Of a stretch of 59,330 nt of DNA, positions 1-59,330 are shown piece by piece; within the stretch, counting starts at the first letter, position 1; every line of letters begins with the position of its first letter. The notes beneath the pieces were generated by a model. It was given only the letters and a program-made list of their open reading frames with translations, was not told the origin of the DNA and did not search any database. Source of the stretch: Amoebophrya sp. A120. Taxonomy: Eukaryota > Protista > Dinoflagellata. Both the position numbers and the translations under genes were made by a program. The DNA is taken from assembly GCA_905178155.1 (NCBI GenBank), contig CAJINV010000027.1, positions 1-59,330 on the forward strand, given 5' to 3'.

Positions 1-57
1 TCGAGCAGGAGAGGGCGTCTGGCTCTGCTTGGAATTTGCTAGAATTTTCAAACCTTC

Positions 58-186
58 AAAAAAGCAACCACCTGTCGGGCGTTTGTAATGCGTCTCCCGG
101 GTCCGAAGTTGGTGCCCCGGGGGTTGCTTTTCTACTACAACTTCAGACGGCAAAAAAGCAACCACCTGTCGGCCGTTTGTAATGCG
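58..186. repeat. 35-bp direct repeat pair
   Basis: aaaaaagcaaccacctgtcggScgtttgtaatgcg at ~58 and ~152. Confidence 0.8.
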
Positions 187-691
187 CGCCAGCGGTCTGG
201 GATTGCTTTGCTTTGGTTGCTTTTGTTGGTGTTCGCTTTTCAGTGTTTTCAGCACTTCGGCCGCAATTACATCGGGGCTGCGATTTTTTTTCGCTTCGGA
301 TTTTCGAGAAATTCAGCACCGTGGGGCGTCTGGGTGCTTGGCGAGACTGGGCGACCAATCTGGCGCCGCCTAATTCTCCCGCGGGCGAATAGATTGAAAA
401 AAGCGGATGCATTTGTGCCCTTGGTTTTTCTTTTATTTTGGGACGCGCGCCTGAAAACAAAGTCGGTCGAGAGCGAAGAGTGCAGCAGCCCTGTCTTTTT
501 CTCATAGTAGGCAGCGCCGTGGTCCCGGCTGCAGTTTTTGCCATGGTTTGGATATTGTGATGCCACGCGATGGTTTAGCGGCGTTGAAGATCTCGAATTT
601 CCCCCGATAGAAGCAGGGGAGCAAAAGTTGAAGCAGTTTCAGTTTTTCGCTGATCGGAGCAAGACGAAGAGGTCAAAAAGACGTGACCCAC

Positions 692-1250
692 AAGTAGGAT
701 GAGCTTAAGTGCCACCTCTTGTCAGATCAAAGATCCCGCTTGTCAGATGAAAGATCCAACAGATCAGATGAAAGATGCCTTCAGCTTGGTCGCCAGTGAC
801 ATGTGTCGCTGCGAAGAACATGTAAGCTCCTGAGAAATCCACACTCCCAAACGAATGTAGAGACAGAAACTCATCTTTGCCGAAACATTTTCTGCAGCCC
901 AAACTTCTGCAGCCAAAGTGTAAGGATTAACCATTATCCTCATCAACCTTCCATCGGGTGTGTCGCGAGTGTGACTCCGTTGAGACAATTCATTTTCCAA
1001 ATTGTAGCTGTGCGCGGCTGAAAAGTAGACACATTACAAAATAGCTGAATCTCAATTACGTTCGCAAGGACGTACTGTAGCTACTATTTCGGTAGGCCTC
1101 AGCTGCCTCAAGACGAGCAGACGAGTATTGGACGGAAAGCGACTTAGTTACAGGATCGGTCAGCTGCGTTGCGACCGAAAGTCGGCAGCACTTAGATCAA
1201 ATCTGTTTCATAAGTAAGGACGGTAGATCATCCGCAAAAAATTCCACGGG
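692..1250 (+). promoter_or_regulatory. Conserved non-coding block upstream of gene 1 (homolog at 41761-42315)
   Basis: Long near-identical tracts, e.g. cattatcctcatcaacctWccatcgggtgt and gtgcggctgaaaagtagaca-like. Confidence 0.55.
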
Positions 1251-1430
1251 CTTCCAGCTCTACTGACGCAAGGCTAGTTGATCCGCCTGCTAAGCTGCTG
1301 AGAAGATTTTGCCTTTCTCAGTCAAACGCTATTAACGATTGAAGCATACTAGCAGCAAGAAGTGGCATTCCGCTTTCTGGTTTTCGGAACAGGTAGGATG
1401 AAAACGCTTGCTGAAGGTAAGAAGAACAAA

Positions 1431-4400
1431 ATGACCGCACTCGGCTTCCTCCTCACAAATTGTGTGGTGGCCTTGTTCGGGAGCTATGGAGGGAGAGTCG
1501 CGGGCGCGCAGACGTCTGCTACCGAAGCATTTTGGAATGATGTACAGGATGCGGGCAATACGAAGGCGAAATGGTTTTCCCACGTTGTCATTTTTTGCAG
1601 GGCGTGCAGGATGGTTTCTGTGGTGCGATCCTAACAACTGACCATCCCCCACACCACTAGACATGCATGATATATATGTTCATCATCTTACGCATTGGTG
1701 GTTCGCAAGTCACGTTTCAGGTTTTTCTTCATCTTCTTCTTCCAAGTACAACGGCGCGATAGGCGTCGGCAAAGCGTGAGTCGGTTTGGCGTATCACACA
1801 TGCCAGTGAAGAACTCTATCGCAACATGAAACGCTACCCCAAATAAAATGACAAGAAGGGAAGTTTTTTCATTGCACCCGCATCGAAATGCTATCCGGCG
1901 TCGCAGAGCCCATGGACGACGGTCAGGAGAATGCCGCGCGGGATGTCATTCAGAACTTTTGGTCCGGCTTCGTGCGGCGGTCGGAGGCTTTTGTGGAAAA
2001 GGCGAAGCAGGAATATGAGCAGCTGTGTGCGCCGTCCGACAATCGAGGATCCATTACTAGGGACCACATCACCTCGCTTTCAGCGCCGCCGCAGCGTCGC
2101 GACGAGCTGATACGGGTTCTACGACTCAAAATGCACGCGAGGCTGAAACACCTTTTCGGGCCGGCGGCTGATCTTGATGCGCTTTCGCCTTTTCTGGGAC
2201 ACAATTGCGACGACAAGTGTCGGAATCTCAGGGCAGAGGCGCTTTGGTTTCCACAATTTAAATCCATAGCAGGCGAGCGGCGACGCCGACGTGTGCAGCC
2301 AGCAGAAGATGAGGTACTGAAAATAGTACATTCTCGTCCAGGGTCTCAAGAACCGGTGCCGCCAGTCGCAGTGTCGAAGACACCCACACACGAATACGCC
2401 GGGTTCACTGTGGAGAAGATGGAAGACCGGTCGGTGCGTCATCGTGTCCTGAAAGTGGACCCTACCGACATGGCACTAGTGGGATGCGCTTTGCATTTGG
2501 AGCACGACCGCGCAGCAGTCACTCCTGGGCGCACGGCGAACACCACTGCACAACCCGCCGTCGACGCGGCGGCAGACGGTTTTAATATCAATGTGCCCAC
2601 ACTGGCAGTGGCGTATCTACTGCTGCACCAGCAAGTGGTGGATGTCGCTGACATGAAAGACGTATCAAATGCAAAAGTGTCTGGGTCTGGAAACTTGTAA
2701 TGCTAAAAATGAATGATAGCCGCACTGCAACAAGCAGCTATGCATGACAAATTTTTTGGCTGCCATGTCTTACGTATTCCGCATGGCAAACTGCGTTTTT
2801 GCATGACAGATAAGAGGGCTTTTTCGTGCCTATGCAACACAGATTCTTGAGTCATGCCAGACAAGCATGACAAACTTGCATTCTTCCAGACCCAGACACT
2901 TTTGCAATCCATAAGACGATATATTCTTCTCGAAGCCCTCGCTCGCTAAGTGGAACCTGCCAGCACCTGAAGCCGTAGCGCCAAAGGCTTCAGGTGCTCT
3001 GCTCCTGCCTCTGCCTTTGGCGCTACGGCTTCAGGTGCAGGGATTCCTGGAATCCCAGGAAGAAAAAGCGCGGCGGAAAGCCAAAAAAGAGGAACTACTG
3101 CGGCGGGAGGCCAAGATCGCGGGGTTCGCCGTGGCGCGAGCGCGGGCTCAGACGATTGGAAACCTGCTGAACATTGTCGGCCGGGGCCCAAGCGATGTAG
3201 GGCGACGCTCGGGTCGTGGCGCGCAAGACTTTTCGGTGGACGGCAAAGCCGCGACGCGAATCGCCCTGGCGCTGCAGCTGATGTACGCTCGGAGAATCCA
3301 GTATCTCCATGGGCGAGAGGCGCAGGGGCTGGACCACATCAAGACGTCGAGCTTCGCCACTTGGAAGTTGCAAAAGCATTTCGATGTGGGCATGGGAGAA
3401 GGCGAGATTCCGCCCGCACTGTTGAACAATACACCCGCGGCGGTTCACGATAGGGCGCGGAAACTAGAAGAGCAACTAGACCAGATGGGCTTGCCTTCCA
3501 CCTTGGAGAGGAACCGCAGAAAGCAGTGGAACGACGGCAGGCTGAGCGTCGACTTTGCCGTGCTGGGCTCCGTGAAAGACAGCAAGCGAGAGTTCTATGG
3601 GACTGCTCTCAAACGTTACATTCTCAACTGCTACGTGATTTTTCATGCAAATTTACCAGCAAGATCGCCACGATGACGATTAAGCTGCTTCGCATGACAA
3701 ATCTACGAAGGGCTCAACAGCACCTAAATATGCGCCAAATCTGTAATGCAAAAGGCGCAATCTTCTACTTCCCCCTTTCAATTTTGTCGCTCTTGCATTG
3801 CAAATTCATGTAACAGTTGAGAATGTAACATTTGAGAACGCCAGAAGTTCGAGGAGTTGCGTGTGTTTTTTGGGCGCTGGTTCAACACCCGAGAACACAC
3901 CTACGTGCACGTGAAGCACGTGACCTGGAAGGGAGAAGTAGGCGAGCCTGGGGCTTCAGAACAACGAGCCGGGCGGCAAGTTGGGAACAGCCCCAACTTT
4001 ATTGCCGGTGTGCTTTCTGTCGGGACACTGGCGGCTCTGCAGCAGACGTCGTTGTGGAAGGAAAACGAAACGAAGTACGACGCCCTGCACTACTTGTATC
4101 TGAGTAATTCTGTCGCGGCTTCGAAGCCCAGCGCTGCCACCGGATCGGCCACTCAAGTCGCCGCCCCGGAGCTGCCGAGGGCTGGAAGCGGTGTTGACAT
4201 GGTACCCGGCTGAAAAAATCACCGCCCGCACTGAGGAACAGACCACATGAGGTATTGGGTGGGCGGAGGTTGTAATTGAGGAAGTTGGACTGCTAGGTTG
4301 AATATTTGTGTGTATCTATAGGTTGCCGCAAGGAAGCAGGAGCGCGACCTCATTTTGCCGCGTCCTCCAGCGGCACGAGGTATAGTTAGCTGGGCATCTT

Positions 4401-5977
4401 CACAAGTGCCCTCTGCACTGGGTGACATAGCACCTCCACAGCAGACCGCTTCTTGTATGAAGTGTATTTGTAGTATTACATTTTCTAAACCCACAACGAA
4501 AAAAATTCCGAGGAAGGCGGATTTTTTCTTGCGATATCTCGGGTCGGCACCCATCAATACCCCCTTGTATCCACTGAGCGTTCCGCAAGGGCACGAAAAT
4601 GCGCCTTCGCAACAGGGGACGACGATTCTTGAAAGCCTTTTCATTGAGCAGGCCGCCGACCTCCAGGCAACGGTCGTGGAGCCTCTCCCCGGTGCGGATA
4701 CCTTGCTACCGCTGTTTCACTTTCTGCGAGCTGAGCTGCGGAGGGTGGCGAAAGTACTCGCTCCGGTGAGCGAGAACGCGAGCGCGGCCGCAACATACTT
4801 CTCCATTACCAGTACGCTGGAGCGCCGGGCCAGGCTGGAGTTGCGGGACTTTTCGGCGAAGAAGGTTTTGCAGTTTGACCGACACGACTTGGCGGGGCGT
4901 GTGGGGTCGACGACCTCATCTACAACCGCGAGCGACGAGAAGGACGTCACGCGCTACGAAACTTTCTTACCGCAGGTGAAAGTGGTGGGCGCAGACAGCG
5001 ATGGCCAACGTTCGCTGCCACCAGAGGTTGTGGAGATGTATGACTACGGTGGCTTCACAGAAGACGAGGTTGAGGACGTGTTGGTCTTCGACCTGATCGC
5101 AAATTTTTTGCACAAACCTTTTCTGGAGTGGCTTGGCGGAGAGCTCGCACAAAAAGTTGCCACCATGTACGACCTGAAGATGAGGTACCGCTGGTTTCAG
5201 GAAAGGTTGCAAGCGTTTCTGGACAGCGGCGCAACGTCGGGGCCGAGCAAAATGCAACTAGCGGCTTTTGTGAACGTGGATCTCGGCGACACAGAAAGTG
5301 TGCCCAGAATGAACACCAAAGAGGCGTATCTTGTTGCGACCGACAGGGGCGCAAGGGTGCGCGCGATTCACGACTACGATCGCGGACTGGAGGTGGTTTC
5401 GGCAGTACAGAAAAAGGCAGCAAGGGTGGAGCATATGCTCGACAACTTTGCAGAAGCTGCGAAGCTGTCGTTTTTGAAAGCGCGGATTGCGGGTTTTAGC
5501 AAATTTTTTCGCAGCTTCGAGATAGCGGTCCTGTGTCGTTATTTTGACGTAGCCTCACCGCGCGACGCCAGTTTCGATGCGGGAACCATAGGGGTAGGTC
5601 TGGCCGGGGTCGACGATACGCCCGAAGCAAGGCGGAGCGGTCTTATCAAGCGGTTCTGTAGCTCTGAACCTTCAGTCTCGCCAGAGGTGGAGGCAAAGAT
5701 AGAAAGACTGCGCACTGACGGTGGCCGGTCTTCTGGTAGAAAGATGAAGAACCTCCGATTCCACATCGTGAAGTGGCTCAAGGACCTTGAGCGGGCGGAG
5801 ATGGTTACACCGAAAACAGCTGCGCTGGCAAAGCGTCACTTTCTAGAGGGCATACCAGGGCGTAGCGTAAATGAGGGCTTCTTGGCACAACTACGCAACG
5901 AGAAACCTTTCCGGGTTACTAGCGACCCTGGAAGGAGAGCGGAACTGCTTGAGTCTCATGGGCTGGTCCTCAATTAG
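1431..5977 (+). CDS. Gene 1: spliced gene for a putative secreted protein of unknown function; short paralog of the N-terminal part of gene 4. Exons ~1431-1550, ~1880-2662, 2919-3595, 3851-4200, 4555-5977
   Basis: Hydrophobic N-terminus MTALGFLLTNCVVALFGS (an in-frame ATG also at 1398). Removing elements at 2663, 3596 and 4201 joins ORFs 1888, 3017, 3857 and 4355 in frame. Collinear with gene 4: FWNDVQ/FWTDVQ, DMALVGCALHLEH/DMALVACALRLQH, AGFAVARARA, MYARRIQYLH/MYARRLQYLH, LPGADTLLPL, RLELRDFS. First intron boundaries unresolved. Confidence 0.8.
1548..1884. mobile_element. Degenerate inverted-repeat intron (gene 1 intron 1)
   Basis: gatgcggg-caat...ttccc..ttgtcatttt pairs with aaaatgacaa..gggaa...attgcacccgcatc. 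Exact splice sites unresolved. Confidence 0.5.
2663..2918. mobile_element. Introner family A
   Basis: TIR tatcaaatgcaaaagtgtctgggtctggaa / ttccagacccagacacttttgcaatccata; DR agacg; removal gives MKD|DIFFS. Confidence 0.95.
3596..3850. mobile_element. Introner family B
   Basis: TIR tatgg..tctcaaacgttacattctcaactg / cagttgagaatgtaacatttgagaacgccaga; DR agttc; removal gives KREF|EELRV. Confidence 0.95.
4201..4554. mobile_element. Degenerate inverted-repeat intron (non-TAT type)
   Basis: Partial TIR (aaaaaatcaccgcc / ggcggattttttc); DR cat; removal gives VDINTPLYPLSV, matching gene 4 KTPFHQVAV. Confidence 0.65.
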
Positions 5978-6370
5978 AGTGCTATCGATCGCCACCCCGC
6001 GGCGGCTTCCTCAAACACCGGGAGGCGGAGCGCGGCCGTCGAGGGCTTTAAACCGGAGGCGGAAGAACAGGCACCGCAGGCGGAGGCCCTGCACTAGTGA
6101 GCTTGGCGGGGGGGAAAATTTTTGCGATTTTTGAATACGAATACCAATTTTGCCGTTATATTCTTGAAAACATCTTCATGTCTTGTAGATCATTAAGCCA
6201 ATAATTTGAGTACTGGTACTAGAGGGTCGCCAGTCCTTTTTACACGGGATAATCCACACCGCAAGCTGATGTGTTGGGAGCCTCTTCGGGACCACGACCC
6301 CGGAAAAGCGCCGAGCGGGAGTGGCGTCGTCCGGGTGGATCGCATGGCGCTGCGGCTGCCCTTTTCGTGC

Positions 6371-7875
6371 CGTTCCGGCGCCGAGGCGGGGCCGGACAAT
6401 AATAGCACAGGCGCGGCGGCGCCGGCATTCTGCCGCACTGCGCCTGCGTTCTAGCCACAGCCGGCTTTTTTGCTTTGCCTGCCTTCCTGCGGTGCTGCCC
6501 GGCCGCGTCTGCGCGAGCGTGCGCGCGTTGTCGGGCTGGCTGCGGGAACGCCCTGTTGTGGGCGCGTCTGCCCATGTGGATGGGGACCGCGCTAGCGCAC
6601 CAGACGCGCGCCGCGCCAGGAGTGGGTGCCGCACAGAGTTGCACGAGAGGGCAAGCAGCATCCGGTCATCCTGACTGAAAAGCGATATATATTCTATAGC
6701 GCCGTGAATATTGCGTTTATGGAGGTGGCAGCACTGAAATCGACTTCCACATTTGTTTTTCGTTTAAAGCTTCAAGGCGTAAGTGTAATAGCACTGCCAA
6801 TTCATGAGAAGTTGAGCACCGAGCGTTAGTTGACCCTAACGGAGGGGACGAGCTTGTGTACTGGAGGGACGAGTAGAGCGCGCACTGATTCTTCTGGACT
6901 TGTATAAAACTAAAAGAAAAACAATCCGCTGACTTACCTACGATCAGAAATCCAAATCTGTACGCGTGACGTGCAGAAAATTCAAGATGGGGAAGCGGTG
7001 GGCGCTGTGAAAAGGCCGGCGAAAGTCGCTTGATTGGGGCTGCCGGGCGGTGGTCGGGCGCCGGTCAGCGGCCTTCCATCCGCGGCGCGCGATGTTTCTT
7101 TCCGCCACGTGTGCTCCTCAGTGGGCTCTTGGCCGAGGAAGAGTGGAACCACCCCTGCGGAACAGCAACGGGTCCGGGTAAGCGTCCGCGCCGAACGTTT
7201 GGCCGTCGGGATCCTTCTACGCATTGCCGCCGTGCCTGGCTCTCGAAGGATGCAACTTCCTTGTCATGTTGGATTCGAATCGTGCGCAATTTGTGCTCAT
7301 GCCTCCGCGTGCATTCCCCACCACCTGCGTGGCCTACGAGATGCATGAGAGACGCACGCACCCTCCAGACCGAGGTATATTTGCGGTTGATAGCCTCGGC
7401 GAAAAGAAAATGTACCTAAACGGCGGGGGCGGATATTTCCCCGCGCGCAAATAATTGCGCGCCCTGGAACTCGACCAGGCTCGCCCTGTCCACACGTCGC
7501 GCAGTAAAGCCAAGCGAGCCCCTTCCTGGTCGCCCACCAGTCCGGCCGGCGTCGTTCCGGCGCCCATGCGGGGCCGGATAATAGGAGCACAGGCGCGGCG
7601 GCGCCGGCATTCTGCCACGCTGCGCCTGCGTACTAAAGCCCCAGCCGGCTTTTTGGCCCTGCCAGTCTTCCTGCGGTACTGCCCGGCCGCGTCTGCGCGT
7701 GTGCGCTTTGTCCGGCTACCTGCGGACACGCCGTGTCGTCGCCGCGTGTGCCCGTGTGGACGGGCTTTTGATGTGGCAGACGCACGCCGCGCTAACAGTA
7801 GCTGTGGCCGCCGCCCAGGGATACGTTATTGCGCATAGTAGATTTGGATCATCACTGAAAAATATATAGTCACTG
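6371..7875. repeat. Two diverged ~330-bp GC-rich direct repeats (6371-6700, 7553-7875)
   Basis: Shared agcacaggcgcggcggcgccggcattctgcc, tgcccggccgcgtctgcgcg and a distal actgaaaa..atata. Confidence 0.85.
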
Positions 7876-8711
7876 CCGAGACGGTCGTGGTGCAACATAG
7901 AAGAGTCAGTGTTCGTGCGTGGTCGTCCGCAGAGATGGAGGGATCTGCGTCATTGAGAATATAGTAGTATCGCACGATCACGGGGCCCCCGCAAGCGATC
8001 TGCGTCTGCTCGAAGACAATACAACTACATAGAGTGGAGGATGAGCAATCTCGCGCCTCCTGATTCTCACGACCAAAGATGGATCAAGAGCAGCCACGTT
8101 CTTGCGCCCACCGCTTTAGCTTTTGTTGAGCACGCAGTCGAGGAAGATAAAGGAGATCTAGAGCGCTAAGCAAAGGGCAACAGCTGTCCCAGTTCCTGGT
8201 GGTGCGCAGTCCGTTCCCGGCCAAACGGTTTTGCCGTGTTGGTATTTTGATACTGCACGATCTGGCGGCCTCCTCCTTGGTGATCTTGAATTCTCCCCGA
8301 TGGAGGCAGGGGAGTAGTCCATTTTGGCGGCGTATTTTACTGCATTACTGAGGCTCTTTTGCACAGAGACAGACAACGTTTTTTGTTTACTTCACCGGAA
8401 AAGAAAGTAGGTTTTTTACAAGCGATTAATGAATGTAGTCCGCAATAGAAAAGAAAACTACTGAGTTGGCAAATTACAAAAAGTTATGCGCAATTATACA
8501 GCTATCAGCCCGACCCCTTTTCAGCACAGAGGGAGACGAGTCTATGTGATTCTAGACTGATAAATTTTGCTGTGTCTGCGGAGATCTATTGCTATACTAG
8601 CATTGAGTTAAGCGCCGGCGGTCCCCAATCAAGATCACAAGCGATGCGTGCGTTACCGTTAGATCCATTCGATTTTTTTGTCGCTAGATGTCCTAGAAGT
8701 ACAACGCCGTT

Positions 8712-8916
8712 TCCTGGCTAGTGACGTGTGTCGCTACGTGGTTATGGAGAGTGCCTGCGCCAGTGGTCCAACGTTGCCACCTCTCGCACAGGTAGAGCAT
8801 GATTCTTCGAAAAGATTACCCTTTTAAAGGATGACTTTTACACAATCATGCAGCAGCAGCACCAGGCTCTCAAAGTAGAGCCAACTTCCTTGCTAGTGAC
8901 GTGTGTCGCTACTTGG
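8712..8916. promoter_or_regulatory. Pair of TAGTGACGTGTGTCGCTA motifs upstream of gene 2
   Basis: Copies at 8712-8741 and 8887-8916; equivalent pair at 24212 and 24362. Confidence 0.45.
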
Positions 8917-10161
8917 AAAAGTCCTCGCACAGGCCCGCTTCGCAAACATCAACTTCAGGCGAGCAGTTGCATGAGGAGATGTAGACCATTTTTATGTGCC
9001 GAGCATTGCCATTGATGAGAGCATTTGCGACGGCCTTTTTTTACCAACATTTTTTATCGTCGGGCAGTCTACCGTTTTATTTTGTACATGAGGTGCTATC
9101 GTTTTTCAATATTGTCATTGTCTTTAATGTTGATCATCCATAGCAGTAGCATTACCCGCTGTAGTAGTACTCGCACACCACCACATCCAGAAAACTTCCG
9201 CTGGTGACTTTCTGTTTTGTGGAGGGCCACGCGTCAACATTGTCTGGCCGGGAACGTTTTGTCCGCCCCACTTGCGGCACCCCCCTGTTCGTTGGCATTT
9301 TCATTTTTCGCGGCTAAGCGTGGTCTTGTCTATAGCGAGTTTGGGAATTTTGGCATTTATGCATTTACCAGTAAAAGCAGCATGCTCACTTACATCTTCT
9401 GAGGCAGAAACTTTCGACTAGCCAGTTCTGTGGATCTACTCTTATTTAAGTATGCTGTTCCTGTGATGGTAGTTATCGCTTCTGCACACCCCGGCACTCA
9501 GCGCAATCCCTTTGCCTTGGTTTCGGTGCACGGCTTTGCAGGCAACCGGGCTGCAGTGCGGTGCTACAACATAGAATAGCAAAAAGTTGTCTTCATTACT
9601 TCCCTCATGGCCCTAAAGGTCCGCTCGGTTTTACGAGTACTCAATGTAGTTTTTTGTCATCTCTATTCGAGCCCGTATTTTCAAATGTTTTACCCTTACG
9701 TTTTATAATTTCGTCGTATACGTCCTTTTTCCTATTCTTTGAAAACGCACTCGAAGTGAGATGCGAGTACCTGCACCATTTTTGACCCCACCACCTACCC
9801 TAAAGTGCTAATGAAAACCATTCAAAAACGCATGAAGTTGATATGAAAATAAAACGCTTAATGAAGAGCGCCGCCATCAGCATCCTCGTAGTTGTTTTAT
9901 CCTTCTAAAACAACTACAAGGGAGGAGGCCAAATAAGCAGAGCACCACCGTGATTCACCTAATTTTCTAGAAGGGATTGCAGATCTGTCCAGTTAAGTAT
10001 AGAGAAGGCGGAAGCGCTTCCGAAATGCGAAACACGAAAAGCGAAAAACCAAGGGAGGGCAGTAGAGAGCCAGGAGAGTAAGAAAAGAGAGAGCGGAGGC
10101 GCCTCCGAAATGCGAAACGCGAAAAACCAAAGGGGGGCCGTGGAGAGTTAATAGAGTAGGA

Positions 10162-10190
10162 AGAAGAGAGAGAGAGAGAGAGAGAGAGAG
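10162..10190. repeat. (GA)n microsatellite
   Basis: Visible directly in the sequence. Confidence 0.9.
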
Positions 10191-11129
10191 TGGAAGCGCC
10201 TCCGAAATGCGAAACGCGAAAAGCGCCAAGCCAATGCCAAAGCGGCGCCGTGGCTAATCAGTAGCGTAGAAAGAGGGACAGCGGAAGTGCCTCCGAGGCG
10301 CGAAACGCGAAAAACAACAAAGCGGCCGGGGCGGGTTCCATGATGGTGAGTAGAGTAAGAAGAGAGAAAACAAAGCGGAAGCGCCTCCGAATGCCAAGCG
10401 CGAAAAGCGGCGAGAAAAGAAGGCAGGCCCCTCGTCCCTTACTAAGTAGAGACATTGGCGCCGCTCCGCTTTGAGCGTTGGTTCCGCTGGCCCCCCCTCC
10501 CCCCCGCACTACCTAGCAACATACGCGAGCTTTCGCATTTATGCGCATGGAGCCGCGTGCGTCCAGTTCTAAGAGGCCGGGGGCCGGGGGGGTTGGCTCT
10601 TGGTTTTGATATTGTCGCCCGGCACGCGGCTCGCACGTACGCCCACGCACAGCAGACCGACGCTGACCACCCTCCCGCCCGTCGGTCTTACTTTTGGCCG
10701 GGCGAGAGGCCGGGAGAGCGCGCGGAAAGCGGAGGCATGGATCCCAGTCGCAGCGTTTGGCCCGTGCCGCGCCTGCAAAATGGCGCGGCGGGCCCTTGGC
10801 CGGTCGCACCAGCCGCAGCCCCAGAGGGGGCTGGCACCCTGCAGCGTAGGCCGGAGGCGAAAAAGTTGGGCACTCATGCGAGGGCGCTTCTGTTTGTGTG
10901 CGTGTGTGTGTGTGTCACGCCATGAATATCGCGAGAAGCTTCCCGGCTGGCGCACCACTGTAGCAGGGCGCAGCGATGGGCGCCTCGGAGAGCCGTCGGA
11001 CGGCGCCAGGCCCCCCACCGTGTTCGAGGCGCGAGCGGCAGCACAAAACCGCGCGGGCAGCTTCGCGGGAAGATCCGGGCCATAGCAACAAAGAAACTAA
11101 CCCCGCCCACCAGCGCCAACGAAGTGCAT

Positions 11130-11830
11130 CAGGCTGGCGCTGGTGGCTCGCTCGTGGCTCGAGAATGAAAGCGCGCGCGTTCTTCTCCACCAATGGAAGC
11201 AAATCCGCGCGAATTAGCGCGCAAGAAAAATGACGAGAAGGGGGCGACCTTGTCCACCGCAACAAGCAGCCCCATCTATAAGCGCAAGCGAATTAGATGA
11301 GTAGAGAGCCTGCTCGTGGTTCGAAGAAAAGAGCGCAGGCCCCTCGTCAATAGATGAGGGGCCTGCCCTTGGCGCCATCGTGCTCGAAAGCGGTGGCGCC
11401 GCAAAGTTAGCGCTGCCTTGCCCATGGCAACAGGCCTAGCCCTTCTTTGAGCGAGATCGAAGGAGATCGACGAACGAAAGCGCGCGCGTTCTTCTCCACC
11501 AATGGAAGCAAATCCATGCGAGTCAGCGCGCTGGGAAAATGACGAGAAGCCGGCGACCTTGTCCACCGCAGCAAGCAACCCCATCTAAAAGCGCAAACGA
11601 ATTAGATGAGAAGAGAGCCTGCTCGTGGTTCAAAGAAAAGAGCGCAGGCCCCTCGTCAATAGATGAGGGGCCTGCCCTGGGCGCCATCGTGCTCGAAGCG
11701 AAGCGGTGGCGTCGCAAAGTTAGCGCTACCGTGGCCAGGGCAACAGCGCTAGCCCTTCTCTGAGCGAGATCGAAGGAGGTCGAGAAGGCCGCGCGTGGCT
11801 CGAGAAAGTAAACGCGCGCAGCCTTCTCAC
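11130..11830. repeat. ~309-bp tandem duplication (about 2.2 copies)
   Basis: gcgcgcgcgttcttctccaccaatggaagcaaatcc at ~11171 and ~11480; cccctcgtcaatagatgagggg at ~11340 and ~11649. Confidence 0.9.
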
Positions 11831-13103
11831 CATCCAACAGAAGGAAACACGCAAGCCCCTGCGCTTCGTTGTGCTTGGAAATGATGAAAGGGGAGGGCCA
11901 TGAGCGGAGGCCCTTGCGCTGCTAACCCAAACCATCTGCGCCCCGGGGGGCCAAGGTCGGCGCATGGCTTCGGTCAGCAGCGGTAGAAGCTTTCAACCCG
12001 CTTCGTCTTCTCCGTGCTGTAGGTGTGTCGACATCGCGATGCATTTGCGCTATATACCCCACTCAATATCTTTCCGACAGGTATAGATCCGCCCCGCACA
12101 TTGGTCCGGGTCCTAGTCGCGCTCGCATTCTTTGCGTAGAGGTAGCTAGGCCCTATCCTCTCATCCTAGATTTTGAGCCATTGCCGCGCTAGATGTTCCA
12201 GCACGCGCGCCCACGCAGGAAGCCAAGTCTGAAGACAAGCGGGCGCATACGCGAGGAGGCTTCCCATAGGAGTGATATTTTTGCCCAAGTTAGTAAGCAG
12301 GGGGCGGTCTTGCCCGCATGCGTTTCAGACGCCCTCCGCGAGGCGCCCGCGGAGCAAAATCCGGCCCCTGAAAACGTTCGCGCACGCGCCCGCGGTCCGC
12401 ACTGGCCTGGGTTTGCGTGTGGATGGAACAAAGCCAGCCGGCTGCTCCCGTTTTTCGCGTTTCGCATTTCGGGGGCGGCTTTCGTTTCTCTCTATCTCCC
12501 TCGCTAATGATTTCCCCGGTCGCTTTCTTCGCTTTTCGCGCTTCGCTTTTCGTGGGTCGCTTCCGCTTTTTCTCTGCTTACTCTGTTCATTGTCTTGGGG
12601 CCCTTTTCTTTTTCGCTTTTCGCGTTTCGCATTTCGGGAGCCGCCTCCCCCTTCTCTTTGCTTAGTATATTAATTATGTTAGGGATAGGCTTTGCATTTT
12701 TTTCGCTTTTCGTGTTTCGCAATTCAAGCAAGGGGGCCAGCTTCCTTCACAATTTACACAACACACATACCCCAAAAACGCCTCTCATGCTATCGCTTTC
12801 TTCTATTTTCTGTGTTCCGAAGGGATCCGCCTACTCACCAAATCACGATGGGAATCCAAGTCGTTGCACTTGTTGCAGGTGAAAAAATGGTAGGTGTTTC
12901 GCTTGGAGTTCTGCTTATTTGGCCGCGTGCCAACTACAACTACACGTGGCACTACAACAAAAGTCATAAGTTTGAGCATTCTCTACCTTTTACAAGCAAG
13001 TTAGTGGCCGTCGACGTGCTGCCGCTGCCCGACCGGATTTCCCGAGGGCCGCTGGTGCAGAAGGAATTTTACTGGCGTATTTTTACCGCCAGTCCCCGTC
13101 GCG

Positions 13104-16100
13104 ATGTTTGGAGGAAGTCCCGAGGCCCCGTCGTTGCATCTCGGAACGACGGATCGTCTGCGTCCGCCAGCAACGACGACCGGCAACACCGTATCAAGGT
13201 TGAAAAAGATATACACTTCGTGACTACAACACGAAGCTGGCTGGGGAAAAGTGTTTTTCTGCAAGGCCAGCTTTATTCGAAGAAAAATTGAGAATCGCTT
13301 TTCCAATTTATGTAGCGGCTTATAGCTTGATAGATGCTGGTGCAGCTCCTTTTCGCCCTCATGTGTACATGATTGGTTGCGTTTGTTCGGCTGAATTGTT
13401 GAAAAATCTTTTCACCTTGATAACGGCAAGCAGATCACCGCCCTGGTTCCTGCCCCCTCGGAACGACGGACCGTCGTCGCCCGCCGGCAACTTCAACACA
13501 AGGCAGTGCCGATCTACCCGCACAGGTCGTCTCACCAGATGGGGGGCCGCAAGAGAAGGTTGTCGGCAACCCACGCCGTCCAGCGGCGAAAATTCACCCG
13601 AGCGCCAACCCCACGACCTCCTTGCGGAAGTGGGAGGAGGAGATAAGGACGTCTTTTCACCTCGGCGATGCTACGAAGGGGAAAATAAAGTACTTTTGTG
13701 CATTACTTACTTGTAGGGTTCTGGTTTGTCAGTAGAGAGGCATTTTGGGTGCTACTGCTTCTGAAGAGATGAGCGAATAAAAGAAGTATTTTCTCCTGCA
13801 TACGTTGCTCTTTCGAAGTCGAGCAGCTGCTGGGACGCGGGGGAAGCGCTGAGGTGTACCGCGCCAGCCGGAACGGGTGCGAGTTCGCGCTGAAATCGGT
13901 AAAGGCCCAGAACTATGGATTGCAAATATGTCTGGGTCTGGAAGAGTGGAACTTGTCATGCTGTTTTTGGACTCTGAAAAAATTTGCATTGCGTGATCAG
14001 CAAGAGGAGCGCCGTTTGCGCTACACGGACAACGCGTTTCTCATGTGGAAGGGGCATCAGGAAGCCCTCTAAAAGTCTGCGATGCTAGGTATGCATTACA
14101 GGCATCATGGGTCATGAGAAATATGCATGACAAATCTTACACTCTTCCAGACCCAGACACTTTTGCATTTGATAAGAACAAAAGGGAGCTGGCGGCTTTC
14201 TGGAAGGAGGCGGAGTTGCTGGAGCAGCTCACATATCAAATGCAAAAATGTCTGTGTCTGGAAAGTTGTGATGCAGGTCACTGAACATGAACAATAAGGA
14301 CACTGTAATGCGCCGCCAAGCATGACAAGTTTTTTCATGCTTCTGTTTTGCGTATTCCGCATGAGAAACTGCGTGTTCGCATGACAGGCTAGGGGAGCTC
14401 TTGGTTGCCACGCAATACAGATCCCAGAGTCCTCATGCCAGACTAGCATGACAAATCTCGTCGTAGTCTCCCAGACCCAGACATATTTGCATTCCATATC
14501 ACACGGGCGGAAAAGAAAGAGGAGGGCCGCGAGTACGTGGTCCGCTGCTTCGGGTCGCGATGCGAGCCCGAGCAGTAGCCGCAGTAAATAAAGCGCCACC
14601 ACCCCATAGTCAAGATGGATATATGATCTGAAAGACTTATCGTGAAGCTGTGATGTGCATGACAAGTTTGGGGCCGCACAAGCCTACTCGTGTTTACCTT
14701 CTGCGAACGCATCACTAAGCCACATGTGGGACATTTCGAAACACCACTTCAGGCTGCTTCCCGTGGGGCTGCGCATGACAGATCTGGTTCTGGGGGGCAC
14801 ACGTGCAGATTTACATAAACAGATACACAAAGGATATGCATGACAAACATGGGATGGGGTCGGTTTTCCAGACAATAAAAAACTGCAGATCTTCATCCTG
14901 CTGGAGTACGCGGATTGCGACTTTCAGGAATACCAGCGCAGCTTCTTCGGGCGCCGGTCCGCCAAGTTCATGCCACTGGACGTAATCCTGCACTGCTTCG
15001 CGCAGATGGCCGCCGCGGTGCGCTTCATCCACTCGCGAAGGATTGTGCACTTTGATCTGAAGCCAGCCAACTTCCTGCTGTTCCAGCGGAAAACCAAGCT
15101 GAAGCTGTCCGACTTCGGCCTGGCCAGGGTCCTGGATCCGAACAAAACGCACATCATATCAAAAGGAAAAATCCCCCCTCCCCATGTCAAAACGAAGTTT
15201 CTGATGCTGGATTTGCGTACACGAATCAGATTTGTCTTGCTGGCAAGGACTGCAGGCCCTTATCAAGCCTGAGAAGACAGGTTTTGGCCTAGGCGCGTAG
15301 CATGACAGACTTCTTCGCTGTAGGAACATAAGCATGACAAACCGCCTGTAGAATGCGGCGGAGCCTGTGGAGTTGCCTTCACGCAACACAGAGTCGATTT
15401 GTGGTTACAAACCAGCAACACAAATCTTCGAAAACGTAGCTTGCCAATATGGGGAGGGGGGGTTTTTCCTTTTGATACATCAGCCGCCACCGCCACTGCG
15501 GCACCGTTTTGTATATGGCGCCGGAGGCATTCCACCAAGGCGAGCAGTACGAGCACAGCATGAAGATGCGGTCCGAAACCGACGTGTGGTCGCTGGGCGT
15601 GATTCTGTACGCCATGATCTACGGACGACCCCCGCACGCGCACTTGTACACCCCGCGCGGCGGGGCCAACCGCGCCATGTTTTCCATCATCGATCCCTGC
15701 ATGGAAATCCAATATCCCGACCGATACTCGGTCTACGCGGCGGCCAGCGACAGCTGCACGGTGGCACGACAAGATGAAAACAACCGCGGTAGTTGTACGA
15801 TAGCTGCGCCGGGCAAGCAGCCCGCCAGCTCCTCATCTTCGGCAAACGTTACAGAACCGGTGCTCAACGAACAGAAGTTCGAGCACCTGATGCACCTGCT
15901 GCAGCGTTGCTTGGTTCGGGACACCGGAGCGCGCATTACGGCTTCCGAGCTGGAGTGGGACCTTCGCGTATTAGAGGCGATCTCGTGCGCAACTGCGACC
16001 AGCTTGTACAGGCACTTTCGGTTTCAGAGGGCCGCCATCCGTCCGATTCCCGGGAGCTTCGCGAGCGTGCTGCACGAGAAGCACATTCCTAGCTTGGAGC

Positions 16101-19100
16101 ACATCACCTCTGGGGACACGCGTGCCCCTAGCGAGGCAAACGGGAGTTGCAAAAGCGACGCTTGTATGACTTGCAACAGTTGTATCGCACTTGTTTAGTA
16201 CTACTGGCAAGACGAATGTTTTCTTCTTGAAAAGTGGAATCCGAATTTGTAGAGTGCTGCATCACAACTGAGTCTCAGGAATAAACCAGCTCTGTTATGC
16301 ACGGTTGCAAGTAGTACGAGTGCGATACTACTTTTGCACAGGATATTTTGCCCGGGCAGCCTTGAAAAGTCGGTCGAAGAAGGCCAGGCTCCGGATAGGA
16401 GAGAACAAGCTGGCGGTGAAGATGATCTTGGGAGCTGCACCAACGACGGCAGAATCAAACATAGTGGCTTGGCGCCACTGCCACCGGCAGGCGAAGACGA
16501 AGAATCCGATCGTAGTAAAAAGGCGGGAGACGAGCTACTTCCGGAGGTGGGCAGGGAGCCGAAGAGGCCCAGCGCTGACAGAAACGTCGTTTCTGTGCAA
16601 GAACCAGCGGTGCATGGCTTCAACTGCCGTGCAAAATGGTGGCAAAAACATGATGAGAACGGAAGAAGGTTGAGAACTGCAACTGCCGTTGAACGTGAAG
16701 GGAAAATGAGCTACGCCGCTGCTGCTGTGCTGGAAAATGAGGAAACACCACTGCTGCTGTCGGACGACAAAATAGCGAACGCGCCTGCTGACCGTTCCCG
16801 CGAAGTAGACCAGTGCGTCTCAGCGGAAGGTAGTTTTGAAGCTGGCGGGACAGGGACTACTGCCCATTCTAGCGGCCTTCTGCGAAGCGGCGTCTTCTGG
16901 TCTGGACCTCCTGCAATGATTTTAGTTTCGTGTGCCTTCCTGTGTGCAGGAATCGGGGTGTCCCTGTGCATGGGCTTGTTCGCAACTGGAACGAAGTTTG
17001 GTAATGAGGCCGCCAGGATGAACACGTCTCCGTCGGACGAAAACTCGACGACGAATAGCAGCTCGAGCTGGTCCGTTGGCCCCGGGGCTCCGACTTTTTT
17101 CAATGCATTTCGCGGTGGCGGGGAGCCCGCCGCACGGGTCGGTGGAAACCTGCCGGCTGCGTTAGTCGCACCGAGTCCTCCAATCACACAAGCTAACCCA
17201 CCGCAACACGAGTCGCCCCTGCCACCAGAAGCGACACTTCCGGGAGTGCTTGGCGAGCCGTCACCCACTAGCAGCGGGACATTAATTCCGAGTAGCGATG
17301 CGGCACTGCTGAGCGCAACCTTGCCGACGACCGGAGGCACCTCGTTGATAGGTTGTGGGCAGCCCGCTAGCGATGGGACCTCGACCAGTGGTGGCGCAAC
17401 ACCACTTACCGCCAGCCCCCCGTCCGCAGGTGGTGTAACGGTAGGTGGGCGGGACGGGCTTCAGCAAGATTCGGGTCATGCGGGTCTGCCGGTGTTTGTG
17501 CAGCCTGAACTACTCACCCGCACGGGAGTCGACGTTGCGCAAGCGGGTTTTCTAGCTACACCGGCTAGCAGTACGACGAGCAGAGGCGCGGTAGTACCTG
17601 TGCCGGCGCCACACGAAATACAACTGCCGGCTGCAGATTCCGCCCATGCTGCCTCCACTTGTTCTACTCAGGATCCTTGCGATGGCAGGGCGGTTACTCA
17701 GCCCGCAGATGTTGACGATAACACCCGCCCACAGAGCGCCCGCGATGTAGTTTCGATTGGTGCAAGAAGTAACGCCGGCGAGGCCGCCGCGCTCGCGACG
17801 AATAATGATAACTCAGAGGAGGTTGAACAAAGCCACGATGGGCTTGTTGCTCGTAGGCGAAGGCACGAAGAGACCTTGCCTCCGCAGGGCACCAGACACG
17901 CCAGTTCTGCTTCCGGTGTTTTAGGCAGTAACGCTTCGTCACGAGTCGTGATCCCAGCACCGCGGCACCGTACGTCGTCGGAGCAAATAACAGCACATCG
18001 TACTTCAACTTCTGCCAGTGCCATCGGACCAAGCAGCGCTGCGTCGAATACTAGTAGCGGAAATTCGCCTTTGCGGTTTCGGAGGACCATGCCTCGCCCT
18101 GCGAGCGCAGCAGCCCCGGCCCCATCTAGTGCTTCTGCAAGCACATCGCAAGACCATTCAGTGCCGACGCTGCCGTTGCGTGGGAGAAGTTCCAGTCCCG
18201 CGCCAGCAGCCGGCAGAGGGTCGTCGTCGAATACGCGCCATCAAAGTGTCGAATCCAATTTGGTGTCGCAAGAAGATCGAGCGTGGAGCAGTAGCCGAGG
18301 TGGCGTAGGAGCCAGAAGCATTGCGGCTGCCCGCCCTCTGTATCCCGACATTCCAAAAACATCGGAGTTGGCAAGGTCTTTGTCGTCATCGAGTCTAAGC
18401 CCCTGGAGGTCGAGCTGGCCAAAGCCCTGGAGCCTGCCGAAGGTGGGTGGACCTGGCATGAACCTGTTCGCATCAAAGGGGAGGGCGAGTAGTGCGTCGG
18501 AAGTATGCATGGTCATAACGCCGCCGAGACTCCGCATCCATGCCCAGAAAAATATGCTTGCCACAGCGTGTGTTGGGGTTTCGCGCTGCCGGCAGCCTCC
18601 TAGATCGAGGTCGTTGCCACAGTTTGTAGAGTGTATGTTGTTTTTGTAGTTCAGCTCTGTACAACCGGGTTGCAAGCGTCTCCACCTACTCCAATATTAC
18701 ACTTTGATTTTAGTATACGAATAACAAGGCGGATGTGGGGGTGAGGCTTTCAAAGTTATCATAGACGAGCGGACGAAGAGACGCCGGCCACCCTAGTGGA
18801 CCACCGATCCGCGCATTGCCGATGCAGCCACCTTACGTTTCGAAGAAATGTTTGGGTCTGACGGATAAGATTAACTGAGAAAAATGCGACTGTGCATGAT
18901 GCAGCACAAACGTCACAACATTATTTCGTTGTTCCGCACAGCATGCGAGCATGACAACCCGAATCAAATGCGCATGTGGGTTGTTAAAAATGTGCAACGG
19001 AAATCTGCCAACACTCAGACCCATGCGCGTTCGCACATAATACGCCGCCAAGCAGGAGCGCGCGACCGAATGCAGCAGCGTCGCCAGACTTCAACTCGAT

Positions 19101-22100
19101 GAGGGAGACCAACTTGGGGCGCATCGCTACGCAAGGGACCACCTTCAGCTCCGGGACCAGTGGTGGTCAAGTCGTTGGGCCCCCTCCACCTGCTGCGCCC
19201 CCCGCTCTGCTCCCGTCGCCTCTATGCTCACCGAGGCTGGCACCTACCGCAGCCGGGTCTCCGCCCGCCATTGATTACAACCTTTCCACCCCGGGCGGCT
19301 CGGATGAAGAAGGGGAGATAGATCCTCGCCCCAGGGGGCGAAGTAATGCTTTGGCAGGACCTCATATCCTGTGTAAAATCGTCCCCATTGACCTCTGCTC
19401 CGTACTTGTCAAGCAAATCTGCACGTTCAAAACAGAGGTCTCTCTTCCGCTCGTGAGAAAGATTCCTAGTTAGTAGTCTTCTTTTAGATTTTGTCATGCT
19501 GAAACCAGGACGAGGTGATCAATTTGTGATGCAGCTGAACAACTCATTGAAGTTTTTTCACGTAATAAAGCCAACTACAGTCTGATGCCAAATTTTTCAT
19601 GCGCGTCATACGAAAGTATATCGGTTTGTGTACGCAAAAACAAAATGCCCATCTTCAATTTTGACTCTCGGGAACAAGGGACGTTTTTACTCAGGACCAC
19701 TCAGTGGCAACGACCCCCATTTCGTGTGCCGCCATGGTCGACGGACGAATTCGGGGACAATGCGAACTACAAAAATTTCAGCGGAGGTATTTCGCGCACC
19801 CGGTACTGGGAACTGGCGGCCGCAGAAAGGGAGCTTGACGAAGACCATCGGATCTTTCGGGCCAACCGGCCGTCCTGGATTTGCCCGATAAGTAATCAGG
19901 CCATAGAGATTATTAAAGCTGTTTAGACTTAGAGCTTTTGTGCGGTTTATTTGTGCTGCTCTCAACATACTTCTTTTTGCTATCAGTTTGTAAAACGAGC
20001 GCAACATCATAGAACCTAGCATTGTCCCATTCAGTGCACTCGTTTTCGTTTTGCCATGTTGTCGCGACAAAAATATATATTGGGAAATAAATCATGATTT
20101 TTGATAAGGTCGCCAGCTAATGAAAGATCCGGTGAGGGAACCCGCGCCTTTGGACAGCCGCAGCCCAATTTGTATCGATGCAAAAACTGCAGCCTCCACA
20201 CCCAAGGCCACCCTGGGAGGTGCGCGACTCTCTAATTGTCTCTTGGATCCTCTTGTATGCGGCGGGCCATTCGAACTAACCTTCGATAACGAACAGAGCA
20301 ACGCCCCAGCACAAGCGTGCTAGTGGAGCTTGTGACTTGGGTGTGGAGTCTGCTGTTTGCAGTTTCATAACCTCCACAGCCTGTTTTGAGCGCAGGGGCC
20401 CGGATGGGGAAGTCGGGATCGAGCCGTGCGAAGACCTGTTGCTGGAGAGGCGAGGTATGTATCTATAATTGCGTAGTTACTAGTTCGACGAAGCAGCTAG
20501 CACCGGCTTGCTCAGCCACAAAGAAAAAATAGAAAGTCTACGACGACCAAAGAAAATATCGTTCTTGTTCGGGACTTCGTGTATAGTTTTTTCCAATCTA
20601 TAATCGATAGATAGGAAATTAGGTTTCTTCCGCACTTGATGAGCAGGATTCTCTTTTAAAAACAACACGCCAGGTATTGAGACCGGCGAGATCGTTGTCA
20701 AGAGAACTGGCACGGTGCTTTACAATGCCTGGGAAGAGCTGGGAAAACGGCGTATGAAAGATGTAAAGGCGCAGGCCCTCGCAGCACTGCCTCCGAACGA
20801 GATAATCCGCCCGGGAACCACCACGGTAGCGATTTTGAAGTACATCACGTGCCCGATCCTCAACACCGTGCCTTTCGACAAAAATGACGTCACCTACGTC
20901 TACGGGGTAAAGTGTCTTCATGGGGATATACGCACTCCTATCAAGCAGAAAACTACGGCTATTGCTGCGTCGTGTTTGTATACAAATCATAAACTGATTT
21001 TTCAGATGAGTGATGATGCAGAAGTGGTCTACTAATGAGTGTAGGACGAGCTGCTCCTACGCTGGAGGTGCTAACTACCTTGACCTCGGTAGTTCTTATT
21101 CTCTATGCACCGTGGCGACATCAAGTGTGCTGCGTTAGCTGTACTTTTTCTACACGACACGCCGGGCGCGAATTGTCTCGAGCCTGGCCTACCAGAGAGC
21201 CTACCGCCCCGGTGGACCAAGAGCGGCTTTGAATTATCACTTGTTATTATGTCTGGGTCTGGAGGTGTCTCAGTTTCCCATGCTAGATCTGATCGACAGA
21301 ATCACAAAAATCTGTGTTGCATGAGGACCAGCACCAAAAGCCCACAGCAACGTTTTGCACCCGGCAGAAGCATCGAGGAGATTTCTCAAAAAAACTTGTG
21401 ATGCTACTGGAGCCACCATTCCAAACCTTCTCTCTGGCTCAGGGTCATGCGCAACCTGCATGACAAACCTTGCTCTGTTCCAGACCCAGACACATTTGCA
21501 CTGCATATAGATCCAGAGATGGCAACGATCGCTTTGCATGTGCACCGCCTGGAGGAGCAAGGGTACTGCTTTATTTCAACGCGGAAATTAATTCAGGACA
21601 CCGAAATCCAATTAATCTTCTAGGAATAGTTTAGCTGAAGTGCCGCTTACGGAACAAGATGTGAGTCACCAGTACTTTCGTATGCAGAAAAGGGCGTTTG
21701 TTTTCTTGCCACACGAAGTGGTCGAAAAGCAGATGTAGGTGTTTCTCTGTGCTGGCGCTCGAAGAACACAATTTGCGGGAAAAATGTCAGGTTAATAAGT
21801 GCGTGGACTTCGCCCCGGAACGCGAGTGACCCGCTCGGCGCCCATCGGTGTGGCGTTGTGCCCCGGGGATGGACGCGGCGCGTGTCGGCAGGAGCCCGGA
21901 TGGAAAAGAAGGGGCCCGTGCTGGTTAGGTGGGCCCGATTTGCTGCTGCAGCAATGGAAGGGAGGCTTGAAGATCCCATCGCCCCGCCCGGGCTGTGGCA
22001 CCCGCAAGACCAGCTTCGAGGCCAACCGGTTCCGCCGCCGCCCGAAGAGCTTCTCCAGCTTATCGAACTTTTCAACGCAGCGCCGGTATCGCGAAGCCCG

Positions 22101-22226
22101 CGACGCTTCGTGGAGCACGTGTTAAAGCGCCCACCGTACATCGACCGAATGCCAGGTTTTGTGGATGACCTGGAGAGCCGGGTGTGGTACAGCGCTTCCG
22201 ACGACCTCTGGCCGGGCTTCGAGTAA
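13104..22226 (+). CDS. Gene 2: Mps1/TTK-like kinase - TM helix - S/P/A-rich linker - U-box/SP-RING-like domain, about 16 introns
   Basis: Reconstructed exons 13104-13191, 13428-~13672, ~13809-13913, 14180-14233, 14504-14575, 14883-15156, 15483-16140, 16351-18502, 18765-18833, 19045-19364, 19704-19893, 20111-20172, 20375-20454, 20674-20905, 21116-21234, 21513-~21562, ~21792-22226 give a continuous frame. The 3' half is less certain. Confidence 0.7.
13192..13427. mobile_element. Introner family C
   Basis: TIR tatcaaggttgaaaaagat / atcttttcaccttgata; DR decayed; +5 removal in frame. Confidence 0.85.
13673..13808. mobile_element. Short degenerate inverted-repeat intron
   Basis: A 136-nt removal aligns SFHLGDxSFEV with gene 3 SFRLDDGSFEV; weak TIR. 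Confidence 0.7.
13809..15975 (+). CDS. Mps1/TTK-like non-RD protein kinase domain of gene 2
   Basis: LGRGGSAEVY, FALK, KEAELLEQL, IVHFDLKPANFLL, KLSDFGLA, GTVLYMAPEA, DVWSLGVILYAMIYGRPP, CLVRDTGARIT. Catalytic residues intact; HxDLKPANFL and DVWSLGxILYxMxYG are typical of Mps1. Confidence 0.9.
13914..14179. mobile_element. Introner family A
   Basis: DR agaac; removal gives KAQN|KRELA (gene 3 KAQSKRELA, uninterrupted). Confidence 0.95.
14234..14503. mobile_element. Introner family A
   Basis: DR tcaca; removal gives EQLT|RAEKKEEG. Confidence 0.95.
14576..14882. mobile_element. Degenerate introner, family D-like
   Basis: Shares gcatgacaaa..ggatgggg with 27313; ends ATA+5; removal gives RCEPEQ|LQIFILLEY. 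Confidence 0.75.
15157..15482. mobile_element. Introner family E
   Basis: TIR tatcaaaaggaaaaatcccccctcccca / tggggaggggggtttttccttttgata-like; DR catca; removal gives THIS|RHRHCGT. Confidence 0.95.
16141..16350. mobile_element. Introner family F, left end decayed
   Basis: Right end cttttgcacaggata; +5 removal joins ORFs 15509 and 16334 in frame. Confidence 0.75.
18503..18764 (+). other. Probable canonical GT-AG intron
   Basis: GTATGC...CATAG, phase 0, in frame. A TAT..ATA+5 reading (18504-18768) also keeps the frame. Confidence 0.55.
18834..19044. mobile_element. Degenerate A-like introner
   Basis: tgggtctga / tcagaccca pairing; +5 removal in frame with ORF 19099. Confidence 0.65.
19365..19703. 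mobile_element. Introner family G
   Basis: TIR tcctgtgtaaaatcgtccc / gggacgtttttactcagga; DR cctca/actca; in frame. Confidence 0.85.
19876..20880 (+). CDS. U-box/SP-RING-like E3 ligase domain of gene 2, split by three introns and an insertion of about 70 aa
   Basis: Spliced sequence WICPIS|RQLMKDPV...IC|TACFERR...AILKYITCPILNTVP resembles the U-box pattern CPIxxxLMxDPV...xxERxAIxxxx...TCP. Confidence 0.6.
19894..20110. mobile_element. Degenerate inverted-repeat intron with 4-nt DR
   Basis: DR aagt/aggt; removal yields CPIS|RQLMKDPV. Confidence 0.7.
20173..20374. mobile_element. Introner, distinct family
   Basis: TIR tatcgatgcaaaaactgcagcctccacacccaag / cttgggtgtggagtctgctgtttgcagtttcata; +5 removal in frame. 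Confidence 0.85.
20455..20673 (+). other. Canonical GT-AG intron
   Basis: AG|GTATGT...CCAG|GT, phase 1, in frame with ORF 20715. Confidence 0.7.
21235..21512. mobile_element. Introner family A, diverged
   Basis: tgtctgggtctgga / tccagacccagaca; DR tgaat/tagat. Confidence 0.85.
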
Positions 22227-23330
22227 AGCACCGCAAAGGCCCCCTTTCAGTCGGAAAACATGTTGCAGAGAAAGGACGAGCACTGCCTGTGCCCGCCTCA
22301 TTTTGACCCTAATTAAGAACAAAAGATTACTATGAATTCGTATATGGCTATGGGTTTTGTTTTTCTCCATGTCATTTTTTTGTTTTTCCCCACAACATCA
22401 TTTGTTTTCTACCCGCCCAGAATAATGATGTACATAGAGTACTGTTTTTGACTCGAAATCACTAAAACAGCATTGCCAAAGAATAAATCCGTGGATAATG
22501 TACTTTATACCTCTTTTGACCCTGACATGATAAATTGCAATGTTCGATATGATCCTTCCACCAGTTACTCTTCTCACGTCGCTGCAAAAGCGGGGGTAGG
22601 GCAGAATATCGATATTTTTCTCCAACTACAATACCAATAGATAACAAGCCGGCGGTAGGTGGATTGACCACGTGGGAAGTCAGTATCAGTGCCATAAGGA
22701 CGTACTAGTAGTGGTGTTAATCAAGAAAGTAGATCTCGCGTTTTCAAGCATCGTAAAGGAATGATAAGCCATTTTTTTGCTACCGGAGTTTTCGTCGGAG
22801 GAGAACGCCGAATAGAGCACATCCCAAAGTCTTGCGCGTTTCACGATGGACAAATTCCGACTTTCAAGTAATGTCACGCACCATGTTCGGTGCGCTTAGT
22901 ACTTAAGTTTTAAATCACCAGTTGGGCCAGTTGAAACACTTTTATGCCCGGGCAATTTCGGTCCTCGTCCTGGTCTTCCAGGTAAACAAAGTTAAGACCC
23001 AAATGCGTTTCTAGCAACATCATGACTTCCGCTTTCACGCGGACTACTGATTGTTTCAGGATGACAGGAACCGGCAATCTGTGGCTGATAAGCAGATGAA
23101 GTGGGGTACGTACGCTTGAACATGACCACGGCTCCGCTGTTCATCTTGACACTTCATCGGTGTCGGAGAACCATTATAAGACATTTCTGCTGAACACCAT
23201 TGTAGTACACCCAAACTACAGTTTTCATTTCAGAAGAGCCCGACACCCTTCGGCGATCAGAGCAAGAAAACTTCCAAAACAAGGTCTAGAAGTAGGATGA
23301 GTTTAGCGGAGTGCTGCAACCTTCCGTCAG

Positions 23331-23597
23331 TATCAAATGCAAATATGTGTGAGTCTGGAGGGTTGCAACTTGTGATGCTATCTCTGGATTCTAATAGAAT
23401 CTGTATTGCATGACCAGCAAGAGGAGTCCACTTTGTGCTACGCGGAAAGGGCATTTCTCAGGCGGAGTAGGCATCGGCAAGCCGTGGAAAAATCTGTGGT
23501 GCTACGGCATGCATTACAGGCGTTATGGGTCATGGAGAATCTGCATGACAAGTCTTGCAACCTTCCAGACCGAGACATTTTAGCATTTGATGGTCAG
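23331..23597. mobile_element. Introner family A outside any recognisable CDS
   Basis: Family A TIRs; perfect DR gtcag; flanks give only short frames. Confidence 0.9.
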
Positions 23598-24211
23598 GCG
23601 GATGAAACCATTTCAGCTTCGCCGCCAGTGACGAGTGTCACTGCGAAGAAGAAGCAATTCCTCAGGAAAGTTCAGATAGGCTCACGAAGACGTGGCCCAA
23701 CATCCGTGCTGCGCAGGACGTGTGCAGTTGTAGCTCTAGAGTAACAAGATCGCAGAAGGAGCGTATGGAGCTGAGATCTAGCCTAAGTGTAGAGCACCCG
23801 CGCCCACCCCAAGAAGATGAAAAGTCGTGTTGATGCATTTTGATTTTGTACGTAAGAACAACTGGGCTTTACCTTTAGACTGTGTCCCCCGTCATTTTTC
23901 CAAAGGATCTCGGTTAGAATGCTGAAGTAAAAATGGCTCAACTTAACTTCGGGCAGGGGTTAGAGATCTGCGGGAAAGTAGTAAGTACGAATACGGCTTA
24001 GAACAAGGCGCAAGAGCAAGAATATTCATGGCTCTGACTGTTGAAGAAGTAAGAGGCGAGGCATGATCATATAATTTTTGGGGCCTGCTAGTACTTAAAA
24101 TGTGGAGTGTGATGTCAAATAAGCAATAGCAACGTCATGTGCGGTAGCCTGCGTGGTACAACATAGTGTCGCTTGTTTTATTTTCGTACTCGGCATGACA
24201 TCTGACCTATG

Positions 24212-24392
24212 TCCTGGTTAGCGACGTGTGTCGCTACGTGGGCACTGGGTTTTTCGTTTCTGGGAACGCAAGGACGCAATTTCTGATCCCTCGACATTAC
24301 TACACTTCGTTCATAGTCATCTTATGATCTTCATTCACAGCGACCCGGTGTTGTGTGAGCGTTCCTTGATGGTGGCATGTGTCGCTTCGTGG
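24212..24392. promoter_or_regulatory. Pair of the same motif upstream of gene 3
   Basis: tcctggttagcgacgtgtgtcgctacgtgg and ggtggcatgtgtcgcttcgtgg. Confidence 0.45.
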
Positions 24393-24973
24393 AATCGTTT
24401 CACAACACCACTGCACAGATGAGTTGCCTTTGGTTCCGGGCATTTTTCGTGTGCTAGAGTAGCTTTATTTCTTGCGGTCTTTGTACCGCCTCGTCCCCGG
24501 CAACTTTTACTGTCCCGCAACCTTGTGCATTTTTTGCAATGTTTTGCGGTGAATGCACTCACCCACCAACAAGGAATTCTCTGAAACATCAAAACCAATT
24601 TTGTCGACGTATTTCACGGTTTTATCTAAGAATGTACTCGCTTTTGTAACACGTGGAAAATTCTTGTAACTTTAATTAGAATCAAAAATAGTGCACTTCC
24701 TCTTTCGCCAAATTCAATCCCCATTTAAATTACTTATATATTCGCACGAGCGATTTTTTGCCTCCTTGATCATAGAATTCGGCATCGTGAACTTTGATAT
24801 ACTCTCTGGCGCGACAAGCCTCCCTCTTATTTCTCTGTGCAATCGTTTTGACATGCGCCGGAATATTTGATCGCATGATTTTTGTCGTACGTTCCTAATT
24901 ATGTTCCTGTAAGCAAACGCCCGTGTTTTCGAACTGGTGTCTGGTCGTCGTGTTCCACCGTCTCACACCGATT

Positions 24974-25240
24974 TATCAAATGCAAAGGTGTCTGGGTCTG
25001 GAACAAAGCAACTTGTCATGCTAAATCTGAAGCATGTGAAAATCTGTGTTGCATGATTTCCAAAAGCTGTCCACTTTTGACCTAATCGAGAGGCAGTTCC
25101 TGATGCAGGATAGACATGAGAGAACTCTCACAGAATCTGTAATGCTATGTCCTACATGCCAGACCTTATGGGCCATGAAAAATCTGCATGACAAGTCTGG
25201 CATTCTTCCAGACCCCGACATTTTTGCAGCTGATACGATT
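24974..25240. mobile_element. Introner family A, probably in the 5' UTR of gene 3
   Basis: DR cgatt; ends 77 nt before ATG 25318. Confidence 0.9.
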
Positions 25241-25317
25241 GGGGCGACATCAACTAGTGTTTTGGTTCCACGAAAAGTTCCACCAGCTGTAGCTTCTTGT
25301 GACGAGGAAGGGGAGCC

Positions 25318-28300
25318 ATGACAGAAGGCAACAAAGTCCACTCGGTATGGGGTTCAACGGATCTGCGACGTCCGCCTGCGTCATCGACGGGAATAAATGT
25401 GGTTCATCAAGACCGCCTGGGTTCAACGGATCTGCGACGTCCGCCTGCGTCATCGACGGGAATAAATGTGGTTCATCTAGACCGCCTGGGTTCAACGGAT
25501 CTGCGACGTCCGCCTGCTTCATCGACGGGAATAAATGTGGTTCATCGAGACCGCCTGGGTTCAACGGATCTGCGACGGCCGCCTGCTTCATCGACGGGAA
25601 TAAATGTGGTTCATCGACGAGACCGCCTGGGTTCAACGGATCTGCGACGGCAGCTTGCGTTCGCAACTCCGAGAAGGACCGGAAGCCTCGGGTCAACCGA
25701 CCTGCGACGCCCGCCTGCGTCATCCACGCCCAAAAGGCGAGCGAGCCTCGGCTCAACGGATCTTCGCCGCCCCGAGGCTTCGTCGATTTCGGATGGCGAA
25801 CGGAAGGAAAGAACGCCGGTGGCCGCCAACGAAGGTGGAAAGAAGCGGACAACGTCGTCAGCTGCATCTGTGCCGCGCGCGTCGAAGACTAGGCACAACA
25901 ACAGCGCAAAGGGTGCTGCCGGTAAAAACAATATGGTGGCGCGGGACCACGGAAGCCTCCGACAGTGGGAAGACGAGGTCAAGACCTCGTTCCGCCTCGA
26001 CGACGGGTCCTTTGAGGTCCAGCAGCTGTTGGGCCGTGGCGGCACGGCAGAAGTCTACAAGGCGCACCGCGGTGGCTTTAACTTCGCTTTAAAGTCATTG
26101 AAAGCGCAGAGCAAGCGGGAGCTCGCCTTGTTTCGCCAGGAGGCAGCGCTGTTGGAGAAGCTCACCCGGCGAGAAAACAAGGAGGAGGGCCGAGAATACG
26201 TCGTGCGCTGTTACGGGTTATCGAAGTGAAAAAATGGTCTTGGTGGTCTCGGTATTCCCGCCACGCTGGAAAAAAGGCTTTTGCAGGCTTGGAAGTTATC
26301 GTCGTCACAATCACTTTGTCATGCCGAACGAAACCTCAAATAGAGGCCGTCAGCCTGACGATGGGGTATTTCATCTTTTGATATATAATTTACTGTCCTG
26401 TTTTTATGATCGAGCCAGAGGCGAACCTGTCTTGCTACATGGTGAACAGCGGCACTCAATAAAAACATCCGTGAAAGTGACGCAACAAGCGTCTCGCTTC
26501 GCCTTTCGCTTATTTGCTACGATAAAATACAAGCTGGCAGCCACTCCTTCTGGCTGTGTATATGAAATTTGCAAGAAGCAAAGTACCCACATATCATGCA
26601 AAGGGAACAACTACCACAACCGCAGATCATTTCTTTCGATAGGGCTGTCGGTGCGACACGCCAACGCTGCAGCTTTACATTCTGTTGGAGTACGCGGACT
26701 GCGACTTTCAAGCGTATCACCGCAGCTTCTTTGCCCGGTCCTTGCAGAAGTTCATGCCGCTGTCGGTTATCCTCCATTGCTTCACACAAATGGTTGCCGC
26801 GGTCCGCTTCATCCACGCACAGAAGATCGTGCACTTTGACCTGAAACCTGGCAACTTCGTACGCAATACAAATGGATCGCACAGAATAACTCTTATTGCA
26901 AGTAGAATTCTCCTCAACTTTCAAAATGCAATTTGTCATGCTAGGCTGGCGACTTCTAGGTAGAAAAATTATACATCGATTTGTCATGCATGGTTTTACT
27001 TGCAACGAGTAGCAGTGCGGTACTTTTGCGCAGCATATTTTCTGTTGTTCGACAATCGGACCAAAGTGAAGCTGTCCGACTTCGGGCTCGCCAGGGTGCT
27101 GGAACCGAACAAAACCCACATTAGCAGGCACGGCCACTGCGGGACGGTTCTGTACATGGCCCCGGAGGCCTTCCACCAGGGCGAGCAGTACGAGTCCAGT
27201 ATGAAAATGCGGCCGGAGACGGATATTTGGTCGTTGGGGATAATCCTTTACGCGATGATCTACGGCAAACCGCCGCACGCGCACCTCTACACGCACCGGG
27301 GCGGGGCCAGTCTATGCAGGAAAAAATAACCATCCCCATTCATTTTATGCATCACAAACACAGAAATTCATACATGTTTTGCATGACAAATTGGATGGGG
27401 ATGGCAGTTTTTTTTTTTTGGATACAATCGTGCCATGTTCTCCATCGTCGATCCCTGCATGGAGATCCAGTTTCCGGATCGCTACTCAATATCCTGTGCA
27501 AAAGTATCGTACTCGTAGTAATTGCAATCATGCATTACAAATCTTTTTCTTGGCGTAAATCAGCATGACAAATTTTATTTCTCATGCTGAGGAAATTTGT
27601 AATGCATTTATACGAGTGCGATACTTTTGCAGTTCATAGTTTGGTGCGCGAAGTGGAGGTCCGCATAACGGCGTCCGACCTTGAAGCAGATCTGCGGATA
27701 TCCCACAGAAAAGAACTACACGCTCGCACATGGCGTTACAGTAACAGGAAACAAAAATTTGTATTGCGTTTTCTCGCATGGCTGGAAAACTTGAAAGAGA
27801 TAGAATTAGCAAGTTTGTCATGCAAAAGGAGACGGAACATCTATGCCATTATTTCCGGCTGCATGAGTAGACACGGACACAGGAGTAGATTTGTACTTGC
27901 TAGAAGCACACGGCCAGTACGCGGACCGCGGCCGCGAAGAGAACCGTCGGAGCTGTGCTGGTGCGACTGTACTTTCCTGTTGGATTCCACTATCAAATGC
28001 AAAAGTGTCTGGGTCTGGAAGAATGCAAGGCTTGTCATGCTTGTCTGGCATGACCCATGATGCTTGTAATGCATGACCCAGCATCACAGATTTTTCATTT
28101 TTGGAAGGCTTCCTGATGCCATTTCCGCGTGACAAATGCCCTCCGCGCGTAGCACAAACGTGGCTCCTCTTGCTGCTCATGCAATACAGATTTTTTTTAG
28201 AGTCCAAAGTTAGCATCACAAGGTCCAACTTTCCAGACCCAGATATTTTTGCATTTGATATCCACGTCCTGAAAACGATCTCGGAGTCCACTGTCCACGA

Positions 28301-31300
28301 TCCACAATTTGCACACTTCGACTTCCTATGCATTGCAAAAGTATCGTACTAGTACAAAATGCATTACAAATTTTCCCAAGAAAAAAATTCAATTTGTCAT
28401 GCTATTTCAGGTAGAAAGTTGGATTTATCATGCATATCTGCAATTAGTACGAGTACGATACTTTTGCACAGGATCCTTCCATGAGGCTGCAATTCGCCCG
28501 ATCCCGGGAAATATCGCGATATCAACAAGGAACATTTCGTTATACAACCAGCTCACCGTGGCCGCAGTGCAAGGCGCTGAAGATGAAGAAAAAGAATTCG
28601 TGGTGCAATATCTACAGAGCAATCGTTCGCCAGATTGGTTTGTCATGCATACAACTTGCACGAGCTCGAGCTCTATTACTTTTGAATTGGTACTTCCATC
28701 GATAAAATGATTTTCAAAACAAGAATGATCACATCTTCACTCCGACTGGACTTGTTTGACTGGTGGGTGACGGAAGCTGCCTTGTTCTCACTTCATAAAC
28801 TACCGTTTTGCACCAGAAACACCTGCCTACATCGCTGCCGGTCGTACACGAAGAGTCGCATGATCCGCAAGGCGAGGCTGGCGCACTGGACGGTAGCAGG
28901 GATGGTGCCAAACTTCCACCTCCTGACGATGTTCTTGCAGAGGGAGCTGCGCTATCAAGTGCAAATATGTCTGCGTCTGGAAGACTGCAACTTGTGATGC
29001 GTCCAGTAGGTGACACAAAAATTTGCCTTGCGCGAGTAGCTGCACAAGAGGCCCATTTATTTTGGCCAGCCCTGGAGCTATTTTTGTCATGCGGGATTTT
29101 ACAAAACCTGTGATGCTAACCCTCCATCCCAGTCGGTGTGGGGCTGCATCCAAAATCTGCATGACAAACTCTTGCATCCATCCAGACGCAGACCGAGACC
29201 CAGACATATTTGCATTGGATATCATGCACCGCCGGCACACGCAAATACACACGATCGGCAGGACGAAGGCAGCCAGGAGGCTCTCGGCGGATCTATTGAC
29301 CACGCCAGTGCTTGCATACCGTCGCGCACTCCCTCGCCTTCGGAGGGTCCAGCCAATGCTCTCGCAGAGAAGGCAGACGCGGGCCACGTCTCCGTCGACT
29401 CAATAAACCAAGATGGCCGAGAGCAGGGACACACGGCTTACGAAGGAAAGATTGGGGCCGCGGGCGTGATAAACATAGACGCCGTTGACGCCGAGGAGGT
29501 AGCGCTTCTTGCAGAGCAAGGTTTGGAACAAGTCGACTTCGCAAACACTGACCCTGGTTTGGCAGTGGACGACGGACTGGTGAAGGAAGCATCGCCGTCC
29601 GCGTTCACGACTTTCTGGACGGGACCTGCGGGCAAAATTCTTCTTTCCTGTCTCGTCCTATGTGCCGGCCTGGGAGGTGCCGTGGGGATGGGATCCTTTC
29701 TGGGAGCGCAGGCATACGCAGCTGCCTGGGGTCGTTGAACAAACTCAAAAGTCGGTTTAGACAGGAGGTCTTCGAGTGTTCCTTTACGGTTTTTGCATTT
29801 GCACAGATATGGAAAAGAAAGTACGACACGTGGTAGCTCCTTTTTGCACAGCAAGTTCTTCGGACTTGGTTCTTTGTTCAATGAAGCGATTTGGCATGCA
29901 TAATGCTGGCGCCGGCAGCAACTCTTCCGAACAAAACTCCGGTACGCAGCACCTGGGCGGCGATAATGGCTTTTTGAATCCCGTTGTCCACGCCAATGGG
30001 CCAGGCGATGTTCTTCCCGGAACAAGAACGGGACCGGGACTATGGGGTTCTCAAACGTTACATTCTCAATTGTTACAATACATGAATTTGTCATGCAAAA
30101 GTGCCATAAGTAGTAGCTGCCTCACCCTCACGATCAAGGTATTTCGCATGACAAATTCTCGAAGGGTTTAATCAGCATTTAAATTCGAACCAGATTTGTA
30201 ATGCAAAACGCGCAAAAATCTTCACTTCCGGCTTTCACTTTTGCCGCTCCTGCATCACAAACAAGGTCCGAGCACGGGGACAGAGTCCCCGTGCGGCGAC
30301 CTTCCGGCATTGATTTGTCTGGGACGAGTTCGGGGGTTGTGGTGGCTGGCACTGGGCCGGCAGGCCCCTGCAGCCCGGTGTCTCTGTGTGGCCTGCGCCC
30401 CTTGATCCGCGACAGATGTGCGGGCGGAGCCCCTCTGCTTGCCCACACCAGGCCCGTTTGCCTACCGCGAACAAAGGGAACAGAAAGGAAGAAGCTGGCG
30501 CCGGATCTGTAGCTGGCCCCTAGGTCATGACGCGGGGGCCGAGTCCCCGCGCTGACCTAGGGCTTTTGCGCCTCGGCCGTGCGGTTAGTTTCCGGGAAGC
30601 GCCCAAAGCTGGCCCCTAGGTCATGACGCGGGGACCGAGTCCCCGCGCTGACCTACGGCTTTTGCGCCTCGGCCGTGTGGTTAGTTTCTGTTTCCGGGAA
30701 GCGCCCAAAGCTGGCCCCTAGGTCATGACGCGGGGACCGAGTCCCCGCGCTGACCTAGGGCTTTTGCGCCTCGGCCGTGCGGTTAGTTTCCGGGAAGCGC
30801 CCAAAGCTGGCCCCTAGGTCATGACGCGGGGACCGAGTCCCCGCGCTGACCTAGGGCTTTTGCCCCTGGGCCGTGCGGTTAGTTTCCGGGAAGCGCCCAA
30901 AGCTGGCCCCTAGGTCATGACGCGGGGACCGAGTCCCCGCGCTGACCTAGGGCTTTTGCCCCTGGGCCGTGCGGTTAGTTTCCGGGAAGCGCCCAAAGCT
31001 GGCCCCTAGGTCATGACGCGGGGACCGAGTCCCCGCGCTGACCTAGGGCTTTTGCCCCTGGGCCGTGCGGTTAGTTTCCGGGAAGCGCCCAAAGCTGGCC
31101 CCTAGGTCATGACGCGGGGACCGAGTCCCCGCGCTGACCTAGGGCTTTTGCCCCTGGGCCGTGCGGTTAGTTTCCGGGAAGCGCCCAAAGCTGGCCCCTA
31201 GGTCATGACGCGGGGACCGAGTCCCCGCGCTGACCTAGGGCTTTTGCCCCTGGGCCGTGCGGTTAGTTTCCGGGAAGCGCCCAAAGCTGGCCCCTAGGTC

Positions 31301-34300
31301 ATGACGCGGGGACCGAGTCCCCGCGCTGACCTAGGGCTTTTGCCCCTGGGCCGTGCGGTTAGTTTCCGGGAAGCGCCCAAAGCTGGCCCCTAGGTCATGA
31401 CGCGGGGACCGAGTCCCCGCGCTGACCTAGGGCTTTTGCCCCTGGGCCGTGCGGTTAGTTTCCGGGAAGCGCCCAAAGCTGGCCCCTAGGTCATGACGCG
31501 GGGACCGAGTCCCCGCGCTGACCTAGGGCTTTTGCCCCTGGGCCGTGCGGTTAGTTTCCGGGAAGCGCCCAAAGCTGGCCCCTAGGTCATGACGCGGGGA
31601 CCGAGTCCCCGCGCTGACCTAGGGCTTTTGCCCCTGGGCCGTGCGGTTAGTTTCCGGGAAGCGCCCAAAGCTGGCCCCTAGGTCATGACGCGGGGACCGA
31701 GTCCCCGCGCTGACCTAGGGCTTTTGCCCCTGGGCCGTGCGGTTAGTTTCCGGGAAGCGCCCAAAGCTGGCCCCTAGGTCATGACGCGGGGACCGAGTCC
31801 CCGCGCTGACCTAGGGCTTTTGCCCCTGGGCCGTGCGGTTAGTTTCCGGGAAGCGCCCAAAGCTGGCCCCTAGGTCATGACGCGGGGACCGAGTCCCCGC
31901 GCTGACCTAGGGCTTTTGCCCCTGGGCCGTGCGGTTAGTTTCCGGGAAGCGCCCAAAGCTGGCCCCTAGGTCATGACGCGGGGACCGAGTCCCCGCGCTG
32001 ACCTAGGGCTTTTGCCCCTGGGCCGTGCGGTTAGTTTCCGGGAAGCGCCCAAAGCTGGCCCCTAGGTCATGACGCGGGGACCGAGTCCCCGCGCTGACCT
32101 AGGGCTTTTGCCCCTGGGCCGTGCGGTTAGTTTCCGGGAAGCGCCCAAAGCTGGCCCCTAGGTCATGACGCGGGGACCGAGTCCCCGCGCTGACCTAGGG
32201 CTTTTGCCCCTGGGCCGTGCGGTTAGTTTCCGGGAAGCGCCCAAAGCTGGCCCCTAGGTCATGACGCGGGGACCGAGTCCCCGCGCTGACCTAGGGCTTT
32301 TGCCCCTGGGCCGTGCGGTTAGTTTCCGGGAAGCGCCCAAAGCTGGCCCCTAGGTCATGACGCGGGGACCGAGTCCCCGCGCTGACCTAGGGCTTTTGCC
32401 CCTGGGCCGTGCGGTTAGTTTCCGGGAAGCGCCCAAAGCTGGCCCCTAGGTCATGACGCGGGGACCGAGTCCCCGCGCTGACCTAGGGCTTTTGCCCCTG
32501 GGCCGTGCGGTTAGTTTCCGGGAAGCGCCCAAAGCTGGCCCCTAGGTCATGACGCGGGGACCGAGTCCCCGCGCTGACCTAGGGCTTTTGCCCCTGGGCC
32601 GTGCGGTTAGTTTCCGGGAAGCGCCCAAAGCTGGCCCCTAGGTCATGACGCGGGGACCGAGTCCCCGCGCTGCCCTAGGGCTTTTGCCCCCCGGCCGTGC
32701 GGAGCGGTTGGCTTCCGGGAAGCGCCCAAAGCCGGCCCCTAGGTCATGACGCGGGGACCGAGTCCCCGCGCTGACCTAGGGCTTCTGCCCCTGGGCCGTG
32801 CGGCTAGTTTCCGGGAAACGCCCAAAGCTGGCCCCTAGGTCATGACGCGGGGACCGAGTCCCCGCGCTGACCGCGGGCTTTTGCCCCTGGGCCATGCGGT
32901 TAGTTTCCGGGAAGCGCCCAAAGCCGGCCCCTAGGTCATGACGCGGGGACCGAGTCCCCGCGTTGGCCTCGGGCTTTTGCCCCTGGGCCGTGCGGTTAGT
33001 TTCCGGGAAGCGCCCAAAGCTGGCCCCTAGGTCATGACGCGGGGACCGAGTCCCCGCGCCGACCTAGGGCTTTTGCATGCGCCCCGGCCGTGCGGTTAGT
33101 TTCCGGGAAGCGCCCAAACCTGGCCCCTAGGTCATGGCGCGGGGACCGAGTCCCCGCGCTGACCTAGGGCTTTTGCGCCTCGGCCGTGCGGTTAGTTTCC
33201 GCCCGGGAAGCGCCCAAAGCTGGCCCCTAGGTCACGACGCGGGGACCGAGTCCCCGCGCTGACCTAGGGCTTTTGCGCCTCGGCCGTGCGGTTAGTTTCC
33301 GCCCGGGAAGCGCCCAAAGCTGGCCCCTAGGTGACGCGGGGACCGAGCCCCCGCGCTGACCTAGGGCTTTTGCTCCCCGGCCGTGCGGAGCGGTTAGTTT
33401 CCGGGAAGCGTCGAAAGAAAGGCGGCCCCTAGGTCATGACGCGGGGACCGAGTCCCCGCGCTGACCTAGGGCTTTTGCCCCTGGGCCGTGCGGCTAGTTT
33501 CCGGGAAACGCCCAAAGCGGGCCCCTAGGTCATCCATGACGCGGGGGCCGAGTCCCCGCGGTGACCTAGGGCCTTTGCCCCTGGGCCGTGCGGTTAGTTT
33601 TCATTCATTCGGGAAGCGCCCAAAGCTGGCCCCTAGGTCATGACGCGGGGACCGAGTCCCCGCGCTGACCTAGGGCTTTTGCCCCTGGGCCGTGCGGTTA
33701 GTTTCCGGGAAGCGCCCAAAGCTGGCCCCTAGGTCATGACGCGGGGACCGAGTCCCCGCGCTGACCTAGGGCTTTTGCCCCTGGGCCGTGCGGTTAGTTT
33801 CCGGGAAGTGCCCAAAGCTGGCGCCTAGGTCATGACGCGGGGACCGAGTCCCCGCGCTGACCTAGGGCTTTACTTTGCCGCTGGGCCGTACGGTGTCCGG
33901 GAAGCGCCCAAAGCTGGCCCGCAGGTCATGACGCGGGGATTGGGCCCCCGCGCTGACCGCGGGCGCCTTTCAGGCCCCGGGGCCCGGGAAGCTCGACAGG
34001 TTGGCGGCTCGCGTGACAAACTGGAGTCCGGCATTGCGCATCTCGCGTGGCGAGGTCCCAAAGTGTGTCGGGGGTGTGTCCGAAAGTCTGCCCGGGGTGT
34101 GTCGGAAAGTCTGCCCGGGGTGTGTCTGGGGTATGTTCGGACTTTTTGCCTGGGGTGTGTTCGGGGGTCTGTCTGGGGTATGTCTGGGGTCTGTCTGGGG
34201 TGTGTCTGGGGTATGTTTATACCCCACCTGTTGCTTTTTCGCCAAAAATTTGCATTCAGGTCGTGATTGACTGCCATTTGCATACCCCTGACACACCCCC

Positions 34301-37300
34301 GAACATACCCCCGAGCATACCCCTCGCATGCATTTTTGACCAGCTGCTGCAGTTTAGATAGTAATGCGTGTAACAGCTGAGAATGTAACGTCTGAGAACG
34401 CCATATGAAGAGCCCACGGATGGCTCCATCCACCCGATAAGCATCACCACACCGGCAGCGCCAAGTCAAGCCGCTCCCCCACAGAGCATGCCAGCGGACG
34501 CAATGCCTCAGCCGCAGGAGCCCTCGCCAGTACACAGTACCTCAGCCGAAGCGCCGCCTGTCCCAGCTGCGAATGATCAGCTGCGGCACATAGGAAGTTC
34601 TAGTTCGGGGCACGGATTATATGGCACGGAAATCCCTCTGGCTTTGGGTTTCGAAAAATGCGACACGGCTTGTCGACGAATCGAAGAAGTCTAAACATGA
34701 AGTACCCAAAATAACTTAAAATTTGGGCTCTGTATCGAGCAGAAAAAGCAGCTGCATATTCTCTACGAAACTTAGATCTGTCATGCCTAGAGTTCTTGAA
34801 CTTGTGAGTTTGAATTACATCACGTTGGCCTTTTGTCAGATGAAACAGCATTTTGTCAGAGCCACGGATGCTTGCATTTGATAAACGGACGACGCCCCCC
34901 AGCACGATTCAGCAGCCGGCGCCGACGGGCCTTACGTCTACGGCCCCCATCCAGCCACTACCGAGCGATGAGGCCGTGGGATCAGGAACTGAAATTGAGC
35001 CGGGAATTTCATCAGCCACAGGTGCAGCTCCAGCTGCCGTCGGCAGGGGCGTTCTAGCACTTCTGCAAGATGACCAAGCTGGTGGCACCAGTGGGGTAAG
35101 CGGAGCTTCCGCTTTACAAGAGCCAACAATAGAATCAGCACCGGTGGTGGCTACGCCGGCCGGAAGTTCTGCCTCTGATGGTGATGTCGCGGAACCTGCA
35201 CTCGTCGATCAAAATGCGTCACAATTTTCCGCGACGGCGACTGGGGGCTCGGGTTCGCTAAACGACACACCTCAAGAACCGCCAGCAGAGGGTGATCCAC
35301 GCACGAGCACGCACAGGAGCACTGCGAGCCAATTTCTGGGTCCCAGATCTCCTGCAGCAACAGCAGCTAGTACTACAGAAGCCCAGCTGGGGGATGAAAG
35401 CGCTGGCTCGACTGCGGAGCAACCAAGCTCACGTCATCAAGAGGTGGGCTCACCACGCACCGAACAGGACGAGGCCAACTTGGTGGCCAGAAACGCCAAT
35501 CTGCAAGCGGGATCGGATATGCGTCGCAAATACGTCTGGGTCTGGAAAGGTAGAACTTGTAATGCGTGTCTTGCATTCCTGGAAAACCTATGTTGCATGC
35601 GCAGCAAAAAATGCACAAGCTTCCTTGTTATGCAAAGTTGTAATTTGTAATGCGTGGCACTGGCAGATAGCATGTCTTCAGAAAGCATCCCCAAGGCTTG
35701 TCATGCTTGGCCGCCATTGCAAGCGTTGCAATCTTCATGCACAATACAGCGTCACAGGTTTCCAGACCTAAACATATTTGCACTCGATATCGGAGCAGGC
35801 AGAACAACTACAGGCAGGAGCTCACATACCAACACCCGGCAACGAATCCACAACACCAAGCGTTGGAGTACTAATCACTGGTGAAGGCACGACAAGTTGT
35901 ATTGAAGACCAGCAACCTGTGCTGGAGCAGGTTGGCGAGCACCAGCAAGTGCCAGGAATAGCTTCTTCCGCAACCGTCCCGGCTGGCCCGGCACAGCCTA
36001 CCAACGGAACCGCCCCAGCAGCGTGTGCCGTTCCAGCAGCAGTGTGCCCATTGCAAAATGAGAATACTTCATCAGCCGACGCAGCTTCCCAAGACGAGGG
36101 CACAGCCTCCACCAGGATTGCGACTGACAGAGGGTCGGCGAATGGATCGGGCGAGAACGCTGCAGGCATTGTCTCAACTACCTCTCTGCAACAAAGCGCG
36201 GCTGCTTCATCTCCGCCGCAACGGACCACTGTGAGAAACGTTGAGGATGAGGTGGTGGTGGAGCGGAGTCCGAAGGGACGGTTTTTGCGGTTCAATCGCA
36301 GACTCGGTGTGGAATCGTATAAGCAGGTCTACCTCGGTTTTGACACTGAGACCGGTCGCGAGGTGGCGTGGAATGTCATTCCCTTCACAAGGCTGACAGG
36401 GACCGAGCGGAACCGGATTCAGGACGAGATTAACATCACGAAATCGCTGGACCACCCGAGAATCATCCACTGTGTGAACGCCTGGAAGAATCCTGTATTG
36501 TTATGTTCAAATGATTTTGCTTGTTTTTCTCCAGCGATCATCGATCACGCTTCGACCCAGCTCCGTGGCCAACGCCGTTAGGGTTTTCGGATTTAGCAAG
36601 TTTAGACCTCGTCCTATTTTGCCTTTATGGCTCATTCAGTTTCTTTGCGCGTTCTCTCGCACTCGCTGTGCTTTGTGCAAGAGTACTAACATTCCTGCTC
36701 GTGCTGCTGTTCGCAACACAAATTTAAATTAACATCTACAACACCAACTTATTCAAACCAGCAACGCGAGGAGATTTATATCATCACGGAGCGTGTCACC
36801 GGTGGTTCCCTCCGGAACTACGTGAGCCGGCTTGCTGGTCCGTTGAAGATAAAGGTGATCCGCGATTGGGCGCGCCAGATTTTAGAGGGGTTGCAGTACC
36901 TACACAGCACAAAGCCGAATCCGGTGATCCACCGGGATCTGAAGTGCGACAACATTTTCATCAATGGGAACGTCGGGGAAATCCTGATCGGCGAGTTGGG
37001 ATTGAGTTCCTGGCTGAAGAAGGACGATAGCAGGTTGCAGTCCATTGTCGGGACTCCGGGGTTTATGGCCCCAGAATTGTACGACGAGAGATACGGCACC
37101 CCGGTGGATATTTACGCCTTCGGGATGGTTTTGGTGGAATTAGTTTCCCGCCGGTTCCCCTTCGCCGAGTGCCACACGTCGCTGCTGGAGGTTTACCTTA
37201 AGGTGATGAAGGGGGAGCAACCAAGAGTTGTCAAGTTGATCAAAGACCCGAATCTGCAAGACTTGATCCAAAAATGCCTAGAGAAGGACCCGACTTTGCG

Positions 37301-40300
37301 ACCCAGTGCGGAGGAAGCGGCCAACCATCCCTTCTTCAATCCGGACGCCGCGACGGACGCCAGTAATCTCGACATGCTGTGCGAATTCTTGGACGAGCAG
37401 GAGGTTTTCGGGGATAGGCAGATCTCCCAAGCCGAAGAGGAAGGCGCGGACTGGATGTACCCCGCGGTCGAATTACCGTCGAGAGTGAATGTCGACGAGG
37501 ACGATATTCGGACGGAGGCTACGTTGTTGCCGAGCCAGGAATTTGACGAGAACGAGATGAGTCAGTTGATGAGCCAGCAGAATAATATAGGTGGTCCACC
37601 AAGTGTAGCTTCATCCACTGTCAATTCGAGCGCACTAGGGCTTCTGCAAAATGGCCAAGTAGCTAGCGGAAGCGGGGCGAGCGAAACTTCACAGGAACCA
37701 ACAAGACAACCGGACCAGGCCACGATGCGTCCATCATCTGGTACGGGGGCTTCTTATGGTATTGCAGACCCTGTGCTTGATCATGGTGCTTCACTTACCG
37801 TGGCTGGGGGTGAGGGCACGCAGACACGCCAAGAGCTAGTTCCAGCACTCGATGATCCAAGCACAAGCACACCTAGCAGCGCGAGCCAAGTTTCGTGCGC
37901 CAGATTTCCACCAGTAACAGCAGCCGCAACAGAATCGCCAGTGGGGAGCGCCGCTGGCCCGCTATCCGAGCAACCAAGCTCACTTCAATTGGTTAGCTCA
38001 AGTAATGAGCAAGAGAGGGGCTGCTCCTGCTCGGTAGCCTTGAATAATTCAGCACTGGGACCAGACCATGCTGATGGAGTTGCTGGAGCTGGTGGAGGCC
38101 CGGCTGCCGTGGGACCACCCGATGGGTACGCAGCCGCGGAGGGTTCCGCTGGTGAGCGCGCAGCTGCGGGGCCGCCTGATGCAACAACAGCGGGTGGTGG
38201 TCCGTCGAGTGCAGGTGGACGAGCTGCAGCTAGCGGCAGTGCCAGTTGCGGTGTAGAGAGTGGCTGTGGAACTGGGCCATGGCTAGAGGAAATTTTTTGG
38301 TCGTCAAAACCGGTGGATCAAGAAGTCTCGATGCATTACGTCGGTCACGGCCTCTTCGGCCTGCCGAATATCGAAAATGGAAGCTACTTGAGCGCGTTCC
38401 TGCAAGCGTTTTGGCGGTTGCCACCCGTTCGCAGGCACGTGGACCAAATATATCACCAGCAGGCCATTTTTACAGAACAAACCCGAGCGCGTACAGCAGG
38501 TGTAGCAGCTTCAGCCCCTGGGCATATGGTCGCAGAGTTCCGCAGCCGAGGCGGGGCGAGTTCCGCAGGCGGCGGAGGTGAACATGAAACAGAAGCTGAT
38601 GCGACCTTCCGCGAAAAGCTAGCCGCAGAAGGTTCTACCACTGATTACCCCATGCTGCTATGCATACGCGCAGGAGAAGTATCGCACCCCCCCCCCCCAA
38701 TGCTAGTGTCTATAACCTGCCACAGACCAACAGGACCACACGTAGCTAACCGCAGTCCCAGCAATTCTTGGCAGCGCAAATCCTTCCAACCCGGACAGAC
38801 CATCGCTTTATTATTAATCTGCCGGCGCCTTTATTTGATAAAGTCTGAACGTCGGCAAAATTACTATTATTAATTTTGCTGAAATTCAACTGCAGCTGCA
38901 GGCCTAAACCGTGTGCGCCGATCTTCGTCTTCCTCGGCCTGCACGAGCGCAGTAGGATTAAGAACACCCTGCCCCATCCATGGTCGGTATAACCACCACC
39001 ACTATCACCATATCAGAAAAACACTTGTAGCGTAGGACTGCAGCTTGTGTGGGTGCGATACTCTTATTTCGCAGGATAATCCACAGACGACAAGAAGACT
39101 CAGTCGGGAATGGCGCAGCGCTTTTGTTTTGTTTGGGGGATAAGTATACTACTCGGCTCAATGTGGTAAAGATTTGCTATGAAGTAGAAGAAGCTTGTTA
39201 TATAATTTACATGGAAACAAGCGGGCCTGCCACGTATTGCATTGACTGAGCGCGTCGGCATTCCGTAACAGATGGCGCAAAAGCACTGCAGGTGAACGCA
39301 CTACAGGTGCACCCACCTGCACACACCCAAAGCAGAGCCGTTCGTGGTGGATCCTCGCATGACAAAAGCTGCACTCTGCGATCCCAGCTGTGGGCTATTG
39401 TGCCGTTCATAACTAGAAGGGGTCTGCAATCTGCACAATACGTTTGTCGACGTTGAACGGGATTCGCTAGACCTTGACCCCATGGGTGTGGAAGCCAAAC
39501 AGGTCGCGAAGGAGATTTACATGCGCCTGGAGAGTGCGCTGCAGAATTTCTGGGAGCGGGCCGCCGCGGTTTCTGAAAAATTTATGTGGGACAAGCACGC
39601 CCAACAGGATGCCGCGGGGGCGTTGGGAATGCTGGCTTTTCACTCCCTCCGCCCCATAGCGGAGCCCATCTGCAGCTTTCACATCGAGAAGAAGAGGTTC
39701 CAGGACTTCGACAGGCAGCGCTGCAACGCCAATGAGGTGGACACGCGCGTTGCCCTTGCCATTCCGATGGGGAGTGGCGTTGCCAATGCCACGACGGGAG
39801 GAGGGCCCGAGCAGTTTCTGCAAGATTCCCTCCCGCATTCCGTGTCGCAGTTGGTGGAGGCTTACTTTTCTGTGCCGGAGAAAATTAAGGCGGGACGCCC
39901 GATCAGCTGGAATCGGTTCGGCGGTGTGGACCAGGACGCCTACTGCAACCGCGCAGCTGAGGAACCGCTGGAAGACCCTGCACCGGCATCGCCGCGGCTG
40001 CCATCTGTTGGGGATGCGGTGGTACCAACAACAGCCAACGGCCAAAAGGTGGGCCCCGAACTGCACGCGCAAACAGTCGGCGGCCGACAAGTGCGTCGGA
40101 CCCCGCCTGCAACTTCGGGTCCCAAACATCGGGCAGCCCCCTCACTCTTGCGGGGGGGCCAAGTCGTTGCTGCCCAGGAAGAAGGATCACACAACCAAAG
40201 GAAGAGGCATAGGCCCAGACGGCCAGCTGAAGTGTCTGAACAAGGGAGAAACACTACTGGCGGCGCACGCGAGGACCCGTCCGCACGACCAGCGAAGGCG

Positions 40301-40804
40301 CGAGCGACGTATCCGTTTTGGCAGACACTAACCTTGAAACACCCACCACCACCGGTATTGGTGATGCGCTTGGCGCGCTTCGATTTCACAGACGCCGGCG
40401 CCGTGAAGAATTCCGACGAGGTCGATTTGGACGACAGCCTGGTACTGAGGTTTGAGGAGCCTGCTTCGCCCAACTACCTGCCGGGGCGTTCGAAGCGCCA
40501 TCAAGCACCAGGCGCAAACCTGTGGGCCCGGGAGCCAAAAGTCACCTACCGCTTGCAATCCCTCGTCCTGCACCGGGGTGAAAGCCCAGACGACGGTCAT
40601 TTTTGGGCCATGGTGAACTACGGGAAGCGGGGCCTTCCCGGAGCTAACGCGACGCACGGAAAGACAACCTGGGTAGTGTATGACGACTTCGCATTCTACC
40701 GCTGGTCCCGCACCGATGGAAATGAGGTCGTGCTAAATCACCCAGACATCAAAACCCAGTGCTATCTGCTGTTCTATGTTCGCCACGATCTTGCCGTAAA
40801 TTAG
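25318..40804 (+). CDS. Gene 3: paralog of gene 2; 23-aa repeats - Mps1-like kinase - TM - linker - WNK-like kinase - USP (peptidase C19)-like domain. May be frameshifted at 27490
   Basis: Exons 25318-26218, 26647-26859, 27043-27312, 27430-27489, ~27639-27698, 28267-28326, 28481-28519, 28803-28952, 29227-~29731, ~29886-30040, 34411-~34619, 34889-35517, 35795-36494, 36762-~38660, ~39080-39102, ~39413-40804. Kinase nearly identical to gene 2. Continuity across 27490 and the 4.4-kb intron is inferred. Confidence 0.65.
25350..25770 (+). repeat. 69-bp coding tandem repeat (GSTDLRRPPASSTGINVVHxDRL)
   Basis: gggttcaacggatctgcg at 25350, 25419, 25488, 25557 and 25629, plus two degenerate units. Confidence 0.92.
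26008..28290 (+). CDS. Mps1/TTK-like kinase domain of gene 3
   Basis: LGRGGTAEVY, FALK, IVHFDLKPGNF, KLSDFGLA, GTVLYMAPEA, DIWSLGIILYAMIYGKPP, RITASDL. The segment matching gene 2 VYAAA...LMHLLQRC is absent. Confidence 0.88.
26219..26646. mobile_element. Introner-type intron
   Basis: TIR tatcgaagtgaaaaaatggtct / agatcatttctttcgata; DR cgggt/gggct; removal gives RCYG|CRCDTPTLQLY. Confidence 0.85.
26860..27042. mobile_element. Degenerate F-like introner
   Basis: Splits KPGNF|xLFDNRTKVKLSDFG; ATA+5 geometry. Confidence 0.8.
27313..27429. mobile_element. Short introner, family D
   Basis: ccatcccca / tggggatgg; DR cagtc/caatc; removal gives GGAS|RAMFS. Confidence 0.9.
27490..27643. mobile_element. 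Introner family F with non-matching flanks
   Basis: Full 149-nt unit, reverse complement of 28327; flanks ctcaa vs gtttg. Confidence 0.85.
27699..27990. mobile_element. Older introner whose 3' direct repeat is interrupted by a family A copy
   Basis: TIR tatcccacagaaaagaac / gtactttcctgttggatt. Confidence 0.75.
27991..28265. mobile_element. Introner family A, reverse orientation relative to 2663
   Basis: Perfect DR tccac. Confidence 0.95.
28327..28480. mobile_element. Introner family F
   Basis: DR cttcc; removal gives HFDF|HEAAIRPIPG. Confidence 0.92.
28520..28802. mobile_element. Degenerate introner
   Basis: aacaagg / ccttgtt; +5 removal gives PGNIATVLHQKH, same length as gene 2 PGSFASVLHEKH. 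Confidence 0.75.
28953..29226. mobile_element. Introner family A, diverged
   Basis: A-type TIRs; DR decayed; +5 removal in frame. Confidence 0.85.
29732..29885. mobile_element. Inverted-repeat intron (non-TAT type)
   Basis: tcgttgaacaaa / tttgttcaatga; contains an in-frame stop; boundaries approximate. Confidence 0.6.
30511..33960. repeat. 96-bp tandem satellite, about 36 copies, one strong hairpin per unit
   Basis: Unit starts at 30901, 30997 etc.; printed lines recur every 480 nt; centre homogeneous, ends diverged. Confidence 0.97.
34070..34325. repeat. G-rich ggggtRtgtc minisatellite with an inverted C-rich partner
   Basis: About 10 ggggtgtgtc/ggggtatgt units at 34070-34215; catacccc/gacacacccc units at 34281-34325. 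Confidence 0.8.
34620..34888. mobile_element. Degenerate introner
   Basis: Right end gcatttgata as in family A; left boundary uncertain by a few nt. Confidence 0.6.
35518..35794. mobile_element. Introner family A, diverged
   Basis: Perfect DR tcgga; joins ORFs 34853 and 35778 in frame. Confidence 0.92.
36256..37340 (+). CDS. WNK-family kinase-like domain with degenerate motifs
   Basis: ERSPKGRFLRF, LGVESYKQVYLGFDTETGREVAWN (Gly-loop Lys, no VAIK Lys: the WNK signature), WARQILEGLQYLH, IHRDLKCDNIFING, IGELGLS, GTPGFMAPELYDERY, VDIYAFGM. Confidence 0.9.
36495..36761 (+). other. Canonical GT-AG intron with TACTAAC branch point (36684-36690)
   Basis: GTATTG...ACCAG, phase 0; gives NAWKNP|QREEIYIITE in the WNK domain. 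Confidence 0.85.
38350..40790 (+). CDS. Ubiquitin-specific protease (USP/C19)-like domain with Cys-to-Ser at the nucleophile
   Basis: Cys box GLPNIENGSYLSAFLQAF, probable QED motif near 39091, PPPVLVMRLARF, His box YRLQSLVLHRGESPDDGHFWA, WVVYDD, terminal CYLLFY. Confidence 0.85.
38659..39083. mobile_element. Inverted-repeat intron in the USP domain
   Basis: agtatcgcaccc / gggtgcgatact; boundaries approximate. Another degenerate intron follows at ~39103-39412. Confidence 0.65.
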
Positions 40805-41760
40805 AGAAAATCATATCTTCGGCACCAGCTCTAGCTGCACCAGAGAACCGATGGGCGCCAGGACCTCGATGTTGTGCTGGTGCGCAAGTGTGGCCGACTT
40901 GTTCTCTGGTCGAAATTGCTGTTAGGAGATAAGAGCACACAATGGTCGAAGTGCATGAGAGCTCGTACTTGTTAATCTGCTTTTGCATACAATATTAGGC
41001 CACGCATGGTCTTCTATATTTTTAAATTCCAGCTACCGTTTAGTGGAGTTTCTTTCTACAGCACCACATGCAAAGTTGTAAGTTTTGGCGTATAGATTTC
41101 ACAACGTGGACAATGTACTTTCAATGCACACGCACGAGCCGAACTTGGGCTGGTGGTTTATTTAATCGGTTTTAATGTCTTCTGCCGGCAAGGCAGAAGC
41201 AAATCACGGGTAGGTTAAGTACGTAGCCTGTACGTGGTAAGCCTCTGCAGCAGATGAAGATTTCCAGGCGCAGTGATGCGCCGGGCCCGGAATTATATCT
41301 CTGGCGTTTGCTAAGCCTAGCGGAAAAGCTGAAGATCTCTACTGTAATACCATTATGCGCGTTAGCCTTTGCCCAGTTATTCATGACAATTCACAAATAA
41401 AATATCAGTCAAGCTCGCCACGGACGGCTATAAATGTTGTATAAGCCTGTCTCGGAACCCCGTTCCCAGGCCGACACGTTTTACTTCATCTAGCGACACC
41501 AGAAACACTTTACTTCTCAAAAAGCTGCTTGGCACCTGCTCCAGCCTGTTGTGCTGAAGCGGAGTCGCTGTAGATACAGTGGACGGCCGCGGAGGTCCTA
41601 ACATTTCGGTGCCACAGAATCAAACCGCACGTCCCAAAGACAATTGTGAATTCACAGGAGCTCCATTTCCCTTGCAGTCTATCGCGACAACGCTACTGAA
41701 GCTTCACTTCTGCGATCAGAGCCAGCTGGGGCTAGAAGATAAGATCTAGATGTGATCCAC

Positions 41761-42315
41761 AAGAAGATTGAGCTTAAGTGCAACGGCTTGTCCGCCGGAT
41801 CCAACGTAGTTGCTTCATCGTCGTCGCCGGTGACATGTGTCGCTGCGAAGAAGATGTACATGTAGTTCCTGATAAATTCACATTTCCACACGGATCCAGA
41901 AAAAGAAACTCATCTAGTCTTTGCCAACGCCTTTTCCGCAATCAAAACTCCTCCAGCTACAGTTTACTAAGCAGGATTATTCATTATCCTCATCAACCTA
42001 CCATCGGGTGTTTCGCGAGTGAGACCCCGTTGAGACAATTCGTTTTAATATTCCAACCTTTACACTTACGTGCGGCTGAAAAGTAGACAACAAATACTCA
42101 CAAGACTGCTCAAAAATCTCAAGTACGTTCGCAAGGGCGTCGAGCTACTATTTAGGCAAGCCCTAGCTGCCTGAAGACGAGAAGGAGAGTGTTGGACGCA
42201 CGACGAGTTTAGGCACAGGTTCCGTCATCGCTGCGACTGAAAATAAGCAGCAGTTCGAAGACCAGATTCTTTGTTCTGTGTATAGAGCAGTAGATCGCCA
42301 CTGTAAAATTTTACG
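41761..42315 (+). promoter_or_regulatory. Conserved non-coding block upstream of gene 4
   Basis: Homologous to 692-1250. Confidence 0.55.
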
Positions 42316-42824
42316 TACCACTTCAGTTTGCCTTTCTTGGGCAGATTAGATTTAGATACGAATTCTTGGAAAATAGATTTAACAATTGATATTTAAGACG
42401 GCAAGGCGACAACCACAACTTCCAACTGCACCTGAAAAAAGAAGGTCAAGCAGTTGCATCGCCGAAGTGATAAGAAACAGAATTGTGTTAAGTCGCGAGA
42501 CCAATACACCGGCTGTGAACAATATTAGCGTGGAAGATTAATCTATCATTCTTATTGGTATAATTTCGGAAAACCCACTACCATTCCTGCGGCCTGGCAG
42601 AAATACCCGCCGAAGAAAACGTTCTGCCGAGAAGTGGAGATACGTAGTACCGTCACACCAGCTACTACGCAGCCTGTAGTGCTGGCACATCATCCCACGG
42701 CGAGAAAAAAAGCCTACGGAAGTGCAATTCCGAGATCGAAAGCAATACGAGTCTGATCATATCATCTCGTCGCTTCAGGAAGTAATCTATCTTTGCGAGG
42801 AAGACATCGTCGAATACGAAGAAA

Positions 42825-45800
42825 ATGAAACGCATCTTGCAAGCTTCGTTTCTCGCCGCCGGCGCGGTGGTCGCTACTCATGCGGACCGCCAGGAGCCCG
42901 CAGCGGACCCGGGAGAGCAGGGGCTCGACCGCTTTTGGACCGACGTGCAAGCTGGTGGGGATATGATTTGGAACAAGATGGTTCTGCCACTTCTACAGAA
43001 TAGGTTTATTGCATTTGAAGACTTGTGTTTGTTTGCAAGAGCTACGTACAAGCTTCGCACAGTAGGCGTGACTGGTGCTAATATCTCCACCTATTTTTAA
43101 AAAGTGATGCATGAGGCGAGAACCGGATCGATCGGAGTTCTTTGAAGCACTGCACAGGGAAATTTAGATATGCCAAAACCTCCTGGTAGCGGAATTATGA
43201 ACGCTTTTCCTTTGCACAAGGGCGCGCATGTTGCAGACAGCAGCGGATCTCGAGAACGAACCGAACCCGGTGATCGCCGCGTACTGGGAAGGCTATGTCC
43301 GACGCACGAAAGCATTTGCTGCGGAGGCGAAAAACCACTACGATCGACTGTGCGGAACGGATGCGATTTCCGATCACAAGTCGAGGGCAAGTGGTGACAC
43401 TAAGGGAGCGAAATTTCGGAAACTGGATTCAGGTGCGGGAGAGCCTTCGCCGAACGGGGGTGGAGCTGCACCAACGCCGGACTATGCAGCTGGCGTCGAA
43501 GATGATGTGAAGCTGGAGATAAAGAACCGCCTCAAAAGCTTGTTCGACTTGACCAGCACCGCGGAGGAACCTGTGATGCCGACAAGCGAGCAGGAGCTTC
43601 TTCGAAACTGGTTTTTCTTCTCTGATCAAACTGATGCAAGTGGCACACCGCTCGTCGAGGATGCCGTGCTGAAGGTTGTGCGACAGAAAGCAGTGCTCCC
43701 CCCTGCGAATCATGCCTTTGACGTGCGGGTCTCTAAGACTCCGCAGCACTCTACTGAGCAAGTAGCTCTGGAGACCATGGAAGCACGACAACCTCGGCAC
43801 CGCGTCGTCAGAGTGGAATCGCGCGACATGGCGCTCGTGGCATGTGCCTTGCGACTGCAGCACGAGAAGGCGGCCACGCAGCCGGGCCTTGGCAGCACTA
43901 CTACTGCTCACGGCACGACCTCCACAGGATCATTTTTGAGTACGACCGGCATGTTGGGGAACACCAGAGCCAGCACCCGCGCGACCACGAGCAACCCGCG
44001 TCCGCACGAACCAGAGGGCGTGACCATTCCCACACTGGCCTCTGCATTTCTTATCAAATGTAAAAATGTCTGGGTCTGGAAACTTGTAATGCTGCGTTGG
44101 GAATAGTGAATGCTCTGTAATGCACAAACAAGCATGAGAAATATCTGCGCTTCTTTGTGTTGCGTTTTTCGCATGACAAAGTGCGTTTTTGCATGACAGG
44201 CAAAAGGGTTTCTTCTTGGACACGCATCACAAACTTTTTGGTCATGCCAGACAAGCATGACAAATCTCGCAATCTTCCAGACCCAGACATTTTTGCATAT
44301 GATATTTCTGCTTTTCCAACAAAACATTCTGGACTTCGCAGACATGCAGAAGGATGCTTTGTTCGACACGATGTGGGGGTCCAAGCTGCTGTTTGACCAC
44401 GACGTGCCGGAAGCGGCCGCAAAACGAGCCGGCTTCGCGGTGGCGCGGGCCCGCGCGAAGACCATGGGCAACGTGATGAATATTGTCGCCAACAGTCGGC
44501 AAAGTAGCCGTCAGAACTGGCAGCACCACCTGGACACAGCAACTGCCGCCAAACTCGCCGTGATCGTGCAGTTCATGTACGCACGCCGGCTGCAGTACCT
44601 TCACGCGCAGGAGGCCGCAGGCTATGACCACATCAAGCTGTCGAGCTTGTGGGCGCTCAAGGCAGGAGGAGGTTTTGCAGACGTCAAGGAGTTGCCCCTA
44701 CCAGCTGATGTTGCGGAGCAGTACCAGGATGTGAAAACAACGCGCCGACTTTTGGAGGAGAGTCGGAACCTGGCCTGGAATGCGGGGATATGCATGGCAA
44801 ATAGGTCTGAGTCTGGAAGGATGAAAGCAAAAAAAAATGTCTTGCATGGGCGTCCTCAAAGTTTTTTGTTCTTGCTACGCAAAATCCGGATTTGTCATGC
44901 GGGGACGGCATCCAGAGGTGCCTGACCAAGGCTTGTGCTCCTGCTCTTGCACGCAACATTCGTGGGCTCCGCGTGCGCGTGGCCAAAAGATGCCTGAAAA
45001 GCATCTGTTTGCATCCAGACCCAGAAAGACTTGCACTTGATAGGGTAAGCTCAACATCGATTTCGCGGTCGTAGGCGGAACAAACGGTGAGGTCGGTGCA
45101 AAGGCGGTCGCATGGAGAGAATTTCACTCACTGAAACTTGTGCTCGACGAGTGGTTTAACGAACCCATGCGCTTGGCCCAGAGAGAAGCCAATCCAGACC
45201 TGATCACGAACCCAGGTGGTCCTGGTGGCCCAAACAGTGGGACGAGCTCAAGTAGCAGCGACGGGGCTGATGTGTCGTCGACCACGAATTTCTACAGACC
45301 GTTTGTGGATACGATCGAAGCAGCATGGGAAGGGGAAGACGGGGAAATGCATATATCCTCTGAAGACCAGCAAGAAAACCACGGGGCGCAGGCAGAAGCG
45401 GTTGCTGGCGTGTTGCACGTGGGCACCCTACAGGCTCTGCAGCATGCGTCACTGCGGAGAAATGCCACTGAAGAGAAGAGGTTGCGATACCTCCACCTGG
45501 TGCCGATTCTGAGTAGCGGCGCAACCCATAGTTTGCGACCACGCAGTGAAGATAGTGGTCGGTCGAGGATGGCGCCGGGCACAACTCCCGAAGCAGGCGT
45601 TGGTGCGACTGACGTTCTTGCTTCGGCCGCTCACGAGGAAATGCAGAGCAGCAAGACCCCATTTCACCAAGTTGCAGTTGAGGATCATTTTTTGGCACCG
45701 GAAAGGGCAGCGGAGCTGCACTCCACGGTGAAACAACACCTGCCCGGCGCGGACACGTTGTTGCCGCTAGTTCGCTTTTTGCAAGTGCAGACGCAAGCTG

Positions 45801-48800
45801 CTGCGAAAGCGCATTCTGCCATCGTTGACTACTCGCCCGACCCCGCTGCGGTATTTCACACGCTCGCATCCGGGGTGGAGCGTCGTACGCGATTGGAACT
45901 CCGAGATTTTTCGAGAAAAGAGCCGGCACTCACCCCTTCTGCAATGCAGGGGACCAGCCATATCCCGACACAGCCGCTTGCCACATGGTTTCAAACCCTA
46001 CTTCCGGCTGGAACCAGCGCCGAGCAGTTTCATGGCGAGTTCCATCGGTATGAAATCGAGAATGTTCTGGTCCACGATTTGGTAGAAAATTTTCTTCAGC
46101 GCCCGTTCAAACACTACGTAGAAGACGAACTTGGAAAAGAGCTCTCGAAGGCCTACGACCAGAAGATGAACTACCGACAATTTCGGGACAGGCTGGTCAA
46201 GGTCTTCGAAAGCACCGGCGCACTGCGGGCAAGCCGGCGAGCGGAGCTTGAAGCCTTCCTTGCGCAGGAGCATTTTCCATTTCCCTCGACTGATGTGCTT
46301 ACATCTTCACAAGAAGACCTCAACAGCTCGTGGTACATCAAGGCCGTGGAAGAGGATGCGCGGCTGAAATCGATACGAAGCTACGACGACGGCTTGGAAC
46401 TCATTCGCGCCTTTACAAGGAAAGCTCGGCAAGCGGACGTTTTCTTAGACGGGATGGCAAGGGACAAGAAGTTTGCTTTCTTGAATTCAACCTTGCTGCA
46501 GCGGTTTGCGAGGCACTGGAAGCATTATCAGGTTGCATTTTTGTGCCGCTACCTCGATCGCGATTCGAAACTCGACCCGACGCTGGATGCGGGCTGGATC
46601 GATGCCGAAGCCGAAAAGGGACCTCCACTGGCACCCGATGTAACATGGGAACAACGACGACAGCGATTTCTGCAGGTGCAGTGGAGCATTAGCCGCCGAT
46701 TTTGTACGAAGCCCGGGAGGGCTGCTATGTTGGAGCTCGGGGTACAACTAGATCTAGAAAACGCAACGTCGCTCCCGGATCTAGGAGGGGCAGAAGTAGC
46801 TGCGCAGGCCTTCAAGTTGCTGCGAGATCTAAATTCCAACGGTTTTGCACGGAAACTGGCGTTCGCGGTGTGGCAGTGGATTGAGCGGCAGCAGGTGGAG
46901 GGCCGTATTAGCGATGATACCTTCGAAAGGATCAAGCGCACACACGTGGAGCGGATGCAAGCGAGCGTTGATGCGCCTGTGCATGCCAGATTTTTGTACA
47001 AGATACGAGAAGACGATCGGCCCGGCATGGTGGAAAATGCCAATAGCGAGGAGCAAGCCAACTTTTATCACACCGTCGCGATGCCCGATTTGCAGGAAGA
47101 TATTGCTGTCCAAGTTTGGCGAAACAACAGCGCTGGTTTCATGGCTCCCACAAGCGCTGAGGAACTTCTCCCCGGTGGCACTGTGATTTTTGCGTCTGGC
47201 CGCAGACGGGGAGAGGCGGAGATCGTTGTTGTCTACCTTCACGAGTTCGGCAAAACGATGACCCAGCGAGCTTGCGACACGATTTTAGCCCATATTGCAT
47301 ACGAAACTTATCAAGCGGACATTCCCGGGCCCACGAGCGGAGGACCGCCGATTCACGATAGAATACGCGTCGTGTGTCCCCAGGCTGGAGTGAAACGTGT
47401 CAGCACGAACCGCCGCTACGGGAGCAACGCGGCGTACACCCAGGCTACTGAGGAAGTAAGGGTGACGCTCGAAAGGCACAATCAGGGTCCCTCGTGGTAT
47501 CATTACTACGAACCAGGGCCGCCACAGGACGGTCGCGGCGCGGACGAGCGGAAGATCGATTTGGAAGACTTAGAGGCCTCGGCAAAGTTCGTCGAGGAGG
47601 TGATGCAGCGCGAGGTGGCGCCACTGCCGCCCGCCGGGGTTGTAGGCGATTCTCCTACCACTACGCCGCGTTCAGCTCTACGAGGTCTCTACCTAGCTGG
47701 CTCGAGTCAGGGCGCCGTCCTCGCTCTGCATACGGCGTTTGGGAAGAACTTCGCGTCCCGCACGTCAGCATCAAGAGCTCGAGCTAGCCAAAACGAAACC
47801 GACACCTCCGATAACACCACATCGCATGTTGATGCACAAGGGCAGAACAGCACCTCCAATAACGACCCACCGCACGTTTCTGAACAAGGGGAGGACGCCT
47901 CCAATAACAACCACACACCGGCGCATGTTTCTGAACAACCGGAGGTGGTGGGAGCAGGAGGTGCAGCCAGATTCAAGTTGAAAGGCCTTATTTCGTATCA
48001 CGGTATCATGCACAGAAAAACGTGGGACGAAGCTGCAGAAACGGCGAGATCGTACGCAAAAGAAAATCTGCACCTGCATGTGTGGGCCAGTTCCACAGAC
48101 ACAATTTTCCCCGCAGCACAAGTAGAAAACTTAAGCCGCCAGCGCTTTGCGGTCGGCGGTGGAGTCGCTGCAACTAATGTTGCCACCTCCCCCGCAGGAC
48201 AACGACAACTGCCAGTTCGGGCGCCCCTGGAGCTGTCGAAGTACCATTTTCTGCGAAACTCGCTTCAACACGGAGGGGAGCCTGAAAAGCACATCGCGAA
48301 ATCGCTGACGCACATGTTGTATCACGAGTTTGTTCTCGAAGTGAACACCTTGGACAGCGCGGCGCTGCAGCGGCCGCAGGCGCTCGCCAGCTCCACGGTA
48401 GTTTTTCATCGCAGCTTCGTTCTGCAGGACTATCTCGTGCGCCTAGTCGTGTCGGCATTCAAAGTGTTCGGACCAGCAGCCCCGGCGAGACTAGTATCTC
48501 CACAGCAGACTGCTCGACAAGACGGGCCACTGCCTCTCGTCATCAGGCCCGAGGTGGACTACAGTGTGTCCAGGGACGCGAAGGGCGCAAAGTGCCGGTT
48601 TTCATCGACCAATACGACAGGTCGAGGGAGCATCGATTTCCTGGACGACGGGCTGATTCAGTTTTTGCAGTTGAAGCACGATTGCTACGTAACGCCCCCG
48701 GCTTTCGTTTTGAAGAAGGGCTCGACCGCGACCTTCTTCTCGCAATACCGGAGAATTTTCGCAATGCAAAGTCCATCGCGGCTCGAAGACGAAGGGGCGG

Positions 48801-51800
48801 TGGCTGGGGTCTCAAGCTCGGGTCGAAGTACCTATGTACACGAAAAAAATGAAGTGCAACACCTCCTGCGAGAGTTTGGCCTGAGGATATTCAACGTTGG
48901 TCAGCGACTTTCAAATCATACCCGGGCACAGGAGGTGGCCGCAAGCGAGCAAGAGCGCGAGGTCGAAGCAAATGAGGAGGGAGCAAGAGCTGGTTTTCTA
49001 GCGGCGTTGCGATATCGCTTTGCCTTGCAAGAACAGTTTTTCAGAAAAGTTCGGAGCCAGTTACTGCAGTTTCACAAATTGCGCAATGAGCGAGAAGCCG
49101 ACGCGGGACAGCTACTTTACTTTTTCGGACCGCCGGAGTGCGACAAACCCCCGAAGGCGAAGTTTATGGGACATGGCTTGTTTTTGATCCAGATTGCCCT
49201 CTTCGAGCGATTCTTCTTGGACGGCCCGGAAACCGCAGCCCTCCGTGACTGGCGATCGGGGTGGCCATCTGCGCCTGGGCGCACGCATTGGCCGCCTCTG
49301 AGTATGAATGTTACGGCGCGGGATGGCTGGGTTTATGCCGAACCGCATGAGGACCAGGCTTGGGAATATATAGCTGCCTATCTCGCCGACGAACACTTCG
49401 TGGGGATGAATCAGGAGAAAACGCAAGCGTATGCGATCTACAACGAAATGGACAGCAGGGCAAACGCGCCGGGCGTTGGAGACCAGCTGCACCGTATGGC
49501 GCAGGATGCGGGTGCGGCTCTGGCGGATGTGGCAGAAGACACTGTGAGCGCGCTCTTCCCTCCTGTCGTAGCGGAGCGTAAGTGCGAGACGGTGGGCGTC
49601 GTCACTACAAAGGATGCAATGAAATGCGACTCAAAAGTGCACACCCTGCCGCCGTTCTTTCACCACAACCCCTGGGCCGTATCGCGGATGATGGCGACGT
49701 GTCTGACCCATTTGTCGAACAGCGAACAGCACGCGACAACCGGTATAAATGGACAAGCAGCCACAGTGCCCGTCCGGGTTCTGACGAAGCTTGGAATGGG
49801 GCAGCTGGTGAACATGATCAAGTTCATGCGGTGGCAGTTTCAGAACGACTCCTTGCCACACCACGAGCCAAAAGCTGCCGTCGCGAACTCATCCAGCGTC
49901 GCTGAGCTTCACTCGACAGCGGGCAAGCTGTACCTGTTCCAGCCGAACGAAGACTTCGAGATATTCTTTCGGAGTTTCGCTCCAGAAGGTGCACCAGAAT
50001 GGACAGGAATGCGGGAGAAAACGGTGGAGCACCATTCGTTCGCAAAGAGGCTCTTCGAGGAAAAGCAAATGAATCACATTGCCATGATATATGCAGGGGG
50101 CAGAAACGGCAACTCCACCTTCCGCGAAGAGGATTTCGTGGACCAGCGGTTGATCAGAGACCAATTCATACTATCCCTTGAGATGTTCCACAAATCGCTG
50201 GAGACGAGCGAGTCCGTCCTCGGCGCACCGCAGCGGGCCCCGGTCCATCGGAGACGAGCGCTGCTCGAGGAATATCGCAACATCGCGAAAGCGAGGCGTG
50301 AGGCGGAACAAAACTTGCGTGGGTTGCTAAGGATTCTTGATAACGTTAACCACAAAGACCTTGTGGACCGCAGTTACTACGAGGCTGTGTTTTTGCGGCG
50401 CGACGAAAGCGAAACTATTACTGCAGGTGGTGCTGCGGGGCGGCCACAACATGGCTTAGCCCCTGACTGCGAGTTTTTGCAGGGCGCCTACCGCCTCGCG
50501 TACGAGTTGCAGAGCGCGGCTTCTTCCCCCGAAAACCTCCGCGTTGAGAGGAGACATAGGGCCGCATCAGGTTTTCTCACGCAATTCGGGTCTAGAAGAA
50601 GCGAGTTGCTACGAAACGGACTGCAAATCGTTCCGGCGAACACTTGGAGACGGCATCTACGAGTGAACAAAATGATTCTTTCATCGAGAGAAGGAAGTCA
50701 AAACACTGTTCCAGATTTTTTACTAGACCCAGTTGTGCCGGTAGAAGCAGAAAACGCAGGAAGCGAAGATCAGTCAGCGACCGCAGGAGCAGCCCCCGCA
50801 GAAGTGGCAAACGCTGGAAGTGAAGCTGAGGAGGCACATGCGGTAAAAACGCGCTTGCCTGACCTGATTTTCGAGAAGATACTTCCTTTGTGCAAAGCAC
50901 CGGCAGGGACTGCACAAGCAGCTCGCCTCGCGTCTGCTGTAGCAGATGCCCTGCAGCTGGTAGAAAACGTCTTGCCCGAGCCAGTCCTGGCCGAGCAAAA
51001 GGTTGTGACAGTAGCAGGCACAGCGACTCCAGGATTGGCCCTCTATCCAATGTAAAAATGTCTGGGTCTGGAAACTTGTGATGCTAGGTGGCGTCTCATG
51101 ATGAGGCTACAAATGCTGGCCCAGCATGACAAGTTTCTGAGCTCCTAGGTGTTGCCTATTCTGCATGACAAACTGCGCTTCTGCATCACAGAAAAACGGG
51201 GCTCTTGGGTAACATGCATGACAGATTTAAGAGTCATGCCAGACAAGCATGACAAACATGCAATCTTCCAGACCCAGACATTTTTTCATTTGATACCCTC
51301 CTTCCTGCAGCAACAGCGCCTGCTCCCGCACCCCCTGGAGCCGCAGCTTATGGCGTTCTCAACTGTTACATTCTGAACTGTTACATGGATTTGTGATGCA
51401 AAAATGGCAAAAGCGAAAGGGGGAAGATTGCAAGAATTGCATTACAAATCCCGCACAGATTTAGGTGCTGTTTAGCCCTTCGCAAATTTGTCATGCGAAG
51501 CAGCTTGATCTCGTGGATGATGATGGTAGTTTTGCATGACAAATTCATGTAACAGTTGAGAATGTAACGTTTGAGAACTCCATACAGCTGCCTTTCGGGC
51601 TAGAATCCAGGAGTTCTACGGGAACCGGCCGGACAAAAACAGTGCTGTTGTGGTCTCGGTACTAAGCCAAGCCGCAACCGCACCTCTGCCGCAGCTTGTC
51701 GAAGAGATCCTCGTTGATGACTTGGTGCAGAACCTCGACCGACTCACCGTCGCCCATTCCGCCCAGCAGAAAGAGGTGGAGAAGCAACTCGCGCTCGTGA

Positions 51801-54800
51801 TTCAGGAGGAGCTGCAGGGCATGCTCGCTTTCGTCATCGTACCGGACGTAATTGATGGTGTTGCACCACCTCCGGCAACAACATCAACTACAAATGCAAC
51901 GAGCACGACAAATAATACGCCCCCTGCAGCAGCGGGAGCCGTCGCGCTTGACGACAACACCTTAGTATCGGAAAAGACTTTGCTCCACGAGATCGTCACC
52001 GAGCTGAAAGCGGTTGCGAGCAGAGGGCAACGCGCGGTGGCGGGGGGCAATCAGGTTGCTGTGGCGAATACTCCGAATACGACGCAAACCTCCAACAACA
52101 GCGTGCCATTTCTGCAAACCTGTCGGGAGAACTGCATTATGAAACGCAACGCCCACCTAACCGCCTGCCACGGGCTGATTCACTGTTGCAACGTCGGCGT
52201 TCTCATGAACCCGGAAGGCCGGTCCGGCCCCGACGAAACTGAAGAGGCGATGACGGATTTGCAGATCAGGTTTCCTAAACCCTACGAAGGCTGTCTCGAA
52301 ACCGGGTGCTGTTCCAACGGGCTGAGTGAGCGCAATGCGGCTCCGTGCAAGAACATCGCGGAGTTACTGCCCCACGGCCATCCGTTTTTTTCGAAACTCA
52401 CGTTCCTGGAGGACGAGATTCGCTACAAAGAGTTCTCGGGCCTGGGCGTCGGCGCGTGCCAGGTCCTCCCGCTGAACGCGAAGCAGTGGGACATCTTCCT
52501 GGCCTACGCGGGTATCGCCGGAGCGTATTGGGGCGGGGCCCTGCTGATGTCTCTCCTGTCGAAAGGAAGGTTGGTCCAGGAGGCGATGTACCTCCTCGGA
52601 CCCGGGCTGCAAAACTTGAACCACGGCTTTGAGCGTGCGTTGTGGTACAGGACGGCCACGTGGCGAGGCATACCAAATGCAAATATGTCTGGGTCTGGAA
52701 GGTTGGAACTTGTAATGCTGGTCTTGCATTCCTGTGAAATCTGTATTGCGCGACCAACAAAAGTGGTAGCCTCTCATGTCATTACAAAAACGCAGTTTAT
52801 TCTCATGCGGAGTTCGTATGGGAAAGCGTTCTGCAAACTTGTTCTCCTTTTTTGCATAAGGAAGTGTTTTTCTCTTGCACATTTTAGCATCACAAATCTT
52901 CAGACCCTGACAACATAGTTGCATTTGATAAGGCATCAGGGAGGGCAACGTTTTCGGCTGGCTTAAACTCGTGCGTGACGTCGTGTTGCCCTGGGTGCCA
53001 GCTGGTGGCGGAGGTGCAGGAGGAGCTGGACAGGGTGGGAGCGGCGGAGGAGGGAGCGGCGGCGGCGGAGGTGGTGGCAACAATAATGGCACACCGTCGA
53101 TTCGGTTTGGCGTCCTCTTCGGGCGAGGCGCCGTCGACGTGAGCATTCAGTTGTTGCAGGACTTTGGCATCCCGCTGTTGATCGAGAAGTGGATTTGGCC
53201 GGAAGTGAAGAACTACTGGGAGCCGTTGCTGCGTGGCGTGTGGAAAAATATCTTCACGAAATTGCTCTCGGATCATGCAGTTGAAGGCGAAGCGACTGAT
53301 GCTGACTCAACAACAACATCAGCGTCATCTTCTGGCAATTCTATCATCAACTACCGCAAACTCCTTCTGCAGGAGCAGACCTGCCCTTTCGCGAGAAAGC
53401 TCCACTGCAGCCACTACGCGCCCACGCGAGCGGCTTTCGAGAATGCGGCGGTGCACTTCGTAAAAGCAGTGGTGCTGGATACGCAGTTTGGTCCGGGTGA
53501 GGTGACTGTGTACCAAGAGCTTGACCGGTGGGAAGCGGAGTTCGAAGTGCATGCCGGCGAAGACACAGGAGTGTTTTCAGCTTCCACAACCACGACGAGC
53601 GTAGCTGCTCCCGATGATCATGCAGCTGAAGATAGCGACGACAGTATGCCCTCTACCACAGCGCCGCCGAGTAGTGGCGGGTCGTCGGAAGGGGGATCGA
53701 CGAGCCCCGAGGGAGCATCGTCTCCTGCGTCGCCGAGTGACGACGTCGAGATGCAGGAAGAGGAGGAAATCATGGGCAGTGGTACTACTGTTACATCAAC
53801 TGGTGGTGCAAATAATTCTGCCACATCAACGACAGGAAGCGAAGGGGGAAACAACACTACAGGACAGCCACAAACAGCTCCACAAATCCAGCAAGGCGCA
53901 GCTGCTACCAACCACACGTCCTCCCAACCAGGTAGTGCTACTAGCCCCCAACAAGTAGATCCAGATATGGCAGCCGCGGCGCAGTTGCTCGAGGAAGAGA
54001 TGAACCTGGACCCGTTACAGCGGTGGCACAACATGCAGGGGCTTATCCTTGCGAACATGCGGCAAGAGCGCGAGAGAGCGGTCGCGCGTGCGGATTTTAA
54101 TTTCTTCGGCGTTTTATTCCAAGGGAACGGCTTCCATCCCGGCCAAGCCGTTGAGCAGGGTGTGCAGGCGCACGTTGTCAACAACCCGGTGTGGCAACGG
54201 TTGCGGGAGTTGTTTCTCCGGATGTGGAATCACGGCGTCAACCACAATCACGTGCAGAACATTTCCTATTACCTACGGCTCGCCCTGGAGGTTTTCGAGA
54301 TCATTGCGCAGCTGGCGGGGGACGGTGCCTCGATCTTTCCGTGGCTGCGGGCCATTGCGCAGATCATCGCGCCGCTGTTCCGCTTGCTGTCGGGCGCGTT
54401 GAAGATCGGCTCGCTTGGGGAAAAGTTCCCGCCCTTTGCACAGCGGTGGCTCGCACGGGAGGAGAACGAAAAGCAGTGGAGAAGAGCGAAATTTTATCTC
54501 GGGAAAACGCTGTGTTTTTTAAGTAGTGGCACATGATGTCTCGGCATGACAGCATGACAAATCTGTTTCGCATGTTGACAGAAAAAGCAGACGTCACGCA
54601 CAGCCAGTACACCGTGAATGCACATATGTTGAATAAATGCCGCTTCAGGCCCGGCTAGCGTGACGAGCGTATTTTTAATGCTCTTGCTGTGCTGTTAGTA
54701 CATACGTACATACATGCATTACTTTACAGACTTACGCTCACACAGCTCTTCTCTTGCATAAATGTGAGAAGGTTTTGTGCTCGGCGGCGTTCACCTCTGC

Positions 54801-57800
54801 AACTGGAACGGGACAGCGTAAAGGCGGTTCTTTTTTGACACAAACCCTTTCGCGCATGAGCGAGTTGCAAAAGAAAATTTTCCATTTCCGGATCCGGGTC
54901 GGCATGGATCCCTGTTGGAAAGTTGTCGCCCCGAAAGACCTATTTTGTGCAAAAGTGTCGTCTTTCGCGTACTAAAATTGCGATCATATTGCATGAAAAA
55001 TAGATGTGTGATCTCGTCCTGGATGACCTTGCAGGATAGTTTGCATTTTATTCTCTTTGATAATATGGCAATTTGTCATCGCAATTTTTACTAGTACGAG
55101 CCGATAATTTTGCAATGCATAAGACCACTGCACGTGCCTGTTCAGTGTTACGCACAACGACGAAGTCTTCAACGAAGCCGTGCGACGGGTTATATGCTGT
55201 GTAAAAACTAGCCACGGCCCCAATCCAGACTGGTCATACAAATCTGCAAGAAGCTTGAAATGTTTCTCATGAGCAATCCCGACCTGAAAAGCAGGTTCTA
55301 ACGCTGCCTTACAGTTTGTCATGCTAGAATCAGGATAACGATAAGGAGGTCGATTTGCGATGCAGCTGGAGTTGCACTAGATTCACTCGAATATTACACT
55401 GAGATGAGCGCAAACAACTTGTCTTCATGCGCGACAGCAAAAAGCTGTTGTTTTGTGTGGTAAAGCACCCATCTACTTGTTGACTCTTGCGGCGGGGACG
55501 TGTTATTTACTCAGGATAGGGCACCAGGGCGGGATATCATCGAGAGTATGCGCAGAATGCTGCTGTTGCTGAGCCCCTCAAGGCCAACTGGTTTGCGCGT
55601 CACTTGTCTGCGAGACAGAGGGAAGTGTTTGCCGCCCATGCTGTTCTCGTAGAATCACCGCCAGCTGGACAACAAGGCAGCATTGATTTGGAGCACAGAA
55701 GACTCAAATCCGTCGACCTTTCGAAAGATTTCCTGGCGTCACTGTATTTGGAGAAATTCGGTTCCCGCACAGGAGGTGAAGTAAGCGACGAAGGACCCGG
55801 GCTGTTGCAGCAGGCACGCAAGAGACGGAAAAGAAACAGCGAGAGGGAACTCGTTGCCGACTTAACGCATACGATCGCCGCAAACATTGCCGAGGAGACA
55901 CTGCAGCTCACGCACGACGAGGTCGTCGGGCCGGTCCGGGAAATTGCGCAGACGGTGGCGCCCTTCGCGCTGCGCAAATTGGCCAAGGAACTCTGGAAGC
56001 CGAAGGGCCAAACCGAAGAGGAGAGTGCCCCAAAACCGCCGCCAGCCAAGCCGGAGGCGAAGGAAGCTATCCACAGAATATTTTATTTCCGTACACGTAC
56101 GATAATTGCGGACTCTGCATGACAACACTTGCCTGTGATCCTAGTCAGCATAGCAAGCGTCAATACACTTTGGGTTGGCGAAATTTGTATATGCATTTCG
56201 TGCGTCGTGTCCGTGTGCGGGACATTTGTGTTGCATACAAGCCGCACAGATATTACCGACAGGAAAGCCGGAGCCGCAGGGAAAACCTGACGGGATTCCC
56301 GTCGAAGCAGACTCGGAGAACAACGGCGGGCAGGCCGCAAATAATGTTGCGGGATCTTCTAGACAAGCTGCAGGAAATCTTGCACAAGGACCGCCTGTTG
56401 GCAAACAGATTGCTATCCCTCCGTCTAGTACTCCGAAGAACGCCCCGTCCAGTAATTATTCCAGCACTTCTGCATCCACCCGGCCGTGTAACTCGACGTC
56501 GAGTACCGGGCGCAGCCGGGCCGGAACATTGACCTCGATGTACCCCGAGGAAGACTTCTGCGAGGGAGGTCCGGCGAGCGCTCCTCAATCCGCGGGGCCG
56601 CAGAGCGTCCCTTCTACAACCGGCGGACAGCATGGTGGCAGCTCGCCGCCAGGCGGTGCGGCTCCATCTGCGCCAGGCGTGGGTCCCTACCTGAATGCAG
56701 ATGCTTTGGCGCGGCTACCCATACCCGTGGCCGGGAATCTTCCCGGTGGTGGAGGTGGTTCTTGTAATGCCAATTTGACCACGAACCAGCAAGGTGGACC
56801 ACACCAAGCACAGGCTGCAGCGCCTTCAACGTGTGGAAGGTCTTCTTTCGTATCTGCTGTTCCAAATCCCGTCTTGCGCGGCGGGAAGGAGGCCGTGTTT
56901 GCTCATGGTCCAGCAGGCGGAGCTTCAATGGCGATGTCCGTAGACAACAGCACAAGAGCTCCGGGAAGCAGTGCGGCGAGTGTGGTTTCATCGAGCTATG
57001 CTGCGAGCAGTGCAGGACACACGTCTAACCAGATCCTTATGGCATTCTCAACTGTTACATTCTCAACTGTTACACGGATTTGCTATGCGACATTGCCATC
57101 AGCCTCCACTTGATCAAGGTGGGTTGCATGAGAAATCTTCGAAGGACTAAGCAGCATCTAAATCTGTGGAAAATCTGCGATGCGAAAGCTGCAATAATGC
57201 CACTTTCAGTATTGCTGTTCTTCTTCTTGCATTACAAGTCCATGTAACAGTTGAGAATGTAACGTTTGAGAACGCCATAATCCTTTATGGTTCGTCGGCT
57301 ACATCCACCACTACCGCTTCCCCGCTGTCTGCGCAGGGAACGGGTGTGCTGGTGTCTACTGGGCAGGTGTCCTCAGTGTGTAGTAGTTCTACTGGCTGCA
57401 ACTACTACAACAACGCGAGTTGTTCTGGTGTCCTCTCAACAGCATCGGCTGGAGCTGCATCACCCGGTGCGCCGCAGCAGGCAGCCTGCGGTGCAATGAA
57501 TTCCCCTGCGCCGGCGCAGGAGCCACAATCCAGCATTTCAGCAGGCGGACCACCTTTACACCCCCCCGGCGGAGCAACAACATCAACTCCAGGCGCGCCG
57601 AGTACCAGTGTTCCGTCGTTTCTGCGGCTAAAGATCGACCCAACTACTAACCCGAGCAACCTCGTGGCCCCGCCCACACATGACACAGACCCGTACGGAA
57701 GTAAATCGAAAGCAGCGCGAAGAGGGCATCTACAAGCATCTGGAGACGAATTTTCGCCCACGACTATTCTAGCGAAAAGACGGAAGTTCGACGCACCTCC

Positions 57801-59330
57801 GGGGACAGCCCTCGAACCGTTCCCGCCGCTTGTTGGGGGAGAAAATTCTGCGGGCGGAAGTAGTGTTGATACGTTTCTCCCCGGGGCCGCGAGTAGCGGT
57901 GGCGGCGGTCCGCCGCGGCGCCCGGGCGGAAATGGCGAGGACAAAGATCATATCCACTGTAAATGTGATGTCTGGGTCTGGAACATTGGAACTTGTCATG
58001 CAAAATTTGGACCGCACAGAAATCTGTGTTGCATGAGCGGCTGCAATGAGTGTTTCCCTAATTGTGGTTGACGAGCGAAAACGAAAAGCGAATCTGTCAT
58101 GCGGAATACGCATTCAGAATCTCTTGCACAGTCCTCTGATGTGAAGATGCTTCTGGGTGCATTCCCGAGGCGGGCTATCTTCGTGTTCGACATCTAGGAG
58201 ATGCTGATGCATGACACACCTTGTACTCTACTTCCAGACCCACACCACATTTTTGCACGTGCATATGTGAACATCCGGGTGACGGACCCAACAACAACTC
58301 CGGGGCGGGGACAGCACAGGCGCAGCTGCAAACCGTAGCGGAAGAAGATGAGACTGAAGAGGACGAGGGGGGGCAGGCTAGCGACGGATCATCTTCCCCC
58401 GGTGGGGACGCCTCGTCGCACGTCAGCACCGAGCACTCCATGAACGCCCTCGAGAACAACACGCCGTCTTTCGACATTCCGCCGCGGCGGAACGCGACGA
58501 TAATCCCCGCCGGGGTCCAACTACTTCCTTCACCAAAAGGTGGGGCCCCCGGAAGTTCATCCTCATCCTCATCCTCTGGCAGCGCAAGTTCATCCTCCTC
58601 TTCTTCAGCTGCATTTAGTTCTCCTCCAGGACCACTGCAGATGATGAGTCACAACGGCGGGGGAGGTGCAAGCGCAGGCGGGCTTCGTCAAATGGACATC
58701 GACCAGTCGCCTGATTTGTCATCGATCTCGCGGACATCCACAGCTGGACGGGAAACGGTAAACTCCGAAGGCAGCGGCACCTGGAGCAGCGGCGGTCAAC
58801 ACGACAACCATGCCTCTACGTCGCCTTCCCGCAATTTATTCTCCCCACGGGGTGATCAAGAAGGCTGTGCACCTACAACTTACAGCAATACGCACATCGG
58901 GGGACAAGGGCTGCATGACCAACAAGCGGGACCGAGCAGCGGGTCTTCTTCCTCTTCCGCGCCGGCAGCTTCTGGTGCGAGCAGCACACCTGGTGGCGCG
59001 TCTCAACAATTGTCCGCGAACACTGTGCTGTCGCCATCGTCGGTTTTGGAAGGTGCATCGAGTGGAGTGTTCCTGCCGCTGCCGAAAAACCTTCCTGCGG
59101 CAGCTTCGTCCTCTGCCTCGTCGCCCCAGGCTGGCAGCAGCTCGACGTCTACGTCGGTTGGTGGTGTCGTCCGGGGTCGTGGCCTAGCGCGGCAACATGA
59201 CAACAGTATTGTAAGGAAAAATCCCCCCTCCCCATATCAAAACGGAATTTCTGATGCTGGATTGGTGTACACGAATCAGCTTTGTATTGCAGAGAGGCAT
59301 TGCGGCCAGATCCCCAGGCTAGGTAGGGGC
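42825..59330 (+). CDS. Gene 4: giant (>4000 aa, incomplete at window end) multidomain protein with signal peptide, gene-1-like N-terminal region, alpha/beta hydrolase, SecA-like fragment, hydrophobic segments and low-complexity tail
   Basis: Signal-like MKRILQASFLAAGAVVATHA. Exons 42825-~42955, ~43220-44051, 44310-44788, 45048-51043, 51301-51348, 51590-52670, 52936-54494, 54766-54940, 55127-55192, 55524-56067, 56243-57037, 57285-57950, 58271-59206. Every junction from 44052 on is in frame after removing element + 5 nt. Confidence 0.8.
44052..44309. mobile_element. Introner family A
   Basis: DR tttct; removal gives SAFL|LFQQNIL (gene 1 AYLLLHQQVV). Confidence 0.95.
44789..45047. mobile_element. 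Introner family A, diverged
   Basis: DR gggga/gggta; removal gives WNAGKLNIDFAV (gene 1 WNDGRLSVDFAV). Confidence 0.9.
47219..48290 (+). CDS. Acyl-protein thioesterase/lysophospholipase (APT1-like) alpha/beta hydrolase domain in gene 4
   Basis: IVVVYLHEFG, IRVVCPQA, PSWY, DLEASAKFVEEVMQRE, LYLAGSSQGAVLAL (GxSxG, Ser at 47705), LKGLISYHG, STDTIFP (Asp), LQHGG (His), in the order seen in APT1/LYPLA. Confidence 0.8.
48542..48898 (+). CDS. SecA-like fragment in gene 4
   Basis: EVDYSV...TTGR...DDGLIQFLQLKH...FFSQYRRIFAM parallels SecA DVDYIV...FTGR...SDGLHQAIEAKE...YFRLYxKLAGM. No Walker A or DEAD motif seen nearby. Confidence 0.6.
51044..51300. mobile_element. Introner family A
   Basis: DR ccctc. 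Confidence 0.95.
51349..51589. mobile_element. Introner family B, reverse orientation
   Basis: DR cagct; in frame with ORF 51650. Confidence 0.95.
52671..52935. mobile_element. Introner family A
   Basis: DR aggca; in frame with ORF 52971. Confidence 0.92.
54495..54765. mobile_element. Degenerate introner
   Basis: TAT..ATA; DR aattt/aatgt; in frame. Confidence 0.8.
54941..55126. mobile_element. Introner family F
   Basis: Perfect DR agacc. Confidence 0.9.
55193..55523. mobile_element. Introner family G
   Basis: Ends similar to 19365 (tatgctgtgtaaaa / tttactcaggata); +5 removal in frame with ORF 55604. Confidence 0.8.
56068..56242. mobile_element. Degenerate introner
   Basis: TAT..ATA; DR gaagc/caagc; in frame. 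Confidence 0.8.
57038..57284. mobile_element. Introner family B
   Basis: DR atcct; in frame. Confidence 0.95.
57951..58270. mobile_element. A-related introner
   Basis: tgggtctggaa / ttccagaccca; DR decayed; +5 removal opens a stop-free frame to the window end. Confidence 0.85.
59207..59330. mobile_element. Introner family E, cut by window end
   Basis: aaggaaaaatcccccctcccca...tttctgatgctggatt matches the start of the 15157 copy. Confidence 0.9.

Follow-up and report, generated by a model that had tools for sequence, protein, structure and literature searches.

The 59,330-nucleotide contig of Amoebophrya sp. A120 analysed here (the window) contains introners of several families that carry in their interior one short shared motif, or box (RRYYTGTVATGC), and the question that it raises is whether this box serves the excision of the elements from RNA or their movement as DNA. 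The initial annotation had proposed a common cis-signal, either for the excision machinery or for a shared transposase, and regarded its retention in old, immobile copies as favouring splicing. The statistics given below cover the window and, from a single related metagenome assembly, a further 575 kb made up of 139 non-redundant pieces that represent 150 loci. A scan of viral contigs gave 0 matches.

Distribution of the box among the introners

The exact motif GCATGACAA/TTGTCATGC occurs 43 times in the window, 26 on the plus and 17 on the minus strand, whereas 100 shuffles gave 0.72 copies on average and never more than 4. All 43 copies lie within 42 listed intron-like intervals (10,189 bp), a list that was compiled partly with knowledge of the motif matches. 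The introners and introns discussed here are the following.

2663-2913, family A introner, TAT..ATA ends, exact 5-bp target duplication (TSD); boxes 2695, 2742, 2781, 2801, 2834, 2865 (box spacings 39, 20, 33, 31)
3599-3845 (limits approximate), family B introner; boxes 3640, 3692, 3741, 3795
13914-14174, family A introner in kinase gene 1; boxes 13953, 13984, 14077, 14093, 14125
14234-14498, family A introner in the opposite orientation to the 13914-14174 copy; six boxes
14590-14877, older family E copy; boxes 14657, 14773, 14838
15157-15477, family C introner; box pairs 15199/15232, 15300/15332 and 15383/15415 (33, 32 and 32 bp apart)
16165-16345, older family D copy; single weak box 16259
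18834-19042, very old TIR intron; one remaining box 18949
19365-19698, older family E copy, 3' ATA decayed; boxes 19491, 19524
20173-20369, TIR intron, TSD decayed, strong terminal stem; no box (best 1.9 bits)
20455-20673, plus strand, canonical GT-AG intron; neither box nor end stem
20939-21159, old TIR intron with end stem; no box (best 4.0 bits)
21235-21507, older family A copy, probably spliced; boxes 21275, 21312, 21396, 21458
23331-23592, family A copy; box pairs 23370/23401, 23511/23543
24974-25235, family A copy; boxes 25013, 25044, 25098, 25137, 25186
26218-26642, old TIR intron outside the named families, kinase gene 2, gap matching the paralogue; boxes 26316, 26427
26860-27037, older family D copy; boxes 26933, 26981
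27313-27424, family L introner (112 bp); boxes 27349, 27381
27490-27638, family D introner; boxes 27532, 27563, 27579, 27597
27991-28260, family A introner, and 28327-28475, family D introner
28610-28795 (limits approximate), old intron outside the named families; one perfect box 28640, some 31-32 bp inward of the left end
28953-29221, older family A copy; five boxes
30041-30261, 5' part of a family B copy ahead of a 96-bp satellite; boxes 30088, 30146, 30196
35518-35789, family A copy
36495-36761, plus strand, GT-AG intron of a kinase gene; a single strong variant box, 36713, and no exact 9-mer
44052-44304, family A copy; boxes include 44084/44115 and 44191/44224/44255
44789-45042, old family A copy (67% to the consensus); a single box, 44892, in the interior
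51044-51295, family A introner, and 51349-51584, family B introner
52671-52930, family A copy
54495-54760 (family K, box 54552), 54941-55121 (family D) and 55193-55518 (family E, boxes 55316, 55355), older copies
56068-56237, family H copy; box 56117
57038-57279, family B copy, and 57951-58265, older family A copy

The recurrence of the motif is confirmed, and all its exact copies in the window lie in introner-type elements. Family copies (148,540 bp) hold 15.9 strong boxes per kb, and long ORF cores (183,462 bp) hold 0.065 per kb and 3 exact copies, which bears out the earlier impression that the motif is rare in exons. A box is present in 74 of 78 family-assigned gaps and in 0 of 11 GT..AG gaps, in a comparison restricted to 144 gaps with strong flanks because in intergenic DNA the gene parser predicts too many introns. 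Outside the family copies, the window and loci hold 95 strong boxes, and those inspected in the window lie mostly within old introns. The motif, its variants and both orientations, first noticed in families A, B, D, E, F and G, were found in every named family, and boxes remain in nearly all copies of these families.

At the level of single sites the initial annotation needs some correction. The positions cited at 18949, 19491, 26316, 28640, 39357 and 56117 are motif sites, but at 54544 there is a variant and the exact copy is at 54552, the box placed at 55315 starts at 55316, and 1587-1726, where the noted range began, lacks the box. The full motif had been described as absent from the two GT-AG introns listed above; neither holds an exact copy, although the variant in the second is strong (15.6 bits). 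The statement that the TIRs have nearly gone is not confirmed for 19491, 55316 and 56117, where the copies retain 75-80% identity to a family consensus.

Phasing of the boxes and the shared termini

Each element carries about 3-7 boxes, whose number, order and orientation vary by family and whose phase is constant. For 65 boxes in 12 group representatives the best spacing period is 10.5-10.6 bp, with a score matched by 0 of 5000 random placements; in a scan of periods from 6 to 40, 10.6 scores 0.42, compared with 0.25 for 11 and 0.18 for 32, and a 16/32-bp lattice was rejected for its poorer fit. Boxes in the same direction lie 31-33 bp apart, and those in opposite directions mostly 16-17, 46-50 or 68-71 bp apart. 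If the 31-33 class is left out, the phase signal of the same-orientation pairs disappears (0.06), whereas that of the opposite-orientation pairs persists (-0.45). The first inward box begins about 33, 43 or 54 bp from the element end, in steps of about one helical turn. An origin of the box by CpG decay was considered, but such decay would not produce a phased 9-mer.

Once the boxes are masked, the consensuses of the 12 groups show no BLAST match between any of them, so that box and phase have been kept while the intervening DNA diverged; some family consensuses are joined by short links around boxes. A 10.5-10.6-bp spacing shared by groups with no alignable interior points to a protein that reads double-stranded DNA. 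This helical phasing of the boxes is a trait newly described here.

The ends of the families had been called unrelated, but TAT-N7-AAA termini and a target duplication of 5 bp are common to them. In a profile of 424 elements, T1, A2 and T3 reach 0.98 each, a value partly imposed by the search, and A11-13 reach 0.85-0.91, which the search did not impose. When TIR pairs were collected with no requirement for a TSD, 264 of the 384 proved to be flanked by an exact 5-bp duplication; other lengths account for at most 28 each, and 6 bp for none. The family-specific part of the ends is limited to positions ~14-30, and the inner TIR is self-complementary. No target-site preference was found for the elements, and Rfam gave no match.

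Removal from RNA and decay of the box

A model with nine introns gives exactly the 4328 nt of a transcript contig, and one open reading frame runs through every joint. The joint 19360/19700 is seen directly in this contig, with the element 19365-19698 and 5 nt removed, and four further TIR introns fit as removed by exact length and frame. For 18834-19042, a 66-nt gap in the transcript contig points to removal of the element plus 5 nt. Two of the five TIR introns in the model have no box, and both have an end stem. The first, 20173-20374 (element 20173-20369), is probably spliced and has an end duplex of -42, against -19 ± 3 when shuffled; the second, 20937-21162 (element 20939-21159), has its 5' edge in the contig, would lose the element plus 5 nt, and has a stem of -22, against -13 ± 3. 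Both box-less junctions come from one contig, in which the short exons are not displayed and the inner boundaries are deduced, and these introns could derive from families that never had boxes. In the kinase genes, gaps against a paralogue agree with intron removal. No spliced joint for 39340-59330 appeared among the RNA matches listed. The raw RNA runs do not cover the window exons.

Substitutions in the stem are biased towards G-U wobble: in TIR positions 14-30, wobble-forming changes outnumber mismatch-forming ones on the RNA strand by 233 to 168 (0 of 4000 permutations), mainly at positions 21, 25 and 29. This G-U bias is absent from boxes (390:416) and spacers (1426:1419), and is reversed in family E (15:31). 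The stem is likely to be the splice signal, with removal from RNA depending on the paired ends.

A splicing role for the box itself is not supported. Neither the strand specificity of an RNA signal of the branch-point or enhancer kind nor its presence in every spliced intron is found. Elements are inserted with and against the gene 198 and 232 times, respectively (430 of 542 copies strand-assigned), and the exact 9-mer occurs 225 times on the RNA strand and 223 times on the opposite one, with core mismatches of 0.100 and 0.091. A reading as a branch point (UGAC) was abandoned, there being neither strand bias nor a single distance to the 3' end. Pairing between boxes as a general extension of the RNA hairpin was also rejected, with pairing probabilities from 0 to 1 between copies and no wobble bias in the outer box pairs (52:45, p 0.13).

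Retention gives the splicing role no clear support either: the box decays about as fast as the TAT/AAA tips, the symmetry of the TIRs and the TSD. Its decay slope relative to TAT+AAA is 1.14 (0.86-1.69), and relative to TIR asymmetry 0.95 (0.75-1.25), in 364 copies; 165 of the 542 copies, which match the seed, were excluded from the decay tests because the loci had been chosen by the family A pattern. No intact box is left in 4 of 50 copies where 4.5 were expected, and in 5 of 98 where 1.9 were, a binomial behaviour with no floor in old copies. Conservation against intron age depends on the clock: with bins by spacer identity, an exact 9-mer survives in 28 of the 49 oldest copies, compared with ~16-21 simulated, but with bins by TIR asymmetry the count (32 of 70, 27-38 simulated) shows no excess. 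Gene duplicates as a post-insertion clock yielded 1 pair only, with zero differences. As the decay increments of the box (0.056-0.096) lie below those of the TSD (0.091-0.109), TAT/AAA (0.108-0.126) and spacer (0.119-0.135), and given the excess in one binning, a mild retention or slightly slowed decay may exist.

These last observations, together with the confinement of the box to non-canonical introns in the gap comparison, are what could be expected if the box were also a facultative splicing enhancer, either read on the RNA or bound on the DNA by a protein that would point the excision machinery to the intron as it is transcribed. In the text of Farhat et al. (PMC7789003), U1 snRNA is reported as not detected in A120 or A25, so that some other signal would be needed. 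Such an enhancer is nevertheless improbable, given the lack of strand bias and of a floor on intact boxes, the two box-less introns that fit as precisely spliced, and a spacing closer to 10.5-10.6 bp than to 11; moreover, HMM detection probably favours old copies with boxes, which would inflate retention.

A candidate mobilising system and its relatives

The proposal of a common cis-signal across introner families is thus upheld in one of its two forms: the option of a shared transposase fits the data, and the argument for splicing does not pass its tests. The box is best read, with a probability of about 0.72, as a shared, subterminal, helix-phased candidate site where the protein responsible for moving all these MITE-type introners would bind. 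One transposase oligomer, likely of the integrase type (Ginger/IS3EU-like), or an accessory DNA-binding partner, would bind several boxes that lie on the same face of the double helix, hold the two ends together and cut at the shared outer TIR, so that a single enzyme could move every family. The inner TIR would drift freely provided that its two arms remained complementary, since its likely job is to form the RNA stem for removal of the element plus 5 nt, and the boxes, largely dispensable after insertion, would decay. No transposase or integrase-related DDE domain was found among the 20 window ORFs scanned, and the TIR pairs in 575 kb included no candidate for a long autonomous element; of three long pairs, one proved to be neighbours paired by chance and the other two were copies that carry inserts.

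Helix phasing would suit any multivalent DNA binder, and the box might instead be the site of a host protein for transcription or chromatin packing, for example of the ApiAP2 type, with its carriers favoured through targeting or shielding. The box resembles TGCATGCA, a site presumably bound by ApiAP2-type factors. Such a host role is very unlikely, however, since the box is nearly absent outside the elements and is placed relative to their termini, as expected for end synapsis. Least credible is passive descent of all families from one ancestral element with the box as a functionless relic, for although the common outer TIR and TSD length indicate one superfamily, short links around boxes join some consensuses and the 31-33 spacing could be ancestral, boxes persist in nearly all named-family copies whose masked interiors no longer align, and a phase kept across differing layouts, with end distances stepping by about one turn, requires selection in transposing lineages.

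The elements fit the A120 introner elements as defined in the text of Farhat et al. (inverted repeats of TAT, seven variable nucleotides and AAA, and direct repeats 3-5 nt long where exon and intron meet; PMC7789003), including the hairpin, the non-canonical junctions and the many families; here they have TAT-N7-AAA ends, a 5-bp repeat and non-canonical removal. The closest proteins found also carry the A120 name. The uniform 5-bp TSD, the shared phased box and the division of roles between box and stem are added here; that text describes no internal motif, with 0 matches for 'gcat' in its main text and for 'GCATG' in its supplement text. It reports no putative transposase in A120 and argues against general transposase-mediated mobilisation there (PMC7789003). 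In the table of Gozashti et al. 2025 (PMC12130899), A120 family 38, with integrase-like homology, is entered as 'Ginger, 5-bp TSD, TA/TA termini', although at about 810 bp and compared here by table entry rather than sequence. The short A120 families have the superfamily 'Unknown' in the rows of that table examined here, and other family lengths (~106, 149, 160, 208-214, 252-260, 278, 305 and 320 bp) match those found here.

Among known transposons, IS3EU/GingerRoot elements share the TA..TA termini, and their integrase-related DDE transposase would suit the proposed partner (PMC10045372, PMC6839031); their TSD is usually 6 bp, in contrast to 5 bp here, GingerRoot TIRs measure 100-150 bp, and 'subterminal' has 0 matches in the GingerRoot text. 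Ginger2 differs in its TG..CA termini, compared with TAT..ATA here, and its TSD is given as 4-5 bp (PMC10045372), which agrees with the 5 bp observed, or as 6 bp (PMC6839031). Binding of transposase to subterminal repeats is established for Hermes (PMC10368747). By analogy with Hermes (hAT) and piggyBat, in which several short repeats inside the ends are bound by the transposase and assemble the transpososome, the box may work alike (PMC10368747, PMC11707139), and the present elements also hold several short repeats inside both ends. Those transposons have a different superfamily signature, and unlike them, one box of 9-12 bp here spans many TIR families, forms a helical lattice and lies in elements that double as introns. 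Euglenid nonconventional introns, a separate lineage, also have an RNA stem based on TIRs that joins their ends, TSD-like repeats and a probable MITE origin; the review text states that their excision machinery is not known and mentions no internal phased box (PMC11282704).

Tentatively, these traits can be joined into one modular system, in which a single integrase-type transposase would read the TAT-N7-AAA tip and the phased GCATGACAA lattice on DNA, a sequence-free RNA stem would be the whole signal for non-spliceosomal excision, and the free stem segment would act as a family barcode. DNA gaining tip, stem and phased boxes would become a mobile, self-erasing intron, and the box binder may stay bound and mark young introns.

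A shared box would explain how one enzyme moves some 1,954 IR families, the number counted in A120 by Farhat et al. (PMC7789003). Box DNA with the defined spacing is a concrete bait for the mobilising protein, and the box is a signature for locating the autonomous element. The division between a DNA signal (the box) and an RNA signal (the stem) leads to direct predictions for splicing assays, in parallel with the euglenid nonconventional introns, and bears on two questions, the spread and the removal of the non-canonical introns of Amoebophrya.

The internal box and the elements that carry it

The box that recurs in both orientations inside the introner elements is a real feature of this DNA. 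Its exact form, a 9-mer, is found 43 times on the two strands of the window (0.72 expected), and all 43 copies lie within 42 listed intron-like intervals, a list compiled partly with knowledge of the 9-mer positions. The same 9-mer is the commonest in 575 kb of related loci, merged from the 150 loci that a metagenome pattern scan yielded in one related assembly. An EM motif trained on element interiors, RRYYTGTVATGC, occurs on average ~6 times per element and in all copies of every named family, with the exception of 1 of the 5 copies in family H. The density of strong boxes is 15.9/kb within family copies, as against 0.065/kb across long ORFs. The recurrence across families noted in the initial annotation is confirmed, and so is the rarity in exons that it had suspected. 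Among 144 parser-defined gaps, the box is held by 74/78 family-assigned gaps, 1/3 unassigned TAT..ATA gaps, 5/52 other gaps and 0/11 GT..AG gaps. The GT-AG introns at 20455 and 36495, where the initial annotation did not see the full motif, contain no exact copy, but the second of them (36495-36761) holds a strong variant at 36713 (15.6 bits), which may reflect an ancient introner turned canonical, or chance. No description of the box in Amoebophrya was present among the matches listed in the literature searched, which covered parts of the papers; the IR logos and snRNA alignment figures of PMC7789003 could show the motif.

The ends of the families, previously regarded as unrelated, are not so: 424 elements have in common TAT followed by A at positions 11-13, and an exact 5-bp target duplication (TSD) flanks 264 of 384 pairs of terminal inverted repeats (TIRs), with no target-site preference found for the insertions. 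The end signature is the one given for A120 introner elements (IEs) in PMC7789003, and the window elements belong to these IEs. A search with a kinase exon found four proteins, each carrying the name Amoebophrya sp. A120, the best being 57-85% identical over its pieces in an alignment that spans the window's introners. The DNA would accordingly come from A120 or a close relative. TIR positions ~14-30 are self-complementary and differ family by family. The 20 clusters (at least four copies each) fall into 12 groups, between whose consensuses BLAST returned no match once boxes and outer ends were masked. In two family A copies from related loci (L022 632-1465 and L050 3862-4492) the TIRs and TSDs are intact and the interior is longer by some 370-580 bp.

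Genes and other repeats of the window
13800-16000 and 25990-27650: a pair of kinase paralogues whose introner insertions differ; the first of them, kinase gene 1, seems to extend in frame to about 22226
36240-37340: third kinase
40190-40780: UCH domain
45044-51043: open frame of 2000 codons with 0 introners and 0 Pfam matches; on visual inspection, the beginning of this frame is similar to the gene at 1400-5970
25350-25660: 69-bp tandem repeat, 4.5 copies, within long ORF 25303-26226 and therefore, if coding, a 23-residue repeat
30511-33958: 96-bp satellite, 35.5 copies, 94% matches, flanked by family B sequence (5' part 30041-30261, 3' TIR 34363-34405); the 5-mers flanking these parts differ, hence possibly two elements
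10010-10400 and 12440-12720: inverted arms of a GCGAAACGCGAAAA unit (10112, 10209, 10300 versus 12452, 12617) enclosing about 2 kb with an internal duplication near 11170-11800; box absent; possibly another non-autonomous element
801, 8726, 8901, 24226, 24377, 41835: intergenic (G/A)TGTGTCGCT motif, in two places about 0.6-1 kb upstream of genes that look alike (around 1400 and 42830); the related loci contain just 1 copy
6290-6600 and 7500-7790: duplicated GC-rich intergenic segment (common 19-mer at 6416 and 7598), adjoining family A fragments at 7231-7392

Phasing, strand and decay of the boxes

Boxes in the same direction cluster at a spacing of 31-33 bp (15199/15232, 15300/15332 and 15383/15415 in the window), and those in opposite directions at 16-17, 46-50 and 68-71 bp. 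The period that fits these spacings best is 10.5-10.6; B-DNA repeats every ~10.5 bp and A-form RNA near 11. Its phase score was reached by 0/5000 random placements, with all 20 consensuses as well as with two sets of 12 representatives. When periods are compared, the best one has a score of 0.42, versus 0.18 for period 32 and 0.25 for period 11. After removal of the 31-33 class, the signal survives only for opposite-direction boxes. The outermost inward-facing boxes (n=15, the 9 outward-facing ones being excluded) stand in phase with the element end (R 0.75, p ~2e-4).

Gene strand could be assigned to 430 of 542 copies, 198 with their consensus along the gene and 232 against it, and the RNA strand of these copies carries 225 GCAUGACAA and 223 UUGUCAUGC. 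Core mismatch by RNA orientation is 0.100 versus 0.091 (311 copies, excluding the family A seeds used to pick loci).

The box decays with age. Across non-A families of rising age, mismatch goes from 0.044 to 0.194 in the box and from 0.013 to 0.144 in TAT; the ratios of box slope to TAT+AAA and to TIR asymmetry both include 1, and the count of copies without an intact box is in line with the binomial expectation. Measured with three independent age proxies, decay increments are 0.056-0.096 for the box versus 0.091-0.109 for the TSD, 0.108-0.126 for TAT/AAA, 0.061-0.098 for TIR asymmetry and 0.119-0.135 for invariant spacer columns, spacers also including master-copy differences. In one age binning the exact 9-mer is kept in 28/49 of the oldest copies, against about 16-21 simulated, which counts against the boxes being dispensable; the other gives 32/70 versus 27-38. 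Mild retention may accompany the decay.

Removal from RNA and the terminal stem

A contig of 4328 nt from sequencing run X8, whose RNA status is an automatic guess but which is without GT-AG introns, aligned in at least five pieces over window 16754-23266. Removal of a family E element plus 5 nt is established at its one direct joint, 19360/19700. In a model that removes four GT-AG introns together with five TIR introns, the spliced length is exactly 4328 nt, the three remaining gaps between pieces are fitted and a single frame stays open to codon 1095. Best box scores are only 1.9 and 4.0 bits in two of the five modelled TIR introns; the end duplex of all five lies 2.9-7.8 SD below shuffled sequences, and 0/5 GT-AG introns tested go beyond 1.6 SD.

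On the RNA strand of 311 copies, single-sided changes at TIR 14-30 form G-U wobbles more often than mismatches (233:168; 0/4000 permutations), also at normally invariant columns (121:87, p 0.0125), with 8/9 groups concordant and family E reversed. No such bias was found in TIR 1-13 (141:127), boxes or spacers of these copies.

In run X4, about 80 RNA reads that align at window 52670-52719 and 51262-51295 come from another locus and carry a family A end; the flanks of this end resemble an additional ~30-nt imperfect inverted repeat. They represent abundant RNA, unspliced or a nested hairpin.

Proposed mechanism and classification

A common tip, a 5-bp TSD, strand-neutral phased boxes and box decay are established. 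A putative multivalent DNA-binding protein, most likely a transposase, would read tip and boxes, which would allow it to pair and cut the element ends; the RNA excision machinery would read the terminal stem, and the boxes would be dispensable once the element is inserted. The boxes may work like Hermes-type subterminal repeats (PMC10368747). The elements are not placed in IS3EU/GingerRoot because their TSD is 5, whereas 6 is given in PMC10045372 and PMC6839031, nor in Ginger2, because their termini are not TG..CA. The best lead to a candidate enzyme is an A120 family with integrase-like homology, annotated as Ginger, with a 5-bp TSD and TA/TA termini in PMC12130899.
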